Part shown: one piece after another, positions 1 to 64,000 of the stretch
Layout of the letters: each line of letters begins with the position of its first letter
How positions within the stretch are numbered: the first letter of the stretch is position 1
DNA from: a virus
DNA: 64,000 nucleotides
IMG/VR virus record: IMGVR_UViG_3300029334_000002
Direction: 5' to 3' (one strand)
Made by a program: the position numbers and the translations under genes
The notes under the pieces: generated by a model
Databases searched by the model: none
What the model was told of the DNA's origin: nothing
What the model saw: only the letters and a program-made list of their open reading frames with translations

Positions 1-50
1 AAGTTTTTAAGAAGTGCTTGTTTTATAAGGCTCTAAGTCGGTTTTTCATG

Positions 51-91
51 GGTACCGGAAACCACTGCTCTATCCACTGAGCTACAGGCGC
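51..91 (-). tRNA. 5' 41-nt fragment of a tRNA-Arg(CCG)-like gene; putative att core
   Basis: Minus strand reads GCGCCTG-TA-GCTC-AGTGGATA-GAGC-A-GTGGT-TTCCGGT-ACC. That is acceptor 5' strand, D-arm, anticodon stem 5' half, a loop with CCG at positions 34-36, and three stem nt, after which the match stops (CATGAAAAAC). Positions 1-50 contain no T-arm or 3' acceptor strand. Confidence 0.55.
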
Positions 92-112
92 GTATCTTGA
101 AAATCAATCTTT

Positions 113-160
113 TGAAACCTTTGTAAATACTGAAAAGTATTGATTTTACTGGCTTTAAAG
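113..160. repeat. Imperfect 13-bp inverted repeat (AAATCAATCTTTT ... AAAAGTATTGATTT) in the att arm
   Basis: Read directly from the sequence; the arms are separated by about 20 nt. Possible binding site for IHF, Xis or Int. Confidence 0.3.
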
Positions 161-186
161 CCACTTTATAAGAGATATTCAGTTGT

Positions 187-200
187 CAAACTTGACACCT
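187..200. promoter_or_regulatory. Perfect palindrome TGTCAA-AC-TTGACA between the att core and int
   Basis: Two 6-bp arms with a 2-bp spacer. It contains a TTGACA -35-like hexamer, so it could be an operator or the int promoter. Confidence 0.3.
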
Positions 201-244
201 AGTCGTGTTAGTTTATACCCTTTTCACCCTATTAAATTTAATTC

Positions 245-297
245 ATAAGGGGGAAATAAGGGGGAATATTTCATTTCCCGCATTGATAAGGGGGAAA
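245..297 (+). repeat. Three direct copies of ATAAGGGGGAA(A)T; putative integrase arm-type binding sites
   Basis: Copies start at about 245, 256 and 286, directly upstream of int. Confidence 0.45.
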
Positions 298-364
298 TAA
301 TTATTGCTTCATCCTTATCCGTATGCTATAATTTACTTAACACATAATTCATATTATCATAATT

Positions 365-1627
365 TTGGAAAAAAGTAAAGTTTTTTATTTTGTAAGTAAA
401 ATTAGTGTAAATTTACACAACGGAGGGATGTATATGGCAAGAAGGGAAAAAGGTTCAGGATCATGGGATACTGTAACAAAGAATGACATTACATACTATA
501 GGTACCGTAAGAAATATGATGGTATGACAAGCCGGAAAGAATTTGTAGGAAGGACAAAAGCTGATGTAAGACGCAAGATACAAGAATTTGAAGCTAAGAG
601 TATGAGGGTTAACCAAAAAGATTATCGTAAGATGACTCTTGGGGAATGCATAGATAATATCCTGCAGACATTGGAGCCAACCTTCAAGACGAACAACTAT
701 GCTACTCTTCAGTCTACAAATCGCTGCTATATTAAAACTAATCCGATTGCTGATGTCCAGATGGCTGCTATAGACAAGATTGTCATTCAAACATACTATA
801 CAAATATGTCGAAGAAATATTCTGAGAGCACTGTTAAAAAGACACGCACTCTTTTCAATATTGTTTTCGACTATCTTGTATCCTGTAATATTATCACAGA
901 GAATCCTGCAAAAGGGATTAAGATGCCGCATAAGTCAAAATATGCAGTACAGAAGAAAGAACATTCTTTCTTATCTTTAGAAGAAGCTGAGAAGTTTTAT
1001 AAGACGGCTCTTATGAAAGCAGATTCTGCTTTGCCCGGCGTAAGGACAGGTGATTACATCTATGGACGTAATGCCAGGTTCTGTCTGTTAGTTCTTTATA
1101 CTGGCATGCGTATAGGAGAAGCTTATGCTCTCACATGGAAAGATATAGATTTTAAGAATAATACCATTAACATAGATAAGACAATGGAGCGTATCAAAGT
1201 AGATGGCAAATATCAGTGGCTCATAGATACACCAAAGCGTCCTAAGTCAATCAGAGTCATTCCTCTGGCAAATCGTGCAAAGGAACAGTTGCTCTGGCTT
1301 AAAACTGTGTCTCCTGGACTGGAAGCATCCGGAGATGACCATATATTCGTAACTAAGAACAATATTCCGCCATCACAATCAACTCTTACTAGGACGCTTA
1401 AAGCGATCCTCAAGAGAGCTGATATTGAATCTGATGGTTTCGGCTTACATGATCTCAGACATTCATTTGGGTCCATGCTGCTGCAGAAAGGATGGGAACA
1501 GAACCAGCCTGTAGATATTAAGGTGATATCAGAGATACTTGGACATGAAGATGTTTCTACAACTTATAACATATATATGCATATCATGAATAAACATAAA
1601 TCAGAAGTCATAAATTTACTTGATTAA
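365..1627 (+). CDS. int: Tyrosine-type site-specific integrase
   Basis: The C-terminal half carries a tyrosine-recombinase catalytic region (GMRIGEAYALTWKDID with an Arg, HDLRHSFGSMLL with the HxxR box, and a Tyr in STTYNIY). The N-terminus has a SAM-like/arm-binding region. The real start is probably the ATG near 435 (MARREKG), which sits behind a GGAGGG RBS. Confidence 0.9.
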   Translation: MEKSKVFYFVSKISVNLHNGGMYMARREKGSGSWDTVTKNDITYYRYRKKYDGMTSRKEFVGRTKADVRRKIQEFEAKSMRVNQKDYRKMTLGECIDNILQTLEPTFKTNNYATLQSTNRCYIKTNPIADVQMAAIDKIVIQTYYTNMSKKYSESTVKKTRTLFNIVFDYLVSCNIITENPAKGIKMPHKSKYAVQKKEHSFLSLEEAEKFYKTALMKADSALPGVRTGDYIYGRNARFCLLVLYTGMRIGEAYALTWKDIDFKNNTINIDKTMERIKVDGKYQWLIDTPKRPKSIRVIPLANRAKEQLLWLKTVSPGLEASGDDHIFVTKNNIPPSQSTLTRTLKAILKRADIESDGFGLHDLRHSFGSMLLQKGWEQNQPVDIKVISEILGHEDVSTTYNIYMHIMNKHKSEVINLLD

Positions 1628-1633
1628 AAATAA

Positions 1634-1671
1634 GGGAGTTATATCATTTCGATATAGCTCCCATTTTTTAC
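1634..1671. terminator. Bidirectional intrinsic terminator between the convergent int and xis genes
   Basis: Hairpin GGGAGTTATATC-ATTTC-GATATAGCTCCC (12-bp stem, one mismatch), flanked by TAAAAATAA on one side and ATTTTTTA on the other. Confidence 0.5.
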
Positions 1672-1898
1672 TATAAAAATATTGTTTTACGTATATTATC
1701 AGATATCCATTTAAGATACTTTTCTTTAGGAATCCTGTATGTATTTCCTATTTTTATTTTAGGGAAAGAACTTAGTTGAATAAGCTGATATGTTTTGTTA
1801 CGTCCTATTTTTAGATGTTTTTGTATATCTGTTGGAGTTAACATTTCATCCATTCCATACTCCTTTTGATTATATGAGCCATATTTAAAGGACTCCAT
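1671..1898 (-). CDS. xis: Excisionase-like HTH DNA-binding protein (MerR/Xis HTH_17-like)
   Basis: Contains LTPTDIQKHLKIGRNKTYQLIQLSSFPKIKIGNTYRIPKEKYLKW, which matches the excisionase HTH pattern. It is convergent with int. The real start is probably a downstream Met, because the annotated start overlaps the kinase ORF. Confidence 0.55.
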   Translation of the reverse strand: MESFKYGSYNQKEYGMDEMLTPTDIQKHLKIGRNKTYQLIQLSSFPKIKIGNTYRIPKEKYLKWISDNIRKTIFL

Positions 1899-2371
1899 GA
1901 ATAGCCTTTATTTGAAATTACATAATCTACTTCATCCTTAATACCATCAAATTGACCCACATCAGATAGATTTCTCCTATAGGCTTCTTCTATGTCGTCA
2001 CCACGTTCCAGAATTTTAATTAATCTATCCCTTCGAGGAACATCAATATAGAAAGATATAATATGCAAATCTTTGTTCTTCCTTAATTGTCTGAGCCCAT
2101 GAGGAGTCAAGACAACTACTTTATCATCTGTACAGTCTTCTTTGGCTGTTCCATATTGCCAACCATTGTAAGAAGCATGTTCAGCAAAAAGATCTTTTTC
2201 TATCATATCATTAAATTGCTCTTCTGTAATAAAATGATATGTTTCTCCATCTACATCTTCTTTTCTCATAGGTCTAGTAGTATATGTAACTATTTTATTA
2301 AAACCTAAAGCAATAAGCTCTCTTTCAATAGAACTTTTACCTGATGCTGATTCTCCTACAAGTACTATCAT
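1838..2371 (-). CDS. Deoxynucleoside monophosphate kinase / guanylate-kinase-like P-loop kinase
   Basis: P-loop GESASGKSS followed by TTRPMRKEDVDGETYHFITEEQF, a guanylate-kinase-like signature. Confidence 0.6.
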   Translation of the reverse strand: MIVLVGESASGKSSIERELIALGFNKIVTYTTRPMRKEDVDGETYHFITEEQFNDMIEKDLFAEHASYNGWQYGTAKEDCTDDKVVVLTPHGLRQLRKNKDLHIISFYIDVPRRDRLIKILERGDDIEEAYRRNLSDVGQFDGIKDEVDYVISNKGYSWSPLNMAHIIKRSMEWMKC

Positions 2372-3063
2372 GCGGCATTCTCCTTTGTATAAGTAATTAA
2401 CTCCTTAGCATAAGGAAGAGTTAAAATCCAGTCACAAAACTGATGCCATTCAGTTAATTTATGAGACTTCCTCTGAAAATACATAGAACGAAGATTCTCA
2501 TAATTCAAACTGAGAGTTCTTGTCTGAAGCCATCCATTAGGTAACCAACGTACTAAAGCTTTCCAATAACGCTTGTCTTTAGTCTCAAGATATTTCTGTC
2601 TATAATACTCACACTGATCAATAATAGCTGCTGGATCTTCAATCTCTGAATTGAAATCGTCTGTTTCAAAACATTCCAAAGTAATAGGTGTACTAGCAAG
2701 TTTGTGCATTGTACTGGAACTATTAGCTACTGTTCCTACTTTGTATGTATCGTACTCTTTCCACCAATAAAGCGGTGCGGTAATAGTAACAGCTACAGAA
2801 ATCTGTCTTAAAAATTTTCTATGCTCTGGTCCGGCACTGATAAGTCTCTGACATAAATCCATGTCATTTGGACCAATAATATAATCCGTCATTCCGCACT
2901 GGTCGTAAGGCCCGTCATCAAATGGGCATTCACCACATTCGGCAAGCACACAAGAAACACTATCACTCTTACTATGAGACATTAACGGCAGTCTCATTCC
3001 ATAAAGTGCTTCTTCAAAGTTATATACATGTGTTCTTTCAAATTTCATAGTTAAACCCTCCAC
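2368..3063 (-). CDS. thyX: Flavin-dependent thymidylate synthase ThyX
   Basis: ThyX-like length and a HRKFLRQIS segment resembling the RHRxxxxxS motif. It sits in a block of nucleotide-metabolism genes. Confidence 0.7.
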   Translation of the reverse strand: MEGLTMKFERTHVYNFEEALYGMRLPLMSHSKSDSVSCVLAECGECPFDDGPYDQCGMTDYIIGPNDMDLCQRLISAGPEHRKFLRQISVAVTITAPLYWWKEYDTYKVGTVANSSSTMHKLASTPITLECFETDDFNSEIEDPAAIIDQCEYYRQKYLETKDKRYWKALVRWLPNGWLQTRTLSLNYENLRSMYFQRKSHKLTEWHQFCDWILTLPYAKELITYTKENAA

Positions 3064-3278
3064 TTTTTAATAGCTTTATTAAAAATTTCTATATCTATTT
3101 CTGGACCCATAATATTTATGTCAATATCTTTTGGTAATCCAAAAGATAAGACTCCCAGAATAGACTTTAAATCAATAACATATCTTCCGAACTGTGCATC
3201 AATATCACAATTTTTAAATCTATTGGCAATACTGACAATTTCTGTAGCATCTGTCGAATCATTTAGTCGAATTTTCAT
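3051..3278 (-). CDS. HPr/Crh-like phosphocarrier-fold protein without the His15 active site
   Basis: DLKSILGVLSFGLPKDIDINI aligns with the HPr segment NLKSIMGVMSLG..AEITI (the Ser46 region is conserved). The residue aligned with His15 is not His, as in the Crh paralog. Confidence 0.5.
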   Translation of the reverse strand: MKIRLNDSTDATEIVSIANRFKNCDIDAQFGRYVIDLKSILGVLSFGLPKDIDINIMGPEIDIEIFNKAIKKWRV

Positions 3279-3368
3279 CTTTATCCTTTCTTTTTGTTAA
3301 ATAGTATGATATAGTGTAGATGGTTGTTCTATACACTTCACTTGTACACAACCAACACACATTTTTTT

Positions 3369-3404
3369 TAGAGGCACTCTATTCAGCGCCTCTATTTTTT
3401 ATTT
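3369..3404 (+). terminator. Plus-strand-oriented intrinsic terminator hairpin abutting the dut stop codon
   Basis: Stem TAGAGGC / GCCTCTA with a 12-nt loop, T8 upstream and TTTTTTATTT downstream on the + strand. Confidence 0.35.
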
Positions 3405-3917
3405 ATCTGTACTTCCAAATCCACCATTACGAGTACCCTCAGTTTTATCATCTTCTGTAATTCCATAAGGTAAGAAAATCCCCTGACAGAAGCCATCACC
3501 TTTAGCTACTTTCATAGTTTTAACCCCTTCATTGGTAATTTTAACCATAATATGCCCTTCGTTATCTGAATAGAAATAATCACTGTCAATGATGCCAACT
3601 GTGTTCTCAAGTCTTATTCTATATTTAAAACCTAAACCACTTCTTGGAAACAACATTAGTACCCAATCATTGTTCATTCCGCAACGAATACCAGTTGGAA
3701 TCTTAATTGTTTCTCCCGGCTCTAACACAAATGACAACGGTGAATAGAAGTCATAGCCAGCACTACCTTTAGTTGCTCTCTGAGGAAGTTCAATAGGGTA
3801 ATATGCATCTTTGATTGTTTTATCAGCAATCATTGACGGCTTACTGAATGAATCTTTCCATGCTGTTTCAAACTGTTCATAAGATACTTTTTCAAATTTT
3901 GCAACTCTTTTTGCCAT
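3399..3917 (-). CDS. dut: dUTPase (dUTP diphosphatase, trimeric Dut family)
   Basis: Motifs SAGYDFYS, RSGLGFKYRI and GIIDSDY. Confidence 0.8.
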   Translation of the reverse strand: MAKRVAKFEKVSYEQFETAWKDSFSKPSMIADKTIKDAYYPIELPQRATKGSAGYDFYSPLSFVLEPGETIKIPTGIRCGMNNDWVLMLFPRSGLGFKYRIRLENTVGIIDSDYFYSDNEGHIMVKITNEGVKTMKVAKGDGFCQGIFLPYGITEDDKTEGTRNGGFGSTDK

Positions 3918-3973
3918 ATTAATAATCTCCTTTGTGTATGTAATATTGTGATTCTTTTATTGATAAGTTCATG

Positions 3974-4381
3974 CTAAAAATGTAATTCTTCATCACTTAG
4001 TCTGATTTGAATATAAACATTTTTATTGTCTTTAGGAATAAATCCATATACATGAACTTTTTCATTTGGATCATCAAAACATAAAATATTAGTATTTTCA
4101 TCTTCTGGTTTTAACAAGTCCATAGCAAATTTTCTTATTGCTCTTTTCTGTAAAATTCTTGATTTACTACGTAGATTATTAGCACACCATATCCATCCAT
4201 AACCAATACCTTCAACATCTATCCAGCAACATATATCTGGACGACTCTCATCATCATACCAATACTCACATACTTCTATATTTTTATATCTTTTTATTGG
4301 TATTCTAATATCTTTCTTTTTAAGAATATAATATATATCATCAGATAAATTGAAGTCTTTTATTACTCCTTGCAATGTCAT
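3974..4381 (-). CDS. Hypothetical protein
   Basis: Long ORF in the same orientation as the block; no recognisable motif. Confidence 0.4.
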   Translation of the reverse strand: MTLQGVIKDFNLSDDIYYILKKKDIRIPIKRYKNIEVCEYWYDDESRPDICCWIDVEGIGYGWIWCANNLRSKSRILQKRAIRKFAMDLLKPEDENTNILCFDDPNEKVHVYGFIPKDNKNVYIQIRLSDEELHF

Positions 4382-4397
4382 AAACTAATCTGACCTT

Positions 4398-5087
4398 TCA
4401 TTTTATATTTTCTTTTAAATACTTAATATATTTGTCCCATTCACCTAATGAATGGATATATTCTTTAGTTTTTAAACATTTTTTCTTCATATCTTTTTTC
4501 AAATCAATTGTCCTATACTGCTTACTTTTTTGAAGTTTATTGGTCAAAAAAGCGTCAGTTACCCTAGAGACTAACAAGTAATCCTTGTTGTCCATAGAAT
4601 CCAAAATAGCGTTGTATTCTGCTAAATCTTCATCAGGAATAGGGTAATCACATTTGGGTAAGTTTTTAGTCGAGAAAGGACTAATATCTGATCCTGCAGT
4701 TGCAGGTTTAAGAAAAGATGCTATGTATTCTAACTTACGAGCATGGAACTTAAATTCTATTTCTTTATCATTTTCCATGATACTTCGCACAGTTCCTTCA
4801 TCTTCAAGTGCTTTGTATAATTCTTCATAAGTCTTATATTCCGATAATCCAATATCATTAGCTATAGCTTTTAAAATATTGTGTCCTCTTCCTATAGATG
4901 GGATATAAGCTACAAGAGTAGAAAAACCATAATGATATATCTGAGCACCACCATAGCATTTGATATAAATATCATCAAAACTTGGGTCTATTCCTCCAGA
5001 GTCATCTCTGGGATAATCATTGGTACTTTGATCTATTGCAGCTTTTAGTCTGTAAGTACCTTTATATTTCATTAGATATTTTGCCAT
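4398..5087 (-). CDS. Hypothetical protein
   Basis: 229-aa ORF, no recognisable motif. Confidence 0.4.
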   Translation of the reverse strand: MAKYLMKYKGTYRLKAAIDQSTNDYPRDDSGGIDPSFDDIYIKCYGGAQIYHYGFSTLVAYIPSIGRGHNILKAIANDIGLSEYKTYEELYKALEDEGTVRSIMENDKEIEFKFHARKLEYIASFLKPATAGSDISPFSTKNLPKCDYPIPDEDLAEYNAILDSMDNKDYLLVSRVTDAFLTNKLQKSKQYRTIDLKKDMKKKCLKTKEYIHSLGEWDKYIKYLKENIK

Positions 5088-5473
5088 TATTCTCCCTTTT
5101 CAAATAATTTTTCAATACCAGTTACATTGTTTCTATGATTCATATAATCCACTTACTTCTTGACAAATCTTCAATATAGTGTTATATTTAGTATAGTAAT
5201 TTCAATTATCCCCTATATAAATCCCATATAAAGATTCAAAAAAATATATATCTTTAAGGGGGTGATTAAGATTGGATTTTTAATTTTAGCACTTATATTG
5301 GCGATGTTATTGTGTTTTATGTACGTAATAACATATATCATACTTAAGCAACTTAAAAACAGCAAAACTAATTTAATTAAAATTAATTTACTATCTAAAA
5401 TCATATCTATAGAGATTGAAATTACCAATAATAATTAATTATAGATTAAAGGGGAAAATATAATACATTATAC

Positions 5474-5504
5474 GGGCACCAGATGGGTGCCCATCTTTTA
5501 TTTT
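5474..5504 (+). terminator. Plus-strand-oriented intrinsic terminator hairpin abutting the stop of a small minus-strand gene
   Basis: Stem GGGCACC-AGAT-GGGTGCCC followed by ATCTTTTATTTT. Confidence 0.35.
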
Positions 5505-5692
5505 CCAAGCATTTTAGAATCAGTTCCTTTTTTAAATCCAAAGAACGGAACATCTTCTTTAAAAATATAATCATCATTAATATAGTAACATGGATGCTCT
5601 TTTGTCTTTATAAAGAAGCATTCCTCTTGCGTTAACTCACAACAGTTAAATAAATAACTTTCTCTGTAATAATCACAATTGAGACAATTCAT
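5498..5692 (-). CDS. Small Cys-rich protein
   Basis: CxxC...CC...C pattern. Confidence 0.3.
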   Translation of the reverse strand: MNCLNCDYYRESYLFNCCELTQEECFFIKTKEHPCYYINDDYIFKEDVPFFGFKKGTDSKMLGK

Positions 5693-5834
5693 TTTAGTTT
5701 TTTTACTCCCTTTAACTCATTGACAATGGTAATAAAAACGCCCACAAGCACCATGGAGATTCTGTAATTTTCATACCTATTATTACTGCTACAGCAGTTG
5801 AAATCCATGCTATTGCTTTTGCAAATTCCATATA

Positions 5835-6056
5835 TTAATTCTCCTTTAATACCATAATAACTGCATTACACATACCAATAATCTTTTGAAATTTTTCATC
5901 TTTCGAATGAACGTTTGCGCTAGACAAGGCATATCCATTTTCTGCAATTTCTTTTATTGCTGACATCCATTCAACAACAATGTTACTACCAGATTTTTCT
6001 TTAAGCTGATTTTCAGCATACATTCTTTCTTTATCAATAACTTCTTTATCAATCAT
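5835..6056 (-). CDS. Hypothetical small protein
   Basis: ORF in block orientation. Confidence 0.3.
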   Translation of the reverse strand: MIDKEVIDKERMYAENQLKEKSGSNIVVEWMSAIKEIAENGYALSSANVHSKDEKFQKIIGMCNAVIMVLKEN

Positions 6057-6058
6057 TG

Positions 6059-6328
6059 TTAATATTCCTCATAGTCAGTCTCATCACTGATATTTAATTT
6101 ATGTTTCTCAGCTTCATGTACTTTATTCAATGCGACTTTTTTACTATCAAATACTACTTCTCCTACAGTATTAAATCCTAAGAGATACTCATGTTTATCT
6201 CTTTTATCCATACCTACAAAGTAGGTGTCTGTGACTGTACGAACAGTCAAATCACAGACATCATAGATACCTACTGTAGGGAAAATTCTTGTATAATAGA
6301 GCTTGTCACCTTTTTCTATTACTTTCAT
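6059..6328 (-). CDS. Hypothetical small protein
   Basis: ORF in block orientation, tightly packed against the RNR gene. Confidence 0.3.
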   Translation of the reverse strand: MKVIEKGDKLYYTRIFPTVGIYDVCDLTVRTVTDTYFVGMDKRDKHEYLLGFNTVGEVVFDSKKVALNKVHEAEKHKLNISDETDYEEY

Positions 6329-8577
6329 TAATCACATTTACTCCATCCACAATTCTTGCAAGTGTTACAGCCACCTTCAAAGACTAATTCTCCACCACAC
6401 TGAGGACATTTCGCCTTAGAAACTGGTACAATTTTAGGTGTAATAACTTCTAATTCTTTTTCTTCAATATCTGAAAAACCTACTTCATCCATCATCTCTT
6501 CATACATTTCAAGAAGAGCATTTCCAATAGCTACAGGGCAACTGCTGCCTTTAGATGTATCGTGCTTAGTAGCTGTTCTAACCGCATATGATGGACAGGT
6601 ACCAGAAGATTTTAACTGATCTACTATGGAATAAACATCAATTCCGCCTCTAGCTGCCAAAGAAATCATTCTCGAAAGTCCAATCATAAAATTATTACAC
6701 CCACCGGAAGACCCTTTACTGAAATAAGTTTCAAGCAACTGGCCATTGTCTGGATCAAAGAAAGCTTCACAATGGAGTGTTCCACAACCTGTCCTAAGAG
6801 TTCTCTTTTTGCCAATGCAATTATCATCTGCTTTGATGATCATTCCTCTTTCTAATCTGTGAGGTTTTTCTACAATATCTTCTACATTCTCTTTAATAGT
6901 AAGAATACCTGCACGTTTACATCCATCTCTAAAGATAGTTACACCTTTTAATCCTGCATCCCATGCAGTCATGTATAATCCTTCCACCTGTTCAACTGTA
7001 AAATCATTTGGAACATTAACAGTAGAACTGATAGATGCATCAATGTGTGACTGCCAAATACTTTGCATATAGATTCTGTTCTTATAATCCAGTGTCTGAG
7101 CTGTTACAAAGTAATCTGGTAATTCAGAATCATCTTTTAATCCATGTTTATCCATATATTCTTTTACAATTGGAGTGTAGACTTTATAATATTCATCATG
7201 ACCTTTAAGAGACTCTGTTTTTCTTGTATAGTAGTTTGCAAAAATAGGTTCAATACCACCAGACACACCGAGCATAGTTGAAAGAGATCCAGTTGGTGCA
7301 ATTGTAAGTAACTGAGAGTTTCTAAGTCCAAATGATTCTACTAATTCTTTTGTTTCTCCTAATGCATTTTTACTATAAAACGCTGATTGTTCTACCGCTT
7401 CTGGTTTATATTTAGGATATACACCATATTCTTTTGCTAACACAGCAGATGTTTTAATTGCCATATCTGCCATAGTATGTCCAATCATGTCACATAAATC
7501 AATGGCTTCTGGACTACCATATTTAATTCCCAGTTTAATAAGCAAATCGGCAAGACCAAAGATTCCAAGTCCAATCTGTCTCCAATCATATACAGATTCT
7601 CTTTGTTCTTTTAATGGATGGAGTGGAAGTCCTTCATCTAATACTTCATTTAATGCAATAACAGACGATTTGACACAATGCTTAAAACTCTCAAAATCAA
7701 ATCCTGTATCACATGCAAATTCAGCTAGGTTAATGCTACCAAGAAGGCATGAACCTCCCGCTGGCAAAGGTTCTTCTGCGCATGGATTTGTTCCTGCATA
7801 TTCAAACTCATCATCACAACTAAGTAAATTCCAGTTATTGATTCTGTCCCAGAAAAGCATTCCAGGTTCAGCATAATCCCAGTTCATTTCACACATTTTA
7901 TGGAACATTTCATATGCATCAATTTCTTTAGTGATGGTTTCTCCTGTTTCTAACCTAGTAAATGATAAAGTAAATGGAGTTTTATTCTTTACCGCAGCCA
8001 TAAACTTGTCTGTAATTCTAATAGAAATATTAGCTTTTGTGACTCTATCAAGGTCTGATTTAATACCAATAAACTCTTCTAAGTCTGGATGCTCACATGA
8101 AAGACTAAGCATTAAAGCTCCTCTACGTCCCGCTTGCCCGATTAATCCAGTAACCATAGAATATAAGTCCATAAATGATACAGAACCAGTTGTTTCTTTA
8201 GCGGCATTATTGACCTTTGCACCTCTTGGAGATAATTTACTAATATCAACTCCACATCCACCACCATAGCTATATGTACGAGCAAGTTTTTTAGCGCAGT
8301 CAAAGATACTTTCAATATTGTCTTCTGGTGGTTCAATTACATAGCAATTACTGAGACTAATTTTACGTCCTTTATTCTCAAGACCTCTATTAGCAAGAAT
8401 GCGACCTCCAAATAAGAACTTTTTCTCTTTAATTAAATTAGCAATTTCTGAATTTCCACCAGATACACGATTAATCCACTCATCAAAAGTTTCATTTTCA
8501 TATCTGTATTTTCTTTCCCAAATGTCTTGTCCTAATTGATTCTCTGTTCCTAACCATTCCTGTACTGTCATACACAT
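6328..8577 (-). CDS. nrdJ: Ribonucleotide reductase, class II-like catalytic chain with a C-terminal zinc ribbon
   Basis: Class I/II active-site signature NPCAEEPLPAGGSCLLGSINL (consensus NPCxE...SCNLGSINL). C-terminal CPQCGG...CNTCKNC zinc ribbon. There is no NrdB-like partner and no glycyl-radical motif in the window. Confidence 0.75.
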   Translation of the reverse strand: MCMTVQEWLGTENQLGQDIWERKYRYENETFDEWINRVSGGNSEIANLIKEKKFLFGGRILANRGLENKGRKISLSNCYVIEPPEDNIESIFDCAKKLARTYSYGGGCGVDISKLSPRGAKVNNAAKETTGSVSFMDLYSMVTGLIGQAGRRGALMLSLSCEHPDLEEFIGIKSDLDRVTKANISIRITDKFMAAVKNKTPFTLSFTRLETGETITKEIDAYEMFHKMCEMNWDYAEPGMLFWDRINNWNLLSCDDEFEYAGTNPCAEEPLPAGGSCLLGSINLAEFACDTGFDFESFKHCVKSSVIALNEVLDEGLPLHPLKEQRESVYDWRQIGLGIFGLADLLIKLGIKYGSPEAIDLCDMIGHTMADMAIKTSAVLAKEYGVYPKYKPEAVEQSAFYSKNALGETKELVESFGLRNSQLLTIAPTGSLSTMLGVSGGIEPIFANYYTRKTESLKGHDEYYKVYTPIVKEYMDKHGLKDDSELPDYFVTAQTLDYKNRIYMQSIWQSHIDASISSTVNVPNDFTVEQVEGLYMTAWDAGLKGVTIFRDGCKRAGILTIKENVEDIVEKPHRLERGMIIKADDNCIGKKRTLRTGCGTLHCEAFFDPDNGQLLETYFSKGSSGGCNNFMIGLSRMISLAARGGIDVYSIVDQLKSSGTCPSYAVRTATKHDTSKGSSCPVAIGNALLEMYEEMMDEVGFSDIEEKELEVITPKIVPVSKAKCPQCGGELVFEGGCNTCKNCGWSKCD

Positions 8578-8582
8578 TCTCC

Positions 8583-9008
8583 TTAATCGTAATAATTAAT
8601 AATATAATCAACAGCTTCTTCAAGAGTATCAAACACTACATCACAATCTTCAGGAAGCCATTCATATACATTCTGTTTCCCAAATCCAATAACAGGTATC
8701 CCTTTATCAACTGCATATTGTAATTCCTGTCCAGTTCCCACAGAATTTTCAGTATTATTAAGGTTTACTAAAATCAAATCACTATTGGCGATGAGATACT
8801 TTATATAGAAATTTTTTGTCTGCTTGGCTGTAATAGATTTAGAGCCATCTCTAGGAAAATACTCTGTTGGATCATATAAGTGATATGCAATAAGATCTAA
8901 ATACTTTTGTGCTAAAATAAATCTCTCAAAAGCTTCATTCCTCCAAGATGTCCCTTCATCAACTAATCCTTTGCAAGCACCAGCTAAATAAATATTTAAT
9001 CTTTTCAT
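8583..9008 (-). CDS. Nucleoside 2-deoxyribosyltransferase-like protein
   Basis: Rossmann-like start MKRLNIYLAG and a catalytic-Glu region GTGQELQYA typical of the Ndt/Rcl family. Confidence 0.55.
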   Translation of the reverse strand: MKRLNIYLAGACKGLVDEGTSWRNEAFERFILAQKYLDLIAYHLYDPTEYFPRDGSKSITAKQTKNFYIKYLIANSDLILVNLNNTENSVGTGQELQYAVDKGIPVIGFGKQNVYEWLPEDCDVVFDTLEEAVDYIINYYD

Positions 9009-18819: not shown

Positions 18820-20436
18820 CTAAAAATCAAATGGCATTGACCCTAATAAAGTACTTGTAGCCTCCTGCTGCTCATCATCAGTAATCTGGATATCATCAAG
18901 GCTCTCAGAATGCTCCTCAATTACTTTTTCAATTTGAGCTACAGCAACTTCAGTTTCAATCAAGTTATAATAGTTATCTGTGATAAATAAATCTTTGGTC
19001 CTTCCAGTAGAGAGGTCAGCATATTGCCATAAACGGATTTTTGTCAGCTTTCCTCTTCGTACTTTATATATATGTCTTACAAGGTTCGGTATCGGTACTC
19101 CATACATATTGTGCATAAGTTTCTTTACACACTCTAACTCTGCACTTGTTGGCCTCAGTGAAATTTCACCTAAGTCAATTCTATCTGCTAGAGATTTTGC
19201 ACCTCTTAACATTGTTTCGTCTTTAATCTGACTATCTTTGTATGTACCATTTAACTGAGTCATTGTTAGAATAAAGATATCCAATTTCATAGCCAAATTC
19301 TTAAGAGTGTCCATGAATAAGAACAAAGTCTGATCTTCTCTCAATTTCATTCCTTTACTCATAGAAGCAACTTCAGCAATTAATTTAGCTGACATATGTA
19401 TATAATCGAATACGAAATAATGACATCCTTTTTCTCTCTTATAAGTTTTAATGATATTTGATATATCTTCTATACCAAAATCATTAATAATTTCTATATA
19501 TAAAGGATAAGTAGCAATATATTCAATAGCTTTATCTACTCGTTCTTCCTCATCTCCTTCATAGTCTCCATCAAGAATCTTGTTCTCTGGTACTCCGGAA
19601 ACGTATGCCATAATGATAGTCTGTACTTCGTCTTCCTCTAACTCAGTAGAGATGAATAGAGATGGTTCCTCACACCCAGTGTAAATCCATTCTTTTTTAT
19701 CTGTATCATAGAAATAAGGGATTGAAATATTACAGATATCTGCCAATGCAGTCCTTGTCTTTCCTCCACCAGAATCAGCAGAACGAAGATAGACCTTTTT
19801 AAGTCTCGCCCCTCTAGCAATAGTAGTCATCATAGGGCTCTGTAAAGGTATTCCAAACTCTGGTTCTTCTTTCAATCTTTCTTTCAGTTCTTTCATTCCC
19901 TTACCGGCAAGCTGACCCCTTCTCGAAGAATCCATTCCATAGAGCATTTTTGCTTTCGTAATGAGCAGATCCTCTTCTTCCAGAATCATATCATTTATTG
20001 AAGTTGCATCTAATTTAGCTGCTTGCTGTTCTTGTCTGCTAGGATCAATGATTGTTTGATCATAGATGTTCCTTATGTCTACTCCACATGAATCCCAATA
20101 TCTTAAAAGACTAAATTTTTTCAAGCGTTCCAGGTAGTAACTAAAATTTTCCAATTCAGCCAAACGAATGGCATCGTCACAATAATCAATTCCTTGATTA
20201 TCGTTGAAAATTTTATATTGTTTCTCATATCTTGAAAGAAAACTATCTATAGCAAATGTATCTATAATCTCTACCCCTTGGTTGTAGAGGTTATACACAC
20301 ATGAAAATAATATTGCGTAAAATTGTTCTTCTTCAAAGTCATACTGTGTAAGTGTGTATTCTTCCAAAAGGGAAGGTTTCTTCATAATACATCCTAAACA
20401 TTGAAGAGTGGCGTGTTTGTCAATTAACATATTCAC
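18820..20436 (-). CDS. dnaB: DnaB-like replicative DNA helicase
   Basis: N-terminal DnaB-like helical domain, RecA-fold Walker A (SADSGGGKTRTA), 538 aa. Confidence 0.75.
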   Translation of the reverse strand: MNMLIDKHATLQCLGCIMKKPSLLEEYTLTQYDFEEEQFYAILFSCVYNLYNQGVEIIDTFAIDSFLSRYEKQYKIFNDNQGIDYCDDAIRLAELENFSYYLERLKKFSLLRYWDSCGVDIRNIYDQTIIDPSRQEQQAAKLDATSINDMILEEEDLLITKAKMLYGMDSSRRGQLAGKGMKELKERLKEEPEFGIPLQSPMMTTIARGARLKKVYLRSADSGGGKTRTALADICNISIPYFYDTDKKEWIYTGCEEPSLFISTELEEDEVQTIIMAYVSGVPENKILDGDYEGDEEERVDKAIEYIATYPLYIEIINDFGIEDISNIIKTYKREKGCHYFVFDYIHMSAKLIAEVASMSKGMKLREDQTLFLFMDTLKNLAMKLDIFILTMTQLNGTYKDSQIKDETMLRGAKSLADRIDLGEISLRPTSAELECVKKLMHNMYGVPIPNLVRHIYKVRRGKLTKIRLWQYADLSTGRTKDLFITDNYYNLIETEVAVAQIEKVIEEHSESLDDIQITDDEQQEATSTLLGSMPFDF

Positions 20437-21026
20437 TCCCCTATTTTGCTTATATCAATCAAATCTACATTTTTCTTTTTAGGCGATACTTTTATATGCT
20501 TCTTTTTATAAATCTTATCCAAATCTACTTTTGAAGGTTCTATACTGTCTAGCTGTGCATAAAATGCCTGAGCTTGGTCATAATACCAAGGAATTAATCC
20601 AACAATGTCACTATCTTCATCTTTCCTGGCTTCTAATCCAACTATAGAAAAACAATATTCTAAAGTCTGTTCCATTCCTTCCCAAGTAAATCCTTCATAC
20701 ATTTTTTTGTATTTATAAGCCATTGCTGAACTTTTCGCTGTGCATTTACCCTGTATTTGCTCCACTTTACTAAAGAATTTTTCTGCTGCCTGTGCTTCAC
20801 TTTCTGGAACTGCTTCAGGGATTTTAGGGAGAGCACTTTGTTTCAGTGCTCTCTCATACTGTTCCCTTTGCTTTTTCGTCAGCTTATCATTGTCAATCTT
20901 TTCTTTTTCTTTCTTGATTTTTTTATCAAGACAAGATTTATGATAGTATCTGGTTTTTATATGAATAGCTTTCGAAGCAAGTACATTTTTATGACATACC
21001 GGGCAAATGTACATTGCCCTTGGCAT
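20433..21026 (-). CDS. Hypothetical protein with an N-terminal zinc finger (possible helicase loader)
   Basis: CPVCH...HKSC at the N-terminus and a Lys-rich linker. Translationally coupled to dnaB. Confidence 0.35.
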   Translation of the reverse strand: MPRAMYICPVCHKNVLASKAIHIKTRYYHKSCLDKKIKKEKEKIDNDKLTKKQREQYERALKQSALPKIPEAVPESEAQAAEKFFSKVEQIQGKCTAKSSAMAYKYKKMYEGFTWEGMEQTLEYCFSIVGLEARKDEDSDIVGLIPWYYDQAQAFYAQLDSIEPSKVDLDKIYKKKHIKVSPKKKNVDLIDISKIGE

Positions 21027-22024
21027 TACGCCACTCCTAATTCAGCACAAGCATCCTTAATGTCTTCGAGAATAATGCTCATTGCCTCAGTCTGCTTTTT
21101 AGTACACTGAGATACTTTCTTCCCAACACCAAGAGTCTGCTCTACAATATCTGTCAATGTTTCCATATGATCTGAGGCAGCCAGTTTACCTCCCCAAAGG
21201 GCAATCTCTTCCTGAAGCTGTTCAAAGGACATTGTTTCTTTTTCTTCATACATAGACTGCTGTTCATCATAGGATACTGATTTAATACCGTCAGCTTCTT
21301 CCTGTTTAGTGATTGCATCAGAAATTGCTTTCTCTAAATTATCTGCTGTAAACTCTTCAATTTTAGTTACCATGAAATCATATCTTGAACGAGCGAAGAA
21401 CTTATCTGTCTGCGCAAAATAAGCAGAAGATTTAATTACATGTCCATCTTCATCTACGCCATTTGGTTCAAGGTAAGCCACTACGTCACAATTATCTACA
21501 ATTGGTTTAATACAGCGCTTGTCTCCCTTAGGCTGAATAAAGCCATCTTTTTCGTCTGCATGCGCAACGAATACCACTGTATACCCGGAAGTTACTAATT
21601 TCTGAATCTGTTCCCAATAAATACGTTCATAAATCTGATAAAGATTTACTTTGCTGTTTTCATTGGCTCCAAGAGAAATGCATCCTCCACCATATGTGTC
21701 ACATACGAATTTCTGGCAAAACAGAGAGGAAGCATATACTTCATCAATAACAATAGTGGAATAAATCTCTTTAGCTCTTTCTACTGTTTTAGGATCAGTA
21801 AGTTCTTTGATGTACTTAGTGAACATTCTCCAGTTGTTAATCATTTTATGTTTAACTCCTGCCTGAGCACCTAAACCATTCTCACACATGAAGAACAAAG
21901 CATTCTTCATCTTTGCGCAATTATAAGTTTTTCCCGTATTGTTTGTGCCATAAAGCATAATTACTTTTCCTTCAAGGCCATGTGCTACAACGCTTACTTC
22001 TGGTTCAAAAATACTATCTGTCAT
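21026..22024 (-). CDS. AAA/RecA-like ATPase (phage Sak4 / AAA_24-like recombination ATPase)
   Basis: Walker A LYGTNNTGKT and Walker B IVIDEV. Its position downstream of the replication genes is typical for phage Sak4. Confidence 0.5.
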   Translation of the reverse strand: MTDSIFEPEVSVVAHGLEGKVIMLYGTNNTGKTYNCAKMKNALFFMCENGLGAQAGVKHKMINNWRMFTKYIKELTDPKTVERAKEIYSTIVIDEVYASSLFCQKFVCDTYGGGCISLGANENSKVNLYQIYERIYWEQIQKLVTSGYTVVFVAHADEKDGFIQPKGDKRCIKPIVDNCDVVAYLEPNGVDEDGHVIKSSAYFAQTDKFFARSRYDFMVTKIEEFTADNLEKAISDAITKQEEADGIKSVSYDEQQSMYEEKETMSFEQLQEEIALWGGKLAASDHMETLTDIVEQTLGVGKKVSQCTKKQTEAMSIILEDIKDACAELGVA

Positions 22025-22058
22025 ATGTAATCTCCTTTAATTTTACTATTTATATTTT

Positions 22059-22071
22059 TACAAACTTGTTT
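22059..22071 (-). promoter_or_regulatory. Conserved element AAACAAGTTTGTAAAAA (minus-strand sense) upstream of the ATPase gene
   Basis: The same motif recurs twice near 50270 and 50365 in front of consensus promoters. Confidence 0.35.
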
Positions 22072-22076
22072 ATAGA

Positions 22077-22997
22077 TTAAAAATTAGGAAGTTTTGGTCT
22101 AGCTTTAGTTGTTGCGGCAGAAGTTGCTGTCTCTGGCTGTTTAGCTTTTGCTTTCTCTCCCTCTAAGCGAACTTCTCTATCAGTAATTGCCTGAGAAATT
22201 GCACCAATGTCATATGGTTCTGGAGTTGGTGTTTCACTATCCTCACCGTAAGCATCAGAAGCATTTGTAATAATCATTTCATTTTTATAGATCGTTTTCT
22301 TCTCAAATCTTGGTTTACCAATTTTTACAGGAATTTCTTTTGTGATTTCTGCACGACTATTTACAATATCACCATAGAACTTAACAGTCTGATTTGGTGC
22401 ATAATCATCTAAAATTGCTTCTGCAATTCCATCTTCTGCTGGAGCATATAAGGTCATTGGCTCAATTCCTGCGTATGTAGGCACCCATCCTTTTACGATA
22501 GCTCGGCCTGTTTCTTCACCTTTATTCTCACCAGATGTATAAAGTTCTGGAGTAATAGAAGCAATTGCCATTTCTACTTCAAACCAAGCACGAGGCTCGA
22601 ATTTCTCTGGGGCTCCATCATAACGCTTAAAAATCATTGTCTGATAAGAAATACCTACATGTACCTGTTTATCTTTTCCAACGTAAGAACGAGGTCTGAT
22701 TTGACCATCTGTAACAGTTACTCTTGTAGCTGCGTCTTTACCAACTTTAGCAATAGACTGATATTCTCTCATTACAGTTTCAATGCCTGCATAATAGCCA
22801 TTATCTGTGCCGTCATTCTTTTTCTCATTGATATACACTCTAAATGTTACAAAGTTAATGTCTCCTGTCTGTACTGTAATGTCACCGCTAATAACTTTTT
22901 TACCATCTCTTACTGACTCTTCCAGTGTGTTTTCGCTTACAATACCAACTACTTCTACTTTTGTGTCTGCCTGTCTTAAATTTGTTTTTTCACTCAT
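22077..22997 (-). CDS. Hypothetical protein; possible ssDNA-binding protein
   Basis: Its position after a Sak4-like gene and an acidic C-terminal region suggest an SSB. No firm motif. Confidence 0.25.
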   Translation of the reverse strand: MSEKTNLRQADTKVEVVGIVSENTLEESVRDGKKVISGDITVQTGDINFVTFRVYINEKKNDGTDNGYYAGIETVMREYQSIAKVGKDAATRVTVTDGQIRPRSYVGKDKQVHVGISYQTMIFKRYDGAPEKFEPRAWFEVEMAIASITPELYTSGENKGEETGRAIVKGWVPTYAGIEPMTLYAPAEDGIAEAILDDYAPNQTVKFYGDIVNSRAEITKEIPVKIGKPRFEKKTIYKNEMIITNASDAYGEDSETPTPEPYDIGAISQAITDREVRLEGEKAKAKQPETATSAATTKARPKLPNF

Positions 22998-23062
22998 GAA
23001 TATTGTCTCCTCTTATAAATAATATTGTTTGGTATATTGATAAGCGTTCATGATTGAACGAC

Positions 23063-23254
23063 TTATTCACTAAATCTCATGCTAACTCTATCTAAATATT
23101 CTTCATCTGACGGGTTAGCGAATCTAATAACTGTATATATGCCTTTGCATTCTGGACATCTATTATTTTTTCTTTCATTCCATTCAAACACTGAAGCACA
23201 ACGAGTGCACTGGCATAATGTTGTTCGTGTTTCCATCTCATTCCTCCTCTTCAA
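23063..23254 (-). CDS. Small zinc-ribbon protein
   Basis: CQCTRC ... CPEC. Confidence 0.35.
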   Translation of the reverse strand: MKRRNEMETRTTLCQCTRCASVFEWNERKNNRCPECKGIYTVIRFANPSDEEYLDRVSMRFSE

Positions 23255-24008
23255 AGATGCTTCCGCTAATGCCTAAAGCTTCAGCAAGTAGTGTTTTCAG
23301 AGGTTCTGATGGATTCTGATCATTCAACCATCCTAAATAACTATCTGGAATTTCAGAGAGTGGTTCTCCCTTATGTTTGCCGAATGGCATAAGATATGTT
23401 TCTGGTGTAGGTTTGAATTCTTTCATCAGTTCATCTACTTCAGTTTCATCAAAAGATACTGTTAAATCTTTTCTTGATGCTAAATAATCTGCTAAGTGAA
23501 CTATCATCTGACCTTTTGTTTCTGGTAATGGCAGCTCATCTTTACTTCTTTTATCTGTGTTCCATTCACCCATATGTGAGGCGCAACAGTCTGCAATATA
23601 ATCCAATTCTTCATCTGGCAACCATTCAAATCCTTTATAGGATTTTATTCTCTCAGCTATAAGTAATGGGTGTTTAAAAAGAGTATATTGACTGCCATTA
23701 CGCCCAAGTTTTTCATCATCATGGTTCATAATAGCTGTTCGTAGCATATCTCTTTCTCTTGATGTAAACTGACTCTTGATACAATCAATTGACAGCATAT
23801 GATTTAAGAATCTAGTTGCCCCTTTTACATGTTTAGCAAGCCCCATAAAACCAACTGTATAATCAGGGTGATACTTGTTAGTACTTGAAGCAGACACTTG
23901 CCAGAAATATGTAGGCGCAGTATCTAGTAATTCAATACAAAATTCCTGAATATCATCATTTTCAAATACTTCTAATTCTTCCTTAAAAAATCTCTCTGCT
24001 AATGTCAT
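23238..24008 (-). CDS. Hypothetical protein, possible HD-type phosphohydrolase
   Basis: Scattered His/Asp residues (KYHPD, NHDDEK, HLADY) compatible with an HD domain. Weak. Confidence 0.25.
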   Translation of the reverse strand: MTLAERFFKEELEVFENDDIQEFCIELLDTAPTYFWQVSASSTNKYHPDYTVGFMGLAKHVKGATRFLNHMLSIDCIKSQFTSRERDMLRTAIMNHDDEKLGRNGSQYTLFKHPLLIAERIKSYKGFEWLPDEELDYIADCCASHMGEWNTDKRSKDELPLPETKGQMIVHLADYLASRKDLTVSFDETEVDELMKEFKPTPETYLMPFGKHKGEPLSEIPDSYLGWLNDQNPSEPLKTLLAEALGISGSIFEEEE

Positions 24009-25303
24009 ACAGTTTCCTCCTCAATAATTTCTTGTGCCTCTTCCATATCCGGTGTATCAGAGGAATCTTTTATCAATCCTTCAAGGACCTTGAAAGTGAA
24101 ATTCTTGTGTTTATAAGCCTTAAAGCTGCTTCTATTATCAATTCTTACAACTACACCTTCTCTAACATGTGTTACTCCTATTGGATCAGGCCCATCATAG
24201 TATTTTTCTACACGCTCCATAAGATCTTCTTTAGTAGTAAACAGGAATTTATCAAATTCAGGTACATGTTTAACTCCTAAACGATCACACCAATTCTTTA
24301 CTTCTTCCCATGGAATCTCTGTAATAATCCCATCTTCATTGGTCATAGTCATTCTATAAACATAAATATCAGAAGTACCAGGAGTACACCCATAAGAGAA
24401 CACTGTTTCATCACCGTAAAGCTTCTTAACTTCTTTATCTTTAATTTTAGTGTTGGAACAGGTTCCCATAATGGTCTGCTCTGTACCATCAACCCACCCT
24501 ACGATTTCATAAAACACTTCCATTCCTTTTGGCAGTTTGTCAATAAAGTAGTCATGATATTTCTGTCTAAATTTATCATTCCCATAGTAACCGCCTTCAA
24601 ATGTATTGAGTACAACTCTTCTTGTTCCAGTAACTATTTTCCATTCTTTGATAGCAGGAGCCGGTCTACAAAAAAGTTTTTGTAGTAGAGTCTTTTTCTT
24701 AGTAGTTACTTCTATTGCATTTGCTGTTCGACCAGATGTGCCATGCATTTTCAAAGTAATGTAACAAGTATCTCCTGGTTTAAAGGCATTTAAGTTATAT
24801 GCTAACTGTTCTGTATCAGCATGTTCTTTAAAATAAGGAAATTTGTTTTTTAAATTTGGAGTTTTTACTTTCGGACCATTGTTAGATTTTTTATGATTTG
24901 ATCTTGGAATATATTTTTTACAGATAACTGTCCCATCAAGTACAGTAATTTGATCTCCTAAAGATAATTTATTTATATCAGTCCATTTACTAAGAGATTC
25001 TACTGGTAAAACCAATCCTTCTGATTTTTCACCTCGCAGTCTCATAGCTTTAATGTTTCGTTTTACAGGATCAAGATATCCACCTGTAGTTGTTCCATCT
25101 TCATTTTTAATACGCAGTAAATTGTTTTCTTTTGCAAATTCTTCTCCTAGCTGACCATCAACCGGGAAAAATACAACTTTCTGCCCTTCGTAATAACTTA
25201 AATCAACAATAACCGTATTTCCAAAAACGGTACCAAGCTGGAGCCTATCAGCATTGCTGTGTTTACGAAGTTGCTTAAGCTCAGTAATGTAAGCACAATA
25301 CAT
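24005..25303 (-). CDS. ATP-dependent RNA ligase (Rnl2-like nucleotidyltransferase) fused to an N-terminal tRNA-binding (Myf/EMAP-like) OB domain
   Basis: N-terminus KHSNADRLQLGTVFGNTVIV...VFFPVDGQL...RLRGEKSEGLVLPVESL matches the tRNA_bind domain pattern. Ligase motif I ITLKMHGTSG (KxHGT as in T4 Rnl2), motif IV/V REGVVVRIDN and FKAYKHK. Confidence 0.6.
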   Translation of the reverse strand: MYCAYITELKQLRKHSNADRLQLGTVFGNTVIVDLSYYEGQKVVFFPVDGQLGEEFAKENNLLRIKNEDGTTTGGYLDPVKRNIKAMRLRGEKSEGLVLPVESLSKWTDINKLSLGDQITVLDGTVICKKYIPRSNHKKSNNGPKVKTPNLKNKFPYFKEHADTEQLAYNLNAFKPGDTCYITLKMHGTSGRTANAIEVTTKKKTLLQKLFCRPAPAIKEWKIVTGTRRVVLNTFEGGYYGNDKFRQKYHDYFIDKLPKGMEVFYEIVGWVDGTEQTIMGTCSNTKIKDKEVKKLYGDETVFSYGCTPGTSDIYVYRMTMTNEDGIITEIPWEEVKNWCDRLGVKHVPEFDKFLFTTKEDLMERVEKYYDGPDPIGVTHVREGVVVRIDNRSSFKAYKHKNFTFKVLEGLIKDSSDTPDMEEAQEIIEEETV

Positions 25304-25308
25304 TAAGT

Positions 25309-25464
25309 ATTGAATACCTCTTTCTCACTCATAATTCTCTTGCACAGATCAATTACATCTGTGTTGCCTCCTTTTATTTCATTATATATTTTAGTAACAC
25401 CATAAAGTTTTCCTATATGAAATCCTTTGTTATATGTATCAGTAATTTTCTTTTTCATCTTTTT
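25309..25464 (-). CDS. Small unannotated ORF (51 aa, MKKKITDTYNKGFHIGKLYG...) with its stop overlapping the ligase start
   Basis: ATG behind the phosphoesterase gene; its TAA overlaps the ATG of the next gene (TAATG). Missed by the ORF track's length cutoff. Confidence 0.25.
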
Positions 25465-25469
25465 TCTAG

Positions 25470-26027
25470 TTATAAACACGTAGCTCCTCCTGTTATTTCT
25501 TCTAAAGTTCTAGGAGTATAATTCAGCAGCATTGCTCCGACATTATACATTTTACATGGTGTATTATATAGATTTTCCATTTCATACTTTGTTCTTTGCA
25601 TCATATTATTTTCAAAACCTGTATGTACATGTCCATATAAATGGTACCAACCATAGTAATGATTCTTAAAACAAGGAATCGGATAATGACAAAGAATAAT
25701 ACTCTCTTTTGGATTAAGGTATAGTTCTTTATAATCAACTATTTCTACAAATAAATTCTGTAAATCTTTGTTTTTCAGAATCTTATTATCATGATTTCCT
25801 TTTATTAAATGAATCCTACCATTTAACTGGCTGTAATACTCCAATGTTTTAGTTGAACCATACCAACTAATATCTCCTAAAAGATAAACATCATCATCTA
25901 AGCCAACTACTGAATTCCAATTATTTTTAATAGTTTCATCGTTCTCTTCTATTGTCTTAAATGGTCTAGCATCGAATGCCAATGCATTTGTGTGACCAAT
26001 ATGTAAGTCTGAAATATAATAATTCAT
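25470..26027 (-). CDS. Calcineurin-like metallophosphoesterase
   Basis: Motifs DLHIGH, GDISWYG and GNHD. Confidence 0.6.
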   Translation of the reverse strand: MNYYISDLHIGHTNALAFDARPFKTIEENDETIKNNWNSVVGLDDDVYLLGDISWYGSTKTLEYYSQLNGRIHLIKGNHDNKILKNKDLQNLFVEIVDYKELYLNPKESIILCHYPIPCFKNHYYGWYHLYGHVHTGFENNMMQRTKYEMENLYNTPCKMYNVGAMLLNYTPRTLEEITGGATCL

Positions 26028-26172
26028 AAGCTACTCACCACAACACTAAGTATATCAATAACGCCAACAATTAGTAATATTATATAAAATCTTGTTCCAT
26101 GTATCCCTATTGATGAGCAATAGGCTCCTAGAATACCCCAACATAGAATATTCAAAATTGATAAAAATGTTT

Positions 26173-26394
26173 TCATAGCTCACCTATCCAATCTTCATAA
26201 ATATTATCTGCATGTGCTTCAATATCATCATGTAATGTCTCTTCTGGGTAATCAATAAGAGATTCTATTACATAAGAATCCATAACTAAACTTGATACTT
26301 TACTGTCTGACAACTGATATTTTGTTTTTAATGTATCTTTCAAAGCTTCAATATAAGTTTTGGCACTTTTCGTAAGTTTTAATGTATCCGTCAT
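26173..26394 (-). CDS. Hypothetical small acidic protein
   Basis: ORF only. Confidence 0.3.
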   Translation of the reverse strand: MTDTLKLTKSAKTYIEALKDTLKTKYQLSDSKVSSLVMDSYVIESLIDYPEETLHDDIEAHADNIYEDWIGEL

Positions 26395-26398
26395 CGTT

Positions 26399-27181
26399 CT
26401 ACTCCTGTAATTTTCGTGCTGAATAACAAATTTCTTTATATTTCATAACTGCATCATACACTTCATCTGGAATTATATTTTTATATTGTTTGACGACAAT
26501 TTCTATAATTTTCTTTTTAGCAATGTTATATGAATTACTTGCTTCCTCTTCTGACTCGAAACGTCCCAAATAAATTTTTTCTCCATTAACTCCATTGCAA
26601 CTTGCTATATATGCTCCGGACTTTATTTTTTGTACTCCTAAAGCATAATTACCTCTATCATTTTTTCTATCTAGCACAATTGTATTTAATCTATGGGGTA
26701 ATAACAAACAGGTGTCGGGACTATATATTTTATTTCCAATAACTTTTATATCTTTGTCCAATTCAAGTGAGTCGTCCTTTGATAAGATATATTTATGTTC
26801 GCTGTACCATTTTGCAAAATTTTGATAATTTTTCCATTCGTCGCATACATAGCAATCAATATAATTTTGATTTTTAATATATTTATCGCTATAACATCTT
26901 GTTAACATAGATCCCCATTTTGTATATTCTTCTGTATGAGAAACACCAACTTTAGTTTTAAAAGGGCCATAACCTCTATAACCAACACCTAAATAAGTGG
27001 GAATATTATAGTTTATAATATTTCCTTTTTTGAAATATTGATAATAAGTGTGTCTCACAATAATTCCATCTTCGAATTGGATATCAATATCGTGGACATT
27101 TTTATATCTAATAATTTGCATCTTTAATCCTTGTTTATTAATATTTTCTTCTCCGGTTCGGTCTATTTTTTGCATAGTCAA
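26399..27181 (-). CDS. Putative free-standing homing-endonuclease-like protein (AP2-type DNA-binding domain plus HNH-like region)
   Basis: KIYLGRFESEEEASNSYNIAKKK matches the AP2 domain signature. LELDKDIKVIGNKIYSPDTCLLLPHRLN resembles the HNH cores of phage HEGs. Confidence 0.35.
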   Translation of the reverse strand: MTMQKIDRTGEENINKQGLKMQIIRYKNVHDIDIQFEDGIIVRHTYYQYFKKGNIINYNIPTYLGVGYRGYGPFKTKVGVSHTEEYTKWGSMLTRCYSDKYIKNQNYIDCYVCDEWKNYQNFAKWYSEHKYILSKDDSLELDKDIKVIGNKIYSPDTCLLLPHRLNTIVLDRKNDRGNYALGVQKIKSGAYIASCNGVNGEKIYLGRFESEEEASNSYNIAKKKIIEIVVKQYKNIIPDEVYDAVMKYKEICYSARKLQE

Positions 27182-28023
27182 TTCACCCTTATAATCTGTT
27201 CATACAAACAAATATCCTTATCAGAAACTGCAAGATTTTGATGATAATGTCCAAAAATATTTTTTCTATAATCAACATTACATCTGATCTCTTCCAAATA
27301 ATCAGTTAGCTTATCCGGTTTATATAATCCATGTGATAATAATGCTGCTGTAGAAGAAGCTGTACAATGCGTTAGGATAAAATCTACTTTATTATCATGT
27401 TCTGCCAGGTTCTTTATACCTTCATCCATCTCTTCTTGATTCGGCATTTCTCGCTCCCACCATGAAATGTGATTAATTCGGTACATTTTATCCGGATCAT
27501 CTCTCCATTCTTTTACTCTTGGATCATCAATCTCTAATACTCCATCTGAAATATCATGACTGGCAGCTCCACCAAAAGTAAAGAATTTTAACCCGTCTAT
27601 ATCAAATACCTGTCCTCTCATAAGATGAATTACTGATGGTTTAATAAAATGTACCTTACCACCATGCCATTCTTCTACCGGATAAGCATCTAATATATCG
27701 TAACATTCATGATTTCCGTCAATAAAGAGTGTTGTGAAATGCTTCTCTTCAAGCCAATTCAGATACCACCTTTGCTGCGGTGAATCTCTCCATATCCCAA
27801 AATCTCCAAGAACAATTACATAATCTTCTTTAGTCATCTCTCTTTGTTCCGGGAACGAGTCCATATTTAATCTATGGATCCAACCCCCATGTGTATCACC
27901 CGTAATCCAAATTATTTCCACCACCTCCAACAATATGTAGCAAATGAAAATCCTACAAGAATCATGAAATATGCTATAGGTATCGCGAAGAACATTTTCA
28001 TAATTGAAATTAGTAAAATACAC
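27178..28023 (-). CDS. Calcineurin-like metallophosphoesterase (Ser/Thr phosphatase or 2',3'-cyclic phosphodiesterase type)
   Basis: Motifs IWITGDTHGG, VLGDFG and GNHE. The real start is probably downstream of the annotated one. Confidence 0.6.
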   Translation of the reverse strand: MYFTNFNYENVLRDTYSIFHDSCRIFICYILLEVVEIIWITGDTHGGWIHRLNMDSFPEQREMTKEDYVIVLGDFGIWRDSPQQRWYLNWLEEKHFTTLFIDGNHECYDILDAYPVEEWHGGKVHFIKPSVIHLMRGQVFDIDGLKFFTFGGAASHDISDGVLEIDDPRVKEWRDDPDKMYRINHISWWEREMPNQEEMDEGIKNLAEHDNKVDFILTHCTASSTAALLSHGLYKPDKLTDYLEEIRCNVDYRKNIFGHYHQNLAVSDKDICLYEQIIRVN

Positions 28024-28154
28024 AGGTTTAATTTTTTATCTGCAATCATATTTAATATTGTTACTACTGGCAAAAGCATTAACTTCCAACCACTACATAT
28101 AGCTCCAATTACTCCACATATAGCAGAAATCCATCCCATGGTTTGCTTAATCAC
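27912..28154 (-). CDS. Small membrane protein (2-3 TM)
   Basis: Hydrophobic 80-aa ORF that overlaps the probably over-extended 5' end of the phosphoesterase ORF. Confidence 0.3.
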   Translation of the reverse strand: MIKQTMGWISAICGVIGAICSGWKLMLLPVVTILNMIADKKLNLCILLISIMKMFFAIPIAYFMILVGFSFATYCWRWWK

Positions 28155-28549
28155 TTAATTCCTCCTAAACTATCAATCCATTGTTTTACCTTGCCATTAT
28201 CATATGTTTTTGTAATCAATACGGCAGACACTGTTTGCCCTATTCTTCCATGATATTTACGATATGTACTTTCATCATTAAGTGAATATTCAGTTCCGTT
28301 ATAATTTACCGTAATTTCGTATTCAGCATAATCAGTTCGAAATTGCGGAACATGATTAACCATACCTGTAAAACGGGTTTCTTTAGGTTTATAATATTCA
28401 TTTACAACTGTGACCTTCACGCTTTCCTCTTTTTTATCAATGCATTTAGCGCAACCAGTTAATGTTGAAATACTTATCAATAGAACTCCTAAAATACTTA
28501 ATACTTTCTTTTTCATAAACTCTCTCCTACATTTGTAGTTAAGGTCCAA
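28151..28549 (-). CDS. Lipoprotein
   Basis: Signal peptide plus lipobox LTGC. Confidence 0.5.
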   Translation of the reverse strand: MDLNYKCRREFMKKKVLSILGVLLISISTLTGCAKCIDKKEESVKVTVVNEYYKPKETRFTGMVNHVPQFRTDYAEYEITVNYNGTEYSLNDESTYRKYHGRIGQTVSAVLITKTYDNGKVKQWIDSLGGIK

Positions 28550-28731
28550 TCCTTCTGAGTTCCATAAGGATAAGAAGTTCCATAAGGATAAGAACCATAT
28601 GTTATAGTATTATCCTCAGTAGTTTCAGTTCTGGTCGTCTCCTCAATAAGATGGCCTTCTTTATCATATTTTTTAGTTGTCTCCGTAATCGTAGTTTTTA
28701 TCATTGTACTCTCCTTATATTGACAAACCAC
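28513..28731 (-). CDS. Small Thr-rich protein with an SYPYGT repeat
   Basis: ORF only. Confidence 0.2.
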   Translation of the reverse strand: MVCQYKESTMIKTTITETTKKYDKEGHLIEETTRTETTEDNTITYGSYPYGTSYPYGTQKDWTLTTNVGESL

Positions 28732-29026
28732 CTCACCTAAAGTACAATACTATTGATCCCAGGTCTGTACCGGGTGAGGATCTTCTGAATGGGTAATGTG
28801 ATATGGGATTGTATCACACATTATTTTTGAAGGAGGTGTTGCCTATGGTAGCAGATATCATAACTATACTTACTTGCTTTGGTCCAACATTACAATTCGT
28901 AGTTGTTAACGTTATCCTCACCTTACGCAGCCACCTCTTTATTACTGACGCAAAATCCCTACGCTACCGTCAGTGTGGTATATGTCCATGTCCACAGTTC
29001 TCACTATACGTTACCCTCATTATTAA

Positions 29027-29998
29027 TTATTTATTTTCAACAGTTGCTATATTGCCTGATGTTAATTCTCCTGCGTCAACAATTGTTGCAGCATTTCCAC
29101 CTTGTACCTTCGGCACATCACCATTCCACTTATCAATCTTCTGTTTCTCAATAAGTTCTGGAGTAAGTGACTCAGCGATCTTTTTATTTGCTTCTGCTTC
29201 AGCATCCGCTTTAATTCTTGTAGCTTCAGCTTTACCTTCCGCAGTGATTTTCGCCTGTTCAGCTTCAATAGCGGCTTTCTCTTTATCCTGCTCCGCTGCG
29301 ATGAGAGCAACTTCCTTATCTTTATCTGCCTGTACCTTTGCAGTCTTAGCTTCAATATTTGCAAGTTCCAGTTCCTGCTGTGCATTTACTTTCTTCTGAA
29401 TAGCAGCCTGAGTTTCATCATCTGTAGAAATTGAAGTAAAGTTTACAGTATCAATGATGATTCCATATGGCTCAAATTTCTTTTTCAAGTATTTGTCAAG
29501 TGCTTCATTCAGTTCCTGGCGTTTATCACCAAATACATCTGTTACCGGATACTTAGCAGTTACTTCCTGTGTCCACGCTTTCATCTTTGGTTTAATGAAA
29601 GTATTTTTTACACTTTCTCCGGACTGACCTTTAAATCTTGTAAATACATCAGCAACTTGATCCTGATCGAACTTATAAGAGAATTCCAAATCAACAAGAA
29701 GCTGTTTCCCATCTGCGGTAGGAGTTTTAAAACTCTCATCTTTTGGTGAATCACCTTTATCTTCTGAAGTCAGATAAGACTGTTCAATACCAATTGAATA
29801 CAGTGATGTTTTTACTGTAGGTGAAATCAAATTCCATCCCTGTGAAAGAGTATCTTTTGAAATTCCACCGTTCATCTTGTATTCTACAGCTACATAACCA
29901 GCAGGAACTCTTACTGTGCACTTTGCTACACAAATTAATCCTGCTGCAATTATTACTGCTAATCCAACCCCACCTAAAAAACCTTTTTTCTTTTTCAT
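29027..29998 (-). CDS. SPFH / band-7 (stomatin-prohibitin-flotillin-HflC) membrane protein
   Basis: N-terminal TM anchor, band-7 core, and a C-terminal Ala/Glu/Lys coiled coil (IEAKTAKVQADKDKEVALIAAEQDKEKAAIEAEQAKI). Confidence 0.65.
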   Translation of the reverse strand: MKKKKGFLGGVGLAVIIAAGLICVAKCTVRVPAGYVAVEYKMNGGISKDTLSQGWNLISPTVKTSLYSIGIEQSYLTSEDKGDSPKDESFKTPTADGKQLLVDLEFSYKFDQDQVADVFTRFKGQSGESVKNTFIKPKMKAWTQEVTAKYPVTDVFGDKRQELNEALDKYLKKKFEPYGIIIDTVNFTSISTDDETQAAIQKKVNAQQELELANIEAKTAKVQADKDKEVALIAAEQDKEKAAIEAEQAKITAEGKAEATRIKADAEAEANKKIAESLTPELIEKQKIDKWNGDVPKVQGGNAATIVDAGELTSGNIATVENK

Positions 29999-30186
29999 TA
30001 CTCATTCTCCTTATCTTTTTCTTTATTTTCTTCTCTGTTTATTTCGTCTACTGCATCTTTCCAAATTCTATGCAAGAATCGTCCGAATGGATAAAACAGT
30101 GCAGATAATAGAAACCATAAAATTACTGCTCCAACCAATACTAAAAATACAAATACTGGATTCATGCTCTCTCCTTTATAATTCAA
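29998..30186 (-). CDS. Small membrane protein
   Basis: Hydrophobic ORF coupled to the SPFH gene. Confidence 0.3.
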   Translation of the reverse strand: MNYKGESMNPVFVFLVLVGAVILWFLLSALFYPFGRFLHRIWKDAVDEINREENKEKDKENE

Positions 30187-30427
30187 TACCTTCCATAACA
30201 GCTCTAGCTTCTAAAATAGCTAAATAATTTGCCATAGCATCAATCTGAATATTATAAATGCTTCTTGGGCATGTTGGCTCAAAACTAAGACTTCCATTGT
30301 CCCATTTAAAAAGTATAGACTGCAAACCTCTGAATCTAAGCATTAACTGGTAATATTCAGCTTTGAATCTCTCGTTATAATCTGGGCTAACCATCATTTC
30401 TGTTGTTTCTTTTAATGTTTTTACCAT
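30176..30427 (-). CDS. Hypothetical small protein
   Basis: ORF only. Confidence 0.3.
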   Translation of the reverse strand: MVKTLKETTEMMVSPDYNERFKAEYYQLMLRFRGLQSILFKWDNGSLSFEPTCPRSIYNIQIDAMANYLAILEARAVMEGIEL

Positions 30428-30576
30428 GTTATTTGTCTCCTTTATATTCTTTAATATTATTTACAAATGTCCAAGTGAAAAAAGCTACTAGCATTAAACT
30501 AAATAAATTTTTATAAGTAATAAGATCTACTAATGATATTGCTATAAAAATAGCATCAAGAATGATAAAAAATATG

Positions 30577-30999
30577 TTAAGTTTCATTTAATTCATCTCT
30601 CACTCTCATAAGTATCTTCCCAAGCCTATTTTCTCCAACTCCATCTACAGTTCCCCAAATAGTATCTCCCCAAGTATTACCCTCTTCCAGATGCTCGTTT
30701 CCTGTAGCAAGTAATTTTTCCTTAAGGTCTGGATTCTGAGTGAATTTAGCCAGTACAATTTCATACATTACTTTATCTTTCACTTCTTCCCAATCTGATC
30801 TCAAATCAATCTTTCTACCTGCTGCCTTTGCCTCTGATGGGCTAGCTTGAGAAAATAACTGGAATTTTAGTCTACGATTTTTTGTTTTCTGTGCTTGAAA
30901 AGCTGCTTCATTATTTGTATAGTCCCATCCGTTATAACTTACCGGTGCCATATAAAAGTTACTTAAAAAGTAATAATCTCCAGTAAAACTATTAATCAT
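30577..30999 (-). CDS. NADAR-domain protein (YbiA/DUF1768 family; N-glycosidase / ADP-ribose-processing)
   Basis: GDYYFLSNFY near the N-terminus (NADAR hallmark GxYxxLSNF), a conserved W/E pattern, about 140 aa. Confidence 0.65.
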   Translation of the reverse strand: MINSFTGDYYFLSNFYMAPVSYNGWDYTNNEAAFQAQKTKNRRLKFQLFSQASPSEAKAAGRKIDLRSDWEEVKDKVMYEIVLAKFTQNPDLKEKLLATGNEHLEEGNTWGDTIWGTVDGVGENRLGKILMRVRDELNET

Positions 31000-31010
31000 T
31001 TTTCTCCTTC

Positions 31011-31193
31011 CTAATAATCACTACAAGTTACTGTCAAACTTACAAATCCATCATTTTGCTCAAAAGATGTAATAAACTCATCTTTTACCAATTCTTCTAC
31101 TATATCTCTGTCAGTTATTTTTGCTCCAATTAATTTAGGATCAGTCAAGTCGTATTCAGCTTCTACAGTGATCACTCTTTTTGTTGGTGCCAA
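31011..31193 (-). CDS. Hypothetical small protein (TTG start)
   Basis: ORF only. Confidence 0.25.
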   Translation of the reverse strand: MAPTKRVITVEAEYDLTDPKLIGAKITDRDIVEELVKDEFITSFEQNDGFVSLTVTCSDY

Positions 31194-31426
31194 AATTTCC
31201 TTTTCACATGCGTCATCAATTGGTTTATTTAATATTCGTTTTCCTCTTTGCGTAATATCACCTCCATATTTTATTTCATTGTTTAACCTCCTTAAGTGTA
31301 GGTGAGGAATTGAACCCCACCTTAACCTTTTGTTACTACACTTATTTTCTCTTCCCTACAAAGAATCCAACTAAGAAACAGGTTAATAAGCATACTACAA
31401 ACACGCCTATATTTAACACTATCATT

Positions 31427-32173
31427 TTATTTGCCTTTCTTTGTTTTCAGTTCCTGCAACTTTTTATTAATTTCATCATCTTTCATTTTCTTATCCAGAC
31501 GCTGTTTTTGCACAATAGTAGAACTTTCATAAACGATCCTAGCTCCATCAGCAGCCTCTTTTTGCTTTTTAACTCCGTCACGTACTTTCTCTAGCATCTT
31601 TTCCTCTTCACTAGAAGATACTCCCGGTGTTACATTAAAAGCTTTTGATGCCTGAGCTGTTTCCAAAGTTAAAACAGCACTTTCTTTTTCTGCTTTTAAA
31701 TCATTAAGCTGTTGCTGTAATACTTCTACTTTTTCTTTCTGTACGTCAGCATTCTCTTTCCATTCTTTTAATGTACTCTTAATAAAATCAATCTTATCAT
31801 TCAGCTCCTGTTGTTCTTTTAAGTAGACTTTTGCTGCTTCGTCATCTCCTCGATCCACACAAGCATTTACATTTACATCTGCTTTCATGGCATCTTTCTT
31901 CAAATGGAACAGGTCATCTTCATAATTGGAAATCTTACCAAGCATCTGTTGATATCTTACATTTTCCTGCTGAAGTTCATCTTCTTTCTTTTCAATAGCA
32001 GCGTTATAATAAGCTTTAGCTCCCTCAGGGGTGGCTGCATCTTTTTGAATTGCTTCGTCTGCTGTACCAGCAACTCTAAGTGACACTCTCTTACCAATTT
32101 GAGTTGTACGTGCAATAAATAACACAATACTAATTACTACAGCTATTAGGACCACAATTTCAAATAAGTTCAT
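31427..32173 (-). CDS. PspA/IM30-like coiled-coil protein with an N-terminal TM helix
   Basis: N-terminal hydrophobic helix, then a PspA-like coiled coil (CVDRGDDEAAKVYLKEQQEL resembles the PspA ALQKGDEDLAREAL segment). Confidence 0.45.
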   Translation of the reverse strand: MNLFEIVVLIAVVISIVLFIARTTQIGKRVSLRVAGTADEAIQKDAATPEGAKAYYNAAIEKKEDELQQENVRYQQMLGKISNYEDDLFHLKKDAMKADVNVNACVDRGDDEAAKVYLKEQQELNDKIDFIKSTLKEWKENADVQKEKVEVLQQQLNDLKAEKESAVLTLETAQASKAFNVTPGVSSSEEEKMLEKVRDGVKKQKEAADGARIVYESSTIVQKQRLDKKMKDDEINKKLQELKTKKGK

Positions 32174-32811
32174 TAGTCTCTCCCCTCATCAATATCAAGC
32201 CCAAAGTTTTTAAACAGTTCTGTCATACCTCCCACATAACCGGAACCTAATGCCTGGAATTTGAATCCATCTCCGTAACGGTATAATTTACCCATTTCTA
32301 CTGCATTCAATTTTTCAAAGTTCTCATTCTCAGACAGATCATATTCATACTTATCACCATCTGGATTGTCGTAATCACAAATTGTCATAACTGCATTGGA
32401 GACCATTCCAAAGTTCTGCATACGCTGTAATGCCCTAAAAATTGTTAAGCAGATAGTAAATTCTGTTTTATCTTTCGGGAATGTGTCAGCATGTACAATA
32501 AAATATTCGTCATAATGCTTTCCATTAAAAATCATTCCCTGAGAATCATCACCAGTTTTATTGTCTCCTGAATAATCTACCCAAGGATATGCAGACCCAT
32601 CTTCATAGGTTTTATAGTTTACTAAATCTTCTGGGTATACTACTTTGCGACTTGAATCTGTTAAAAATCCATTGATATCAAAGTCAATATCTGCTTCACC
32701 AGCATAACGGTTCTGATCCCAATTGACTCCAATGAAGAAGTTCTTAATACCTGTACCATCCTCTTTTACCATACTAATTTTCTGATTTTTGCTCATGTTG
32801 ATTACTGCCAT
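32173..32811 (-). CDS. terD: TerD-family protein (tellurite-resistance / Ca-binding TerD domain)
   Basis: MAVINMSKNQKISMVK...IGVNWDQN, GDNKTGDD, FGMVSNAVMTICD and FKFQALGSGYVGGM align along the whole length with E. coli TerD. Confidence 0.8.
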   Translation of the reverse strand: MAVINMSKNQKISMVKEDGTGIKNFFIGVNWDQNRYAGEADIDFDINGFLTDSSRKVVYPEDLVNYKTYEDGSAYPWVDYSGDNKTGDDSQGMIFNGKHYDEYFIVHADTFPKDKTEFTICLTIFRALQRMQNFGMVSNAVMTICDYDNPDGDKYEYDLSENENFEKLNAVEMGKLYRYGDGFKFQALGSGYVGGMTELFKNFGLDIDEGRD

Positions 32812-32828
32812 ATCTCTTTATCTCCTTT

Positions 32829-33596
32829 TTATTTATTATTCAGCCAGTCTTTATACTGACGAAGAATCTCTGTATATAACTGTTCATCAGACATTTTATT
32901 CATGTCTTTTACTGCTGTAAAACCGGTGTTATCATGTTTTCTACCTTTCATATTGTCAAGGGATTTTAAATAACCAAAATCTTCATCCCCAATTCCTATG
33001 AACTGTACAAAGATGTTGTACTCTGAAAGCTCTTTAATAACTGCATTGGTGGCAGAAGTGTCACTGTTCTCACCATCTGTAATAAAGATGATAAATGCTG
33101 GAATCTCACTTGGCTCGATATCTTTATAATATGTAACCATTTCTTTCAATACAGGAGCATAATTAGTACCACCCATATACATATGAGCTTTTTTCATAAC
33201 ATTTTTAACATAACTACTATAATTATCAGCGTTAGCAGCTTTTAAGCGCTCCGCTCCATTTGAGAACAACCAACTCTCAAGTTCTCCATTATCGTCAAAT
33301 CTTAGAGCAATAGGCAACAAACGAGAAATGGTTTCCTGTACAGATCCATTATCATACAGCCAATCCATACTTCCTGAATAATCCATTGCAAGAGCTACTC
33401 TAGCTGTATGTTTTGTCATATCAATCTTGCTTCCCTTAGACATATCAATAAGTACTTTGCCAAGATTTTCACTGTGCTTAGACATATCAATTGTCTGTGA
33501 CTTTTCTTCATATACAGGTTGCTGAGTTACAGCAGAAGATAACTCTACTGCTGCTTCCTCATCTTTTTTTCCGAATAGTTTTCCCAAAAATCCCAT
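32829..33596 (-). CDS. von Willebrand factor A (vWA) protein, TerY/TerF-C-like
   Basis: MIDAS motif ALAMDYSGSM and a vWA core (FIIFITDGENSD). It sits immediately next to terD. Confidence 0.65.
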   Translation of the reverse strand: MGFLGKLFGKKDEEAAVELSSAVTQQPVYEEKSQTIDMSKHSENLGKVLIDMSKGSKIDMTKHTARVALAMDYSGSMDWLYDNGSVQETISRLLPIALRFDDNGELESWLFSNGAERLKAANADNYSSYVKNVMKKAHMYMGGTNYAPVLKEMVTYYKDIEPSEIPAFIIFITDGENSDTSATNAVIKELSEYNIFVQFIGIGDEDFGYLKSLDNMKGRKHDNTGFTAVKDMNKMSDEQLYTEILRQYKDWLNNK

Positions 33597-33597
33597 T

Positions 33598-36219
33598 TTA
33601 GTTACTTCCTTTCTTACAAATTGTTTTTCTAATCCAATCTACAGGTACAACCATAAATGCTGTCACAAGGACTACAATCCACTGTTTAACATCCATTGGA
33701 GTTGTCTGTACTAGATTTCCTACAAAGTTACACAAAACTACAGCCATTGCAAAAATACCTAATGCGATATACACAAATAATTTATTATTTTTAATTCCTT
33801 TGAAAAGATTCATACTATCTGTTCTAATAGTGAATCCATTAAATACTGCCATTAAACACAATAAAGCGAATCTCGCTGTCATAGCCGAAAGTTTTGTTGC
33901 AAACATATTTCCAACTGGACCAAATGTAATTACACCAAATAAAGCAATAAATACAATTGAACTTAATGCAATTCTCCCTTTCGCTCCACGGATAAATAAT
34001 CCGGATCCTTTCATGATAGGCTCTTCATTCATATATTCCTCTTTTGGCGGTTCTCCACCAAAGCTTAATGAGTTAAGTGAATCCATGATGATATTTACAA
34101 TAAGGATCTGAACTGCTGCTAATAGAGCAGAGCCACCAGAAATAATTGGAAATACCATACTTAAGATCAACAACGAAATATTGATAGGCAGCTGGAATTC
34201 AAGGAACATCATAATGTTATGCATAAATGTTCTACCAAGTTCGACTGCCTTTACCACACTTGCAAAATTATTGTCTGTCAAAACAATATCTGCAGCTTCT
34301 TTTGCTACATCAGATCCGTCTTGCATTCCAAAGCCTACATCTGCTTTCTTTAATGCGGGAGCATCGTTCACACCGTCACCGGTCATAGCAACAGACATCC
34401 CAATTTCTTGTGCTAATGTTACAAGACGAAGCTTTGTATTTGGTGAACATCTGGAGATTACTCTTAACTGTGGAATAATTTCTTTTACTTTTACATCTGA
34501 CATTGCCTCAAACTCATCATTGGTAACTGCTAAGTCTCCAGGCTTATAAATGCCAGCTTCCATAGCAACAGCCTTAGCAGTTTCCATACAGTCACCAGTA
34601 ATTTCAATTACCTGAATTCCAGCTTTATGAGCAATTTTTACTGCTTCTGGAACTTCATTCCTAACCGGGTCAACAACTCCAATGATTCCAAGGAGATTCA
34701 TTTCATCGGGGAGACCATCATCAGTTTTATCTGAGATAGTCAATGCAATACATCTCATTGCCTTCTCTGTTAATCCCTTAATATGGCTCTTTAAAGCTTT
34801 TCTTTTTTCTTCTGTCAGCTCAGTTACAATGCCATCATTATCAAGATAAAATTTACACTTCTCAATTAATTTCTCTGGTGCGCCTTTATAAACAGTAAAA
34901 TCATTTGCTCCATTATTTAAAGTAACTGCAGAGAATTTATTTTCACTACTAAATGGAACACGTTTCTTCATGATAGCTTTATTCTGTATTTTTTGTGCGT
35001 CTTCAGGAGAAAGCATATCAAACACTGCTCGATCAATTGAATTCCCACCAGTGATATTCCCATTAGAATCAAACACTGCACTATTATTCATACAAATGTT
35101 TAAATCAATTAGCTCGTTGAGCGAACTTTCCTTATTAAAAATATCCTGACAGTTACCGTTAATCATAACTGTAGAAGTCATTTCACCTGTTGTGAGAGTT
35201 CCTGTCTTATCCGTACAAATTAAATTAACATACGCCAATTCAGGAATTTTACCAGTATTCTTCGCAAGAATATTGAATTTTTCCATTGTCGATACATTCT
35301 GTTTAGTTACAAGTTTTACAATGAGTGGCAGACCTTCCGGTACAGCCGCAACAATAATTGTCAATGCATTTGAGACATTCTGTGCTACCTTCTGAATACT
35401 TTCAAGAATACTTCCTGAGAAATACTGACTTAAGCTTCCAGCATTTAAGATACCTGTAATTGTCATAATTACAAATGCTAATGCTGCCGCAATTGTTCCC
35501 CATTTTGAAATAAAATCACACAAATGATCCAGAGCAATATCAAGAGCTGTCTTAGGAGGCTCTAAAGTCTGCATTTTGACAAGAGTATCACCATTAACTG
35601 TATTAACACCAACATCTGTAACAATCATTTTTCCTTCACCAGACATGATAACTGTTCCTGCAAAGAGAGAACACTGATCCGTATATGCAGTAGTTGATGT
35701 TGTTTTAACATGCTTATAATTAGCACTAGGAATTTTTCTACATTCTTTTGTCTCTCCATTGATAGCGGCGTTATTAACAGAAATTTCTCCATCAACAATA
35801 AATCCATCTGCAAAAATCTCTTGTCCAGTTCTCAATAGAACTAAATCACCTACTACCAGATCATCTTTATTAATTGTCTGTACGCTTCCATCTCGGACAA
35901 CATCACAATATCTAACTGCCGTTTTTGCTCTTAGCTCTGCTGCAGATTTCTGTACGCCTAGACCTGTCTTAATAGCAATTCCAGTAACAATAGCTAAAAC
36001 CACTATAATCATTACAGGTTCAGAAAGAGACATTACTCCCATAGCTCCTAAAACCAACTGAAACAAAGCAATTATTATTAGAATCATAGTAATTGGTTCA
36101 GTTAATGCCTCCTTAGCAAAATGATACCATTTCTTCAATTCAGGCTCCGGAAGCTTATTACTTCCATATGTAGTCCTACTAACCTCTACTTCGCTACTTT
36201 TTAATCCATTAAAATTCAT
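33598..36219 (-). CDS. P-type cation-transporting ATPase (type II, Ca2+/Mg2+-like)
   Basis: Phosphorylation motif DKTGTLT, hinge TGDGVNDAPALKKADVGFGM, an N-terminal cation_ATPase_N-like region and about 10 TM helices. Confidence 0.8.
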   Translation of the reverse strand: MNFNGLKSSEVEVSRTTYGSNKLPEPELKKWYHFAKEALTEPITMILIIIALFQLVLGAMGVMSLSEPVMIIVVLAIVTGIAIKTGLGVQKSAAELRAKTAVRYCDVVRDGSVQTINKDDLVVGDLVLLRTGQEIFADGFIVDGEISVNNAAINGETKECRKIPSANYKHVKTTSTTAYTDQCSLFAGTVIMSGEGKMIVTDVGVNTVNGDTLVKMQTLEPPKTALDIALDHLCDFISKWGTIAAALAFVIMTITGILNAGSLSQYFSGSILESIQKVAQNVSNALTIIVAAVPEGLPLIVKLVTKQNVSTMEKFNILAKNTGKIPELAYVNLICTDKTGTLTTGEMTSTVMINGNCQDIFNKESSLNELIDLNICMNNSAVFDSNGNITGGNSIDRAVFDMLSPEDAQKIQNKAIMKKRVPFSSENKFSAVTLNNGANDFTVYKGAPEKLIEKCKFYLDNDGIVTELTEEKRKALKSHIKGLTEKAMRCIALTISDKTDDGLPDEMNLLGIIGVVDPVRNEVPEAVKIAHKAGIQVIEITGDCMETAKAVAMEAGIYKPGDLAVTNDEFEAMSDVKVKEIIPQLRVISRCSPNTKLRLVTLAQEIGMSVAMTGDGVNDAPALKKADVGFGMQDGSDVAKEAADIVLTDNNFASVVKAVELGRTFMHNIMMFLEFQLPINISLLILSMVFPIISGGSALLAAVQILIVNIIMDSLNSLSFGGEPPKEEYMNEEPIMKGSGLFIRGAKGRIALSSIVFIALFGVITFGPVGNMFATKLSAMTARFALLCLMAVFNGFTIRTDSMNLFKGIKNNKLFVYIALGIFAMAVVLCNFVGNLVQTTPMDVKQWIVVLVTAFMVVPVDWIRKTICKKGSN

Positions 36220-36221
36220 TC

Positions 36222-37256
36222 TTAAATCTCTCCTAATACAATTCTTTCATTGACAGACATTACAAATTCTTCTATAGCTTTATAATTTGGTTTATCAGGC
36301 AATAAGGTATTCTTTGAATCATACTCAAGTCTTTTCTCTAACTCGTTTACCATTTCAAAAAATTCTGGGATAGGCTGACTGTTTGCATCCAAATATTCTC
36401 CATTACGTAGAGCCATAAGAAGCTCATGATCATCTTCTCTATATGTAATAATTTTGCCTTTTTCAAGAATATCAAAACACATAAGATACAATCTCACTAA
36501 ATGGCACATATGCTTTCCTAACTTATTATGTTCTATGGCATGCTTATTTCTCTTCCCAATTCTGGAATAATCCCTAATAATGTTTTTCATTTCGGCCCAC
36601 ATCCCCTGATAATCATTCAAAGGATAGTGCTTCAACTGGATATCCATAAATACTTCTGTTTCATAATCTTCCTGAATACCTTTATCTACATAAAGCTTTA
36701 TTGCATCTTCTGGAAAATTGAAATACTTTTCAGGGAAAGTATAAAAAGCATTCATAATACTATTAAGAACATGCTGCATTCTTTCTTCTTGTCTCAATTT
36801 CCTGGCAGCTTTATTATCAAGCCTTCTTAACTGGCTTGTAGCATAGCCTCCAAAAGAATAGATTGCTTTCTTAGATAAAAACATTTCAGCATTATCAAGA
36901 AGTTCTTGACCAATTGGATGAATATAAAGATAATGTTCTGGCTTCAATCCTATCAGCTCAATTGTGTTTGGGTTGCAGTTTGACAATAGAGTTATCAATT
37001 TATTAAAAGAATAGATTGTTGTATCTGTTGTTTCTTCCGTTACCTGATCAAAATTATGTGTAGGAATCAGGATTTCTTCTCTTTTATTTAAAGCACAACC
37101 CCTAATATCCAGATCGGAGTTTTCTGTATCTGTACCATAAGCATGAGACCCACCTAAGCCTAATAGAATTATGTTACTCCCCAGGTGCTCGTTCGCTCTT
37201 AAGAAATCATAGTGTTCACTTTTCAACAATTTTTTGATTTTCTCTATTTTCATCAA
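36222..37256 (-). CDS. Pol-beta superfamily nucleotidyltransferase
   Basis: GLGGSHAYGTDTENSDLDIRG fits the G[GS]x9-13[DE]h[DE]h minimal-NTase signature. Confidence 0.45.
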   Translation of the reverse strand: MMKIEKIKKLLKSEHYDFLRANEHLGSNIILLGLGGSHAYGTDTENSDLDIRGCALNKREEILIPTHNFDQVTEETTDTTIYSFNKLITLLSNCNPNTIELIGLKPEHYLYIHPIGQELLDNAEMFLSKKAIYSFGGYATSQLRRLDNKAARKLRQEERMQHVLNSIMNAFYTFPEKYFNFPEDAIKLYVDKGIQEDYETEVFMDIQLKHYPLNDYQGMWAEMKNIIRDYSRIGKRNKHAIEHNKLGKHMCHLVRLYLMCFDILEKGKIITYREDDHELLMALRNGEYLDANSQPIPEFFEMVNELEKRLEYDSKNTLLPDKPNYKAIEEFVMSVNERIVLGEI

Positions 37257-37734
37257 TTTCTCCTGTTGAATAATAATAATTTACTATATCGTCTAAGTTC
37301 CTTATCTCTTTTTCTAACTCTGCGCACTTTTTCTTGCTATCACATGCCCATAACTGTTTTCGTAGCTTCGTTGCAACCTCAGATACCTTTTCTGCTTCTT
37401 CTGTTTTATCAATGGTTTCTATGACATCAACTTCAATTGGTTCTCCGCAAAATGGACAGAATTTAAGAGGGTAATAATAGTCTTCAGGCCATGTATCTTC
37501 CCAGTCTTGGACTTCTTCGCTTATGTAAAAGAAAATTCCAAAAGTTTCATCAGTTTTATAGTCACAACCATGGCATTCTATAGTTTCACAAGTTCTACAT
37601 AAGTAGGCATCAGGATATTCATTAGAAATAATTATCCTAGGATTTTCTTCCAATGCCTTACAACAGAACTTTGGTTTATAATACTTATAAGATGTGTTGC
37701 CATCTACAATTATTTCCTTTGCTTTTATTTCCAT
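37216..37734 (-). CDS. Cys-rich hypothetical protein (several CxxC pairs)
   Basis: CC..C, CRTC..C, CPFC. Confidence 0.3.
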   Translation of the reverse strand: MEIKAKEIIVDGNTSYKYYKPKFCCKALEENPRIIISNEYPDAYLCRTCETIECHGCDYKTDETFGIFFYISEEVQDWEDTWPEDYYYPLKFCPFCGEPIEVDVIETIDKTEEAEKVSEVATKLRKQLWACDSKKKCAELEKEIRNLDDIVNYYYSTGEIDENRENQKIVEK

Positions 37735-37743
37735 GTTTACACC

Positions 37744-38127
37744 TCAGATAATCTGTAAGTTTTCATCACCAATAAGCCATGCAGAATTTAAAATAAAATT
37801 TTCATATGGGTCGCCACTGTCACCCCAGAACTCATCCGATCCAACTTCCCAATCGCCCAATGTTCCATCATTAAAGTTACCGTATAAATAATCTGCTGTG
37901 TGTTCTAAAAACGCATCCACAGCCTTATCATAATCTTCTTTTCTTATTGACTCTTCTACATCCGGCTCAAGATCAATCCATTTATGTTGCTCAATCAAAA
38001 AAGATTTAGCGTTATCTCTTACTTCCAACAGTGAATTTTTAATGTCTGTCAATGTTGCATCTTTCTTTTTTGCAATGATATAACTTGAAGACGAACTATT
38101 AGTAACAAATCCTCTTCTTATTTTCAT
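37744..38127 (-). CDS. Member of the KxGFVTNSSSSS(F/Y) N-terminal-motif paralog family
   Basis: Starts MKIRRGFVTNSSSSSYII; the C-terminal region is divergent and acidic. Confidence 0.45.
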   Translation of the reverse strand: MKIRRGFVTNSSSSSYIIAKKKDATLTDIKNSLLEVRDNAKSFLIEQHKWIDLEPDVEESIRKEDYDKAVDAFLEHTADYLYGNFNDGTLGDWEVGSDEFWGDSGDPYENFILNSAWLIGDENLQII

Positions 38128-38522
38128 TAACCATCTCTCCCTTCTCCTTCAGCAACTTTTATATCAGCAAATCCATTTACTTCCGTAATAGCATCTATTG
38201 CTTCATTCATAGAGAAATCATAATCATATACAGCATCACCCCATTCATCATAATAAGCATCGTTCCTGTCCTCAATTACGATATATTCTCCATCAGGGTG
38301 CTTTTCTAAAATGTCATCAACCCCATAAATGACCGCTCCGCACCAACTAGCACCAAGCTCACCAGACCAGTTTTTTTCATCATTTACACCAGTAACATCT
38401 AATACATCAAGATTGAACTGATCAATTATCTTCTGAGCTTTTTCTTTGTCAGCAATCCTTGCAAAGCAAATAATGAAACTGCTAGAGCTTGAATTAGTAA
38501 CAAATCCTTTCCGTATTTTCAT
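38127..38522 (-). CDS. Member of the KxGFVTNSSSSS(F/Y) N-terminal-motif paralog family
   Basis: Starts MKIRKGFVTNSSSSSFII; tandem with the previous paralog. Confidence 0.45.
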   Translation of the reverse strand: MKIRKGFVTNSSSSSFIICFARIADKEKAQKIIDQFNLDVLDVTGVNDEKNWSGELGASWCGAVIYGVDDILEKHPDGEYIVIEDRNDAYYDEWGDAVYDYDFSMNEAIDAITEVNGFADIKVAEGEGRDG

Positions 38523-38534
38523 GAGCCCTCCTTT

Positions 38535-38723
38535 CTAGTGGCTCTCGCCACTAGATTTCTTATTCCACTTAGGTTTATCAGTTTTCATTTTATTTACATG
38601 TTTATAGAATGCAAGTGACTTTTTAGATGGCTTCATTCCATGTTTAACCATTCTAGTATGTTTCTTTCCGTTTTTATCTACTTTTGTCTCATACTCTTTG
38701 TTCCAGGAATTCTTTGATCTCAT
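38535..38723 (-). CDS. Small highly basic (Lys-rich) protein
   Basis: 62 aa, more than 30 percent Lys/Arg/His. Confidence 0.3.
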   Translation of the reverse strand: MRSKNSWNKEYETKVDKNGKKHTRMVKHGMKPSKKSLAFYKHVNKMKTDKPKWNKKSSGESH

Positions 38724-38724
38724 A

Positions 38725-39870
38725 TTACATGTCCTCCATTGAATAAATTACTTTTTCTAAGCTTCTTTTTGATTTGAAACACTTCTTAAGCAAACACCAC
38801 ATAATGGCTTTTTCAGTATCATCTTCGTCTTCCCAATCATTTAAGACTACAGAAGTCTGTGTTCCATCTTTGAACCCTACAGTAGTTCTAATTTTTCCTG
38901 TAGCAATATCTTTTGTTCTTCCTACAAATGTGATATCATCTTTCGAAAGTGTTTTACAAACCTGTTTATCAGTTTTATTTTTAGGTACAATATATACATC
39001 AATGCCTAAAGCATCTTTAATCTGGCGCTCACAGCTTCTAAGCTCTTCTCCAATAGTATGCTCTTTTTCTTTTTTCGCTACTGCTTTTTCAAGTGCTTTT
39101 AAAATCTCATCTGGTGACATATTCATATCTGTTTTCTCCTCTTTATAATTAAAATACTGCATTGGTTTCAGTTTAAACTTATTTTTTGTATGTAAACGAT
39201 CAATCCGTCTTTTAATTTCCGGATCATCGCAAATACCTGTACGAATATATCTATCTAATACTGCATAGGTAAATCCGAAGCTATCTTCATCTGATTTACC
39301 GCATAACCCATCTGATGGTGTTTTCTCTATATATTTTTTAGGTAGTCCTAAATAATAACCGATTCTTTTTACTTCACTCTTTGTGAACTGAGCCAACGGT
39401 GAAAAGTCCCCTGCTGCGTCACCATATCTAGTGGAGTATCCGATGTAATCCTCAGAAAGATTACATGTATTAACCACTCTTCCATTGTGTGACTGTGACA
39501 CCCCGTATAGAGTGGTCATTCTTAGTCTAGGAGCGAGATTAATTAATGTCTGATCTGTTACATTAAATGCAGCATCAATTTGATCAATAATATCATCATA
39601 GGCAGATCCAACATTGATAGTAAGATAATCAATCCCCAATACATGCTGGCAAATGTCATATGCCACATCAATATCATCCTGTTTATAGTTCGGCATGATT
39701 ACTCCGAGAACTTTGTCAGCTCCAACGGCTTCCACACATAGCTCAGCAGCTACTAAAGAGTCAACGCCACCGGAAATACCTACTATGAGATTACATCCAG
39801 GACCATTCTCTTCTCTCCAATCTCTAATCCACTGAATACAATCATTTGTTGCTTTTTCTACATTAAACAT
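38725..39870 (-). CDS. nadE: NadE-like PP-loop amidotransferase/synthetase (NAD+ synthetase family) with a C-terminal extension
   Basis: PP-loop LIVGISGGVDSLVAAEL followed by VLGVIMPN, the NadE-type arrangement. 381 aa, against about 275 aa for typical NadE. Confidence 0.55.
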   Translation of the reverse strand: MFNVEKATNDCIQWIRDWREENGPGCNLIVGISGGVDSLVAAELCVEAVGADKVLGVIMPNYKQDDIDVAYDICQHVLGIDYLTINVGSAYDDIIDQIDAAFNVTDQTLINLAPRLRMTTLYGVSQSHNGRVVNTCNLSEDYIGYSTRYGDAAGDFSPLAQFTKSEVKRIGYYLGLPKKYIEKTPSDGLCGKSDEDSFGFTYAVLDRYIRTGICDDPEIKRRIDRLHTKNKFKLKPMQYFNYKEEKTDMNMSPDEILKALEKAVAKKEKEHTIGEELRSCERQIKDALGIDVYIVPKNKTDKQVCKTLSKDDITFVGRTKDIATGKIRTTVGFKDGTQTSVVLNDWEDEDDTEKAIMWCLLKKCFKSKRSLEKVIYSMEDM

Positions 39871-40405
39871 TCTGCTCCTCCAATTTCCACAGTTCTACTT
39901 CAAAACTACTTAATTCTTCTTCTATAATCTTATAAACCACTTCCCAGTCTGCTCCTCCTCTTCCGCAGCCTATTTTATATGGGAGTGCAATGGTTGTCTT
40001 GTGAGGTCTGTTATCAGCATCAAACCAATAAACAGGTATTTGTTGTCGAATAAAATTTAATCCTTCTCGAAAAGCTTTAACATCAGTATACTGTTTTCCA
40101 TCATATCCATACTTGTCTTGTGCAAATAAGGACAATATCTCTTGATTTTTCCTTCTGATAAAGTACTCGTCATATGTTCCAAGAAGTAATTCTGGATTAA
40201 ATTCACGTAATTTACAAACGTTTCTATAATGTATATAAATACCTTCGTCATAATCTCTTAATGCTTTAGCAACTCCAGTATTCATTTCTCCTTGGCAATT
40301 AACTTGATGAATTATATAATCGGTCTGTGCATCTACAATGTTACCTTCAATAATTTTAATCATAAATCTTTTCCTATAAATCCTGAAATGTAAACTTCTC
40401 GCCAC
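39863..40405 (-). CDS. Macro-domain protein (ADP-ribose binding / hydrolase)
   Basis: IIEGNIVDAQTDYIIHQVNCQGEMNTGVAKALRD matches the macro-domain N-terminal signature (GDIT...DAIVNAAN...GGGVA). Confidence 0.6.
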   Translation of the reverse strand: MARSLHFRIYRKRFMIKIIEGNIVDAQTDYIIHQVNCQGEMNTGVAKALRDYDEGIYIHYRNVCKLREFNPELLLGTYDEYFIRRKNQEILSLFAQDKYGYDGKQYTDVKAFREGLNFIRQQIPVYWFDADNRPHKTTIALPYKIGCGRGGADWEVVYKIIEEELSSFEVELWKLEEQNV

Positions 40406-40775
40406 AGGAGCAAATCACTTCTCCAATAGTTCCGATTGATGTTGGTGTAAAGCACCATGTAAGAGAGCCGCCTATGCAACCATGTCCCATTGCTCTCTGT
40501 TCCATAGTTTTCAAACCATGTTTCTCAGCATCATGTTTTAATTCCCACTCTCTGATTTTCTCTTGTTCTTTTTCTGAAATTGGAAATCCTCTATACAGAT
40601 CCTCTTTTGCTTCTTTTAACTCGGTTGCCATTCTCTGCATTTCTGAATCTTTATAATGCTCATCTTTGAGTTTTTTATTTTCTTCTTCCAGATACTCAAT
40701 ACGTCTCTCTTTGTCAACTGTCTTGTCAATAATTCCTTGACAAAGATCTGAGATTGATGCGTTAAAAAAATTCAT
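40374..40775 (-). CDS. Hypothetical protein
   Basis: ORF only. Confidence 0.3.
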   Translation of the reverse strand: MNFFNASISDLCQGIIDKTVDKERRIEYLEEENKKLKDEHYKDSEMQRMATELKEAKEDLYRGFPISEKEQEKIREWELKHDAEKHGLKTMEQRAMGHGCIGGSLTWCFTPTSIGTIGEVICSCGEKFTFQDL

Positions 40776-42242
40776 TTAATTCCCTCCATTTAGTCTATTC
40801 CTGATCTTTTTGAATGTTTCTACATAACACATTTCACCATCTTTAAATACAGTTTTTAATGCCCCATCATAAACAAAGCTGTCATATCCATCTCTGCACC
40901 TTAATTCTCCATTTTCATCGTAATATACATGACAACATCCTTTATGAGATTTCTTTAAATGGCTTACATCTGTCTTTGGATCTTTGTAAATCATAATCGG
41001 TTGTCCGTTAACTTCTCCAAATGTAGCTTTCATAGCAATGCCGAACATATCTCTGGTTACAACGACCATACGTCCATCAGGTTCTACAACTGCCGAGAAA
41101 CAAAAAGCCCCAACTCCAAATACAATGTTGTTTGCAGCGAATCCTTTCTTCTCAAGTTCTTCCCATACCTTTTTTACATTGTTAAGAGTACAGCCATCAC
41201 CATAGATAATTCCAATATGAGGGTCCAGTACTTTGTAACCTTTGCTATTTACTGATCCTTCAAATGTATTCCAGAGTTTTTCGATAGTCTTAACTGAAAT
41301 CTCTACCATATCACCAGAATCCGGACGAACCAAGAGCTTACCATTGTGCTGCATAATTTCTTTTTTGCAAGCTGGAAGAATATTGTCAATCATGTTCCAG
41401 TAATCATATGTATCAGATACCATGCTGAAAGATGCATTCGGATATAATTCTGTAAGTAGTCTTTTCACAAATGTAATTTCGTCTCCGTCCACAGCATAAT
41501 TTGAAGCCATGACCGCATGTTCGGTAGAAATCGCACCAATTCCAATATGACTCACGCTACAGTCATTGAAATAATATTTGTCCAAATAATCAATTGCCGG
41601 GATCGTACTTGTCTTATCAAAGGATAATAGCCAAGCAACGGAGCATCTCTCTGCTTCTTCCATACAGGACATTCCACGCATTCCAAAGTCTGAGCAGGCC
41701 ATTTCAGGTCTTAAAATGTCGTCGCAGGTCTTTTTATAGTAGAAATTTGCCAGTTCTCTGTACATATGTCCAATTGTTGCATGAGCACACGGCTTCCAAA
41801 GCTCAACCTGCAGAATACACTCAATCCACTGCACAACCCATGCAAAATCTGGATGTGTATTCGTGATTTCAATGCATGGCACTCCCATAGGCACTAATGT
41901 ACCTTCCGGTAATGCACGGATCTGAATCGGAAGATACCCTAATTCGTGAAGTTTAAGGATTGGAGAAATATCGTAATTTCCTTCTCCTAACTGAATGTCC
42001 ATACTAATTGTATAAAGTTCTTGAACTTCATCAGTGCTTAATTTAAAGAAATCTCTTTTAAAATATGTAATAAGATATTCTTTAATAAAAGCCTGCAGTC
42101 CGAAGAAAACCATATGATCCTGCTCCTTTAACATTGATCTTCTCGGAGTCCAATAAGAGACTAACTTCGTCAATCCTCTCGGAAACATATTGTGGTGTAC
42201 TTGTTTGTAAGTATCGCTTAACAGAATTGCTAAGGTATCCAT
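40776..42242 (-). CDS. nadV: Nicotinamide phosphoribosyltransferase-like (NadV/NAMPT family; possibly a Namat-type ADPR-PP:nicotinamide transferase)
   Basis: N-terminus LLSDTYKQVHHNMFP matches the NAMPT start (TDSYKVTHYKQYP); about 490 aa, typical for the family. Confidence 0.7.
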   Translation of the reverse strand: MDTLAILLSDTYKQVHHNMFPRGLTKLVSYWTPRRSMLKEQDHMVFFGLQAFIKEYLITYFKRDFFKLSTDEVQELYTISMDIQLGEGNYDISPILKLHELGYLPIQIRALPEGTLVPMGVPCIEITNTHPDFAWVVQWIECILQVELWKPCAHATIGHMYRELANFYYKKTCDDILRPEMACSDFGMRGMSCMEEAERCSVAWLLSFDKTSTIPAIDYLDKYYFNDCSVSHIGIGAISTEHAVMASNYAVDGDEITFVKRLLTELYPNASFSMVSDTYDYWNMIDNILPACKKEIMQHNGKLLVRPDSGDMVEISVKTIEKLWNTFEGSVNSKGYKVLDPHIGIIYGDGCTLNNVKKVWEELEKKGFAANNIVFGVGAFCFSAVVEPDGRMVVVTRDMFGIAMKATFGEVNGQPIMIYKDPKTDVSHLKKSHKGCCHVYYDENGELRCRDGYDSFVYDGALKTVFKDGEMCYVETFKKIRNRLNGGN

Positions 42243-42610
42243 TATTTTTTATCCTCCTCTTTGTCATTTACAATTTTATCAATCTGATCTGTGATATAAT
42301 CAACTACATCTTTACCAGTTTTGCCAATTGTTTGAATATTATCTGGTGTGATTTCATTTACAACTGCCATCGTATATATTGTTTCTGTATTAGGTGTCAT
42401 GATTGTAATGATAGTCATTACAACACATCCGATAATTAATTTGCTAATAGTTTTTCTAAACTTAAATGGTTCGTTATATCCGGTTAATCCAGCAAATAAA
42501 GCACACATAGCAATAACTCCGCATATTCCTGCGATCATTCCAAAAAATGTTGTTAAATTATCTGCTCTACTAGCAGAATAAATCAACCAAGGACTAATAA
42601 TCGGTTTCAT
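42242..42610 (-). CDS. Small membrane protein
   Basis: Several hydrophobic helices. Confidence 0.35.
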   Translation of the reverse strand: MKPIISPWLIYSASRADNLTTFFGMIAGICGVIAMCALFAGLTGYNEPFKFRKTISKLIIGCVVMTIITIMTPNTETIYTMAVVNEITPDNIQTIGKTGKDVVDYITDQIDKIVNDKEEDKK

Positions 42611-42623
42611 ATTTTTATCTCCC

Positions 42624-43013
42624 TTATAACTTTCCTATCAAACAGCCCCAAGTAAAAGCAATCTGAAACATATGAGTTATCTGATCTTGAATTAAATTAA
42701 TTTTCTTTTTATTGGCTTTCATATCATCTACTAACATATGTATCAATAAATTCATAACCAATAATAAAGGATTCCATTTACCGCCAATAATCATAAGCGC
42801 AATTGTTGGTGGTAACATAATCATAAATGACCAACTAAAGCTATGCATAAACAACGCTGCTAAATAATCATATTTATATAATTTTCCTGGTGAATTCTTT
42901 TCCCACCATGATTTTTGTTTTGCAGATGCCAACCATCCTTGTAAATAATAATCATCTACAATGTGGCAGAAAATCATTGTAAATAATATAAATATTTTAT
43001 ATGCGATATTCAT
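42624..43013 (-). CDS. Small membrane protein
   Basis: Hydrophobic helices. Confidence 0.35.
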   Translation of the reverse strand: MNIAYKIFILFTMIFCHIVDDYYLQGWLASAKQKSWWEKNSPGKLYKYDYLAALFMHSFSWSFMIMLPPTIALMIIGGKWNPLLLVMNLLIHMLVDDMKANKKKINLIQDQITHMFQIAFTWGCLIGKL

Positions 43014-43816
43014 TATCTAAACCTCTCAACAAGTTCAATCTTAGGACTTTCCAGATTTGTCAAGATCGTATCTGTCGTATAAATCTTCTCAATCAATCCA
43101 TTATTTTTCAGAAGTTCTCCTTCATAAATAGTATTCTCACAATGAGTAATATAAAGATAAATCTTACCTACACCGGCCTCTTTCAGCTTTTTAGCACTAT
43201 AATAAAAAGTACCACCTCTGCTGCAAATGTCATCTACAATAAGAATGTCTTTACCTGGTAATTGATCAATTTCACCAGATAAATCTAAACCTTTAATCTC
43301 TCCGGTCTCCCAATCTCTATTCTTAATACCGAAAGCATATGGAAGATGTACTGCTGAAGAATATCGCTTCATGGATCCCGCATCCGGATAAAACATCATA
43401 AGGTTATTACTCGCAATCTTCTTAACAGCATCCTCAATCATTCGATTCGGGGATTCTACATGTACTTTATTAAATAATGCGGCAGATACATCAGAATGCG
43501 GATCTAAAACTTCTACTTTTCCAAAATGTAATGAATTAATAGTCTGAGCAAAATATTTTAAAGTAAATAATTCGTTCTCATGCTTGACTCGATCCATACG
43601 TGCATCTGGGATATAAGGCATATATAAATTAGGCACTACTCTATGATCCCAACAATATCTAGTAATATATTCAACTGCTGTTAATTCTTCCATTGATTCA
43701 AAGAACCATTCAATATTATCTCTACACCATCCTCCGATAGGTGGGATATTCTTAAATAAGAATGTCCCATCCGGATATTTATCAAGTTTGATTTCTACAC
43801 CGTTTAATTTAATCAT
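43013..43816 (-). CDS. Ribose-phosphate pyrophosphokinase-like (Prs family; possibly an Adps-type ADP-ribose pyrophosphokinase)
   Basis: LYMPYIPDARMDR (Prs PYxxYARQDR), LDPHSDV, and the PRPP-binding loop LIVDDICSRGGT. The N-terminus is shorter than in canonical Prs. Confidence 0.65.
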   Translation of the reverse strand: MIKLNGVEIKLDKYPDGTFLFKNIPPIGGWCRDNIEWFFESMEELTAVEYITRYCWDHRVVPNLYMPYIPDARMDRVKHENELFTLKYFAQTINSLHFGKVEVLDPHSDVSAALFNKVHVESPNRMIEDAVKKIASNNLMMFYPDAGSMKRYSSAVHLPYAFGIKNRDWETGEIKGLDLSGEIDQLPGKDILIVDDICSRGGTFYYSAKKLKEAGVGKIYLYITHCENTIYEGELLKNNGLIEKIYTTDTILTNLESPKIELVERFR

Positions 43817-43869
43817 TCCAAATCTCCTTATAATCTATTTCTTACTGTTTAATAATCCTTACTTAACTT

Positions 43870-44331
43870 TTACTTATGCTCAATATCACAGGTAGTTATT
43901 ACAGACGGATTATTCAAATGATTGCCATTACAGAAATTATTGATAAAATCCACCTGTCTTTGGAGATAATCAATAGAATCACATAGTGAAACTTTTACAT
44001 AACTTAATAATTCTGCGACAATTGTACTAATCTTAAACAGTTCATTTTCTTTATCATCGTATTCAACGCCATCTGCATGATTAAACGGTGAGGTTGCGTC
44101 AGCTGTTTTTATATAAAAATCATTATCCTCATTTTTATAAATTGAGCACACCCAAATAGTATCGTCATAAAGCCCATCAAACTCAAATACTTGTAAGGTT
44201 TCTGTATTGTTTTTTTCAACAAGTTTTGTAGTGATCACTCCATCACAGTCATATTTACGTAAGTAGTTCTGAATATCCTCTAATGTAATTTCTTCTAATT
44301 TCTTCATTTCCACAGTATTTTCTCCTACCAT
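43870..44331 (-). CDS. Hypothetical acidic protein
   Basis: ORF only. Confidence 0.3.
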   Translation of the reverse strand: MVGENTVEMKKLEEITLEDIQNYLRKYDCDGVITTKLVEKNNTETLQVFEFDGLYDDTIWVCSIYKNEDNDFYIKTADATSPFNHADGVEYDDKENELFKISTIVAELLSYVKVSLCDSIDYLQRQVDFINNFCNGNHLNNPSVITTCDIEHK

Positions 44332-44332
44332 C

Positions 44333-44881
44333 TTATTTCTCTCCTATCACATTAATCTGGCAACTTTTCATCACTTCTAAAGCTGCTTTATGCTTCTCCG
44401 GTGAAGTCCCGGCACAGCATGACGCATCAACTGTAATTTCTATATCCGGATAATGTGTTTTTAATACTAATGCATTAGTTACTACACAGATATCTGTGCA
44501 TACACCAATAATTTCAACATCATAACAACATATCCAATGGCTTATATTCCATCTATATCCAAAAGTATTTTTAGGATAAATCTTTTCCATTGTTGAAAGT
44601 TCAACATTTAATTCTGGAATAATTTCATAGCCAGAAGTTCCTACAATACAATGTGACACTGGAAGTTTTTTGCCTTCTGGTGTTTCCAAATAATCATCGT
44701 AATGAGTATCAGTTGTAAAAATAATCACATCATCTCTTGATCTATATTCTTCCACTTTTTTCACTATATTCGGTACAACTGCCTGAGCTTCCGGTGTACC
44801 TAGCGAACCTGTCACAAAATCATTCTGAACATCAATAACAATCAAAATTTTCTTTTTATTTTCCACAAGTACTACCTCCAA
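44333..44881 (-). CDS. pncA: Isochorismatase-family hydrolase, nicotinamidase (PncA)-like
   Basis: ILIVIDVQNDFVTGSLG and SHCIVGTSGYEII (catalytic Cys), following the PncA pattern. Confidence 0.6.
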   Translation of the reverse strand: MEVVLVENKKKILIVIDVQNDFVTGSLGTPEAQAVVPNIVKKVEEYRSRDDVIIFTTDTHYDDYLETPEGKKLPVSHCIVGTSGYEIIPELNVELSTMEKIYPKNTFGYRWNISHWICCYDVEIIGVCTDICVVTNALVLKTHYPDIEITVDASCCAGTSPEKHKAALEVMKSCQINVIGEK

Positions 44882-45455
44882 CAGTCATTCTCCCGAATGG
44901 GTACTCTACAACTCTATAGCTACAAAGAATCTCCATTTCTTTAACAACGTCTCCTTTACACATCTCTAATAAGACACCAACTTCTTCTGCTACTTTTTTA
45001 ATTTCAACTTTTTTCTCTTCTGCTGAACTTAAAGTAATAGTTCTCATTCCTTTGGTATAATCAGAAGTCATATCATAAATATTATTTGGTATTTCAACTT
45101 TAAACCCGGCATCTTTTAGATCATTCATATGTAAAATTAAATCATGAGTATACTCATCTTCTGCAAGCAATTCCATTAATTTAATTTCAGCTTCCTTATC
45201 AATCTTTTCAATACTTCTTTTCTCCCAAAGTTCTATAATTGACATATCATTTTCCTTTCTTGTAAAATTATTTAGCTCATTTTCTTTAAAATAAAAATCT
45301 CCTTCTTCTGATTCTTCATTGTAATAACTAGAGATATGTATTCTTATATTGTTAGAATAAACTGTTTTTACAACGCCTGTAGCACCTGCAATATCATATT
45401 GTTTATATTTTTTAGGCACTATTATTACTTGTACTATATCTCCTACTTGAAACAT
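44856..45455 (-). CDS. Hypothetical protein
   Basis: ORF only. Confidence 0.3.
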   Translation of the reverse strand: MFQVGDIVQVIIVPKKYKQYDIAGATGVVKTVYSNNIRIHISSYYNEESEEGDFYFKENELNNFTRKENDMSIIELWEKRSIEKIDKEAEIKLMELLAEDEYTHDLILHMNDLKDAGFKVEIPNNIYDMTSDYTKGMRTITLSSAEEKKVEIKKVAEEVGVLLEMCKGDVVKEMEILCSYRVVEYPFGRMTVGGSTCGK

Positions 45456-45479
45456 TTTTTACTCCTTTCTATTTATTAA

Positions 45480-45561
45480 TCCACCCAGAGAGACTCGAAC
45501 TCTCACGCTATTAAGCATTAGAACCTAAATCTAACGTGTCTGCCAATTCCACCATGGGTGG
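45480..45561 (-). tRNA. tRNA-Leu (anticodon TAG), type II with a long variable arm
   Basis: Manual fold: acceptor CCACCCA/TGGGTGG, anticodon stem TTAGA/TCTAA with loop TTTAGGT, a 15-nt variable arm, T-arm GAGAG-TTCGAGT-CTCTC. Confidence 0.7.
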
Positions 45562-45689
45562 GTACAACTGGCAGTTCAACTGCCAATTGTTAATAATGAA
45601 AGCGACTATTATATTTACTTATTCACTACTTACCAGCCTTGTACAAACTAAGAGCCAAGTATAATCATGCTCATAAACTTTTACCAAGG

Positions 45690-45790
45690 ATTTGATAAAT
45701 CTTTATTCTTTATGCTTTATTCTTTAATCTTTAAACTGGGATAAACTTTGAATTTTGAATTTTAAGATTTGAGTTTTAATCTTTGAACTT
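45690..45790. repeat. AT-rich degenerate tandem repeats (CTTTATTCTTTA, TTTGAATTTTGAATTTTAAGATTTGAGTTTTAATCTTTGAACTTTA)
   Basis: Seen directly in the non-coding stretch inside the tRNA cluster; iteron-like or promoter-like. Confidence 0.3.
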
Positions 45791-46003
45791 TACAGTACTA
45801 TGGCTATCTGCCTCATCCAATAATATAATATATTAAGCTTACAGGTCCTATACGACCACGTAATCCTAATCCATTTTGTATTTTATACTATTATCTACTG
45901 TATAAGTAATGCTGTGGTTTCTTTATTGTTTTATATATGTCTAACCCAGCTAAAAGGACATATAGATTATAGTTTAAAGTTTTCGATAAGCAGTGAATAT
46001 ATC

Positions 46004-46642
46004 TTAGTATGTAATTTCTATTTCTGTCAGAGAATTACTTACTGAAAGTGCCGCATCTACTTCAGCAGTGAACTCTGCAATTTCTGTTTCTAAATCCTCC
46101 ATTTCTTTAAGAACACCAATTGGATCAACAAGTTCCATTGTCTGAGCTTCTATATAGGCTTCTCTAGTTTTTGTAAACTCTTCAGTAGAGGTTTTACCTT
46201 CTTTGCTACCATAGAGCCCTACAACATAATTTTCAGCTTTATCTTCCAATTTACCATTCTCAGTTATGATCTGAGCCATAGCAGCATCATACTGTTTTTT
46301 AATTTTCTGTTTTAAAAGTTTCTTGAAGTCCATTCCATGATTTTTCATTTCAATAGCTTCAGCTACTGTATACTCTTTATCAGCAACAGTGACTTTAGTT
46401 ACTGCATTTGAAAGAACTACAGCTCTTTTAATAGCTTCTCTTCTCTTGATTAAATCAGTTGCTTTATCATAAGAAGATTTCATAACCCCTGTGTAAACTT
46501 TGATATCTACACCTTTGACTTTTGTGTTAGAATGCTTATTTGAAATACAAGCTTCTACACTGTTAATTGCTTTTACAATACGATCATCTAAGATCTTCAG
46601 TTCCGCTAATGCTTTGTGTACATTCATTTTTTCTGTTGTCAT
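46004..46642 (-). CDS. Hypothetical coiled-coil protein inside the tRNA cluster
   Basis: 212-aa ORF. Confidence 0.35.
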   Translation of the reverse strand: MTTEKMNVHKALAELKILDDRIVKAINSVEACISNKHSNTKVKGVDIKVYTGVMKSSYDKATDLIKRREAIKRAVVLSNAVTKVTVADKEYTVAEAIEMKNHGMDFKKLLKQKIKKQYDAAMAQIITENGKLEDKAENYVVGLYGSKEGKTSTEEFTKTREAYIEAQTMELVDPIGVLKEMEDLETEIAEFTAEVDAALSVSNSLTEIEITY

Positions 46643-46683
46643 GATAAATACCTCCTGAATTTTAAACTTTAATTTAATTGCCT

Positions 46684-46756
46684 GTGATAAGAGTGGACTC
46701 GAACCACCGACCTCACTTTTGCAGTGCGCTCTTTTTCACAACTGAGCTACTTATCA
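46684..46756 (-). tRNA. Aberrant tRNA-like gene (isotype unclear; possibly pseudo or noncanonical)
   Basis: Acceptor TGATAAG/CTTATCA, D-stem GCTC/GAGC around a 12-nt D-loop, and T-arm GGTGG-TTCGAGT-CCACT are all present. The anticodon region (GCACTGCAAAAGTGAGG) cannot form a canonical 5-bp stem with a 7-nt loop. Confidence 0.35.
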
Positions 46757-46981
46757 CTTTTCATGCATGACCTGTCATGCTGCAGTCACAACAGGATTAT
46801 GTGTTCTTTGATCAGCTCAATTCCCTACATTTTCTCTAAAGCTGAATGTTTGTCTCATTACAAAACATCTCAAAAACTATCTGTCTTTCCAGCGCCATCT
46901 GATTCTCACTACCAAATCAGCAACGGCTCTTTACTATTGAAAATTAGAGCTCTCAAAAGTCACTCCTTCGTCAGGAGAAGT

Positions 46982-47055
46982 GGAAACTCTGGGACTCGAA
47001 CCCAGGACCGACCGGTTATGAGCCGGTTGCTCTAACCAACTGAGCTAAGTTTCCA
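46982..47055 (-). tRNA. tRNA-Met/Ile2 (anticodon CAT)
   Basis: Acceptor GGAAACT/AGTTTCC, D-arm GCTC-AGTTGGTTA-GAGC, anticodon stem ACCGG/CCGGT with loop CTCATAA, T-arm CTGGG-TTCGAGT-CCCAG. Confidence 0.7.
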
Positions 47056-47421
47056 TAGTGGGTGAACTTTGAAAACACCCACATATAAAAACGTAACAAC
47101 TATAATGATTGATTTGTAATCATGTCAGCTACACGAACAGTCGTCACCATTCCGTTGCCCCATCACTCACCTCTACCTCACTGACTCAATTACTTTTTTC
47201 GCCTTATACTAATTACTCATTAGCACAAAGCACATCTATATAAATGTTTTGTACATTCAAACCATTGCTACCAATGTACTGTGTTCCCTTTTTTGAACAG
47301 GTTCCAGTTATTAAACCATCCAAAATTTCACTTAAGTTTTATCTATGTTCGCCATGAACATAAGTAGGTATACCTTAGTTCTATTGGTTACCTCTTTGGC
47401 CTTCAGAGCTAACTTAGAACT

Positions 47422-47494
47422 ACGGGGTAGATGGGATTCGAACCCATGAATGCAGCAGTCAAAGTGCTGTGCCTTACCGCTTGGCCACTACCCT
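47422..47494 (-). tRNA. tRNA-Gln (anticodon TTG)
   Basis: Acceptor AGGGTAG/CTACCCC with an A1-C72 mismatch, 3-bp D-stem GCC/GGC, anticodon stem CAGCA/TGCTG with loop CTTTGAC, T-arm ATGGG-TTCGAAT-CCCAT. Confidence 0.6.
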
Positions 47495-47531
47495 CTATAG
47501 ATACCTATGAAGGTATCTATATACAGATTAT

Positions 47532-48632
47532 TTATACTGCATAATGCAATTCTCTACTTTTTGCTCTTATAAAAGTCATATATGCTGGTTTCATTTCTTT
47601 GATGATCTTTTCATCTTCTTCATTATTATAGTAATTATCACTTTCTAATTTAATATCATTTCCAGATACATAAATGATGCCTTTCTTATGATCAAACTCA
47701 CAATCAAGAACCTTACAAGAAGCATCTACATAAGTTCCTTTAAAGCAGAATTCCGGTTCAATCCTTGCACTTTTATCAAAGAAATCAATGGTCAATTTTG
47801 TGGTTGCCTCAGAACCATCTTCAAGATGTAGAGTGACTTCATACATAATACTGTTTAAATTAATAATATTTAGATCTTTGATTGCTGTCTCAAAAGGTTC
47901 TCCAAAGTTTAATTCAAATGCAATTGCTCTTAAGCAGTCATAGTTTAAATCCACTTTGTGAGCAAAAGAAATTACTTTTTCAATTTCGCTGTAATACTGT
48001 TTATCCAATTTGTCTTCTAAGTATTCTGTAATTTCAACATCTGACGGATACTCAAATCTAAAATGGTAGTGGAATCTTCCAGGTCTGTTTACTAAATAAC
48101 TATTTAACGAGTTGAGGTCATTACAAGTAATCACAAACATTTTCTTCCCTTGAGACAATCCATCAAACAATGTAAGCATTTCTGTTTGAGGATCTGCCAT
48201 GCCATCAGCAGCTTTAATACTACCAAATGTTTTATCAAATTCATCGAACAACACCATTACTTCCTGTTCAATTTCTTCAATAAAGCTTGCAATTCCAGGA
48301 ATATACGTGTCTACAATGATAACTGGTAAACCAACTTTTGTTGCTTCCACAGCCAATGTCTTTGCAAACAATGATTTACCGATTCCTTTATTGCCTGACA
48401 GGATAACGCCAAGGTTCTTTTCTGCTTTTGGAAAAGCCTTAAGAACTTTTTCAACCTTACTCATATGTACTCCGTAGGTTTTTTCTTTGATTTCTATGTC
48501 TGCATATTTTTCTAAAAAGAAACCAGAATTCTTTTGAAACCTCACAACATAATTCTGAGCCGGAAGCTTGTCGAAAGTTTCTAATGAATCGTCGTAAGTT
48601 CTAAATGTGTTTCCTACCTTAATAATTCTCAT
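47532..48632 (-). CDS. AAA+ ATPase
   Basis: Walker A SGNKGIGKS and Walker B VLFDEFDK. Confidence 0.5.
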   Translation of the reverse strand: MRIIKVGNTFRTYDDSLETFDKLPAQNYVVRFQKNSGFFLEKYADIEIKEKTYGVHMSKVEKVLKAFPKAEKNLGVILSGNKGIGKSLFAKTLAVEATKVGLPVIIVDTYIPGIASFIEEIEQEVMVLFDEFDKTFGSIKAADGMADPQTEMLTLFDGLSQGKKMFVITCNDLNSLNSYLVNRPGRFHYHFRFEYPSDVEITEYLEDKLDKQYYSEIEKVISFAHKVDLNYDCLRAIAFELNFGEPFETAIKDLNIINLNSIMYEVTLHLEDGSEATTKLTIDFFDKSARIEPEFCFKGTYVDASCKVLDCEFDHKKGIIYVSGNDIKLESDNYYNNEEDEKIIKEMKPAYMTFIRAKSRELHYAV

Positions 48633-48672
48633 TTTTTATTCTCCTGTTTTATATCATTGTTTATATCGAAAA

Positions 48673-49605
48673 TCAATGCCCTTTAACATCTGCTTCATGT
48701 AATAACATCACATCTGAAAACATCTGTTTTCCAATTAAATACTTATCTTTATTCTTTGCCTTGTTTGATTGCGACCATGATAAATAGGGATGCATATGAT
48801 AATAAATCAAATTTGCTGTATAAAAAGCATCATATATATCTTTTCCTGTAAGTGCACCGGAAAAATCAAAACATGTTAAACATTCATAAGCTCCAACACA
48901 ATGATGCTGATAATAGTGACAGTAATCATCCTCTTCACCTTTTCCATTAATTCTTGATTTAGTGAAAAGCTTTCCAATATCATGGAGACAGGCCGCCACC
49001 CATAAATTTTTTTCTTCTCTAGGTACTCCTTCTGAAACCTTTTTCAAATGTTCATAAAGAGTAAGAGAATGATGTGGATTCTCTTGATCGAAGTCACGAG
49101 CCATATCTATTAATTCTTTTATATCTTTATGATCATCTTGTACAACTCTAATTTCATTGAACCCTTCATGGTACATTGGTGGAGAAAATACTTTCCTCAT
49201 TCTTGTAATCACTTCGTCTGGAACTGAATTTTCCCTTTTTGAGTTATCCTTTAAACATTTTTCATACGTTTTCAAAAACATAATACATGTTTTATAAACA
49301 TGTTTATGAACTCCTTTTAAAAAATGCACTCTTCTTTTCTTTACCAAATTAGTAGCATCATAAATAACCGAATGCATTTTCAAATCTTCCAGTATTCTAC
49401 GATGCAGTTCTTCAAATACTTTACTGTTGTCTGCGTCATCATAATTATCTCCATACATTTCTTCTCTGAGTTTATCAGAAGAGTGCACTATATAATCAGG
49501 ATGAGTTTCTGAATACTCTTTAGCCCATGTACTTTTACCGGAAGCAGGTAAACCTACCAGCATAATTAATTCATTCATTATGTAATCTCCTCTATTTCTT
49601 TGCAA
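48673..49605 (-). CDS. Polynucleotide-kinase-like P-loop kinase fused to an HD phosphohydrolase domain (putative 5'-kinase/3'-phosphatase for RNA repair)
   Basis: N-terminal MLVGLPASGKSTWAKEY resembles the T4 Pnk kinase P-loop (GCPGSGKSTWAREF). C-terminal ACLHDIGK is an HD motif. Confidence 0.55.
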   Translation of the reverse strand: MQRNRGDYIMNELIMLVGLPASGKSTWAKEYSETHPDYIVHSSDKLREEMYGDNYDDADNSKVFEELHRRILEDLKMHSVIYDATNLVKKRRVHFLKGVHKHVYKTCIMFLKTYEKCLKDNSKRENSVPDEVITRMRKVFSPPMYHEGFNEIRVVQDDHKDIKELIDMARDFDQENPHHSLTLYEHLKKVSEGVPREEKNLWVAACLHDIGKLFTKSRINGKGEEDDYCHYYQHHCVGAYECLTCFDFSGALTGKDIYDAFYTANLIYYHMHPYLSWSQSNKAKNKDKYLIGKQMFSDVMLLHEADVKGH

Positions 49606-50213
49606 ATCTTCTCTGCTATTTCTTTAGATATGTACTTCTGATTAAAAAACTCTTGTCCAATATCTGATCTAATTCGATATTTTTGATTATCTAAATTAGG
49701 CCTCCCTTCCCCGTTTACAATTTGAGGTAATGAAGCTGTCTGAAGATAATCTATATAATATAGATCTTCTTTTATACTTCTTCGTTTCTCTCTAATTGCT
49801 TTTTTTATTTTATAGGCCCAATATCCAGAAGTAACATTCAGTTTATTAAATTCTATATAGTGATCAAGATCCTGAGATATAAGCTCCAGTTCCTTTAGCT
49901 GTTTTTCTAAAGGTTTTCTATTACCTAATATTTCTTTAATAGGCAATATGCTGTCATCTATTTTCTTTTTATAATCACCAATCTCTACAAGAGATTTATT
50001 CTGCTGTACAAAACCAACTCTCTCATCAACTGATGTTACTTTCCAAGGGGCGTATATGCTTAAATTTTTAGGAATTGTTGATATCCTGTTTAAAGCTTTC
50101 GGTACATTGTCAAACTTCTGAGCAGATTTTAAATCCACCACATGAGGAGGACTTCCATGTTTAAACACCAAATAATTTCCAGGATATTTTTCACTTTCTA
50201 AAACATATCTCAT
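49578..50213 (-). CDS. Hypothetical protein expressed from a consensus promoter
   Basis: ORF directly downstream of a TTGACA-17-TATAAT promoter and an AAAAGGAAGAGG RBS. Confidence 0.4.
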   Translation of the reverse strand: MRYVLESEKYPGNYLVFKHGSPPHVVDLKSAQKFDNVPKALNRISTIPKNLSIYAPWKVTSVDERVGFVQQNKSLVEIGDYKKKIDDSILPIKEILGNRKPLEKQLKELELISQDLDHYIEFNKLNVTSGYWAYKIKKAIREKRRSIKEDLYYIDYLQTASLPQIVNGEGRPNLDNQKYRIRSDIGQEFFNQKYISKEIAEKICKEIEEIT

Positions 50214-50238
50214 TTTCCTCTTCCTTTTGTGATATATG

Positions 50239-50286
50239 TATTATAACATACTCCGTATTCTGTGTCAACAAGTTTTTTACAAACTT
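50239..50286 (-). promoter_or_regulatory. Consensus sigma70/SigA-type promoter (TTGACA, 17 nt, TATAAT) with an overlapping inverted-repeat operator CAAGTTTGTAAAAAACTTG
   Basis: On the minus strand the -35 hexamer is at 50262-50267 and the -10 at 50239-50244, with an exact 17-nt spacer. A 7-bp-arm palindrome overlaps the -35. Confidence 0.5.
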
Positions 50287-50328
50287 GTTTATTGCTTGAA
50301 ACTGTTCTCCTTTCTCTTAACTTGCTCT

Positions 50329-50382
50329 AAGTATACCATAGTCATTCTACCTTGTCAACACTTTTTTTTACAAACTTGTTTA
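50329..50382 (-). promoter_or_regulatory. Second tandem promoter (TTGACA, 17 nt, TATACT) preceded by the same AAACAAGTTTGTAAAAAAAA element
   Basis: -35 at 50352-50357 and -10 at 50329-50334 on the minus strand. It lies within the last codons of ligA. Confidence 0.4.
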
Positions 50383-52393
50383 AAAATTCTTTTTCTGAAA
50401 TTATCGGGATACCAAGCTGCATAGCTTTCACATTCTTGCTACTCTTTGACAATGTATCATTATTAATAAGGTAGTTAGTTTTTTTAGTTACTGATCCTGT
50501 GACTTTACCTCCAAGAGACTCTATTTTCTCTACTAGAGCTGCTCTATTGGCAAACTCGGTGAGTGTCCCAGTAATACAGAATATTGCCCCATTCAAAACA
50601 TCTTTTACCGTCTCCTGAGAAATTTCTTCAAACTGGAATTCCGCAGCAAGCTCAGTTATGTATCTTTGATTTTCTTCAAAATAATTTTTCAAAGAAGAAG
50701 CTTTCGCAAAACCAAAGTCTTCCAAACATGTAAAATCATACTGAGAATCCATATCTTTAATAAAGCTATCAAAAGCTGTTTTTAACCCTTTTTCTCTTGC
50801 TCTCTTCTCTTCAACAATGTTTAGCTGCTTACTAACACTTCGACCGATTAAAGGTATGGACAGCCCATAAAGGAATTTAGGCAGAGTTGTCTTGCGGCAT
50901 TTTTCTATTGATTCCAGGATTTTATCAACCTTTTTTGCTCCTAGCCCTTGTAATGTCACTAACATTCCCCGGCAGTCTTTTAGATAAAATAAGTCTAAAG
51001 GCCCTTTAATAAATTCTTTCTCTATTAATAGACTCAGAGTAGATTTAGAAAGCCCTGTAATATCATGTGCTTCTTTGCTTACAAAAGTACATAATTCACC
51101 AAGAAGTTTCCCTTTACATTCAAGGTTCATGCACTGAAGCTCTTCTGTCTCATTTTCACCTGTAATTTTTACATGACCACCACAAATAGGGCACTTGTCA
51201 GGCACAGTAAACAATTTGTCACCGTTTCTGGTCAAATTCTCTGCGATCTGCGGAATGATCATGTTTGCCTTATATACCGTAATCGTATCTCCTACTGACA
51301 GTTCATAACTTTTGAAAATACTCACATTATGTAAGCTAGCTCTTTCAACAATAGTATCATCTATTTCAACCGGATCAAAAACTGCCACAGGTGTCAACTG
51401 TCCAGTCTTTCCCATGCTCCATTCCACATCTCTAATTACTGTTTCAAACTTATCATCTGCAAATTTATATGCCAATTGTGATCGAACATGATGTGATGTG
51501 TTTCCTAAGCTTTCACTATAATCAATATCATCATATGAAAATACGATTCCATCAATAGGAACATCTTTTTCTCTTGCGGTTTTTCTAAGTTCTTTAATAT
51601 TCTCTTCAATATTATCAACTTTTACCCAAGGGACCACTTCAAATCCTAACAGATCTAATATCTGTAATCTTTTCATGAAACTATTTCCATCTATTCCACG
51701 AACGGCCTTCCAAGCAATGAACTTGATTTTTCTTTCTTTTGTAACGGAGTTATCAAGCTGTCTAACAGAGCCAGCAGTTAAATTTCTGATATTCTTAATA
51801 CCATTATCTTTAATATATTTTTCTAATTCTTCACCAAAAAGTCCCTTTCTTTCTCCATCTTTTTTCAGATCAATATCTTTTAGCTCTTTAAGATAAGTAT
51901 AATGATGGATTTCCATGACAGCTTCTCCATCAACTACTACTTCATCTTTATAAGGAATTTCCTTTGGAAGATTTACAAAACTGTTTGCTGTATGTAAAAC
52001 ATTCTCTCCGATGATTCCATTCCCTCTAGTTTCTGCAGCAACCAATTTACCATCTATATATTTTACTGAAATAGTAAGCCCATCCATTTTTAGCATGGCT
52101 AATCCTGGCAAACCATTCATAAAACTTTCAACTTCATTTATATCCTTTGTTTTGTCTAAGGACAACATTGGATGATCATGTTCGACTTTTTCTAACTCAC
52201 TAACTGTTTCTGAGCCAACATTGATAGTGGGACTGTTGGCTAAAATAATACCTGTAACTTTCTCAAGTTCTTTAAGTCGATCATATTTTTTATCATATTC
52301 ATAATCAGAAATTAGAGAAGTATCTTCCATATAATACGCATGAGCATATATATTTAATTCTTCCACTAATTCACGCATTTCTTTTAAAAGCAC
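50342..52393 (-). CDS. ligA: NAD+-dependent DNA ligase LigA
   Basis: Adenylation motif LKMDGLTISVKY (KxDG), OB and zinc-finger regions (CPICGG), HhH repeats and a C-terminal BRCT domain (GAIFCITGTL...). Confidence 0.85.
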   Translation of the reverse strand: MLLKEMRELVEELNIYAHAYYMEDTSLISDYEYDKKYDRLKELEKVTGIILANSPTINVGSETVSELEKVEHDHPMLSLDKTKDINEVESFMNGLPGLAMLKMDGLTISVKYIDGKLVAAETRGNGIIGENVLHTANSFVNLPKEIPYKDEVVVDGEAVMEIHHYTYLKELKDIDLKKDGERKGLFGEELEKYIKDNGIKNIRNLTAGSVRQLDNSVTKERKIKFIAWKAVRGIDGNSFMKRLQILDLLGFEVVPWVKVDNIEENIKELRKTAREKDVPIDGIVFSYDDIDYSESLGNTSHHVRSQLAYKFADDKFETVIRDVEWSMGKTGQLTPVAVFDPVEIDDTIVERASLHNVSIFKSYELSVGDTITVYKANMIIPQIAENLTRNGDKLFTVPDKCPICGGHVKITGENETEELQCMNLECKGKLLGELCTFVSKEAHDITGLSKSTLSLLIEKEFIKGPLDLFYLKDCRGMLVTLQGLGAKKVDKILESIEKCRKTTLPKFLYGLSIPLIGRSVSKQLNIVEEKRAREKGLKTAFDSFIKDMDSQYDFTCLEDFGFAKASSLKNYFEENQRYITELAAEFQFEEISQETVKDVLNGAIFCITGTLTEFANRAALVEKIESLGGKVTGSVTKKTNYLINNDTLSKSSKNVKAMQLGIPIISEKEFLNKFVKKSVDKVE

Positions 52394-52650
52394 TCTTCTT
52401 CCTCCATTTTATACAATATAACATAATCTTTACCATGAACAAATTTTTCCCCTTCTCCAACTGGAACCTCTTCATAAAGCTTCGGCTCCAGTCTTATGTA
52501 GGAATCTCCGGTTTCTACTCTTACAACATCTCCCTCTTCATATATATTTTCAATTACAAAGTTCATCCACCCCATTTCCATGCCATTTATGTGACAAATT
52601 AATCCAATTCTCTCCTCAGTTCCAAAACATTCATAAAGTCTCTCTAACAC
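52384..52650 (-). CDS. Hypothetical small protein
   Basis: ORF coupled to ligA. Confidence 0.3.
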   Translation of the reverse strand: MLERLYECFGTEERIGLICHINGMEMGWMNFVIENIYEEGDVVRVETGDSYIRLEPKLYEEVPVGEGEKFVHGKDYVILYKMEEEECF

Positions 52651-52745
52651 TGCAATCCCTCCAATGTTCGAACGCTTGTTCGCTTATTATGTTTAAATAT
52701 TACCACACACAGCAAATTAAGTCAATCTATGTGTGGTATTATCTA

Positions 52746-53657
52746 TTATAAATAACTATAAAATTTATTTTTAAGAGTTCCTTTGCCATAAGAACTTATA
52801 TTATAATTTGAACTAACCATTTCAACATACTGGCTTTCAAAGATATCTTCCTTAGAAACATTATATTTCTTCATTATTTCTCTAAACTGCTCTACAATTC
52901 CGGCTGTATAGAGTCGAGGAATAGTCAGATACGGAATATTAAGCTCTTTTCTAAGCGCAATTAACCTATTTGTCAGTCTTAGATTTAAAGCTTCTAATGA
53001 ATCACTACGTGTATTATTCCTGGAGTTAACAATATTCCCCTTCATACTTAATAAAGAAGCAGTTCCAGTAAAAGATATATACTCCTCCTCTTGTGAACTA
53101 ACTTTAGCCAAGTCTACCAGCGTCTCTGACAAAGTTTTTTCCTCTCCGTTTTCGAAAGTAAGGATATTACCATTCAACTTACTTATTTTAGCTCTTAAAA
53201 GCTCACCGGGGGCTTCTGTTCTTACTCCTTCAAACAAAGCCAGAATTAAAAATTTATCAGAATAGTTTCTAATTTTAGAAATATCCTTTAAAACCTGTTC
53301 TCTGCTGGGACACACCGCTCTCTCCTTATTAAGATATTTCTGTAGACTTTCAATTTCCATATTTATTTCATCATAGTGATTTATGTTGTCTATAGATATG
53401 TTGCAGGAACAACACCAGTCAGCATATTTCCGTAAAACACTTATATTTTTCCTTAAGGCATTTATTGATGAGGCTGCAAATGTAGACAACAATTTATCTA
53501 TTTCAGAAAAAGTAAAATCACATAAGTCCTTGTTAAGTAAGTCCTCATAGTCTTCCGTTTTGTTAAAAAGAGCTTTCGCACTTTGTGGAGTTTGTCCGAG
53601 ATCTTCTACTACATGTCGCAGATATTCTTTCTTCCGTTCTTCATTATACATAATCAC
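52746..53657 (-). CDS. Hypothetical protein
   Basis: 303-aa ORF, no clear motif. Confidence 0.35.
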   Translation of the reverse strand: MIMYNEERKKEYLRHVVEDLGQTPQSAKALFNKTEDYEDLLNKDLCDFTFSEIDKLLSTFAASSINALRKNISVLRKYADWCCSCNISIDNINHYDEINMEIESLQKYLNKERAVCPSREQVLKDISKIRNYSDKFLILALFEGVRTEAPGELLRAKISKLNGNILTFENGEEKTLSETLVDLAKVSSQEEEYISFTGTASLLSMKGNIVNSRNNTRSDSLEALNLRLTNRLIALRKELNIPYLTIPRLYTAGIVEQFREIMKKYNVSKEDIFESQYVEMVSSNYNISSYGKGTLKNKFYSYL

Positions 53658-54862
53658 ACCTCCTCAAATAAAGCTTTTATTTTATTTACTTTCATGTTTG
53701 TAACACTATTAATAATCGGCACATCTTTTCCTAATGCACTTTCTATTTTTTCTGCACATTCATATGCATCCTTTGAGATAGATGAACCATATAACACTAC
53801 TGGCATAGTGGTGTCATCAAATACAACATCTGGATTATTCTCTTGAACTATCTTCAAAATATTTATGATAAATACCGCAGTTTTGATACACTGACTCCGG
53901 TTCATATTTTTAGTTTTAAGAATAAACTCCAATAATGAAAACAAAGTAGCTCTGTCTATTTCTCCTCTATGTGCTCTTTCAATTTTACCTCTTACTGGAC
54001 TATCCAATGTGTTGTTTAGTTTGTCAATAATTATATTAGTAGGAGACGACTTATCCATAGAAGCTAAGTAACTTTTAGAAATCTTATTTCTCTTATCTTC
54101 CTGCTCAATATACTGACATGCTTTGTCTTCTGTAAAATTCATGATATTCAGAATAAAATTAAACTGAAAATCAGGATTCTTAATTTTCGTGTTTATTGCA
54201 GCTCTAAACCGGTGAAAACCATCAATGATATCAAATTTACCAGAATTAAGTATCAATTCTGATCCAACAATATCAAAATCTACCTCTGGATCATCAACAT
54301 TGAGATTAAGAGTTAAAGCATTAGGTACAAATTCTCCCTTGCTCATTAAACCTTCAATAGCTTTTACTGATGAAGAAACTATATCAATTGTATATGATAC
54401 ATCTTGTCCTCTACGTCTCTGTTTAAGTTGACGCTGAGTCCTTGGATTGTATATTATAAGCTGGTTATCATAAAACTCTTTTAGTAAATCAATACTTATT
54501 TTTGTCACCCATTGATCTTCAGCTATCTCTATCACTGGACTTATTCTTATTGGATAAATATCTGTTTTTAAATAATCTGCCTTTAGGCTCGAAAATCTTA
54601 CTATTTCCTTATCAGAAAAATATGTTTTCATTTCCATATTTGTCCTAAAAACATTATTAAACGCATCAATAAGCCAATACATTTCATTGTCTGGAATTTC
54701 ATCTTTGCTTTTTGCTCCAATGATATACTGCATATATTCAATATCTGAGTATTCATATTTTTTCATAAGAAATTTTTGTACTTCTCTCTTGTAATATGAA
54801 TTTTTCTGGATTTGAGAAAAATACTTATCCAGTATCTCATACAGGTTTTCACTTCTTAACAT
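53654..54862 (-). CDS. ParB/sulfiredoxin-like nuclease-domain protein
   Basis: IIDGFHRFRAAI matches the ParB-N DGxHR motif. Confidence 0.45.
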   Translation of the reverse strand: MLRSENLYEILDKYFSQIQKNSYYKREVQKFLMKKYEYSDIEYMQYIIGAKSKDEIPDNEMYWLIDAFNNVFRTNMEMKTYFSDKEIVRFSSLKADYLKTDIYPIRISPVIEIAEDQWVTKISIDLLKEFYDNQLIIYNPRTQRQLKQRRRGQDVSYTIDIVSSSVKAIEGLMSKGEFVPNALTLNLNVDDPEVDFDIVGSELILNSGKFDIIDGFHRFRAAINTKIKNPDFQFNFILNIMNFTEDKACQYIEQEDKRNKISKSYLASMDKSSPTNIIIDKLNNTLDSPVRGKIERAHRGEIDRATLFSLLEFILKTKNMNRSQCIKTAVFIINILKIVQENNPDVVFDDTTMPVVLYGSSISKDAYECAEKIESALGKDVPIINSVTNMKVNKIKALFEEV

Positions 54863-54902
54863 TTTGCAACCTCCTTTCTTGTATTATATCATTGTTTAGA
54901 AC

Positions 54903-55910
54903 TTATTTCAATAAACTATTTACATATTTAGCAGCTTCAGCATTAATGGGCTTTCGAACGATGTATCTTTGTGTCGTGTCAGGTCGAGAATGATTCATTA
55001 ATTGCTGTACATATGCAATGTCTCCTGTCTGATCATATAATAATGTAGCAAAAGTACTTCTAAATTTATGAGGAGTAATATGTTTTTCAAAATCTGCGGT
55101 ATATGCCTTAACTAAATCTCTCACTGATTTGTCAGTGATTCTTGTTCGTCTGTTAGAAATAAAAAGAGCATTACAATCTCTTTTATTCAAAAGTTCTGCA
55201 CGTTTTATTACCCAATTTCTTAAAATATCCATACTATCATCATCAAGTTCACATTCATAAGTGTTTCTGCGCTTATCAGTAACCCTAATAATCTTCTGAT
55301 CCCAGAATATATCTTCCATATTAAGTTCTGTAAGCGCAGTAACACGAATACCAGTTACCATAAGAAGAGTAAATATAGCAAGGTTTCTTTCCTTCCATGC
55401 TTCTCTTCTTGCGTTGGCCCTTTTTGTACCAATAGAATTATCATTTATTCTTTCAACAACTTTTTTCAACTCTGCGGCTGTCATTACAACCTGTTTAAGC
55501 GGATCTTTTACAGAAACTCTTTTTATGCCACAATCAAAAGGGTTCTCTGAAATCATTTTTCTGCTTAACAAATAATCAGCAAATGATTTTAATGCCGTAT
55601 AAGTAGTTGCTTTAGCACTATCTGAACTATATCCTCCATCTCTTCCTCTTAAGCAAGAGAGATAAGAGTTTACATTGTCAATAGTCATTGCTCCATTACA
55701 ATCTTCTATTGACTCTATAAACCCGTTTTCTTTCAAATAGTTCATAAACCTAACAGCCGTCATAGTATAATTTTGCGCAGTAAGATATTCGCATGAATTG
55801 AATAGACCATTATAATAACCAGTGAAATATTGTGGCTTATCCCTAAGCAATGCTCTCATCTTGCTTTCTGATTTATATTTATGTTCTTCTCTTCCTTTCA
55901 TGCAATTCAC
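54903..55910 (-). CDS. Second tyrosine recombinase (XerC/D- or Cre-like)
   Basis: LMVTGIRVTALTELNMEDI (Arg box), HKFRSTFATLL (HxxR) and a Tyr in TTQRYI, with an N-terminal SAM-like core-binding domain. Confidence 0.75.
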   Translation of the reverse strand: MNCMKGREEHKYKSESKMRALLRDKPQYFTGYYNGLFNSCEYLTAQNYTMTAVRFMNYLKENGFIESIEDCNGAMTIDNVNSYLSCLRGRDGGYSSDSAKATTYTALKSFADYLLSRKMISENPFDCGIKRVSVKDPLKQVVMTAAELKKVVERINDNSIGTKRANARREAWKERNLAIFTLLMVTGIRVTALTELNMEDIFWDQKIIRVTDKRRNTYECELDDDSMDILRNWVIKRAELLNKRDCNALFISNRRTRITDKSVRDLVKAYTADFEKHITPHKFRSTFATLLYDQTGDIAYVQQLMNHSRPDTTQRYIVRKPINAEAAKYVNSLLK

Positions 55911-55911
55911 C

Positions 55912-56628
55912 TCACCATCTAAATTTGTGGTCTAATCCACTTCCACTAATTCCATGTTTATTTCTTTGTTCAAGGATTTCTTTTCTTACTTTTTCATGCT
56001 TTGAATGAAAATAAGCTGCTGCTACCGCCCACATTGTTATCAGTAGACTCAAACCAGAAAGTCCAGCCATTAACAGTACAAATGATATTATTCCTAATAT
56101 AACTATAGTCTTTGCATCAGACTCGTCCCAAACATCTACATGCTTTGCTGCCTTAGAATCAGGATCGCTTGTTTCCCCCCATGTCCATGGATTCGGCAAA
56201 GGTATTGGCTCATAGTCATCTCTCACTACAGCAATAGGGAATGGATAAGCTTCTTCCATTTCAAAATCTAATGAGTCTACTTCTACTCGGACAGTACAAT
56301 TGGGATGATAGTTCCAAACCTTATTCCCGGTTCTTACTACTTGAAAAGTTCCTTGCTGACCGGGCCTCAGTGCTTTTTCTGTCAGCTCAACTTCTTCATG
56401 TATAGGATATAGATTGAACCCGTATTTTTCATCCCAATTGTTTTTATTGTCTTCAGTAACTTTGAGCAATAATAAACCTGTATTTTGCTTTGCGTCTGTC
56501 ATTTGTACCGGAGGCCATTTAGCATATTCATGCGCACTTTCATAAATTTCTTCCAATGTTTTGCCAGGTACTCTATATGTCCAACCTGGCTTCATATCTC
56601 TTACTTTAACTTTCTTTCCCAAATTCAC
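55912..56628 (-). CDS. C-terminally membrane-anchored hypothetical protein
   Basis: Single C-terminal TM helix (IVILGIISFVLLMAGLSGLSLLITMWAVAAAYF). Confidence 0.35.
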   Translation of the reverse strand: MNLGKKVKVRDMKPGWTYRVPGKTLEEIYESAHEYAKWPPVQMTDAKQNTGLLLLKVTEDNKNNWDEKYGFNLYPIHEEVELTEKALRPGQQGTFQVVRTGNKVWNYHPNCTVRVEVDSLDFEMEEAYPFPIAVVRDDYEPIPLPNPWTWGETSDPDSKAAKHVDVWDESDAKTIVILGIISFVLLMAGLSGLSLLITMWAVAAAYFHSKHEKVRKEILEQRNKHGISGSGLDHKFRW

Positions 56629-56676
56629 CTTACCTTTCCTTGATACAAAAAGATGGCTATTTACAGTTTATAGTAT

Positions 56677-56880
56677 TTATGTAGTTTTTTCAATAGGTCT
56701 CCATCCTACAACACACTTATCTGTCCAATTCCTCCATTCATAATTTCCATATTTTCCTTTAACCATCATATCTCTTTTGATGCTGCCATCAGTCATAAGA
56801 ATTTCTACTTCCTTATACAGTTCAGGAAAGTCTCCCCATTCTGTGTGCCAACTCATATTTTCACCTTCTCTACCTTTCAA
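56677..56880 (-). CDS. Hypothetical small protein
   Basis: ORF only. Confidence 0.25.
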   Translation of the reverse strand: MKGREGENMSWHTEWGDFPELYKEVEILMTDGSIKRDMMVKGKYGNYEWRNWTDKCVVGWRPIEKTT

Positions 56881-56893
56881 TTCTATTTAGCAT

Positions 56894-57109
56894 TTATTTC
56901 TTATAGGGCTCACTGTTATATTTCCATGCTGTTATTTCTACTCTAACTTCATTGTCGGTTAACGACCAATACCAATCTCCATCATTTCTATACGCAAATG
57001 CATCACAATAAGGCTCATGATCGTTGTATCCAATATATGTTACTTGTACATCTTCCATATCATCTGGTAATAAACCAGTACTAATGGGAGTCCAACTATT
57101 ATTTTTCAT
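56894..57109 (-). CDS. Hypothetical small Trp-rich protein
   Basis: ORF only. Confidence 0.3.
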   Translation of the reverse strand: MKNNSWTPISTGLLPDDMEDVQVTYIGYNDHEPYCDAFAYRNDGDWYWSLTDNEVRVEITAWKYNSEPYKK

Positions 57110-57118
57110 ATTATTCTC

Positions 57119-57307
57119 CTATGTAACTAACCCAAATTCTTTAATAAGTCTCTGCACAACCATCCGGTTACATTTCTTATAAGCAATAGACAATGTTTTC
57201 TTTACACCTTCTTTCTTATAAATCGAATGTCCTCCAGTACAATGGTCTAGTTCCCAGCCATTCTTTAGAATAATTCTCTCAACTTCTCTTCTGTTATAAG
57301 TTTTCAT
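57119..57307 (-). CDS. hicA: HicA-like mRNA interferase toxin
   Basis: LKNGWELDHCTGGHSIYKK follows the HicA pattern (LxxxGW..xxxxGSHxxY), 62 aa. Confidence 0.55.
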   Translation of the reverse strand: MKTYNRREVERIILKNGWELDHCTGGHSIYKKEGVKKTLSIAYKKCNRMVVQRLIKEFGLVT

Positions 57308-57405
57308 ATTTCACCTTCTTTCATCTAAATATCCATTCAATGATAGTTCTTGCTATAACTCCTATTAAAAAATACTGCAATTTTATCCCCTTATTTTTAT
57401 TTGTA

Positions 57406-58215
57406 TTATAAGAAATATCCAACTGTTTTATCCTTTGGCTTTCCCCAAATAGATTCGTACAGATACTCTACCGTACTAGGTGCAATTCCATGATAGTTAC
57501 ACAATTCTTTAAATACTTCATATTTTGGTCTGGCATTAATATCTTCAATTACTTCTCCTAATGAAGTTTCGGCATAGTTGGTGGCGCACCCATACATCGG
57601 AAGCGGCTCATATATGCTCTTCAATTCTTTATAGACTTCATCACTATATTTATGAATATCATCATTTAACCCAGCAGAATCTGATTTATCAAGTTCCTTT
57701 TCTTTATCTCCTATAATTTCGCTTGCCTTGAACTGAATAACATTGCACATATGCCACTGATAATCATCGTCAACACACGAATCAAACGAATTAACTTCAA
57801 ATACATCATCGTCAGTTATGTCAATATTAAAATCATTAGCCATTTTAGCTGCTGAATCTAACATATGATTTTTACATTCTTCCAAAGTGCCAATCTTCTC
57901 TACATAGAATCCAACACCTTCGTAAGCATGATGATAAATACAAAGATAATCTCCATCTTTTATTTCAATTTCATGAATAGTGTTAACATAGAATTCTCCA
58001 TCTCCGTATGAATAATCAATTCGCATGATCTGGTCGTCGGATCCGTCTACATTTTTATATTCAAGCTCACTTATTACTTCTTCTCGGCTTTCCTCTGTAA
58101 TACTGACTAAGTTGTCTATAACCCATTTATGAGCCGCAAAAGCAGCTTCAAAAAAGTAAAAATATGGTTCTCTATAATGTTCACTATCCAATGTACATAG
58201 TAAATATATCTTCAT
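57406..58215 (-). CDS. Hypothetical acidic protein
   Basis: ORF only. Confidence 0.35.
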   Translation of the reverse strand: MKIYLLCTLDSEHYREPYFYFFEAAFAAHKWVIDNLVSITEESREEVISELEYKNVDGSDDQIMRIDYSYGDGEFYVNTIHEIEIKDGDYLCIYHHAYEGVGFYVEKIGTLEECKNHMLDSAAKMANDFNIDITDDDVFEVNSFDSCVDDDYQWHMCNVIQFKASEIIGDKEKELDKSDSAGLNDDIHKYSDEVYKELKSIYEPLPMYGCATNYAETSLGEVIEDINARPKYEVFKELCNYHGIAPSTVEYLYESIWGKPKDKTVGYFL

Positions 58216-58218
58216 TTT

Positions 58219-58803
58219 TCACCTCCACTGTTTCTTTCTTTTACTCTGCATCTTCCAACCTGACACTTTTGATCCTCTTACATGATCCCATGAATCTGTT
58301 TTTCTTTTTGGCTTTATAGGTTTGAGAGTAATACCATATTCATATTTAATCTCTTTTATTTCTTCTGGTGTAATACTTTTACGCTGATCCGGCTCTGTTG
58401 AAGCCCGATGAATATTCCATCCATGATGTTTATGATATGTACGATAATATTTCTTCTTATATTTCTTAGTAAGCTGATGAAAATCCCGTACATTACCATG
58501 ATCGTCTATAATCAAATATCTGTGATATTCGTGAGTGCAAATCATAAAATCCCAATTATTATCTATTTTTAAATATTCATCATCAAAATAGTTAAATGAA
58601 TGGTAAAAATTAATACTTCTCATACTGTATGGGAACTTTAGCTTAAAGTATGTATACAGTTCTTTAGTCCCTTCTACACATCCTACATATTCCCATGGGA
58701 GCCATTTGTATACGATCCATTTAAAATGACCTTCTGCGCATTTTGTACGCTGCATATAAATACGGTATTCTCTCATATCTACTCTCCTATTAACCTCTCT
58801 CAA
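58219..58803 (-). CDS. Hypothetical protein with a strongly basic C-terminus
   Basis: His/Lys/Arg-rich tail. Confidence 0.35.
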   Translation of the reverse strand: MREVNRRVDMREYRIYMQRTKCAEGHFKWIVYKWLPWEYVGCVEGTKELYTYFKLKFPYSMRSINFYHSFNYFDDEYLKIDNNWDFMICTHEYHRYLIIDDHGNVRDFHQLTKKYKKKYYRTYHKHHGWNIHRASTEPDQRKSITPEEIKEIKYEYGITLKPIKPKRKTDSWDHVRGSKVSGWKMQSKRKKQWR

Positions 58804-58821
58804 GAAGAGAGAGGTTTCCTT

Positions 58822-59763
58822 TTATATAGCGCAAAGAAATCTATGAGTATCTTTTTCATACTTATATATTTTCCTTGTGAGGAAATCTTCTTTAGGTGTC
58901 GCTTCTTCCAACGTATCCTGTAAGATTATTGATAAGTCTACCGCATCAACAGCATCTGCTTTATGTACCATTACCTCATGTACACTGGTAAACACTAAAT
59001 ACAAATCTGAATCCAGTACACCAGCAAAGCGTTCAGCCACACCGGGATAAAATATAGCTACCGCACCGTTTGTTTTCTTTGCTGTAGTTAGACAATTTCC
59101 AATAAGATCTTGGCTAATTGCTTCTTCTGTACCAGGACTCATAAACTCTTCTCCTTCATATTCCGGATTAAAGAGCATCTGATCCCATCTGTAAATTCTC
59201 GATGGATACATACGTTCTGTGTTTCTTAATGCTTCTTCCAGAATATTGTCTTCACTTAAGGTCAAACCATCTTCCTTCCATTTCTCTACTACAGATTTAA
59301 AAATCTTAGTGCTCATAATGTTTCCATCACATTCAGACACCTTCATATATAATACCTGAGCAATATCACCTATTCTTTTATAAACAGCATTACTCAATTC
59401 TTTAGAATTATCATCATAATTAAGCAGCCTTATAAAAAGAGAATCTTTAACAGTTTCATAGTTCCAAATTTTCTTTGTTTTTTCATAAGAATTTTGTCCT
59501 TGTAACTGTCTAATGTCTCTTACAGTATTAGCAAGAATGATGTCAAATGATGTTCCATTTAAGAATTCTCTAAAGAGTTCTTTTGTATGTAACCCACAGA
59601 CCTCCCAGGCATCATCATGCTCTGCAAACTTCACCAGCAGTCTGTCTCCTGTCGGAGAAAATCTATCTCCATCTTTTGAAAATTCTATATTCTCAATAGG
59701 AATGTTGATAGCTACACTTATTTTATTTTTAAGTTCTTCCACAAACATTTCATAGTTCATCAT
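58822..59763 (-). CDS. Hypothetical protein
   Basis: 313-aa ORF. Confidence 0.35.
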   Translation of the reverse strand: MMNYEMFVEELKNKISVAINIPIENIEFSKDGDRFSPTGDRLLVKFAEHDDAWEVCGLHTKELFREFLNGTSFDIILANTVRDIRQLQGQNSYEKTKKIWNYETVKDSLFIRLLNYDDNSKELSNAVYKRIGDIAQVLYMKVSECDGNIMSTKIFKSVVEKWKEDGLTLSEDNILEEALRNTERMYPSRIYRWDQMLFNPEYEGEEFMSPGTEEAISQDLIGNCLTTAKKTNGAVAIFYPGVAERFAGVLDSDLYLVFTSVHEVMVHKADAVDAVDLSIILQDTLEEATPKEDFLTRKIYKYEKDTHRFLCAI

Positions 59764-59781
59764 AATTAATCCCTCTCTTTC

Positions 59782-60555
59782 TTAACCCATATGGTTACAT
59801 GAATACTCTGACATTTCGCTTAACTTTTTAACTATAAAATCTGGTATATAGCCACATTCTGAACAAATACAAATCTTTCCTAAGATATACAAACATGCTT
59901 GATCTCTTGGAATTTCTTTTCCCATAAACTGTTGTTTAGTTTCTTGGCATTCCTCTTTATAGCAGTATTCATTATCTGGACAGCTATCACAGTCATACTT
60001 TATATTTTCAATCCAGGGAAAATACCAAGCTAAGATATCAGATTCAACTCCATTTCCTTCATCTCCTATACAATCTGTTATTCCTGTGCTGAAATCCAAA
60101 GGGATATATGGATCATTAGAAGAAAAATCTCTTATATAAAAAGGTGCATGTATCCCTCTTTCTTGCATTCTCTGAATCCAAAACTGTTCATAGTCTGTGT
60201 ATGTTTCACAAACTGTCCAAGAAAGTTCTTCTAAGCTTGGCAAATCATCATACCAAGTGGTTCCAAACATTGCTTTTAACTGTTTATCAATACTATCTGT
60301 GCATTTCCAGTCATATCCGTTCTGTCGATGAATAGTTTTTCCATCAAGAGTACTTACAACTTCAAATACTGCCGGATAATACTTCTCTACATAGTCGTAC
60401 ATATCAGAACATGATTTATAATATTGTTTATAAAGTTCCTTTATTTCTTGATATACCGAATCAATAGTTACTGTGTTGTCGTTTGCTTTGCCAATAATAA
60501 AACTTGAAGAACTACTATTGGTCACAAACCCGTTACGAATCTTCAATGGTATCAC
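59782..60555 (-). CDS. Member of the KxGFVTNSSSSS(F/Y) N-terminal-motif paralog family (longest copy, Cys-rich C-terminus)
   Basis: MIPLKIRNGFVTNSSSSSFII at the N-terminus; several Cys clusters at the C-terminus. Confidence 0.45.
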   Translation of the reverse strand: MIPLKIRNGFVTNSSSSSFIIGKANDNTVTIDSVYQEIKELYKQYYKSCSDMYDYVEKYYPAVFEVVSTLDGKTIHRQNGYDWKCTDSIDKQLKAMFGTTWYDDLPSLEELSWTVCETYTDYEQFWIQRMQERGIHAPFYIRDFSSNDPYIPLDFSTGITDCIGDEGNGVESDILAWYFPWIENIKYDCDSCPDNEYCYKEECQETKQQFMGKEIPRDQACLYILGKICICSECGYIPDFIVKKLSEMSEYSCNHMG

Positions 60556-61075
60556 CTCTTCCTATATCATATGCTCTTTTACAGTACTTCCAATCATTAC
60601 ATAATGATCCATCCATTTTCTTATAGCAACCTTTACACAGGTATTCTCTGCTTTCTATGATTTTATTAAACTGCTCATAGTTTGCGTAGAATTCTTTCCG
60701 GTAGGTTCCATCTTCATCTTCAATAGTACCTATATAGCCACCATCTGCTTCATCAAGAATGTCCGAATTAAAATATGGATACAGAAAATCATAAATATCT
60801 TGCCCTAAGTCATCACCTAGGTACATGTATCCTTTCATACAGAAGCTGGCAGTCAAGAACCACACTCCTTCTGAAAATTCTAATGTGTAAGTCGGATATA
60901 AAGCTCTATAATGATTCATCCATTTAGACTCTTTTAATTCTCTATGCTGTAACAATGGTTTTATATCTCTATCACAGCTCCGCTCACTTGCAAGCACTGA
61001 TAAATCATGTAACAGTTCATCTGGAAGATTTCTTTTCAATCCGAAAATTAATTTTCCTTCATAGTAATTTCCCAT
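60533..61075 (-). CDS. Hypothetical protein
   Basis: ORF only. Confidence 0.35.
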   Translation of the reverse strand: MGNYYEGKLIFGLKRNLPDELLHDLSVLASERSCDRDIKPLLQHRELKESKWMNHYRALYPTYTLEFSEGVWFLTASFCMKGYMYLGDDLGQDIYDFLYPYFNSDILDEADGGYIGTIEDEDGTYRKEFYANYEQFNKIIESREYLCKGCYKKMDGSLCNDWKYCKRAYDIGRGDTIEDS

Positions 61076-61104
61076 TTCTCCACACCCTTTCTAATGCTTG
61101 CATT

Positions 61105-61581
61105 TCAATGATGACTAATAGTAGCAAGACAACAATTCATATCCGGTACAACATGATGTTCAAGGGTTGAATACATAAGACCATCATTGTCTGAATAATT
61201 AATCTCTACAAATACAGAGTACCCTTGCATATCTTCCTCTAACTCAGACATCCTATCTGTTATTGCTTTATTAAGCTTTTCCTGGAATTCTTCCGTTTTT
61301 CGTATTTCAAGTTTCTTACTATAAGGTACATAGAGACTGTCTTCTATCTCCCAAAGAGTCTGATAATAGATTTCTTCTGAATATCCTTCCAAAACATCTT
61401 CTCTATCCAACTTTGCAGCTTCCGTTACATCTCTTAAGATTTCCTCAAAGTATTCTTCTTCAAGATTTTCTTTCTGCAGCTCCTCTTTGATACTTTCTTC
61501 ACTCTTGAAACCAAGAATAAAGCTACTGCTGCTGCTATTAGTTACAAATCCTTTTCTAATCTTCATGATCAATCCTCCCAT
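61105..61581 (-). CDS. Member of the KxGFVTNSSSSS(F/Y) N-terminal-motif paralog family
   Basis: MKIRKGFVTNSSSSSFIL. Confidence 0.45.
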   Translation of the reverse strand: MGGLIMKIRKGFVTNSSSSSFILGFKSEESIKEELQKENLEEEYFEEILRDVTEAAKLDREDVLEGYSEEIYYQTLWEIEDSLYVPYSKKLEIRKTEEFQEKLNKAITDRMSELEEDMQGYSVFVEINYSDNDGLMYSTLEHHVVPDMNCCLATISHH

Positions 61582-61835
61582 TCGACATCTTCTCTAGCTA
61601 CACCAATTAATAATAAAAACTTTTCCATGTCAAAATTATCCATAAGAGTATAGCCATGAATTTCATATTTAGTTTCTCTGATGTCCCATTCATCATAAAA
61701 TGTTTCCATTTCTAATTCTTTTGCAACCTTAATATGATTTTTAATCTTTTCAATCTGATCGTCTGTTAAATCACTTTTAGCAATAGTAAAACTGGATGAG
61801 GAACTATTAGTTACAAAACCTATTCTTAACTTCAT
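61569..61835 (-). CDS. Member of the KxGFVTNSSSSS(F/Y) N-terminal-motif paralog family (short copy)
   Basis: MKLRIGFVTNSSSSSFTI. Confidence 0.45.
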   Translation of the reverse strand: MKLRIGFVTNSSSSSFTIAKSDLTDDQIEKIKNHIKVAKELEMETFYDEWDIRETKYEIHGYTLMDNFDMEKFLLLIGVAREDVEWED

Positions 61836-62251
61836 GCGTCCTCCTCTATAATTCTGTAATTGTGTTCTTGTGCATAAGTTTTTGTATGAGCATTACATGT
61901 AGCACAAACATAGACTTCTTTATTCATTCCATTAAAGTTTATCTGGCTTAAATCTCGTGCTTTTGCTTCGGCTTCAAAATTATTCTGTGCTTTTATGGCT
62001 ACATATTCTTTGATATAAGTATCTATACACACCAGATAGAACTCTTTAGGCTCTTCTGAAACCTCTTCATACATAGCACTAAGGTCATCAGTGTCAAAAT
62101 CTATTGTTTTACTCTCTGGATCACAATGGATGTAACCATTCTTTTTCCCTTCAAAGTGAACAATACCATCCTGAGGCAACCGCTGCAGAGCTTCAATCAT
62201 CTCTGCAACAGTTGTTCCCTCACACCTCACTCTCTTGTTAATGTCTAACAT
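61832..62251 (-). CDS. Hypothetical protein
   Basis: ORF only. Confidence 0.3.
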   Translation of the reverse strand: MLDINKRVRCEGTTVAEMIEALQRLPQDGIVHFEGKKNGYIHCDPESKTIDFDTDDLSAMYEEVSEEPKEFYLVCIDTYIKEYVAIKAQNNFEAEAKARDLSQINFNGMNKEVYVCATCNAHTKTYAQEHNYRIIEEDA

Positions 62252-62262
62252 AAGACTCCTCC

Positions 62263-62529
62263 TTACTCCGCCACTTTAATGACGTAGATTTTATTTCCAC
62301 GTTTAGCGTATTTAATAACTTCTTTTTCGCCTTCTTCATTGAGTCTCTTGCAACAATTCATTACTGCAGAAGCTCTTCTTTTAGCTTCAGCCTCATCATC
62401 GTACTCAAAACACATGTTGGCTCTACTTGTTTTCATAAACTCAACAATAGCTCTTCCCTCTTCTGAAGTAACGAGACCTCTTCTATTTGCTCCTAACTCC
62501 TCAACCTGTACATCATAGCTCATTTTCAT
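62263..62529 (-). CDS. Hypothetical small protein
   Basis: ORF only. Confidence 0.3.
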   Translation of the reverse strand: MKMSYDVQVEELGANRRGLVTSEEGRAIVEFMKTSRANMCFEYDDEAEAKRRASAVMNCCKRLNEEGEKEVIKYAKRGNKIYVIKVAE

Positions 62530-62756
62530 AATTTTAGTTCTCCTTTTCTTGTTTATTTAAAATTAATAATTTTAACGAATTTAGCGGCACCATAAAACAT
62601 CTATTGACAGGATTAACATTCTCCATTACTGGATAGTAGACATGCACCCAATCATTTATTTGTTTTTCTCCAGTTAATGTAAAAATTCTATTTTCCCATC
62701 CTGGAGTAAAAGTGTTTTTCATAATAACTTGCAAACCTTTTTTATTCGGAATCATA

Positions 62757-63566
62757 TTATAAACCCGTTTGCTTTCCAACAAAGTTAATTGGTTTACCAG
62801 TAACCTTGTTAATGCCATGTCCTACTACTTCTAAAACGTAATCTTCCCAGTAGTCACCTTTCTTCCAGTAGTCGGTATCTTCTTCATAGTAACCCTCAAT
62901 ATGCTTAACGACAAATTCTACAGTTCCTTTGAAGTCTTTAATCCAAGTAACCGTCCATTTATTTTTTAAATGATCTTTATAATATGGATTATATTTCAGG
63001 ACTTCATCTAATAAAAATACTGACACTAAACCAGCATCTGCACAAAACTCACCAATAGCTTCTTTTGTATCACTGTCAAAAGTAGTACAACTCCAATCTC
63101 CATAGAGAGTATCTCTTGTCATATAGTGAGTTATTCCAAGTGCTTCCATATTCTCTCCGTAGGCACATGTTGCCCAATCATCATCTTCTTTCATGATATA
63201 ACAAGGATCTGTGATAATAATATCTCCATCAAATTCCATTGGCTCTCCATCTAAATATACAGCAATCCAATTTTTCTTGGTGTATTTATAAAACAACTCT
63301 TCAATTCCTGTAAGTTCTGATAATTCTTTATATTCTTCATAAGTTTTTGTAGAATCATCCACATATTTCATAATAAGTACCATGTTTAATTCTTGTATTG
63401 CAGTAGTATAACAAGGAGATTCGAGACAATCCATGATTTTCTCAAATTCCTTATCATCTAAATGCAGCTTGTTCCTAAGTATTTTTTCAATCTCAGGCCG
63501 GACACTTTCACATTCTTTTGTTTTCTGTTCTAACCAAGCTTTATCCATTCTTCTTTCCTCCTTCAA
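62757..63566 (-). CDS. Hypothetical protein
   Basis: 269-aa ORF. Confidence 0.35.
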   Translation of the reverse strand: MKEERRMDKAWLEQKTKECESVRPEIEKILRNKLHLDDKEFEKIMDCLESPCYTTAIQELNMVLIMKYVDDSTKTYEEYKELSELTGIEELFYKYTKKNWIAVYLDGEPMEFDGDIIITDPCYIMKEDDDWATCAYGENMEALGITHYMTRDTLYGDWSCTTFDSDTKEAIGEFCADAGLVSVFLLDEVLKYNPYYKDHLKNKWTVTWIKDFKGTVEFVVKHIEGYYEEDTDYWKKGDYWEDYVLEVVGHGINKVTGKPINFVGKQTGL

Positions 63567-63982
63567 TTTGGTTCATCATAGCTGAGTCCTGCACTTTCCA
63601 CATATTCATTTAATGCTAAAAACATATCTTCTTCCAACTCTTCTTTCCATCTGTTACTCCACCAATCCACATCTGCCTCAATTCCAAGATATCCTATACC
63701 CTCCCAATCATCTTCAGTTTTAACACACATAAAATATTCGATAATTGGTTTGTATGTGGGCGTTTCACTAAACATTCCGTTTACAGAAATGTTTACTTCA
63801 ATATCAACATACCCTATCTCTAACACAGCTTCACCTATGAGAGGACCATTATCGAGATCAATTTCTAAATGTTCTTCTCTTATATCTCTTATTAAAAGCT
63901 GGATTCCGGTGAGTCTAAAACGATAATCCGGACGCTGTTTAGCTTCTTCAAATGTCATATTAACACCTCGAATATAATTCAA
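63563..63982 (-). CDS. Hypothetical acidic protein
   Basis: ORF only. Confidence 0.3.
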   Translation of the reverse strand: MNYIRGVNMTFEEAKQRPDYRFRLTGIQLLIRDIREEHLEIDLDNGPLIGEAVLEIGYVDIEVNISVNGMFSETPTYKPIIEYFMCVKTEDDWEGIGYLGIEADVDWWSNRWKEELEEDMFLALNEYVESAGLSYDEPN

Positions 63983-64000
63983 TTTCTATATGGATATACT

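Follow-up and report, generated by a model that had tools for sequence, protein, structure and literature searches.

The ligase gene of this locus raises two linked questions: is the OB domain at the N-terminus of the enzyme a module that brings it to broken tRNAs, and do the genes beside it supply the remaining steps of a tRNA-repair pathway? The original prediction, made on the 64,000-nucleotide stretch of viral DNA analysed here (the window), had answered yes to both, describing an unusual fusion of a tRNA-binding domain with an Rnl2-like ligase core, set in a local repair block. The open reading frame in question does exist, with all the motifs quoted for it, and it divides as follows.

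24005..25303, minus strand: Rnl5-type ATP-dependent RNA ligase, whole gene, 432 aa
24905..25303, minus strand: N-terminal OB domain, residues 1-133, of the Rnl5 N-domain / tRNA_bind-fold type, with D49, R90-G91, S94, G96 and K130
24824..24904, minus strand: interdomain linker, residues 134-160, basic and predicted to be disordered
24101..24823, minus strand: nucleotidyltransferase (adenylyltransferase) domain, residues 161-401, with PF09414 over residues 180-398
24008..24100, minus strand: C-terminal tail, residues 402-432, two predicted helices and an acidic end, no separate domain

Judged by its sequence, ORF 24005-25303 encodes a phage RNA ligase, ATP-dependent and of the Rnl5 family, and neither a DNA ligase nor a capping enzyme; that it is an RNA ligase had been rightly foreseen. 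The Pfam profile RNA_ligase (PF09414) matches with an E-value of 7e-9, and PHROG 968, 'RNA ligase', spans the protein from end to end (E 3e-71). Motif I reads K185-M-H-G-T-S (KMHGT at residues 185-189; the lysine codon, checked by translation, lies at 24749-24751), motif III is E266, motif IV is E382-G-V-V-V-R (EGVVVR at 382-387) and motif V is K398-H-K400. The N-terminal domain, which includes RLRGEKSEGLVL at residues 88-99, is homologous to the signature OB module of Rnl5 enzymes; the covalent nucleotidyltransferase with the motif I lysine and motifs III, IV and V forms the C-terminal part; and, as Rnl5 requires, no separate domain comes after it. Beyond residue 408 no profile matches the C-terminus, which runs for 32 residues after motif V; NgrRnl and DraRnl end shortly after that motif (PMC1807946). 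Profile A2 matches NgrRnl (E 7e-10) over the N domain, the linker and motif I, and the Pfam entry PF21189, 'PHA02142 OB-fold domain', scores 24.9 bits at residues 6-101 of the whole protein and 27.3 bits with the N domain alone, the cut-off being 27. The linker is poorly conserved, and AlphaFold gives pLDDT values below 50 for residues 137-151. As for the supposed Rnl2-like core, the resemblance of motif I stands (KxHGT, as in T4 Rnl2, against KxDG in NgrRnl and DraRnl), but the layout of T4 Rnl2 and the kinetoplastid RELs, with an N-terminal nucleotidyltransferase followed by an Rnl2-specific C-terminal domain, is not that of the window's ligase.

TIGR02306, the profile of the DraRnl family, matches the ligase at 59.8 bits (E 2e-16), but only along positions 1-210 of the 341-position profile. 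Since this is under the NCBIfam equivalog cut-off of 151.15 bits, the ligase represents a divergent subfamily (PHROG 968) and not a DraRnl equivalog. Compared with NgrRnl (PDB 5COT) and DraRnl (DR_B0094), it has about 90 residues more, a longer linker, inserts in the nucleotidyltransferase domain and a 30-residue tail, helical and acidic. The low score is also what could be cited, with nothing specific besides, for an inactive or decaying ligase homolog without an enzymatic role. We regard this as very improbable, because the lysine nucleophile and every nucleotidyltransferase motif are preserved intact and do not vary across hundreds of 50%-identity clusters, the full-length ORF is 99-100% conserved in many independent metagenomes, and inteins are inserted at motif I in relatives, such targeting being typical of functionally constrained sites. 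Among 47 homologs with 35-56% identity, K185, G188, S190, R228, R246, E266, G269, Y304, Y316, E382, G383, K398 and K400 are fixed.

An explanation that would answer both opening questions in the affirmative is that the OB domain is a generic tRNA-binding module recruiting the ligase to broken tRNAs, while the flanking metallophosphoesterases and HD protein make up a local tRNA-repair operon. We find it unlikely on both counts. What stands of a tRNA-binding domain is the fold class: the ligase OB is the same fold variant as Trbp111, CsaA, MetRS-C and PheRS-B2, and Trbp111 binds the 3'-terminal CA of tRNA as a dimer (PMC11286949). However, PF01588 (tRNA_bind) gives the N domain 14 bits over 22 residues (E 0.056), which is not significant against a gathering score of 27. 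In NgrRnl and DraRnl, moreover, the corresponding domain contributes to the adenylylation site, and removing it leaves the RNA-OH specificity of step 3 unchanged (PMC4408790, PMC7261155). The NgrRnl OB touches the gamma-phosphate of ATP and is required for step 1, with Arg4, Asp53 and Lys121 as the N-domain contacts to this phosphate and the second metal (PMC7261155, PMC4408790, PMC1807946). Of these three contacts the window's ligase keeps two, Lys121 as K130 (at least 90% conserved) and Asp53 as D49 (in most members, not all), whereas no counterpart of Arg4 is visible in the alignment; the counterpart of Arg149 is likewise missing, Q166 being aligned with it, and motif I Asp172 corresponds to His187. 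Because the OB and nucleotidyltransferase domains superpose on NgrRnl as one body, there is little reason to see the OB as a free tether. Nor is the fusion unusual: an N-terminal OB with a C-terminal nucleotidyltransferase is the Rnl5 signature, the PheRS-B2/OB resemblance has been published for DraRnl, and phage Rnl5 members have already been noted in the DraRnl and NgrRnl literature (PMC1807946, PMC4408790, PMC7261155).

The operon part of the same explanation concerns four neighbouring genes.

23238..24008, minus strand: HD-ExoX_C, HD phosphohydrolase with a C-terminal ExoX-like_C / QSregVF_b domain (QSregVF_b E 3.5e-7; PHROG 5889)
25470..26027, minus strand: MPE1, small calcineurin-like metallophosphoesterase, 185 aa, one small ORF upstream of the ligase (Metallophos E 6e-7)
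26399..27181, minus strand: HNH homing endonuclease inside the supposed block (PHROG 953 E 7e-56)
27178..28023, minus strand: MPE2, calcineurin-like metallophosphoesterase (Metallophos E 1.6e-8; PHROG 1649 E 1e-47 over residues 36-264)

Both metallophosphoesterases are what they had been taken for, all five motifs being readable in each ORF; MPE1 also matches PHROG 547 (E 1.5e-43) and PDB 1xm7 (E 4e-9), and the listed GTG start of MPE2 is probably too far upstream, since the family match begins at residue 36. The HD-like ORF has no direct HD match in Pfam, but its homologs (about 50% identity) carry PF01966 HD and PF20600 ExoX-like_C. A local operon is suggested by the fact that MPE1, the small ORF, the ligase and the HD gene overlap or abut (the HD gene overlaps the ligase stop by 4 nt). 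It is also suggested by a second phage lineage, in which an MPE1-type gene (30-37% identity) immediately follows a stand-alone Pnk and an MPE2-type gene lies upstream of the ligase, and by the ability of the calcineurin-type phosphoesterases CthPnkp and lambda phosphatase to open 2',3'-cyclic phosphates (PMC2190708). Nonetheless, these neighbours are not constant. Of 14 close relatives 4 lack MPE1, as do 59 of 66 mid-distance loci (ligase identity 59-66%; they come from related phages and hence are not independent samples), and about 90% of the latter are without the two metallophosphoesterases. In about 10 distant loci MPE2 again lies upstream of the ligase, at 0.7-2 kb. When ligases are clustered at 70% identity, 10 of 46 clusters have MPE2, and for the two metallophosphoesterases the figure is only 10-11; they go with the ligase in some lineages only. 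HD-ExoX_C occurs with the ligase in only 2 of the 46; in other phages its gene is found beside those for Pol III alpha, ERCC4, PDDEXK and RecD2 with no ligase, and it probably belongs to a replication module and is not a partner of the ligase. The HNH homing endonuclease inserted within the supposed operon, which only 3 of the 14 closest relatives have, is a mobile element with no part in any repair. Although the block as such is not supported, MPE1 could possibly act as an accessory 2',3'-phosphoesterase, a link with only moderate support.

Two genes at a greater distance appear to be better candidates: Pnk-HD, 24 kb from the ligase and probably its partner for end healing, and RlaP, the probable third component of the repair toolkit.

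36222..37256, minus strand: RlaP-family Pol-beta nucleotidyltransferase, 'RNA repair pathway' NTase (PF10127 RlaP E 1e-15, 58.6 bits, cut-off 23)
48673..49605, minus strand: Pnk-HD, 5'-OH polynucleotide kinase (P-loop GLPASGKST, SSDKLR) with a C-terminal HD phosphohydrolase (AAA_33 E 3e-20, HD 25.4 bits)

The kinase fused to HD had been recognised correctly; it also matches bacter_Pnkp TIGR04075 (E 7e-12), and in the PDB its kinase domain matches the CthPnkp kinase (4gp7, E 1e-7) and T4 Pnk (E 3e-5). With this predicted Pnk-HD, the phage has the kinase and the fused or adjacent 2',3'/3'-phosphoesterase that belong to such a toolkit. All three genes occur in the window, but scattered at distances of 11-24 kb (the ligase at 24 kb, RlaP near 36 kb and Pnk-HD near 49 kb), and the conserved linkage of the ligase with Pnk and RlaP is seen in relatives, not within the window itself. 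In 42 of the 66 non-independent mid-distance loci, the gene immediately downstream of the ligase, on the same strand, encodes a full-length Pnk-HD homolog (residues ~10-310); in 54 such a homolog is at most 2 kb away. At the level of clusters, Pnk is within 2 kb of the ligase in 19 of 46, where we estimate a few percent for a gene placed randomly in a genome of ~150 kb; in about half of the distant loci it was not found within 6 kb. Of 161 ligase loci, 48 have RlaP, which adjoins the ligase in 7 loci, and three-gene cassettes of ligase, RlaP and Pnk-HD are seen in distant phages. Comparative genomics speaks for the proposed healing-and-sealing role, with Pnk-HD as a plausible partner and, in related phages, often RlaP as well, but not for the flanking genes as the partners.

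The healing partner differs between phages. Bacillus phage vB_BcoS-136 (Kenyattavirus) has a ligase 54% identical to the window's, and the next gene, adjacent there and 24 kb away here, encodes a Pnk-HD with 33% identity. Mycobacteriophage ligases (296 records) show 27-34% identity to ours, and the partner in mycobacteriophage Eureka is a T4-like Pnk-HAD instead of Pnk-HD; another lineage has a split Pnk and metallophosphoesterase. In other words, the healing module has been swapped between lineages while the ligase was kept. The mycobacteriophage group of Eureka includes Cjw1, the Pnkp of which was reportedly characterised biochemically by Zhu, Yin and Shuman in 2004 (cited in PMC2190708).

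Several known systems offer parallels. In the classic phage pathway of tRNA healing and sealing, T4 sets Pnkp and Rnl1 (and Rnl2) against the anticodon nuclease PrrC, and the phage 5'-kinase/3'-phosphatase plus ATP-dependent RNA ligase of that system is predicted here from the genes. The window's Pnk kinase domain is homologous to that of T4, but the ligase is of the Rnl5 type and not Rnl1 or Rnl2, and the phosphatase is HD, not a DxDxT/HAD domain. Runella slithyformis HD-Pnk is likewise an HD 2',3'-phosphoesterase fused to a 5'-OH polynucleotide kinase, with an ATP-dependent ligase encoded by an overlapping upstream ORF (PMC6097658); in the window the activity is predicted and the domain order is Pnk-HD rather than HD-Pnk, whereas the Runella cluster adds Tpt1 and a methyltransferase-HIT protein. 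Clostridium thermocellum Pnkp/Hen1 has a similar kinase domain, and the use of its calcineurin-type phosphoesterase as a 2',3'-cyclic phosphodiesterase (PMC2190708) parallels the Pnk and MPE1 gene pairs of some phages. CthPnkp, however, joins three activities in one polypeptide, has an Rnl4-type ligase and requires Hen1, which was not seen in the window.

The ligase gene sits in a DNA replication and recombination module, beside Sak4, an SSB-like PHROG 2367 protein, DnaB, primase and polymerase. This location might point to DNA replication or repair, with the ligase sealing nicks that have ribonucleotides at the end of the 3'-OH side, in RNA-primed or RNA-patched DNA, as proposed for DraRnl, and Pnk-HD healing DNA 5'-OH/3'-phosphate breaks. 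Munir and Shuman (2017, J Bacteriol) are said to have found that Runella HD-Pnk heals both DNA and RNA ends, which we count for such a role. Characterised Rnl5 members seal nicks in duplex nucleic acid, by an Mn-dependent joining of 3'-OH/5'-PO4 ends that needs RNA on the 3'-OH strand only and accepts DNA elsewhere (PMC4408790, PMC5397189). The sole known phenotype of DraRnl is in DNA-damage survival, its loss delaying genome reassembly after irradiation (PMC5397189). We still hold a DNA role to be improbable. The phage encodes its own NAD-dependent DNA ligase (50342-52393), and therefore the RNA ligase is not needed as a replicative DNA ligase; the recurring partner RlaP represents a family defined by its reported association with RNA ligases in RNA-repair contexts (PMC7824862); and T4-type Pnkp pairs with the same ligase family in mycobacteriophages.

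We consider it likely that the Rnl5-family ligase is the sealing step of a break-repair toolkit, together with Pnk-HD and RlaP, that reverses RNA cleavage. A point against this reading is that anticodon-loop breaks are not duplex nicks, the substrate of characterised Rnl5 enzymes. Sequence comparison shows the family to which the ligase belongs, the conservation of its catalytic residues and its linkage in gene neighbourhoods; the ligase chemistry, the substrate (RNA or an RNA-DNA hybrid; tRNA or another RNA) and the biological trigger we infer as follows. By homology, Lys185 of motif I would attack ATP to form ligase-AMP, the OB domain packing on the nucleotidyltransferase domain so that K130 and D49 may help to hold the gamma-phosphate of ATP and the pyrophosphate leaving group. 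AMP would be passed to the 5'-phosphate end, and attack by the 3'-OH RNA end would seal the break. Pnk-HD would add a phosphate to 5'-OH ends and strip off 2',3'-cyclic or 3'-phosphates, and RlaP would restore lost nucleotides. Because its OB and ligase layout is the long-known Rnl5 signature, the window's ligase is one more ordinary representative of an already known toolkit for RNA-break repair, the likely purpose of which would be to reverse RNA cleavage by host ribotoxins, for example anticodon nucleases.

The candidate RNA ligase encoded at 24005-25303 on the minus strand (432 residues, hereafter the ligase) consists of an OB domain (residues 1-133) followed by a nucleotidyltransferase (NTase) domain (residues 161-401), and the original prediction regarded this fusion as unusual. 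The layout is in fact what defines the Rnl5 family, in which an N-terminal OB domain and a C-terminal NTase domain occur with no C-domain (PMC4408790). Such a design, the similarity to tRNA-binding OB folds and the occurrence in phages are already published. At the level of fold the proposed tRNA-binding domain is a correct description, but the PF01588 profile does not reach significance (14 bits, E 0.056). The B2 domain of PheRS, to which the Rnl5 OB domain has been likened, is a tRNA_bind-type domain. The ligase matches PF21189 ('PHA02142 OB-fold domain') at residues 6-101, with a score that barely reaches the gathering threshold in a scan of the N-terminal domain alone. Nor is there any sign that the OB domain serves as a free tRNA tether, because both domains superpose on the characterised Rnl5 ligase of Naegleria gruberi (NgrRnl) as a single body. 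Its published role is catalytic: enzymes that lack it neither adenylylate nor carry out overall nick sealing, yet still seal a pre-adenylylated nick, and RNA-OH specificity lies in the NTase domain (PMC4408790, PMC7261155).

Pfam RNA_ligase (PF09414) matches residues 180-398 (E 7e-9), PHROG 968 ('RNA ligase') spans the protein end to end (E 3e-71), and TIGR02306, the NCBIfam model of the Deinococcus radiodurans Rnl5 ligase DraRnl (DR_B0094), matches with E 2e-16, which is below its equivalog cut-off. A single-sequence phmmer search of PDB sequences gave nothing useful; profiles searched against the PDB found NgrRnl with E 1.4e-3 when built from close homologs and 7e-10 when built from 47 diverse ones (35-56% identity), the latter alignment beginning where the OB domain begins and extending to include motif I. 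Invariant in the 47 homologs are K185 (motif I), E266 (III), E382-G383 (IV) and K398/K400 (V). In the NgrRnl Michaelis complex, three N-domain residues, Lys121 and Asp53 among them, touch the ATP gamma-phosphate and its metal (PMC7261155); K130 and D49 of the ligase align with these two. On the other hand, motif I reads KxHGT instead of the KxDG of canonical Rnl5 enzymes, NgrRnl Arg149 is replaced by Q166, a counterpart of Arg4 is not visible, and the protein is ~90 residues longer and has a linker predicted to be disordered, insertions in the NTase domain and a tail of 30 residues. Judged by these sequence differences, the ligase appears to be a distinct subfamily of the Rnl5 kind. In some homologs, namely P0122 (796 aa) and P0125 (589 aa), an intein interrupts the sequence just past the motif I lysine region, at about residues 186-190; it consists of a Hint domain, in some cases combined with a LAGLIDADG endonuclease. 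The window's ligase is intein-free.

The family is very common. A 90%-clustered database holds at least 8000 homologs, all 8000 scored candidates having E < 1e-3; at the 50% level there are 2500 representatives, 845 of them below 1e-30, and the matches are mostly collinear and full-length. Among isolated phages, tblastn found a homolog in 365 records, including 296 of mycobacteriophages, and the matches listed among these are annotated 'RNA ligase'.

The window (G+C ~34%, nearly every gene on the minus strand) comes from a large tailed phage and represents its region for replication and nucleotide metabolism. Among the products encoded there are ribonucleotide reductase, helicase, a split DNA polymerase, exonuclease, primase, DnaB, Sak4, an NAD-salvage set, three tRNAs, an NAD-dependent DNA ligase and integrase-like genes.

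Features of the window discussed in the text, with coordinates and strand
11893-13281, 13360-14004 and 14113-16677, minus: split DNA polymerase, N-terminal and C-terminal parts of PHROG 405 in the two outer ORFs, with a 214-aa ORF between them
23238-24008, minus: HD-ExoX_C gene, directly downstream of the ligase
25470-26027, minus: MPE1, metallophosphoesterase
26399-27181, minus: HNH homing endonuclease, between the two metallophosphoesterase genes
27178-28023, minus: MPE2, metallophosphoesterase, listed with a GTG start
29027-36219, minus: stress/membrane module (SPFH/Band_7, PspA-like, TerD, vWA-TerF-like, 873-aa P-type cation-transporting ATPase)
36222-37256, minus: RlaP-family Pol-beta nucleotidyltransferase (PF10127, 58.6 bits, E 1e-15)
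38725-44881, minus: NAD+ supply cluster (NAD synthetase, nicotinamide phosphoribosyltransferase, PRPP synthetase, isochorismatase/nicotinamidase-like protein)
45480-45561, 46980-47054 and 47423-47494, minus: phage tRNA genes Leu(TAG), Met(CAT) and Gln(TTG)
48673-49605, minus: Pnk-HD, P-loop kinase fused to an HD domain
50342-52393, minus: NAD-dependent DNA ligase, 683 aa, near the NAD+ supply cluster
52746-53657 and 54903-55910, minus: two integrase-like (tyrosine recombinase) genes flanking an ORF of PHROG 5732

Near-identical copies of the ligase region are present on IMG/VR contigs of 100-250 kb, and the closest copies in bacterial assemblies come from Clostridia (Roseburia, 66%; Acetatifactor muris, 65%; Lachnospiraceae MAGs). 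When 22-29 kb was compared with INPHARED by megablast, none of the isolated phages proved close at the DNA level. A 214-aa ORF with a NUMOD4 motif separates the two DNA polymerase ORFs and is likely to be a free-standing homing endonuclease that interrupts the polymerase gene. The stress/membrane module is unusual in a phage; of the 161 ligase loci described below, 28 contain Band_7 homologs. The three tRNA genes lie 1-3 kb from the Pnk-HD gene, with an AAA ATPase (47532-48632) in between, and the integrase-like pair is located in a region otherwise resembling a lytic-type replication region.

We collected 161 ligase loci from IMG/VR and compared every ORF in them with iterated profiles that started from the window's proteins. 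The loci comprise 14 close ones (ligase at least 87% identical), 66 at mid-distance (59-66%) and 81 distant ones, which include two window-clade duplicates. Part of the collection was gathered with a 12-sequence alignment; scans of viral contigs with the single distant representatives P0152 and P0165 yielded no locus and one locus, respectively.

Genes near the ligase in the three groups of loci
Pnk or Pnk-HD: close, none within 10 kb (14 loci); mid-distance, adjacent downstream on the same strand in 42/66 and within 2 kb in 54/66; distant, within 2 kb in 28/81
MPE1: close, adjacent in 10/14 and absent from 4/14; mid-distance, absent from 59/66; distant, present in 16/81
MPE2: close, within 2 kb in 14/14; mid-distance, absent from 60/66; distant, present in 12/81
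HD-ExoX_C: close, overlapping the ligase in 14/14; mid-distance, absent from 66/66; distant, present in 6/81

According to these counts, MPE1, MPE2, HD-ExoX_C and Sak4 stay together with the ligase only in its 14 closest relatives. When the ligases are clustered at 70% identity (46 clusters), 19 clusters have a Pnk within 2 kb, while MPE1 is present in 11, MPE2 in 10 and the HD-ExoX_C gene in 2. What follows the ligase directly on the same strand in the mid-distance loci is a gene homologous over its full length to the window's remote Pnk-HD, with 30-47% identity over residues ~10-310. Distant loci display three arrangements: a ligase-RlaP-Pnk-HD cassette, in which RlaP starts 0-30 bp past the ligase stop (L104, L106, L107, L114, L115, L145 and L154); the ligase followed by Pnk-HD within 2 kb; and, in about 10 loci, a ligase preceded upstream by an MPE2-type gene and accompanied by a stand-alone Pnk whose next gene is an MPE1-type phosphoesterase. 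Isolated phages, too, already carry the ligase gene annotated as RNA ligase beside a polynucleotide kinase. In Bacillus phage vB_BcoS-136 the 'RNA ligase' is directly followed by a 'polynucleotide kinase' (AAA_33 + HD, 33% identical to the window's Pnk-HD), and in mycobacteriophage Eureka a T4-like Pnk-HAD lies two small genes upstream of a ligase of the same type. The Prs and NAMPT genes of the window's NAD+ supply cluster have counterparts near the ligase-Pnk pair of the Bacillus phage.

The immediate surroundings of the ligase had been proposed to form a tRNA-repair block. Both flanking ORFs are indeed calcineurin-like metallophosphoesterases. The 'HD-like' ORF has no direct HD match, although an H...HD...H...D pattern is readable in it and homologs of ~50% identity carry PF01966 HD and PF20600 ExoX-like_C. 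Its C-terminal ~50 residues form an ExoX-like_C/QSregVF_b domain, which in other proteins terminates DEDDh exonucleases of the DnaQ/ExoX type (NCBIfam PRK06309, E 1e-9); a DEDDh-exonuclease-like N-terminus has been reported for DR_B0095, the operon partner of DraRnl (PMC5397189). In other phages the gene stands beside Pol III alpha, ERCC4, PDDEXK and RecD2 genes with no RNA ligase nearby, and we read it as a replication-module gene. The HNH endonuclease gives the impression of a recent mobile insertion, since only 3 of the 14 most closely related contigs contain it. MPE1 offers the best case for a real link: Pnk-MPE1 gene pairs exist in other phages, and CthPnkp and lambda phosphatase provide a precedent for 2',3'-cyclic phosphodiesterase activity in the metallophosphoesterase superfamily (PMC2190708). 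Against such a link, 4 of the 14 close relatives and most of the loci at mid-distance lack MPE1. As to MPE2, its first 35 residues are outside every family profile, and the true start is probably just ahead of the GDTHG motif, at about residues 33-36. Given the replication company of HD-ExoX_C, the HNH insertion and the patchy MPE1, the block is mostly a positional coincidence within the replication module, though one or two of its members may be accessory players.

The idea of combined healing and sealing fares better, but with Pnk-HD and RlaP as partners instead of the flanking genes. The kinase-HD fusion was described correctly; RlaP had gone unmentioned. Proteins of the RlaP family have been described as working alongside RNA ligases (PMC7824862), and since RlaP directly abuts the ligase gene in distant phages, it is probably a third member of the toolkit. 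This phage thus possesses the full ligase, Pnk-phosphatase and RlaP toolkit, albeit scattered over 25 kb, in which Pnk-HD would heal the ends, RlaP would fill in and the ligase would seal the breaks by three-step ligase chemistry. Across lineages the healing module is interchangeable, while the ligase is constant. The original observation is confirmed, and its interpretation was right in part.

Family membership, intact catalytic residues and gene linkage are shown; the weakest point of the proposed mechanism is the substrate. Physiological substrates of Rnl5 have been called uncharted, the enzymes characterised so far act on duplex nicks whose 3'-OH strand is RNA, and the sole known phenotype of DraRnl is in DNA-damage recovery (PMC5397189). 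Together with the position of the ligase gene, these properties would fit a role at RNA-DNA junctions in replication or repair. We consider such a role less likely: because the ligase is partnered with RlaP and Pnk, and because the phage encodes an NAD-dependent DNA ligase as well, repair of RNA breaks is the more likely reading. One phage Rnl5-type clade is linked to three interchangeable healing modules (Pnk-HD, Pnk-HAD and Pnk + metallophosphoesterase) and also to RlaP. The uncharted substrates and this linkage leave some room for a dedicated ligase for ribotoxin-cut tRNA or rRNA, whose Trbp-like OB domain keeps an RNA 3'-end or tRNA-binding role beside adenylylation, but we regard this as improbable. 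If true, an RNA-repair function would be defined for the Rnl5 family for the first time, and phages would have a second response to anticodon nucleases, one that does not depend on Rnl1.

As a discovery the ligase itself matters little, and its modest value is comparative. That an Rnl5-type clade is accompanied in very divergent phages by RlaP and by kinase/phosphatase modules that replace one another points to the repair of 5'-OH/3'-phosphate breaks, and the ligase, Pnk-HD, RlaP and small metallophosphoesterases of gut Clostridia phages make a tractable protein set for probing what Rnl5 enzymes repair in vivo.

What the first reader, a model, noticed from the sequence alone, without database searches (positions are those of the whole stretch)
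28151..37256. Phage-borne Ter-like membrane-stress island with a Ca-type P-type ATPase
Nine kb of co-oriented genes encode a lipoprotein, an SPFH/band-7 protein, small membrane proteins, a NADAR protein, a TM-anchored PspA/IM30-like protein, a clear TerD homolog, a TerY-like vWA protein, an 873-aa Ca2+/Mg2+-type P-type ATPase and a Pol-beta nucleotidyltransferase. In bacteria, TerD plus vWA belong to the Ter stress systems, which have been proposed to involve Ca2+ binding and to associate with PRTases; PRTase genes (Prs-like, NAMPT-like) sit 5 kb downstream. A complete Ter-like module with its own cation pump inside a phage replication arm is unusual. It could be a superinfection-exclusion, abortive-infection or host-membrane-conditioning system.
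Basis: partly seen in the sequence, partly recalled or inferred. Interest (0 to 1): 0.7.

Follow-up and report, generated by a model that had tools for sequence, protein, structure and literature searches.

The report
Phage calcium-pump, TerD and PspA cassette
A large temperate gut phage related to Bacillus phage SPbeta carries a tightly conserved four-gene set (a calcium-type ion pump, two Ter-family metal-binding proteins and a membrane-anchored PspA-like membrane-repair protein) that looks like a stripped-down, independently assembled copy of its host's own Ter stress cluster.

Summary
The gene calls are right. Profile searches recover SPFH, NADAR, TerD, vWA-TerF-like, an 873-aa Ca-type P-type ATPase and an RlaP nucleotidyltransferase, and the weak PspA call is confirmed by fold. 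All lie inside an SPbeta-like temperate phage of Lachnospiraceae (Blautia), not in host flank.

The 9-kb "island" is not one unit. In 71 of 72 informative related phage contigs, only four genes stay together: ATPase, then vWA+TerD (or three TerDs), then a TM-anchored PspA-like gene (window 31427-36219). SPFH, NADAR, RlaP and the lipoprotein move or are absent.

The Prs-like and NAMPT-like genes sit in an NAD+ salvage cluster. They are not the Ter-type PRTase family.

Blautia/Ruminococcus chromosomes have a classical Ter cluster that also ends in TerD x3 plus a Ca-type ATPase. The phage pump is only 32-34% identical to that one, but 63-71% identical to a stand-alone chromosomal pump. The phage therefore rebuilt the TerD-pump link independently.

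Phage Ca-ATPases were published in 2025/26, but I found no description of this cassette.

Best reading (inferred): a Ca2+-linked membrane-integrity module. It is a new variant of a known kind, of moderate interest.

The parts
33598..36219 (-). Ca2+-type (PMCA/LMCA1-like, type II) P-type ATPase, 873 aa; first gene of the conserved cassette
   Evidence: Pfam domains. TIGR01517 at 506.5 bits against a cut-off of 507.05. Best PDB hits are ACA8 (8.6e-105) and LMCA1. DKTGT, PEGL, VNIIMDS and TGDGVNDA motifs are present; the TGES motif reads NGET. dN/dS about 0.15. 157 IMG/VR relatives.
32829..33596 (-). TerF-like / copine-type vWA protein, 255 aa, with a DYSGS MIDAS motif and a conserved MGFLGKLFGKK N-terminus; its start lies 1 nt after the ATPase stop
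   Evidence: PF10138 3e-60 and Copine 2e-10. Best PDB hit is the Arabidopsis copine BON1, weak at E 0.057. Present in 28 of 72 informative loci (variant A) and replaced by extra TerD genes in the rest. dN/dS about 0.13.
32173..32811 (-). TerD-domain protein, 212 aa, with a diverged Ca-binding loop (GDNKTGDD plus an 8-aa insertion in place of GDGDDE)
   Evidence: PF02342 2e-34. KP-TerD 2kxt 1.2e-22. Alignment. dN/dS about 0.07.
31427..32173 (-). Membrane-anchored PspA/Vipp1-like (ESCRT-III fold) protein, 248 aa; TM helix at residues 3-25 and a cytoplasmic helical hairpin; its start overlaps the TerD stop by 1 nt
   Evidence: PF04012 is sub-threshold at 29.7 bits. AF2 model has pLDDT about 90 over the hairpin. 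The Foldseek top 16 hits are all Vipp1/PspA, and E. coli PspA 4whe aligns at rmsd 1.6 A. The family is small: 151 representatives among 1.84 billion, and 81 of 86 full-length ones have an N-terminal TM helix. dN/dS is 0.06-0.10.
29027..30186 (-). Loosely associated accessory pair: a small TM protein (29998-30186) and a prohibitin-like SPFH protein (29027-29998). Not part of the invariant cassette.
   Evidence: Band_7 3e-23. Prohibitin-1 1.7e-7. Found within 10 kb in 14 of 80 loci at variable positions, and directly after the PspA-like gene in L077.

Best explanation
What it is:
The functional unit is a four-gene, translationally coupled cassette at window 31427-36219 on the minus strand. In order it encodes a Ca2+-type P-type ATPase, a copine-type (TerF-like) vWA protein, a TerD protein, and a membrane-tethered PspA/ESCRT-III-like protein. 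It sits in the early/replication arm of an SPbeta-like temperate phage of Lachnospiraceae (Blautia).

Shown:
- The four genes stay together across a large phage clade while everything around them changes.
- The vWA+TerD pair is interchangeable with three TerD paralogues.
- All four genes are under purifying selection.
- The pump keeps every catalytic and ion-site motif of single-site Ca2+ pumps.
- The likely host genus has a chromosomal Ter cluster that also couples TerD x3 to a Ca-type P-type ATPase. The phage uses a different pump lineage, so it assembled the TerD-pump association independently.

Inferred mechanism:
The cassette is a Ca2+-linked membrane-integrity module.
1. Divalent cations leak in through envelope lesions.
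2. The cytoplasmic TerD/vWA proteins bind them.
3. These proteins act on the membrane-tethered PspA-like polymer, which stabilises or seals the bilayer.
4. They may also act on the pump, which returns cytoplasmic Ca2+ to its resting level.

Inferred benefit:
The infected cell stays energised through a long replication cycle. This would protect against pore-forming abortive-infection effectors, bacteriocins or premature lysis. The gene's position fits this: it is co-oriented with replication genes and lies among NAD+-reconstitution, ADP-ribose-reversal and RNA-repair counter-defence genes.
For: Composition:
- Gene identities.
- Spacing between the four genes is 1 nt, 17 nt and a 1-nt overlap.

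Synteny:
- 71 of 72 IMG/VR loci with at least 5 kb downstream have the ATPase followed by TerD gene(s) and the PspA-like gene. 28 carry vWA+TerD and 43 carry TerD x3.
- The cassette also occurs in prophages inside 0.5-3.7 Mb bacterial contigs.
- PspA-like identity tracks the TerD/vWA variant, not the pump. It is 49-64% in variant A and 34-39% in variant B at equal ATPase divergence of 65-72%. This suggests TerD/vWA and PspA co-evolve.

Selection and motifs:
- dN/dS is 0.06-0.15 for all four genes.
- Motifs are conserved in about 165 pump sequences.

Host-type Ter cluster:
- It runs PRTase_2 - StiP - C-C lyase - YceG - TelA - TerD x3 - Ca-type ATPase - HAD.
- The phage pump is 32-34% identical to that ATPase. 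It is 63-71% identical to stand-alone chromosomal pumps that have no Ter neighbours.
- Variant-B TerDs are 52-62% identical to the bacterial cluster's TerDs.

Literature:
- TerD binds Ca2+, and a terD gene affects Ca homeostasis in Streptomyces (cited in PMC8123226).
- Jug phages also pair terD with a pspA-like gene and transcribe a Ca-ATPase highly (PMC12880540).
- Plant copines (C2 + vWA) physically bind the PMCA-type pumps ACA8/10 (PMC6032332). ACA8 and the copine BON1 are the best PDB matches of the phage pump and the phage vWA protein.
Against: - No experiment or expression data exists for this phage. The timing of expression (lytic or lysogenic) is unknown, and the promoter/terminator scan was no better than shuffled sequence.
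- The transported ion is not established. The TIGR01517 score is just below its cut-off, the PMR1-type (Ca/Mn) model is second best, and the A-domain TGES motif reads NGET.
- The window's TerD has lost the acidic GDGDDE part of the Ca-binding loop, so its own Ca2+ binding is uncertain.
- The PspA assignment rests on fold. Pfam is sub-threshold and the profile search against PDB sequences gave E 0.13.
- The match to the copine BON1 is weak (E 0.057).
- No PADLOC defence model matches any of the four proteins.
- Conserved adjacency does not prove physical interaction.
Confidence: 0.5

Rival explanations
1. Lysogenic conversion or defence. The cassette is expressed from the prophage. It protects the lysogen against superinfecting phages, pore-forming bacteriocins or chemical stress, as the plasmid R478 ter cluster does (phage inhibition, colicin resistance, tellurite resistance).
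For: - The phage is temperate: three tyrosine recombinases are in the window, and it is integrated in 0.5-3.7 Mb bacterial contigs.
- Classical ter clusters give phage-inhibition and colicin-resistance phenotypes (cited in PMC12054061 and PMC8123226).
- The host itself keeps a Ter cluster, so the function is useful to the cell.
Against: - The cassette is co-oriented and contiguous with early and replication genes in a co-directional gene array of at least 60 kb. It has no own promoter or terminator signal above background.
- Its neighbours are counter-defence rather than defence genes.
- There is no PADLOC hit, including for TerY-P.
- The host already has its own Ter cluster.
Confidence: 0.2
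2. The functions are independent. The pump is an auxiliary metabolic gene that resets host cytoplasmic Ca2+ to favour replication, as proposed for Jug phages. TerD/vWA/PspA is a separate stress set that merely shares an operon with it.
For: - In Jug phages the pump is in an operon with a small unrelated protein, and terD/pspA lie elsewhere (PMC12880540).
- The closest cellular pumps are stand-alone.
- A related pump paralogue in other phages has no TerD next to it (L197-L208).
Against: - 71 of 72 loci keep the pump fused to TerD/PspA, despite shuffling of all other neighbours and replacement of vWA+TerD by TerD x3.
- Bacteria link TerD x3 to a different Ca-type pump. Two independent associations argue for a shared function.
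Confidence: 0.15
3. The architecture is the same but the ion is different. The pump exports Mn2+ (or both Mn2+ and Ca2+) and replaces TerC, the Mn2+ exporter of classical ter/yce clusters. The module would then serve metal homeostasis or metalation rather than Ca2+ signalling.
For: - Neither the phage cassette nor the Blautia-type Ter cluster contains TerC, and the pump sits in the position of the membrane transporter.
- Phapecoctavirus phages combine TerC, a TelA-like gene and a vWA-TerF gene.
- The PMR1-type (Ca/Mn) model is the second-best NCBIfam hit at 410 bits.
- That TerC exports Mn2+ is from my own knowledge of the B. subtilis MeeF/MeeY work and was not checked here.
Against: - The best matches are Ca2+ pumps (ACA8, LMCA1, PMCA).
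- The M4 PEGL and M6 N..MD residues match single-site Ca2+ pumps.
- TerD is an experimentally shown Ca2+ binder (PMC8123226).
Confidence: 0.12
4. It is not phage-borne: a host chromosomal island captured in a mis-binned or flanking sequence.
For: - NCBI names the pump as a Blautia wexlerae protein.
- Relatives lie in large bacterial contigs.
Against: - Phage genes lie on both sides, with SPbeta synteny and a YorH Pfam domain in L177.
- G+C is uniform.
- More than 150 IMG/VR viral contigs of 100-250 kb carry it with the same neighbours.
- The true chromosomal Ter cluster of the same bacteria looks different.
Confidence: 0.02

Closest known systems
Chromosomal Ter cluster of Blautia/Ruminococcus (yce-type: PRTase_2/TRSP - StiP - C-C lyase - YceG - TelA - TerD x3 - P-type ATPase - HAD)
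   Same: - TerD paralogues lie directly next to a Ca-type P-type ATPase of the same domain architecture.
- A helical membrane-associated protein lies next to the TerDs.
- Variant-B phage TerDs are 52-62% identical to these TerDs.
   Different: - The phage pump belongs to another lineage: 32-34% identity, against 63-71% to stand-alone pumps.
- The gene order is inverted, with the pump first.
- TelA is replaced by a TM-anchored PspA-like protein.
- There is no YceG, StiP, PRTase_2, C-C lyase or HAD biosynthetic branch.
- Variant A adds a copine-type vWA protein and a divergent TerD.
Calcium-translocating P-type ATPase of Jug and other gut huge phages (Sci Adv 2026, PMC12880540)
   Same: - A phage-encoded Ca-type P-type ATPase from gut phages.
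- The same phages also carry terD genes, one of them next to a pspA-like gene.
- The paper mentions a few 159-197 kb phages with Bacillota-like pumps.
   Different: - There the pump forms an operon with a 77-91 aa protein and is not described as linked to terD or pspA.
- The hosts are Bacteroides/Phocaeicola and the genomes are 360-402 kb.
- Here the pump, TerD/vWA and PspA-like genes form one fixed cassette in an SPbeta-like temperate phage of about 100-250 kb.
- The sequence relationship to the Jug pumps was not tested, because those sequences are not held.
PspA/Vipp1/IM30 (bacterial ESCRT-III) membrane-stress proteins, including B. subtilis PspA-YdjGHI with an SPFH partner
   Same: - Helical-hairpin ESCRT-III fold.
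- Predicted cytoplasmic location at the membrane.
- An SPFH protein is often nearby, as in the B. subtilis pspA-ydjI operon. That operon is from my own knowledge and was not checked.
   Different: - A true N-terminal TM helix replaces the amphipathic helix alpha0.
- The Pfam score is below the gathering threshold.
- The subfamily is small and distinct, with 151 representatives and a conserved TPEGA motif.
- No PspB, PspC or PspF was identified among the genes that were scanned.
Ter genes in cultured phages (Phapecoctavirus TerC + TelA-like + vWA-TerF; Caulobacter, Rhizobium, Bacillus and Lysinibacillus phage TerD)
   Same: - Phage-borne Ter-family proteins: vWA-TerF in 339 phage records and TerD in 18.
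- The same logic of a cation exporter, a metal-binding vWA/TerD and a helical membrane protein.
   Different: - None of the records I inspected combines them with a P-type ATPase or a PspA-like protein. The PspA-like protein has only one weak hit in 50,697 phage records.
- There is no nucleotide similarity to any cultured phage.
Eukaryotic copine-PMCA pairing (Arabidopsis BON1/2/3 with ACA8/ACA10)
   Same: - A Ca2+-binding beta-sandwich plus a copine-type vWA module is paired with a PMCA-type pump.
- ACA8 and BON1 are the best solved-structure matches of the phage pump and the phage vWA protein (PMC6032332).
   Different: - This is an analogy only. The Ca-binding domain here is TerD, not C2.
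- The proteins are separate polypeptides.
- The BON1 match is weak (E 0.057).
- No interaction was tested.

Membership tests
Classical Ter / yce tellurite-resistance cluster | One or more TerD-domain proteins | tested here: met
   PF02342 2e-34. KP-TerD 1.2e-22.
Classical Ter / yce tellurite-resistance cluster | TerC integral membrane protein | tested here: not met
   No TerC Pfam hit among the island genes. The ATPase is the only minus-strand ORF of at least 100 aa in the window with three or more TM-like segments.
Classical Ter / yce tellurite-resistance cluster | TelA / YceH toxic-anion-resistance protein | tested here: not met
   tblastn with the Blautia-type TelA finds nothing in the window at E<=0.01. 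The gene in that position is PspA-like, not TelA.
Classical Ter / yce tellurite-resistance cluster | Linked biosynthetic genes (PRTase_2/TRSP, StiP, C-C lyase, YceG, HAD) | tested here: not met
   No tblastn hit for PRTase_2, StiP or YceG in the window. The window's PRTases belong to the NAPRTase/NAMPT and Prs families.
Classical Ter / yce tellurite-resistance cluster | TerB domain protein | tested here: inconclusive
   No TerB hit among the roughly 40 window proteins scanned with Pfam. Not every small ORF was scanned.
Classical Ter / yce tellurite-resistance cluster | Confers tellurite, colicin or phage resistance | not testable with these tools
   Needs cloning and phenotyping.
TerY-P defence triad (TerY vWA + PP2C phosphatase + Ser/Thr kinase) | vWA protein accompanied by a PP2C phosphatase and a kinase, matching the defence-system models | tested here: not met
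   No PADLOC hit for the vWA protein or its neighbours. No kinase or PP2C domain in the cassette. The nearby phosphoesterases are calcineurin-like Metallophos.
Type II Ca2+-translocating P-type ATPase (PMCA/LMCA1-like) | Phosphorylation motif DKTGT, hinge TGDGVNDA, M4 PEGL, and M6 Asn/Asp ion ligands | tested here: met
   ICTDKTGTLT, TGDGVNDAPALK, AVPEGLPL and VNIIMDSL align with ACA8 and LMCA1. They are conserved in about 165 relatives.
Type II Ca2+-translocating P-type ATPase (PMCA/LMCA1-like) | A-domain TGES dephosphorylation loop | tested here: inconclusive
   It reads NGET or NGES in the whole lineage, including the chromosomal bacterial homologues. The Glu and Gly are kept; the consequence is unknown.
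Type II Ca2+-translocating P-type ATPase (PMCA/LMCA1-like) | Curated equivalog score (TIGR01517) | tested here: inconclusive
   506.5 bits against a cut-off of 507.05. The next best is PMR1-type at 410 bits against 798.
Type II Ca2+-translocating P-type ATPase (PMCA/LMCA1-like) | Ca2+-dependent ATP hydrolysis and transport | not testable with these tools
   A biochemical assay is needed.
PspA/IM30/Vipp1 (ESCRT-III superfamily) | Pfam PF04012 at or above the gathering score | tested here: not met
   29.7 bits against 33.9. Some homologues do carry a precomputed PF04012 hit.
PspA/IM30/Vipp1 (ESCRT-III superfamily) | ESCRT-III helical-hairpin fold | tested here: met
   The AF2 hairpin at residues 49-177 has pLDDT about 90. 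The Foldseek top 16 PDB hits are all Vipp1/PspA, and 4whe aligns at rmsd 1.6 A over 116 columns.
PspA/IM30/Vipp1 (ESCRT-III superfamily) | N-terminal amphipathic helix alpha0 for peripheral membrane binding | tested here: not met
   It is replaced by a hydrophobic TM helix at residues 3-25. The same is seen in 81 of 86 full-length family representatives.
SPFH / Band 7 | Band_7 domain with an N-terminal membrane anchor | tested here: met
   PF01145 3e-23. Prohibitin-1 1.7e-7. TM segment at residues 7-25.
Phage NAD+ reconstitution pathway NARP1 (Adps + Namat); applies to the downstream PRTases | Adjacent PRPS-like and NAMPT-like genes in a phage | tested here: inconclusive
   Prs-like (TIGR01251, 88.8 bits, sub-threshold) and NAMPT-like (NF006629, 459.6 bits, above its 405 cut-off) genes lie 771 bp apart with two small genes between them. 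NadE, PncA-like, macro/DarG-like and NADAR genes are nearby. They were not compared with Adps or Namat reference sequences.

The most novel reading that the evidence does not exclude
The cassette is a self-contained, phage-encoded Ca2+-triggered membrane-repair system. It would be the prokaryotic counterpart of eukaryotic wound repair, in which Ca2+ influx recruits Ca2+-binding adaptors such as copines, which in turn recruit ESCRT-III, while a PMCA pump clears the Ca2+. Here TerD/vWA would be the Ca2+ sensor that activates a membrane-tethered ESCRT-III-like PspA and regulates the pump. The phage would use this to neutralise pore-forming abortive-infection effectors. This would give the long-enigmatic TerD family a concrete biochemical role, and would define a new class of anti-defence.
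Probability: 0.2. Interest if true: 0.8.

Novelty: new variant of a known kind. Interest (0 to 1): 0.55.

Why it matters
The function of the Ter family has been unclear for decades. It has been linked to tellurite, colicin and phage resistance, to Ca2+ binding, and to "membrane-linked metal recognition".

Two independent couplings of TerD proteins to Ca-type P-type ATPases are seen here. One is in the Blautia/Ruminococcus chromosome. The other was rebuilt in their phages with a different pump, and the phage version adds a membrane-anchored ESCRT-III-like protein.

This reduces the Ter problem to a four-gene, 4.8-kb cassette that can be cloned and dissected: pump, metal-binding proteins and membrane-remodelling protein.

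It also adds to the 2025/26 report of phage Ca-ATPases. At least in this abundant gut phage clade, the pump is not a lone metabolic gene but part of a fixed module.

If the module protects infected cells from membrane-targeting defences, it would be a new kind of phage counter-defence. These phages infect one of the commonest human gut genera.

Tried and rejected
- **Cultured phages:** megablast of the 9 kb against 50,697 phage records found nothing.
- **Transcription signals:** the promoter/terminator scan gave counts equal to shuffled sequence, so operon boundaries could not be set from signals. The two intergenic gaps (31194-31426 and 28732-29026) were read and showed nothing decisive.
- **Riboswitches:** the Rfam scan found no riboswitch (for example Mn2+ or Mg2+) near the pump in the window, in L027 or in the bacterial cluster L185.
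- **Defence models:** PADLOC has no model for the four proteins, so TerY-P and other known defence systems were rejected.
- **PspA by sequence against PDB:** only E 0.13. A structure prediction was needed.
- **vWA N-terminus:** I considered that the MGFLGKLFGKK N-terminus is an amphipathic membrane-targeting helix. The hydrophobic moment is modest (0.32), so I make no claim.
- **First ATPase homologue search:** it was saturated by near-identical gut sequences and gave no distant relatives. Bacterial context came instead from the genome scan and from a TerD of an "unverified bacteriophage" record that turned out to be Blautia-like chromosomal DNA.
- **Papers not held:** the Anantharaman, Iyer and Aravind 2012 Ter paper could not be read, so I cannot say whether the TerD-ATPase neighbourhood was noted there. 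The Jug-phage supplementary tables are not held, so I could not check whether their four smaller phages belong to this clade.
- **Host-island reading:** rejected (see rivals).

Full report
**1. Observation**

Almost all genes of the window run on the minus strand (85 of 92 greedy ORFs), and G+C is an even 0.29-0.37.

| Coordinates | Gene | Evidence |
|---|---|---|
| 29027-29998 | SPFH/Band_7 | 3e-23 |
| 30577-30999 | NADAR | 1.5e-29 |
| 32173-32811 | TerD | 2e-34 |
| 32829-33596 | vWA-TerF-like | 3e-60, plus Copine 2e-10 |
| 33598-36219 | 873-aa P-type ATPase with N, E1-E2, HAD and C domains | |
| 36222-37256 | RlaP-type nucleotidyltransferase | 1e-15 |

- The PspA call (31427-32173) is below Pfam's threshold (29.7 against 33.9 bits). 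An AlphaFold model built on 13 homologues shows a TM helix (residues 3-25) followed by a long helical hairpin at pLDDT about 90. Its 16 best PDB matches are all Vipp1/PspA, and E. coli PspA aligns at 1.6 A.
- The lipoprotein has an LTGC lipobox.
- The small proteins at 29998-30186 and 30429-30587 each have one TM segment.

**2. It is a phage, and which one**

- Towards lower coordinates lie RNA ligase, AAA_24/Sak4-like, DnaB-like helicase, a PD-(D/E)XK nuclease, DNA Pol III alpha, RecD2 and ribonucleotide reductase.
- The polymerase is 48% identical to YorL of Bacillus phage SPbeta. The gene order follows yorG-H-I-J-L. A relative carries the Phage_SPbeta_YorH Pfam domain.
- Towards higher coordinates lie NadE, a DarG-like macrodomain, a NAMPT-like gene, a Prs-like gene, a PncA-like isochorismatase, tRNAs, NAD-dependent DNA ligase and tyrosine recombinases.
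- The pump has 157 relatives (65-100% identity) in IMG/VR contigs of 100-250 kb.
- A 100%-identical copy is named from Blautia wexlerae and sits on 207 contigs.
- PspA-like relatives are named from Blautia faecis and lie in contigs of up to 3.7 Mb. An isolate, Ruminococcus sp. AM36-2AA, carries the cassette inside a 499-kb scaffold.
- The window is therefore part of an abundant SPbeta-like temperate phage of Lachnospiraceae. The "host flank" refutation fails.
- No cultured phage is similar at the nucleotide level.

**3. The real unit**

I mapped 28 window proteins onto 80 related viral loci.

- Among the 72 loci with at least 5 kb downstream of the pump, 71 show the pump followed by TerD gene(s) and the PspA-like gene.
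  - 28 loci have vWA + TerD, as in this window (variant A).
  - 43 loci have three tandem TerD genes of 190-193 aa instead (variant B).
- The other genes are not fixed. RlaP is within 10 kb in 41 of 80 loci but on either side. SPFH is present in 14, NADAR in 11 and the lipoprotein in 10.
- In one prophage a LemA gene follows the cassette instead.
- Within the cassette the genes are separated by 1 nt, 17 nt and a 1-nt overlap.
- All four genes are under purifying selection:

| Gene | dN/dS |
|---|---|
| TerD | 0.07 |
| vWA | 0.13 |
| ATPase | 0.15 |
| PspA-like (at unsaturated dS) | 0.06-0.10 |

- At equal pump divergence (65-72%), the PspA-like protein is 49-64% identical in variant-A loci but only 34-39% in variant-B loci. 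It co-varies with its TerD/vWA partners, not with the pump.

**4. The parts**

*Pump*
- Its best NCBIfam match is the PMCA-type Ca2+ model TIGR01517, half a bit under the cut-off.
- Its best solved relatives are Arabidopsis ACA8 (8.6e-105), Listeria LMCA1, SPCA1 and PMCA1/2.
- DKTGT, PEGL, TGDGVNDA and the M6 VNIIMDS motif (PMCA-like) are present and conserved in about 165 relatives.
- The TGES loop reads NGE[TS] throughout the lineage, including the bacterial chromosomal members.

*TerD*
- It matches the Ca2+-binding Klebsiella TerD (1.2e-22).
- It keeps GDNKTGDD, but an 8-residue insertion replaces the acidic GDGDDE segment.
- Variant-B and bacterial TerDs keep the full motif.

*vWA protein*
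- It has a DYSGS MIDAS motif.
- Its best solved match, though weak, is the copine BON1.

*PspA-like protein*
- It belongs to a small family: 151 representatives at E<=1e-3 among 1.84 billion.
- 81 of 86 full-length members have the N-terminal TM helix.
- The family shares a TPEGA motif.

**5. Bacterial counterpart**

The closest cellular pumps (63-71% identity) are in Ruminococcus and Oscillospiraceae MAG chromosomes.
- Their neighbours are housekeeping genes: phosphoglycerate mutase, DnaB/DnaI, LeuA, AsnA and pilins.
- No TerD, vWA or PspA gene lies nearby.

An "unverified bacteriophage" record (MT836648) led to a second comparison.
- Its TerD is 87-88% identical to Blautia/Ruminococcus TerD.
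- It revealed the chromosomal Ter cluster of those bacteria: MarR - PRTase_2/TRSP - StiP/PELOTA - C-C lyase - rhomboid - YceG - TelA - TerD x3 - P-type ATPase (878 aa) - HAD.
- That pump is also Ca-type, with ACA8 and LMCA1 as best hits.
- It is only 32-34% identical to the phage pump.

Two further points follow.
- Variant-B phage TerDs are 52-62% identical to the bacterial cluster's TerDs.
- Relatives of the Ter-linked pump also occur in 27 IMG/VR contigs, next to TelA, YceG and TerD.

TerD-pump coupling is therefore a recurrent neighbourhood, and this phage clade rebuilt it with a non-orthologous pump. The window contains no TelA, YceG, StiP, PRTase_2 or TerC-like protein.

**6. The PRTase link**

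- Ter-associated PRTases belong to the PRTase_2/TRSP family.
- The window's genes are a NAMPT-type enzyme (NF006629, 459.6 bits) and a Prs-like protein. NadE, PncA-like, macro/DarG-like and NADAR genes lie nearby.
- This fits phage NAD+ reconstitution and ADP-ribose reversal (bioRxiv 10.1101/2024.02.11.579819; PMC12774641), not Ter.
- RlaP fits an RNA-repair set together with the RNA ligase and a polynucleotide-kinase-like gene.

**7. Mechanism (inferred)**

Established points:
- TerD binds Ca2+, and a terD gene affects Ca homeostasis in Streptomyces (both cited in PMC8123226).
- PspA/Vipp1 are ESCRT-III-type membrane-stabilising polymers (titles of the PDB entries).
- Plant copines, which combine a Ca-binding beta-sandwich with a vWA domain, bind the PMCA-type pumps ACA8/10 (PMC6032332).

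From these and the fixed synteny, I propose a Ca2+-linked membrane-integrity module.
1. TerD/vWA sense incoming divalent cations.
2. They act on the tethered PspA-like polymer, and possibly on the pump.
3. The pump restores resting Ca2+.

The position of the cassette among early and counter-defence genes favours a role during lytic growth.

Unknowns are the expression timing, the transported ion (Ca2+ or Mn2+) and whether the proteins physically interact.

**8. What is known**

- PMC12880540 (2026; preprint 2025) reports Ca-ATPases in Jug phages, in 81 other huge gut phages and in four phages of 159-197 kb. It also reports terD genes, one of them next to a pspA-like gene.
- In that paper the pump is paired with a small unknown protein and is not linked to terD or pspA.
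- Cultured phages carry vWA-TerF (339 records) and TerD (18 records). Phapecoctavirus has TerC plus a TelA-like gene plus vWA.
- I found no paper describing the pump-TerD/vWA-PspA cassette.

**9. Verdict**

- It is a new variant of a known kind: a minimal, phage-assembled Ter/Ca-pump/PspA module.
- Interest is moderate (0.55). The pump itself is no longer new. What adds value is the fixed four-gene unit, the swap between vWA+TerD and TerD x3, and the independent re-creation of the host's TerD-pump link. Together these make the Ter problem experimentally tractable.

Noticed in passing
window 38725-44881 (plus 30577-30999): A dense NAD+/ADP-ribose gene set: NadE (38725-39870), a DarG-like macrodomain (39863-40405), a NAMPT-type PRTase (40776-42242), a Prs-like gene (43013-43816), a PncA-like isochorismatase (44333-44881) and a NADAR gene (30577-30999). 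It looks like phage NAD+ reconstitution (NARP1-like) plus reversal of DNA/RNA ADP-ribosylation.
   Followed up: partly
window 11893-16677: The SPbeta YorL-type DNA polymerase III alpha is split into two ORFs (14113-16677 and 11893-13281). A NUMOD4 homing-endonuclease-like ORF (13360-14004) lies between them, so an intron or mobile insertion is likely.
   Followed up: no
window 45480-47494: Four tRNA genes and a RAGATH-27 sRNA motif (45910-45997, 89.5 bits) lie in the gap between the NAD+ genes and an ATPase gene.
   Followed up: no
window 365-1627 (+), 52746-53657 (-), 54903-55910 (-): Three tyrosine-recombinase/integrase genes lie in one 64-kb stretch. The homologue of the 52746-53657 gene in L177 carries MrpR-type domains.
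   Followed up: no
window 24005-25303, 36222-37256, 48673-49605: RNA ligase, an RlaP nucleotidyltransferase and a polynucleotide-kinase-like protein together suggest a tRNA/RNA repair set. RlaP is therefore probably not part of the Ter cassette, even though it abuts the pump.
   Followed up: partly
L197-L208 (IMG/VR contigs of 141-176 kb, G+C about 0.31): Another phage group carries the Ter-linked pump paralogue (46% identical to the Blautia Ter-cluster ATPase) about 3 kb downstream of a Prs-like + NAMPT-like pair, with no TerD nearby. So the pump and NAD+ genes are neighbours in a second lineage.
   Followed up: no
L004 and L020 (both from IMGVR_UViG_3300029402_000234, 250 kb): One 250-kb contig holds two copies of the whole cassette, with pumps 99% and 71% identical to the window's. 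It could be two related phages joined in assembly, or tandem prophages.
   Followed up: no
L181 (MT840059.1, G+C 0.59): A 4.5-kb high-G+C fragment from a faecal virome has a Ca-type pump (35% identical to the window's, 44% to the Ter-linked one) followed by three TerD genes. The linkage therefore extends to a very different lineage. Whether the fragment is phage or bacterial is unknown.
   Followed up: partly
L177 10846-12154: In a prophage inside a 3.69-Mb contig, the cassette is followed by a LemA-family gene and a 254-aa ORF instead of the SPFH pair. This is another membrane-associated add-on.
   Followed up: no
window 33598-36219 and all relatives: The A-domain TGES loop of the pump reads NGET or NGES in the whole lineage, including the chromosomal bacterial members. 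I do not know of a described P-type ATPase subgroup with this change.
   Followed up: partly
window 25470-26027 and 27178-28023: Two calcineurin-like metallophosphoesterase genes lie just downstream of the region. Relatives of the second recur near the cassette in 20 of 80 loci.
   Followed up: no

Follow-up and report, generated by a model that had tools for sequence, protein, structure and literature searches.

Within the 64,000-nucleotide stretch of phage DNA analyzed here (the window), we found a group of genes that, with slightly better than even confidence, make up an ADP-ribose-centred counter-defence island of a large gut phage, in which a NARP1 operon forms the core, a macrodomain protein serves as Adpp and a NADAR protein is of the AdfN type. 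Gene integrity, family membership, residue conservation and synteny are the observations from which the enzymatic activities and targets given below are predicted. As judged from their sequences, both enzymes fall into phage counter-defence families already described from other phages. The genes concerned are the following:

30577..30999, minus strand: NADAR protein, 140 aa (Pfam NADAR, TIGR02464, PDB matches and AdfN-Bas32 homology)
38725..39870, minus strand: NAD synthetase NadE with a C-terminal extension of ~136 aa (Pfam NAD_synthase 3.7e-48; TIGR00552 1e-47)
39863..40363, minus strand: macrodomain protein (166 aa; TARG1/ALC1-like class) belonging to the phage Tk.4/Adpp family
40374..40775, minus strand: 133-aa protein between the Namat and macro genes (partial homologue of an 83-aa sister-clade ORF)
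40776..42242, minus strand: predicted Namat-type nicotinamide ADP-ribose transferase (NARP1), 488 aa (structure matches, phrog_448)
42242..43013, minus strand: two small conserved ORFs (122 aa; 129-aa DUF3307 protein) between the Adps and Namat genes
43013..43816, minus strand: Adps-type ribose-phosphate pyrophosphokinase homologue (NARP1; TIGR01251, tblastn)
44333..44881, minus strand: isochorismatase-family hydrolase, a possible nicotinamidase, at the operon head (Pfam Isochorismatase 1.2e-25)

The NADAR reading frame starts at an ATG preceded by a strong ribosome-binding site (GAAGGAG) and contains the GDYYFLSNFY motif, as the initial annotation had noted, and the family assignment is upheld by Pfam NADAR (PF08719; 1.5e-29; 103.8 bits, cutoff 35.1). 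The best PDB match is E. coli YbiA (9e-19), with PnNADAR (8BAU) at 3.9e-8, and the protein has the ‘naked’ fold of the YbiA subfamily, beginning 8 residues ahead of the FLSNF motif. When aligned with 8BAU, the catalytic and ADPr-binding residues listed for PnNADAR in PMC11543638 (E43, K50, R79, W89, R93, E125, D130 and W133) correspond to E31, K38, R62, W70, K74, E106, D112 and W115, respectively; all of these positions are kept, with R93 to K74 a conservative change, and the conservation of catalytic residues that had been suggested as a check is borne out. E106, at the position of PnNADAR E125, is the YbiA-type Glu, where DarG1-type NADARs have Asp and T4-type NADARs have His (PMC11543638).

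AdfN-Bas32 (bas32_0066) of Escherichia phage IrisVonRoten, which is 46% identical to the window NADAR over its full length (E 9e-44), neutralizes DarT1 and restores plaquing on DarTG1 hosts (Johannesman 2025, PMC11825919). Both proteins are short and consist of the YbiA part only, their catalytic residues (Glu, Lys and Glu) are identical, and each is phage-encoded with no paired toxin. However, AdfN-Bas32 is a T5-like coliphage gene lying among nucleotide-metabolism genes, whereas homologues of the window NADAR are found inside NAD+ operons of related phages. T4 gp30.3 (AdfN-T4) and the DarG1 NADARs belong to the same superfamily and also conserve the active-site Glu and Lys, but the Phage_30_3 model scores 18.9 bits on the window protein against a cutoff of 36, and DarG1 carries an N-terminal DNA-binding extension that the window protein lacks. 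We find it most likely that the window protein would act as an AdfN-type N-glycosidase removing ADP-ribose from guanine in DarT1-modified phage DNA, in agreement with the earlier proposal that it reverses guanine ADP-ribosylation by DarT. A DarG1-type antitoxin was also considered and rejected, given the missing N-terminal extension, the Glu in place of Asp, a pI of 5.25 and the lack of any DarT or ART near the gene in profile scans of the window ORFs.

In the window, the NADAR gene lies ~9 kb from the NAD+ operon with unrelated cargo between them, which counts against the favored reading. E. coli YbiA and T4 gp30.3 hydrolyze G-ADPr in vitro and, alone, do not rescue DarT1 toxicity. The window protein also scores above the cutoff of TIGR02464, the model for riboflavin-intermediate N-glycosidases (83.1 bits, cutoff 73.7), which counts against the AdfN reading. 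This score, together with the YbiA match in the PDB, would suit a housekeeping explanation that we consider improbable, in which the NADAR protein clears reactive riboflavin-pathway intermediates as YbiA does and the macrodomain protein, like Poa1p, processes ADPR-1''-phosphate arising from phage RNA repair. Such a role might draw on the RNA ligase, Pnkp-like kinase, RlaP nucleotidyltransferase and metallophosphoesterases that the window also encodes, on the Tpt1 gene adjoining the macro gene in sister phages, and on the conservation of Poa1p H23. Against it, the ORFs scanned included no riboflavin genes, the window lacks Tpt1, the 46%-identical NADAR has proven anti-DarT1 activity, and NARP1 is itself a counter-defence system.

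The NAD+ reconstitution genes which the initial annotation had placed next to these enzymes could be recognized individually, with the macro gene two genes downstream of the Namat-type gene. Predicted Namat matches the SPbetaL1 Namat structures (9W5X/9W5W) at 1e-109 (370 bits) and human NAMPT at about 1e-54 (186 bits), and it matches phrog_448 at 7e-161. The catalytic histidine of the TEH motif, equivalent to H243 of Gary, is present. Of the aromatic residues of the selectivity-clamp helix, F392 has a retained equivalent, but the Y396 region has given way to a 10-aa insertion; Met occupies the position of R40. The Adps homologue reaches 2.9e-25 with TIGR01251, below the cutoff of that model, and genuine Prs structures match it weakly. 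By tblastn, it matches about 1500 phage records, most of them annotated as ribose-phosphate pyrophosphokinase, including Vibrio phages ICP1 and Ceto, the latter a NARP1 phage (Osterman 2026, Table S1). The isochorismatase-family hydrolase has weak nicotinamidase similarity (3.4e-7) and is conserved upstream of Adps in relatives. At the other end of the operon, the NadE ATG overlaps the macro stop codon, with 8 nt shared, and the NadE ribosome-binding site is inside the macro gene. The phage also encodes an NAD-dependent DNA ligase, which implies a need for NAD+.

The longest macro reading frame, 39863-40405 on the minus strand, begins with a GTG at 40405 that overlaps the upstream gene. Because all 32 of 32 aligned homologues begin at the equivalent of an ATG at 40363 (MIKII...), the gene is likely 39863-40363, encoding 166 aa; the macrodomain identity given to the longer frame stands, but its start probably does not. 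Pfam Macro (PF01661) is not significant on this protein (E 0.086; 13.2 bits, cutoff 22), and some of its homologues have a precomputed PF01661 match. Despite the sub-cutoff score, the macro fold is confirmed: phrog_335 matches at 1.5e-36, the family profile finds the solved macrodomain structures of DarG, Bt_1257, Poa1p and TARG1 with E-values between 2e-12 and 2e-6, the AlphaFold model has a pLDDT of 92 with Bt_1257 as the closest solved fold, and the ADPr-binding Asn and the Gly-rich phosphate loop are present. The equivalents of H24 and N27 of Gary Adpp are H19, which nearly every family member has, and N22, which all members have; the family-invariant Q82 aligns with the catalytic lysine K80 of TaqDarG.

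This phage macro family has two reported roles and two functional names, Adpp and AdfM, which residues, fold and sequence alone cannot separate, calling for caution in annotation. The ADPR-1''-phosphate phosphatase Adpp, from Vibrio phage Gary, extends NARP1 (NARP1-AP) against aRES NADases, an anti-aRES activity abolished by H24 and N27 substitutions (10.64898/2026.01.28.702374). T4 Tk.4 is AdfM, an anti-DarT factor macrodomain that counters DarTG2 (HIDEN-SEQ preprint, 10.1101/2025.11.20.689424). The window macro and the NARP1-associated macros in Table S1 of Osterman 2026 are of one family; the window protein is 30% identical to the RYC member (4e-24) and 26% identical to Gary Adpp (E 4e-9), with the H24 and N27 equivalents kept. 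It also lies within two genes of NARP1, which was the detection criterion in Osterman 2026. On the other hand, Gary Adpp falls in another subgroup of the family, and the gene order differs: in the window, two small ORFs separate Adps from Namat and one separates Namat from macro and NadE, compared to Adps, macro and Namat in Gary, and the window operon additionally carries isochorismatase and NadE. Tk.4 shares 24% identity with the window macro (E 9e-9) as well as the His, Asn and Gln positions, but it is nearer to Gary Adpp (35%, 2e-23), and the genes surrounding tk.4 include tk, vs and regB, while the 8 kb of T4 sequence covered there contains no NAD-salvage gene. Both validated proteins, Gary Adpp and T4 AdfM, are in the other subgroup, with the window macro equally distant from each.

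The T4 precedent gives some weight to an explanation that we nevertheless regard as unlikely, in which both enzymes are orphan-antitoxin DNA de-ADP-ribosylases, NADAR acting on DarT1 guanine-ADPr and the macro on DarT2 thymidine-ADPr, with NARP1 nearby simply through island clustering. In addition to the family membership of AdfM, SCO6735, a relative of the nearest fold Bt_1257 (54% identical to it), has the same Gln as the window macro, hydrolyzes thymidine-ADPr DNA and reverses DarT modification (PMC9411070). However, the SCO6735/Bt_1257 (ALC1-like) subclass comprises cellular, DNA-damage-induced proteins (PMC9411070), the SCO6735 match to the macro family is weak (profile E about 1e-4), and the available fragment of Bt_1257 has a basic pI of about 9, whereas the window macro, a single 166-aa domain, has a pI of 5.0. 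Similarity to DarG is also of limited use here: the DarG models match only over their N-terminal 140-145 positions, and Gary Adpp, a validated ADPR-1''P phosphatase of the same family, shares this match. Compared with DarG2 (5M31, 5M3I and 7OMU) and TARG1, the catalytic Lys (DarG K80, TARG1 K84) is Gln in the window macro; the DarG N19 equivalent is His, and neither a C-terminal DarT-binding domain nor an adjacent DarT is found. K80A inactivates DarG, and a DarG2-type antitoxin was rejected given Q82 in place of K80, the missing DarT-binding domain and no adjacent darT. Yeast Poa1p (6LFQ), an ADPR-1''-phosphate phosphatase, has Ser at the Q82 position and very low sequence similarity. Moreover, the AdfM mechanism is itself a proposed one, and island clustering alone hardly explains the tight, coupled and deeply conserved placement of Namat, macro and NadE. 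Overall, gene context favors an Adpp role as the best-supported assignment for the window macro, and de-ADP-ribosylation of DNA is possible. The initial annotation's view of this protein as a DarG-like eraser of thymine modification therefore survives only as a possibility, and its broader suggestion of counter-defence against DarTG-type and NAD-consuming systems has precedents in other phages, with the macro better supported as Adpp against aRES.

The gene context extends well beyond the window. The macro gene follows Adps and Namat in 55 of 57 IMG/VR relatives, and abuts Namat in those with 39-42% macro identity. In seven of seven further distant lineages it lies between an NAPRTase-family transferase and NadE, and in six of these the transferase is Namat-type with an Adps-sized gene ahead. 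The order isochorismatase, Adps, Namat, macro and NadE recurs in distant lineages, two of which have NADAR inside the operon; in L108/L109 and the sister clade, NADAR stands between the macro and NadE genes. Many lineages thus have the macro as a constant part of a NARP1-type operon, coupled to it in translation, which fits the published Adpp role in NARP1-AP. None of the literature searched describes a NARP1 variant that contains NADAR and ends in NadE. In the sister clade, Tpt1, a source of ADPR-1''-phosphate precursors, is inserted between Namat and macro. Enzymes of the Tpt1/KptA family are reported to ADP-ribosylate 5'-phosphorylated nucleic acid ends, and their presence in sister phages could hint at a phage-encoded ADP-ribosyltransferase, comparable to Alt, ModA and ModB of T4, whose modification of host or phage targets the NADAR and macro enzymes regulate or reverse. 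This is very improbable, given that Pfam, PHROGs or NCBIfam revealed no ART or DarT domain in the >40 window ORFs scanned and that the window lacks Tpt1.

In the favored counter-defence island, Adps would convert ADPR to ADPR-PP, which Namat would combine with nicotinamide to give NAD+, with the isochorismatase-family enzyme and NadE flanking this NARP1 core. The macro would most likely be the accessory phosphatase Adpp, turning ADPR-1''-phosphate from aRES-type NADases, and in sister phages possibly from their own Tpt1, into ADPR and so keeping NAD+ rebuilding going; the protein may plausibly also act on ADP-ribose linked to thymidine in DNA, the activity proposed for T4 AdfM. NADAR would clear guanine-linked ADP-ribose from phage DNA modified by DarT1-like toxins. 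As both enzymes would release free ADPR, the NARP1 substrate, this would explain their clustering with NARP1. A more tentative version, which we rate as rather unlikely, takes macro and NADAR as ‘feeder’ enzymes that turn ADP-ribose adducts into free ADPR for NARP1, not as stand-alone DNA erasers. The operon of isochorismatase, Adps, Namat, macro, sometimes NADAR, and then NadE might then process ADPR-1''P, ADP-ribose attached to bases of DNA or RNA and perhaps also immune signals of the N-linked ADPR type, with isochorismatase and NadE adding a deamidated (nicotinate/NaAD) branch.

Should these assignments be correct, a single locus of this gut phage lineage would combine several answers to NAD+/ADP-ribose-based immunity: NAD+ rebuilding by NARP1, a phosphatase against the aRES work-around and a NADAR that erases DarT1-type DNA marks. 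Recurrence of the macro-NadE and NARP1-NADAR linkages in distant uncultured phages suggests that ADP-ribose-releasing enzymes are recruited to NARP1 because they supply its substrate, a testable idea that would broaden the theme of accessory enzymes known from Adpp and RyDEP.

Among the remaining parts of the operon, profile searches gave no family above threshold for the 133-aa protein, and the NadE C-terminal extension had no family matches. Of the two small ORFs between Adps and Namat, the 129-aa one matches DUF3307 at 1.7e-5, and both are 99% conserved in the sister clade.

The window carries a macro gene within an NAD+ reconstitution operon and, 9 kb downstream of that operon, a gene for a NADAR protein. 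The initial annotation had placed both proteins next to NAD+ reconstitution genes, and the neighbours are indeed homologues of the NARP1 enzymes, Adps (which converts ADPR to ADPR-PP) and Namat (which makes NAD+ from ADPR-PP and nicotinamide).

Genes of the window considered here
30577-30999, minus strand: NADAR protein (140 aa; Pfam NADAR 1.5e-29), with a strong ribosome-binding site
38725-39870: NadE, following the macro gene
39863-40363: macro protein (166 aa), ATG start at 40363, longest reading frame to a GTG at 40405
40776-42242: Namat-type protein (488 aa), 370 bits to 9W5X and 9W5W, the crystal structures of SPbetaL1 Namat, versus 186 bits to human NAMPT
43013-43816: Adps-type protein, a divergent Prs homologue
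44333-44881: isochorismatase-family gene, upstream of the NARP1 pair
50342-52393: NAD-dependent DNA ligase (phrog_3869, 6.5e-153)

Because the GTG at 40405 overlaps the upstream gene and 32 of 32 aligned homologues start at the position matching the ATG at 40363, we took the macro gene as 39863-40363. Pfam Macro scored below threshold on this ORF (E = 0.086), so the domain was established by PHROG, profile and structure: the protein matches phrog_335 (1.5e-36), a profile of its 33-sequence family matches the solved macrodomains of DarG, Bt_1257, Poa1p and TARG1, and its AlphaFold model has a pLDDT of 92. The phage family is large, with matches in 609 phage records, and two of its members are functionally characterised. 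Adpp of Vibrio phage Gary is an ADPR-1''P phosphatase that lets NARP1 overcome aRES, a NADase yielding ADPR-1''P in place of ADPR (10.64898/2026.01.28.702374), and T4 without Tk.4 (AdfM) becomes sensitive to DarTG2 (10.1101/2025.11.20.689424). Adpp and AdfM share 35% identity (E = 2e-23), and the window protein stands at a similar distance from each (26% identity to Adpp, 24% to AdfM). Its identity is higher to other NARP1-linked members, for example the Vibrio phage RYC protein (30%, E = 4e-24). Residues H24 and N27 of Gary Adpp, whose substitution abolished anti-aRES activity (10.64898/2026.01.28.702374), are H19 and N22 in the window protein; N22 is invariant in the family and H19 nearly so. 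The catalytic lysine of DarG (K80) and TARG1 (K84) is an invariant Gln in the family (Q82), as it is in T4 AdfM.

The proposal that both proteins remove ADP-ribose from DNA survives in part: the observation of the two genes was confirmed, and the NADAR residues and homology described below favour it, but the case for a DarG-like macro protein is weaker, given the Gln in place of K80 and the fact that Adpp and other NARP1-linked macro proteins match the same DarG NCBIfam/PADLOC model equally well. Since these matches are common to a validated Adpp, we rejected them as evidence of a DarG-like role. Loss of the DarG lysine was likewise rejected as an argument against DNA activity, because SCO6735 as well as T4 AdfM carries Gln there; in SCO6735 this Gln is required for catalysis and DarT modification is efficiently reversed (PMC9411070), and by analogy the substitution may be compatible with DNA activity in the window protein. 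Net charge and pI did not discriminate as proxies for DNA binding, as cellular DNA hydrolases are basic and T4 AdfM has a pI of 5.9 (the phage macro family ranges from 4.6 to 8.6), and a neighbour-joining tree puts Adpp and AdfM together, in another subgroup than the window protein. Residues, profiles, fold, charge and tree are thus all unable to separate the Adpp and AdfM roles; genomic context separates them, in favour of Adpp.

The macro gene follows Adps and Namat in 55 of 57 IMG/VR loci, and relatives with 39-42% identical macro proteins have a compact order of isochorismatase, Adps, Namat, macro and NadE in which macro starts at the end of Namat. For seven more homologues, 41-50% identical and carried on long contigs, we looked up the neighbours: in all seven the macro gene lies between a NAPRTase-family transferase and NadE, and in six the transferase is of Namat type, with an isochorismatase and an Adps-sized gene nearby. 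The seventh (L116) has a PncB-type NAPRTase with NadR-like, PnuC-like and Nudix genes, so this macro family also accompanies another NAD+ pathway. In the window, the macro and NadE genes overlap by 8 nt at the macro stop and NadE start codons, with a GGAGGAG ribosome-binding site within the macro 3' end. This placement is the one by which Osterman and colleagues call Adpp (10.64898/2026.01.28.702374), and we consider it rather unlikely that NADAR and macro act purely as an AdfN-plus-AdfM pair.

Operon layouts at two related loci
L030, sister clade (IMGVR_UViG_3300045988_163389), 5072-8923: Namat (649 aa), Tpt1/KptA, 83-aa ORF, macro, SLOG (YAcAr), 191-aa ORF, NADAR, 119-aa ORF, NadE
L116 (ena:ERZ27297566:k141_485444), 1-6258: NadR-like enzyme and PnuC-like transporter (NARP3 pair), isochorismatase, 321-aa ORF, PncB-type NAPRTase, Nudix, macro, NadE

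The sister-clade layout recurs in about 30 similar loci. There, Adps and Namat share 96-99% identity with their window counterparts, against only 66% for macro, indicating module swapping; Namat includes a 161-aa C-terminal extension, a Tpt1/KptA RNA 2'-phosphotransferase (3e-48) has been inserted after Namat, ahead of macro, and a SLOG protein comes after macro. The Tpt1 reaction gives ADP-ribose 1''-2'' cyclic phosphate, the precursor of ADPR-1''P, and the presence of Tpt1 points to metabolism of small ADPR-phosphate molecules.

For the NADAR protein, residues were read from an alignment to the ADP-ribose-bound oomycete NADAR (PnNADAR, 8BAU) with the residue list of Schuller 2023 (PMC11543638). 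All binding and catalytic positions are conserved: E43, K50, R79, W89, R93, E125, D130 and W133 of PnNADAR correspond to E31, K38, R62, W70, K74, E106, D112 and W115, respectively. Membership of the YbiA subfamily is shown by the Glu at the E125 position, where DarT1-linked NADARs have Asp and T4-type NADARs His, and the window protein is a bare YbiA fold without an N-terminal extension. Its nearest validated relative is AdfN-Bas32 (46% identity end to end, E = 9e-44), whose gene we identified via BASEL locus tags (bas32_0066 and bas33_0070). AdfN-Bas32 neutralises DarT1 and restored three phages on DarTG1 hosts, without effect on DarTG2 (PMC11825919). Two points call for caution: in vitro hydrolysis of guanine-ADPr by E. 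coli YbiA and T4 gp30.3 does not extend to rescue of DarT1 toxicity by either protein alone, and the window NADAR also scores above the cutoff of a riboflavin-intermediate N-glycosidase model; that NADAR and macro serve housekeeping metabolism nevertheless seems improbable to us. Their use in regulating a phage-encoded ADP-ribosyltransferase is more improbable still, as none was found among the scanned window ORFs.

Between the window operon and NADAR lie a block of P-type ATPase, vWA-TerF, TerD and PspA genes and other cargo, and in the sister clade NADAR is 1.3-1.8 kb from macro, between macro and NadE. A further lineage (L108, L109) has macro, NADAR and NadE in that order with overlapping genes. 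In Bacillus phage FADO (L002, 5195-6471), NADAR (annotated COG3236) is two genes upstream of macro, with no NAD-salvage gene found in the 12 kb fetched around them, and in SPbetaL3 (L106) the distance between a 62%-identical NADAR and the anti-defence (anti-Gabija) gene Gad1 is about 3 kb. We found no description of recurrent NADAR inclusion in NARP1-type operons in the literature searched.

Starting from the observed genes, families, residues and conserved operon, we infer every enzymatic activity in the following scheme. Defence NADases would break NAD+, with aRES-type enzymes giving ADPR-1''P; macro would remove the 1''-phosphate; and Adps and Namat would rebuild NAD+ from ADPR and nicotinamide. 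Because of its predicted NAD-dependent DNA ligase, the phage would need this NAD+ directly for replication. Where DarT1-like toxins have modified phage DNA, NADAR would strip ADP-ribose off guanine. Macro and NADAR may cluster with NARP1 because both would release ADPR, its substrate; a published example of such a feeder enzyme at NARP1 loci is RyDEP. All of the elements have counterparts in the literature: AdfN (2025), AdfM (2025 preprint), Adpp/NARP1-AP (2026 preprint) and Namat (2024-2026).

The NARP1 pair is constantly flanked by the isochorismatase-family gene upstream and NadE downstream, and macro and NadE are adjacent or overlapping, in the window (38725-44881) and in relative loci L055, L108, L110, L112, L114, L115 and L117; we found no mention of these flanks in the NARP literature searched. 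They hint at a nicotinate/NaAD branch; the isochorismatase is only weakly nicotinamidase-like (3.4e-7). A tblastn search with the Adps-type protein matched about 1500 phage records, among them Vibrio phage Ceto, a NARP1 phage. The window Namat keeps the Asp of SDFGMRG, has Met at the R40 position of SPbetaL1 Namat and, relative to that protein, a 10-aa insertion (VVEPDGRMVV) at about residues 385-400, in the selectivity-clamp helix region. NadE has a C-terminal extension of about 136 aa (38725-39147) with no family match found; it is absent from relatives, whose NadE is 246-268 aa.

The window, AT-rich (about 34% GC) with nearly all genes on the minus strand, is the part of a large phage that serves replication and nucleotide metabolism, encoding ribonucleotide reductase, a split DNA polymerase, helicase, primase, the DNA ligase, RNA ligase, integrases and three tRNAs. 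Megablast against known phages gave a single 3% match, and the phage is therefore without a close cultured relative; IMG/VR has many near-identical contigs of 50-250 kb, and human faecal samples are the source of the closest phage-collection matches. Promoter and terminator scans gave no clear enrichment over shuffles. Further features were observed in the window:

11893-16677: apparently split DNA polymerase, in two ORFs (854 aa and 462 aa) that each match phrog_405 and phrog_12219 and have a 214-aa ORF in between
24005-28023, 36222-37256 and 48673-49605: probable RNA-repair set of RNA ligase, two calcineurin-like phosphoesterases, RlaP nucleotidyltransferase and a Pnkp-like kinase with HD domain
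29027-36219: membrane/stress-type cargo unusual in a phage, namely a PMCA-type P-type Ca2+-ATPase (873 aa), vWA-TerF, TerD, PspA/IM30-like and SPFH/Band 7 proteins
37744-38522: two paralogous small genes in tandem (127 and 131 aa) with the common N-terminus MKIR.GFVTNSSSSS (phrog_7397)

What the first reader, a model, noticed from the sequence alone, without database searches (positions are those of the whole stretch)
37744..61835. Five paralogs sharing an N-terminal K-x-G-F-V-T-N-S-S-S-S-S-(F/Y) motif with divergent C-termini
ORFs 37744-38127, 38127-38522, 59782-60555, 61105-61581 and 61569-61835 all begin with MK(I/L)R(K/R/N/I)GFVTNSSSSS(F/Y) and then diverge completely; lengths run from 88 to 257 aa and the longest has Cys clusters. 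A conserved 17-residue leader on otherwise unrelated bodies suggests a shared targeting or processing signal (for example a capsid-targeting sequence for packaged or injected proteins, as with T4 internal proteins), a shared modification site (the penta-Ser), or a beta-strand plus phosphate-binding loop of a new enzyme fold. I do not recognise it as a described family.
Basis: seen in the sequence. Interest (0 to 1): 0.7.

Follow-up and report, generated by a model that had tools for sequence, protein, structure and literature searches.

The report
Shared protein tag tied to radical-SAM enzyme
Five otherwise unrelated small proteins of a gut (Blautia) phage start with the same 17-residue tag, and across thousands of phages, bacteria and one archaeal genome record this tag travels with a dedicated radical-SAM/SPASM enzyme, which points to an undescribed system that chemically modifies the N-terminus of many different proteins.

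Summary
Exactly five minus-strand genes in the window begin MK(I/L)RxGFVTNSSSSS(F/Y) and share nothing detectable after about residue 18. The tag is kept by selection on the protein, not by recent duplication: 87% amino-acid versus 70% nucleotide identity, with Ser codons switching between AGY and TCN.

No Pfam, NCBIfam or PADLOC family claims the proteins. PHROGs holds them as phrog_7397, "unknown function". A tag-only profile hits 20,856 representatives of 50%-identity clusters.

In cellular genomes the same tag heads LRR, TIR, BRCT and HIRAN proteins. In 147 of 231 loci fetched by the tag alone, a co-directional, usually abutting gene encodes a divergent radical-SAM/SPASM enzyme whose closest solved relatives are SuiB, SkfB and PqqE.

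Enzyme clade and tag variant co-vary. Canonical CX3CX2C enzymes pair only with NSSSTS (18/18). Enzymes with an inserted loop pair with NSSSSS (202/208).

The window has no copy of the enzyme. Contigs 94-96% identical to it place the gene 1.2-2.3 kb beyond the right edge.

Best reading: the tag is the recognition and modification site of that enzyme. The chemistry and the biological purpose are unknown. The capsid-targeting and phosphate-loop ideas are not supported.

The parts
37744..38127 (-). Paralog A, 127 aa, acidic (pI 4.4). Tag MKIRRGFVTNSSSSSYI followed by a body of its own family.
   Evidence: ORF. Motif. Its body falls in a 13-member family separate from the other four.
38127..38522 (-). 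Paralog B, 131 aa, acidic (pI 4.2). Tag MKIRKGFVTNSSSSSFI plus a ferredoxin-like alpha/beta body.
59782..60546 (-). Paralog C, 254 aa from the TTG at 60546 (the ORF lister starts it at the GTG at 60555). Tag MKIRNGFVTNSSSSSFI plus a Cys-rich body with 13 Cys.
   Evidence: An RBS-like GGAAGAGGTGA lies upstream of the TTG.
61105..61566 (-). Paralog D, 153 aa from the ATG at 61566 (the ORF lister starts it at 61581). Tag MKIRKGFVTNSSSSSFI plus a Glu-rich body.
   Evidence: GGGAGGA lies upstream of the internal ATG. Its body belongs to the largest body family among the viral loci, 41 members.
61569..61835 (-). Paralog E, 88 aa. Tag MKLRIGFVTNSSSSSFT plus a small alpha/beta body.
38077..38127 (-). 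17-codon tag of A
38472..38522 (-). 17-codon tag of B
60496..60546 (-). 17-codon tag of C
61516..61566 (-). 17-codon tag of D
61785..61835 (-). 17-codon tag of E
61832..64000 (-). Same-strand run of small genes (61832-62251, 62263-62529, 62534-62818, 62757-63566, 63563-63982) that in close relatives links E to the radical-SAM/SPASM gene. By synteny that gene lies outside the window, about 1.2-2.3 kb beyond coordinate 64000 on the minus strand.
   Evidence: The same gene order, with a 354-aa partner gene upstream, is seen in L089, L076, L007, L010 and L047 and in six contigs that encode the exact window protein 62263-62529. Those contigs are 94-96% identical to the window in DNA, and the window edge maps to L233 position 8526 with the partner at 6246-7310. 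tblastn finds no partner inside the window.

Best explanation
The 17-residue N-terminus, consensus M-K-h-R-x-[D/G]-F-V-[T/S]-N-S-S-S-[S/T]-S-[F/Y]-h (h = hydrophobic residue), is a portable tag. It most likely serves as the docking and modification site for a dedicated radical-SAM/SPASM enzyme encoded in the same element.

The enzyme would bind the tag, which is probably a beta-hairpin with the polar Asn-Ser run at its tip and always sits at the very start of the protein. It would then use SAM-derived radical chemistry to modify the tag, for example by an intra-tag cross-link or by oxidation or epimerisation of a Ser. The variable body behind the tag carries the biological activity.

The phage in this window infects or resides in Blautia. 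It carries at least five tagged proteins, all small and acidic and all of different body families. One enzyme gene is predicted just upstream of the C-D-E array.

Shown: the tag, its selection at protein level, its very wide spread, its tight operonic coupling to the enzyme, and the co-variation of enzyme clade with tag variant.

Inferred: that the tagged proteins are substrates, that the enzyme is present in this exact genome, and every statement about chemistry and purpose.
For: 1. Loci were fetched by the tag alone. One non-tag gene family is present in 147 of 231 of them (56 viral, 91 cellular). The next most frequent neighbour family is in only 24.

2. The partner is on the same strand as the tag genes in 142/142 cases. 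The median gap is 13.5 bp, and 89 of 142 gaps are 50 bp or less. Where at least 2-3 kb flanks the tag-gene array on both sides, the partner lies within that distance in 17/30 and 15/21 viral loci and in 26/34 and 6/7 cellular loci.

3. The partner is a radical-SAM/SPASM enzyme. Pfam SPASM scores above its cut-off. Three N-terminal Cys are invariant, and the C-terminal Cys that include the CxxCx5Cx3C SPASM signature are 88-94% conserved. Its profile matches SuiB (E 7.5e-17, full core), SkfB, PqqE and anaerobic sulfatase-maturating enzyme, all of which modify peptides or proteins.

4. Co-variation. Partners with canonical CX3CX2C pair only with NSSSTS tags (18/18). Partners with an inserted loop (CX7CX6C) pair with NSSSSS (202/208). 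Fisher p = 7e-22, not corrected for phylogeny.

5. One enzyme goes with one to six tagged genes of unrelated bodies. This is the pattern of one maturase serving many substrates.

6. The tag sits at residue 1 in 304/311 viral, 156/158 cellular and 131/138 unbiased database hits. Even in-frame double proteins keep a Met-Lys at the second tag.

7. Close relatives of this phage all carry the enzyme upstream of E-D-C.

8. The host is a strict anaerobe, which fits an oxygen-sensitive enzyme.
Against: No modification has been observed. Everything rests on gene context.

The enzyme gene is not in the window. Its presence in this genome is inferred from contigs 94-96% identical to it.

In this lineage the coupling is loose. 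Seven genes separate the enzyme from E, and A and B lie about 25 kb away.

In the E model the tag is an ordered, integrated hairpin. An enzyme would therefore have to act before folding or only on the exposed tip. The B model leaves residues 1-11 unplaced, so the structural evidence is mixed.

The partner lacks a recognisable RiPP recognition element in front of its core.

The co-variation rests on two deep clades and could be partly phylogenetic.

15-45% of adequately flanked arrays show no partner nearby.
Confidence: 0.6

Rival explanations
1. Adaptor model. The tag is a docking strand or hairpin that plugs variable target-recognition subunits into the radical-SAM enzyme. The enzyme then modifies third-party targets (host or phage proteins, or nucleic-acid ends) brought in by the bodies. 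The tagged proteins themselves are not the substrates.
For: It rests on the same coupling and co-variation as the main model. Bodies in cellular genomes are typical recognition or binding modules: BspA-type LRR arrays, BRCT and HIRAN. The tag is modelled as a structured hairpin rather than a floppy peptide in E.
Against: Near-invariance of small polar residues (T/S-N-S-S-S-S/T-S) across roughly 20,000 clusters looks more like an active-site constraint on a substrate than like a docking surface. No conserved third-party target gene accompanies the pair. The closest solved relatives of the enzyme act directly on the peptide they bind.
Confidence: 0.17
2. Autonomous structural or ligand-binding motif. 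The hairpin with its Asn-Ser tip is a self-sufficient functional element, for example an oligomerisation strand or a metal- or anion-binding loop. The neighbouring radical-SAM enzyme then has some other role in the same pathway.
For: AF2 integrates the hairpin into the sheet of E with pLDDT 80-86. Position 19 is Asp or Glu in 81 of 137 hits, which would face Arg4 across a hairpin; this pairing is inferred from the model's register. A and B lie far from the enzyme gene in this phage.
Against: It does not explain why the tag must be at residue 1. It does not explain why one specific enzyme family follows it across phyla, or why the enzyme clade predicts the S-versus-T variant in the tag. Unrelated bodies cannot offer a common environment for a ligand site.
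Confidence: 0.13
3. Capsid-targeting or injection signal, as in the T4 internal proteins. The leader directs the five proteins into the prohead, where it is cleaved off, and the proteins are injected with the DNA.
For: The resemblance is formal: a short N-terminal leader shared by unrelated small proteins encoded in tandem outside the head module. The T4 comparison comes from general knowledge and was not tested here. Small acidic bodies would suit early-acting anti-host proteins.
Against: The tag has no Glu-type protease site. The same tag is found on an LRR protein longer than 1,800 aa, on TIR, BRCT and HIRAN proteins, in NACHT cassettes of Veillonella, Sporomusa and Arenibacter, in a contig labelled Methanoculleus, and in a candidate-phyla-radiation genome. 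A signal that must match a particular capsid and protease should not be invariant across such hosts. The conserved partner is a radical-SAM enzyme, not a protease or scaffold.
Confidence: 0.05

Closest known systems
Radical-SAM/SPASM peptide maturases with their precursors (SuiB/StrB-streptide, SkfB-sporulation killing factor, PqqE-PqqA)
   Same: The partner enzyme's profile aligns over the whole core with SuiB (E 7.5e-17), SkfB and PqqE, and it has the SPASM CxxCx5Cx3C cysteine signature. One enzyme gene is operonic with one to several genes that share a short invariant recognition sequence and vary elsewhere.
   Different: In those systems the precursors are short peptides with an N-terminal leader that is removed and a C-terminal core that is modified. 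Here the invariant piece is the first 17 residues, and what follows is a folded protein of 70 to more than 1,800 residues that is conserved as an orthologous family. The enzyme has no recognisable RiPP recognition element. No protease or exporter accompanies the pair. The phage and Clostridia clade has a non-canonical CX7CX6C cluster motif. No NCBIfam equivalog comes near its cut-off.
Anaerobic sulfatase-maturating enzyme (anSME/AtsB) acting on sulfatases
   Same: It is a radical-SAM/SPASM enzyme that modifies a Ser or Cys in a short conserved motif near the N-terminus of full-length proteins, and one enzyme serves many paralogous substrates. The partner profile hits anSME at E 3e-6.
   Different: The motif is entirely different: C/S-x-P/A-x-R in sulfatases (general knowledge) against TNSSSSS here. 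The substrates here are not one enzyme family but unrelated bodies. Sequence similarity to anSME is weaker than to SuiB, SkfB and PqqE.
T4 internal-protein capsid-targeting sequence
   Same: A short N-terminal leader shared by otherwise unrelated, tandemly encoded small phage proteins (general knowledge of T4, compared).
   Different: There is no protease cleavage motif. The tag is not restricted to phages. The conserved partner is a radical-SAM enzyme.
rSAM-SPASM peptide-processing modules of NTP-dependent conflict systems (Kaur, Burroughs, Iyer, Aravind, eLife 2020, PMC7159879)
   Same: A radical-SAM/SPASM enzyme sits next to a small conserved-motif protein inside cassettes built around STAND/AP-ATPase-type NTPases. 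The Type 1 cassette found here has a NACHT NTPase with a trypsin-like domain and a metallo-beta-lactamase-fold protein.
   Different: That paper describes C-terminal peptides with an FxSxx motif in vWA-MoxR ternary systems. Here the motif is N-terminal TNSSS[ST]S, there is no vWA/MoxR, and the phage-borne multi-copy form is not described there.
phrog_7397 and phrog_7293
   Same: All five window proteins match phrog_7397 (E 1.4e-2 to 4.5e-5). For A, B and E the match covers only residues 1-20 to 1-31. C and D align over about 90 residues. The partner matches phrog_7293 at E 5e-25.
   Different: Both families are labelled 'unknown function', and the PHROG labels do not link them.

Membership tests
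Radical-SAM/SPASM maturase plus substrate system | An enzyme with a radical-SAM three-Cys cluster motif and a SPASM auxiliary-cluster Cys motif | tested here: met
   Tested in the partner family, which is outside the window. Three Cys are invariant: CX3CX2C in the cellular clade and CX7CX6C in the phage and Clostridia clade. The C-terminal Cys that include CxxCx5Cx3C are 88-94% conserved. Pfam SPASM scores 27.2 bits against a cut-off of 21.5. The profile matches SuiB at E 7.5e-17.
Radical-SAM/SPASM maturase plus substrate system | Substrate gene(s) with a shared recognition sequence encoded next to the enzyme and co-directional with it | tested here: met
   Partner present in 147/231 loci. Same strand in 142/142. 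Median gap 13.5 bp.
Radical-SAM/SPASM maturase plus substrate system | Enzyme lineage tracks the substrate motif variant | tested here: met
   NSSSTS with canonical enzymes 18/18. NSSSSS with inserted-loop enzymes 202/208. Not corrected for phylogeny.
Radical-SAM/SPASM maturase plus substrate system | The enzyme is present in the same genome as the five window genes | tested here: inconclusive
   Absent from the 64 kb window. Present at a syntenic position 1.2-2.3 kb beyond the right edge in every close relative examined: five viral loci and six contigs at 94-96% DNA identity.
Radical-SAM/SPASM maturase plus substrate system | An enzyme-dependent covalent modification of the tag | not testable with these tools
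   Needs anaerobic co-expression or in-vitro reconstitution followed by mass spectrometry.
Classical RiPP precursor peptide | A short precursor with a removable N-terminal leader and a C-terminal modified core, plus a leader protease or exporter in the cluster | tested here: not met
   The invariant part is residues 1-17. The bodies are folded, orthologously conserved proteins of 70 to more than 1,800 aa. No conserved third gene accompanies the pair.
T4-type capsid-targeting sequence | A shared N-terminal leader on unrelated small phage proteins | tested here: met
T4-type capsid-targeting sequence | The leader ends in a prohead-protease cleavage motif (L/I-x-E in T4) | tested here: not met
   There is no Glu in the 17 residues, and no conserved residue pattern at the leader-body boundary.
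T4-type capsid-targeting sequence | Confined to virion-packaged phage proteins | tested here: not met
   The same tag is on chromosomal LRR, TIR, BRCT and HIRAN proteins and in NACHT cassettes in bacteria and a contig labelled as an archaeon. Virion content itself is not testable here.
Phosphate-binding strand-loop-helix (P-loop-like) enzyme motif | A beta-strand, then a Gly- or Ser-rich loop, then the N-terminus of a helix, within a conserved catalytic fold | tested here: not met
   AF2 gives strand, four-residue turn, strand. In B the Ser run begins a strand. The bodies are not homologous and match no enzyme fold.
phrog_7397 | A significant match to the family profile | tested here: met
   E values from 4.5e-5 to 1.4e-2 for all five. 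The matches for A, B and E cover only the N-terminal 20-31 residues. The family carries no function.

The most novel reading that the evidence does not exclude
The tag plus its radical-SAM/SPASM enzyme is a general, previously unrecognised protein-tagging system used on both sides of phage-host conflict. Bacteria attach the tag to NLR-cassette components and to LRR, TIR and HIRAN proteins. Large gut phages attach it to batteries of small acidic proteins that may act against host defences. The enzyme installs a new kind of modification on an N-terminal hairpin, or uses the hairpin to recruit interchangeable specificity subunits. Either way, radical chemistry would switch on, stabilise or direct many unrelated proteins.
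Probability: 0.25. Interest if true: 0.9.

Novelty: new variant of a known kind. Interest (0 to 1): 0.72.

Why it matters
Radical-SAM/SPASM enzymes are known as makers of small modified peptides and as maturases of one enzyme family, the sulfatases.

Here one such enzyme appears to service an N-terminal tag carried by about 20,000 protein clusters with unrelated bodies. They are found in very abundant human-gut phages, in Clostridia, in a candidate-phyla-radiation genome, in Bacteroidota and in a contig labelled as an archaeon. Neither half of the pair has a name in Pfam, NCBIfam, PADLOC or PHROGs.

If the tag is modified, that would define a new post-translational chemistry on full-length proteins. 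It would also give a functional handle on thousands of 'hypothetical' phage genes. Finally, it would link that chemistry to NLR-like immune cassettes and, possibly, to phage counter-measures.

The claim can be tested directly with one co-expression experiment.

Tried and rejected
- Pfam, NCBIfam, PADLOC and PDB-sequence searches of the five proteins gave nothing meaningful.
- Literature searches for the motif string and for the enzyme-tag pairing gave nothing relevant. The one candidate paper describes a different C-terminal FxSxx system.
- Recent duplication is rejected on codon evidence.
- Hidden homology of the bodies is rejected by BLASTP and hhalign.
- Fold searches of the B and E models found only generic alpha/beta sandwiches and de novo designs. 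The afdb50 library was unavailable.
The 42-residue version returned only fragments of 30-74 aa. These were still useful as permitted input for the exhaustive search.
- The T4-like phages with a 26%-identical radical-SAM/SPASM gene (Miro, KP15, Lw1, Miller) have no tagged genes beside it. That is a different enzyme family and not informative.
- The exact-protein look-up for the window's last gene found nothing. The 88-aa gene 62263-62529 worked.
- The PADLOC hits of the canonical-clade enzyme to viperins cover only the generic radical-SAM core.
- Acidity of the bodies is real (median pI 4.4, against 5.4 for other window ORFs) but is only weakly discriminating.
Full report
OBSERVATION

The five ORFs are real and all lie on the minus strand: A 37744-38127, B 38127-38522, C 59782-60555, D 61105-61581 and E 61569-61835. 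A six-frame scan of the window finds the motif exactly five times, each inside one of these ORFs.

From the codons, C most likely starts at the TTG at 60546 and D at the ATG at 61566. With those starts every protein begins M-K-(I/L)-R-x-G-F-V-T-N-S-S-S-S-S-(F/Y), and each start has a Shine-Dalgarno-like run upstream.

With the leader and the next few residues removed, BLASTP finds one weak pair (B-E, E 5e-4 over 26 residues) and nothing else below E 0.03.

The leader is not a recent DNA copy. Across the 17 codons the paralogs are 87% identical in amino acids but 70% in nucleotides. 56% of identical-residue positions use different codons, and four of the five Ser positions switch between AGY and TCN codon classes.

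WHAT THE LIBRARIES SAY

Pfam, NCBIfam, PADLOC and PDB sequences give nothing meaningful. All five proteins match phrog_7397, 'unknown function'; A, B and E match only through the first 20-31 residues. Public sources call the exact proteins 'hypothetical protein'.

They place E and B in Blautia: WP_227194101.1 is multispecies Blautia and WP_368255482.1 is B. wexlerae. They also occur on contigs of about 165-190 kb.

The window is a replication and nucleotide/NAD-metabolism module: RNR, PolIII alpha, DnaB-like, RecD2-like, NAD-dependent ligase, NAMPT, NadE, RNA ligase, RlaP and a P-type ATPase. No head genes were identified among the genes scanned.

HOW WIDE THE TAG IS

Viral loci usually carry one to six tagged genes in tandem, most often two or three. 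304 of 311 tagged ORFs have the motif at the same offset from Met1.

Cellular hits span Lachnospiraceae, Oscillospiraceae, Erysipelotrichaceae, Veillonella, Sporomusa, Coriobacteriia, 'Deltaproteobacteria', Bacteroidales, Arenibacter and a Kaiserbacteria genome with six tandem copies. There is also a contig labelled Methanoculleus.

A tag-only profile searched against 1.84 billion cluster representatives gives 20,856 hits at E <= 1e-3 and 462 at E <= 1e-10. A tag-only match is worth about 45-55 bits, so most true hits are expected between these two thresholds. I could not inspect the weak tail.

In the 138 newly returned sequences among the top hits, which my DNA pattern did not constrain, the consensus is M-K-h-R-x-[D/G]-F-V-[T/S]-N-S-S-S-[S/T]-S-[F/Y]-h-h, with h a hydrophobic residue. 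131 of the 138 have the motif at residue 1.

THE BODIES ARE UNRELATED

Bodies from the viral loci fall into 31 BLAST components, 11 of them with six or more members. The five window proteins fall into five different components. Profile-profile comparison of these families without the first 20 residues gives at most 26% probability.

All body families are acidic: median pI 4.4, none above 8. The other window ORFs have a median of 5.4.

In cellular genomes the same tag heads long proteins with BspA-type LRR arrays (one longer than 1,800 aa), a TIR domain, a BRCT domain and HIRAN domains. In some proteins a hydrophobic segment follows the tag directly.

THE PARTNER

I clustered every ORF in the 231 tag-selected loci. 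One non-tag family of about 358 aa is present in 147 loci (56 viral, 91 cellular). The next most frequent neighbour is in only 24.

It is on the same strand as the tag genes in 142/142 cases. The median gap is 13.5 bp. Where enough DNA flanks the tag-gene array, the partner lies within 2-3 kb in 57-86% of loci.

It is a divergent radical-SAM/SPASM enzyme:
- Pfam SPASM scores above its cut-off.
- NCBIfam gives only weak hits, almost all to radical-SAM enzymes (mostly peptide or cofactor maturases), and none near an equivalog cut-off.
- Three N-terminal Cys are invariant, and the C-terminal Cys including CxxCx5Cx3C are 88-94% conserved.
- Its profile matches SuiB (E 7.5e-17 over the whole core), SkfB, PqqE, BtrN and anaerobic sulfatase-maturating enzyme.
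- PHROGs files it as phrog_7293, 'unknown function'. PADLOC has no model for it.

CO-VARIATION AND TWO SYSTEM TYPES

A mostly cellular minority of partners (15 of 130 classified) has the canonical CX3CX2C motif. All 18 tags paired with them read NSSSTS.

The majority clade has an insertion in that loop (CX7CX6C). It occurs in phage contigs (50 loci) and cellular genomes such as Clostridia and a CPR bacterium (65 loci). It pairs with NSSSSS in 202 of 208 tags. Fisher p = 7e-22, not corrected for phylogeny.

Type 1 is the canonical form. It has a single conserved tagged protein of about 137 aa (122-140 aa in the loci examined). In Veillonella and Acetatifactor the cassette also carries a large NACHT/STAND-like NTPase, a metallo-beta-lactamase-fold protein and a small ~136-142-aa protein. 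Arenibacter and the Methanoculleus contig have a large upstream protein (NACHT hit in Methanoculleus, no Pfam hit in Arenibacter) and a small protein, but no MBL gene was seen. Sporomusa has different upstream genes. The Veillonella Pfam hits to NACHT and to a trypsin-like N-terminal domain are below the curated cut-offs.

Type 2 is the window's form. It has one to six tagged genes with variable bodies.

THE WINDOW'S OWN ENZYME

tblastn finds no partner in the 64 kb.

Five viral loci that are syntenic with the right end of the window, and mostly 87-95% identical to it in protein, carry the partner. So do six contigs that encode the exact window protein 62263-62529. In all of them it is a 354-360-aa gene (truncated at the locus end in L010) on the same strand, upstream of the E-D-C array.

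Those six contigs are 94-96% identical to the window in DNA. The window edge maps to L233 position 8526 and the partner to 6246-7310, that is 1.2-2.3 kb beyond coordinate 64000. This is strong inference, not observation.

STRUCTURE

AlphaFold2 of B, with 40 orthologs, gives pLDDT 81. Residues 1-11 are below 50 and a strand starts at S13.

AlphaFold2 of E, with 46 homologs, gives pLDDT 82. The tag is modelled as an ordered hairpin: beta1 at residues 3-9, a turn at N10-S13 and beta2 at 14-19, with pLDDT 80-86.

So the tag is most likely a beta-hairpin with the Asn-Ser run at its tip. Whether it is free or packed differs between the two models.

INTERPRETATION

The best-supported reading is that the tag is the recognition and modification site of the co-encoded radical-SAM/SPASM enzyme, with one enzyme serving many unrelated tagged proteins. 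I give this 0.6.

Shown: the tag, selection on it, its spread, the operonic coupling and the co-variation.

Inferred: substrate status, presence of the enzyme in this exact genome, the chemistry and the purpose.

The sequence neighbours of the enzyme are cross-linkers (SuiB, SkfB, PqqE) more than the Ser-oxidising anSME. A cross-link within the hairpin, or a change at a tip Ser, are therefore the obvious candidates, but nothing here decides between them.

The company the tag keeps suggests a role in phage-host conflict: NACHT cassettes and TIR, LRR and HIRAN bodies in cells, and batteries of small acidic proteins in phages. That is conjecture.

RIVALS
- An adaptor model, in which the tag docks variable specificity subunits onto the enzyme (0.17).
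- An autonomous structural or ligand-binding hairpin, with the enzyme doing something else (0.13).
This is disfavoured by the lack of a cleavage motif and by the tag's presence on chromosomal proteins, including giant ones, across phyla.
- The phosphate-loop idea is not supported by either model.

COMPARISON AND NOVELTY

The system works like a radical-SAM/SPASM maturase with its substrates. It is not a classical RiPP cluster. The conserved piece is the extreme N-terminus, the rest is a folded and conserved protein, and there is no protease or exporter.

It is not the sulfatase system either: the motif is different and the substrates are unrelated to each other.

The searchable literature does not describe the pairing. 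The nearest description is a different module with C-terminal FxSxx peptides in PMC7159879. Subscription-only papers were not searchable.

I rate it a new variant of a known kind.

Noticed in passing
Outside the window: L233 6246-7310, and the partner alignments: The phage and Clostridia clade of the partner enzyme has an unusual CX7CX6C spacing of the three radical-SAM cluster cysteines (GHCVHGASGLCxxxGVQCY). The cellular Type 1 clade keeps the canonical CX3CX2C.
   Followed up: partly
L159 2423-8001 (Veillonella parvula), L115 (Acetatifactor muris), L130 (Sporomusa), L168 (Arenibacter), L123 (Methanoculleus): A cassette that recurs, in part, across these loci. The full form in Veillonella and Acetatifactor has a metallo-beta-lactamase-fold protein, a large NACHT/STAND-like NTPase (trypsin-like N-terminus in Veillonella; both Pfam hits below cut-off), a ~136-142-aa protein, the NSSSTS-tagged protein (~137 aa) and a canonical rSAM/SPASM. 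A further ~325-aa protein is seen in Acetatifactor and Sporomusa. It looks like an uncharacterised NLR-type conflict system and PADLOC has no model for it.
   Followed up: partly
window 38725-39870, 40776-42242, 36222-37256, 33598-36219: The phage carries NAD synthase (NadE, with an extra C-terminal ~140 aa that has no Pfam hit), a NAMPT-like phosphoribosyltransferase, an RlaP-type nucleotidyltransferase and a full-length P-type cation ATPase (873 aa). A and B sit between the NadE and RlaP genes.
   Followed up: no
window 11893-13281, 13360-14004, 14113-16677: The PolIII alpha (DnaE-like) replicase appears to be split. PHP, core and finger domains are in an 854-aa ORF. The HHH_6 domain is in a separate 462-aa ORF, with a 214-aa ORF between them.
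   Followed up: no
L089 6666-7758, L076 4820-5644 and 8841-10365, L233 5161-6253: In close relatives, just upstream of the partner gene, there is a second tandem array of small paralogs of ~83-101 aa that share an N-terminal 'K-(V/I)-G-x-x-(V/Y)-x-V-(R/K)-S-W' pattern. It lies beyond the window edge.
   Followed up: no
window about 52600-57600 (by 99.4% identity to L233 15304-20267): The region upstream of the C-D-E array carries a tyrosine-recombinase gene (Phage_integrase), an MrpR-like recombinase and a HicA toxin-like gene. Some relatives (L236, L237) also have a Lar restriction-alleviation gene. This suggests a temperate or plasmid-like lifestyle. Some contigs carrying the exact B or E protein are 0.5-2.4 Mb long.
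   Followed up: no
P0201-P0206, P0215, P0221: Some database proteins contain two tags in frame, and in most of them the second still begins Met-Lys. They look like adjacent tagged genes read through a missing or recoded stop. This underlines that the tag is normally at a true N-terminus.
   Followed up: partly
P0187, P0415 and P0418: Short metagenomic ORFs join the tag or an E-like start to fragments of ClpP or of ribosomal proteins L18 and L9. They are most likely assembly or frameshift chimeras on contigs of about 0.5-1.6 kb.
   Followed up: no
window 37216-37734 and 60533-61075: Two Cys-rich small proteins without the tag (172 aa and 180 aa, zinc-ribbon-like CxxC pairs) lie directly beside tagged genes A and C/D. 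They are conserved at those positions in relatives and have no family hit.
   Followed up: partly
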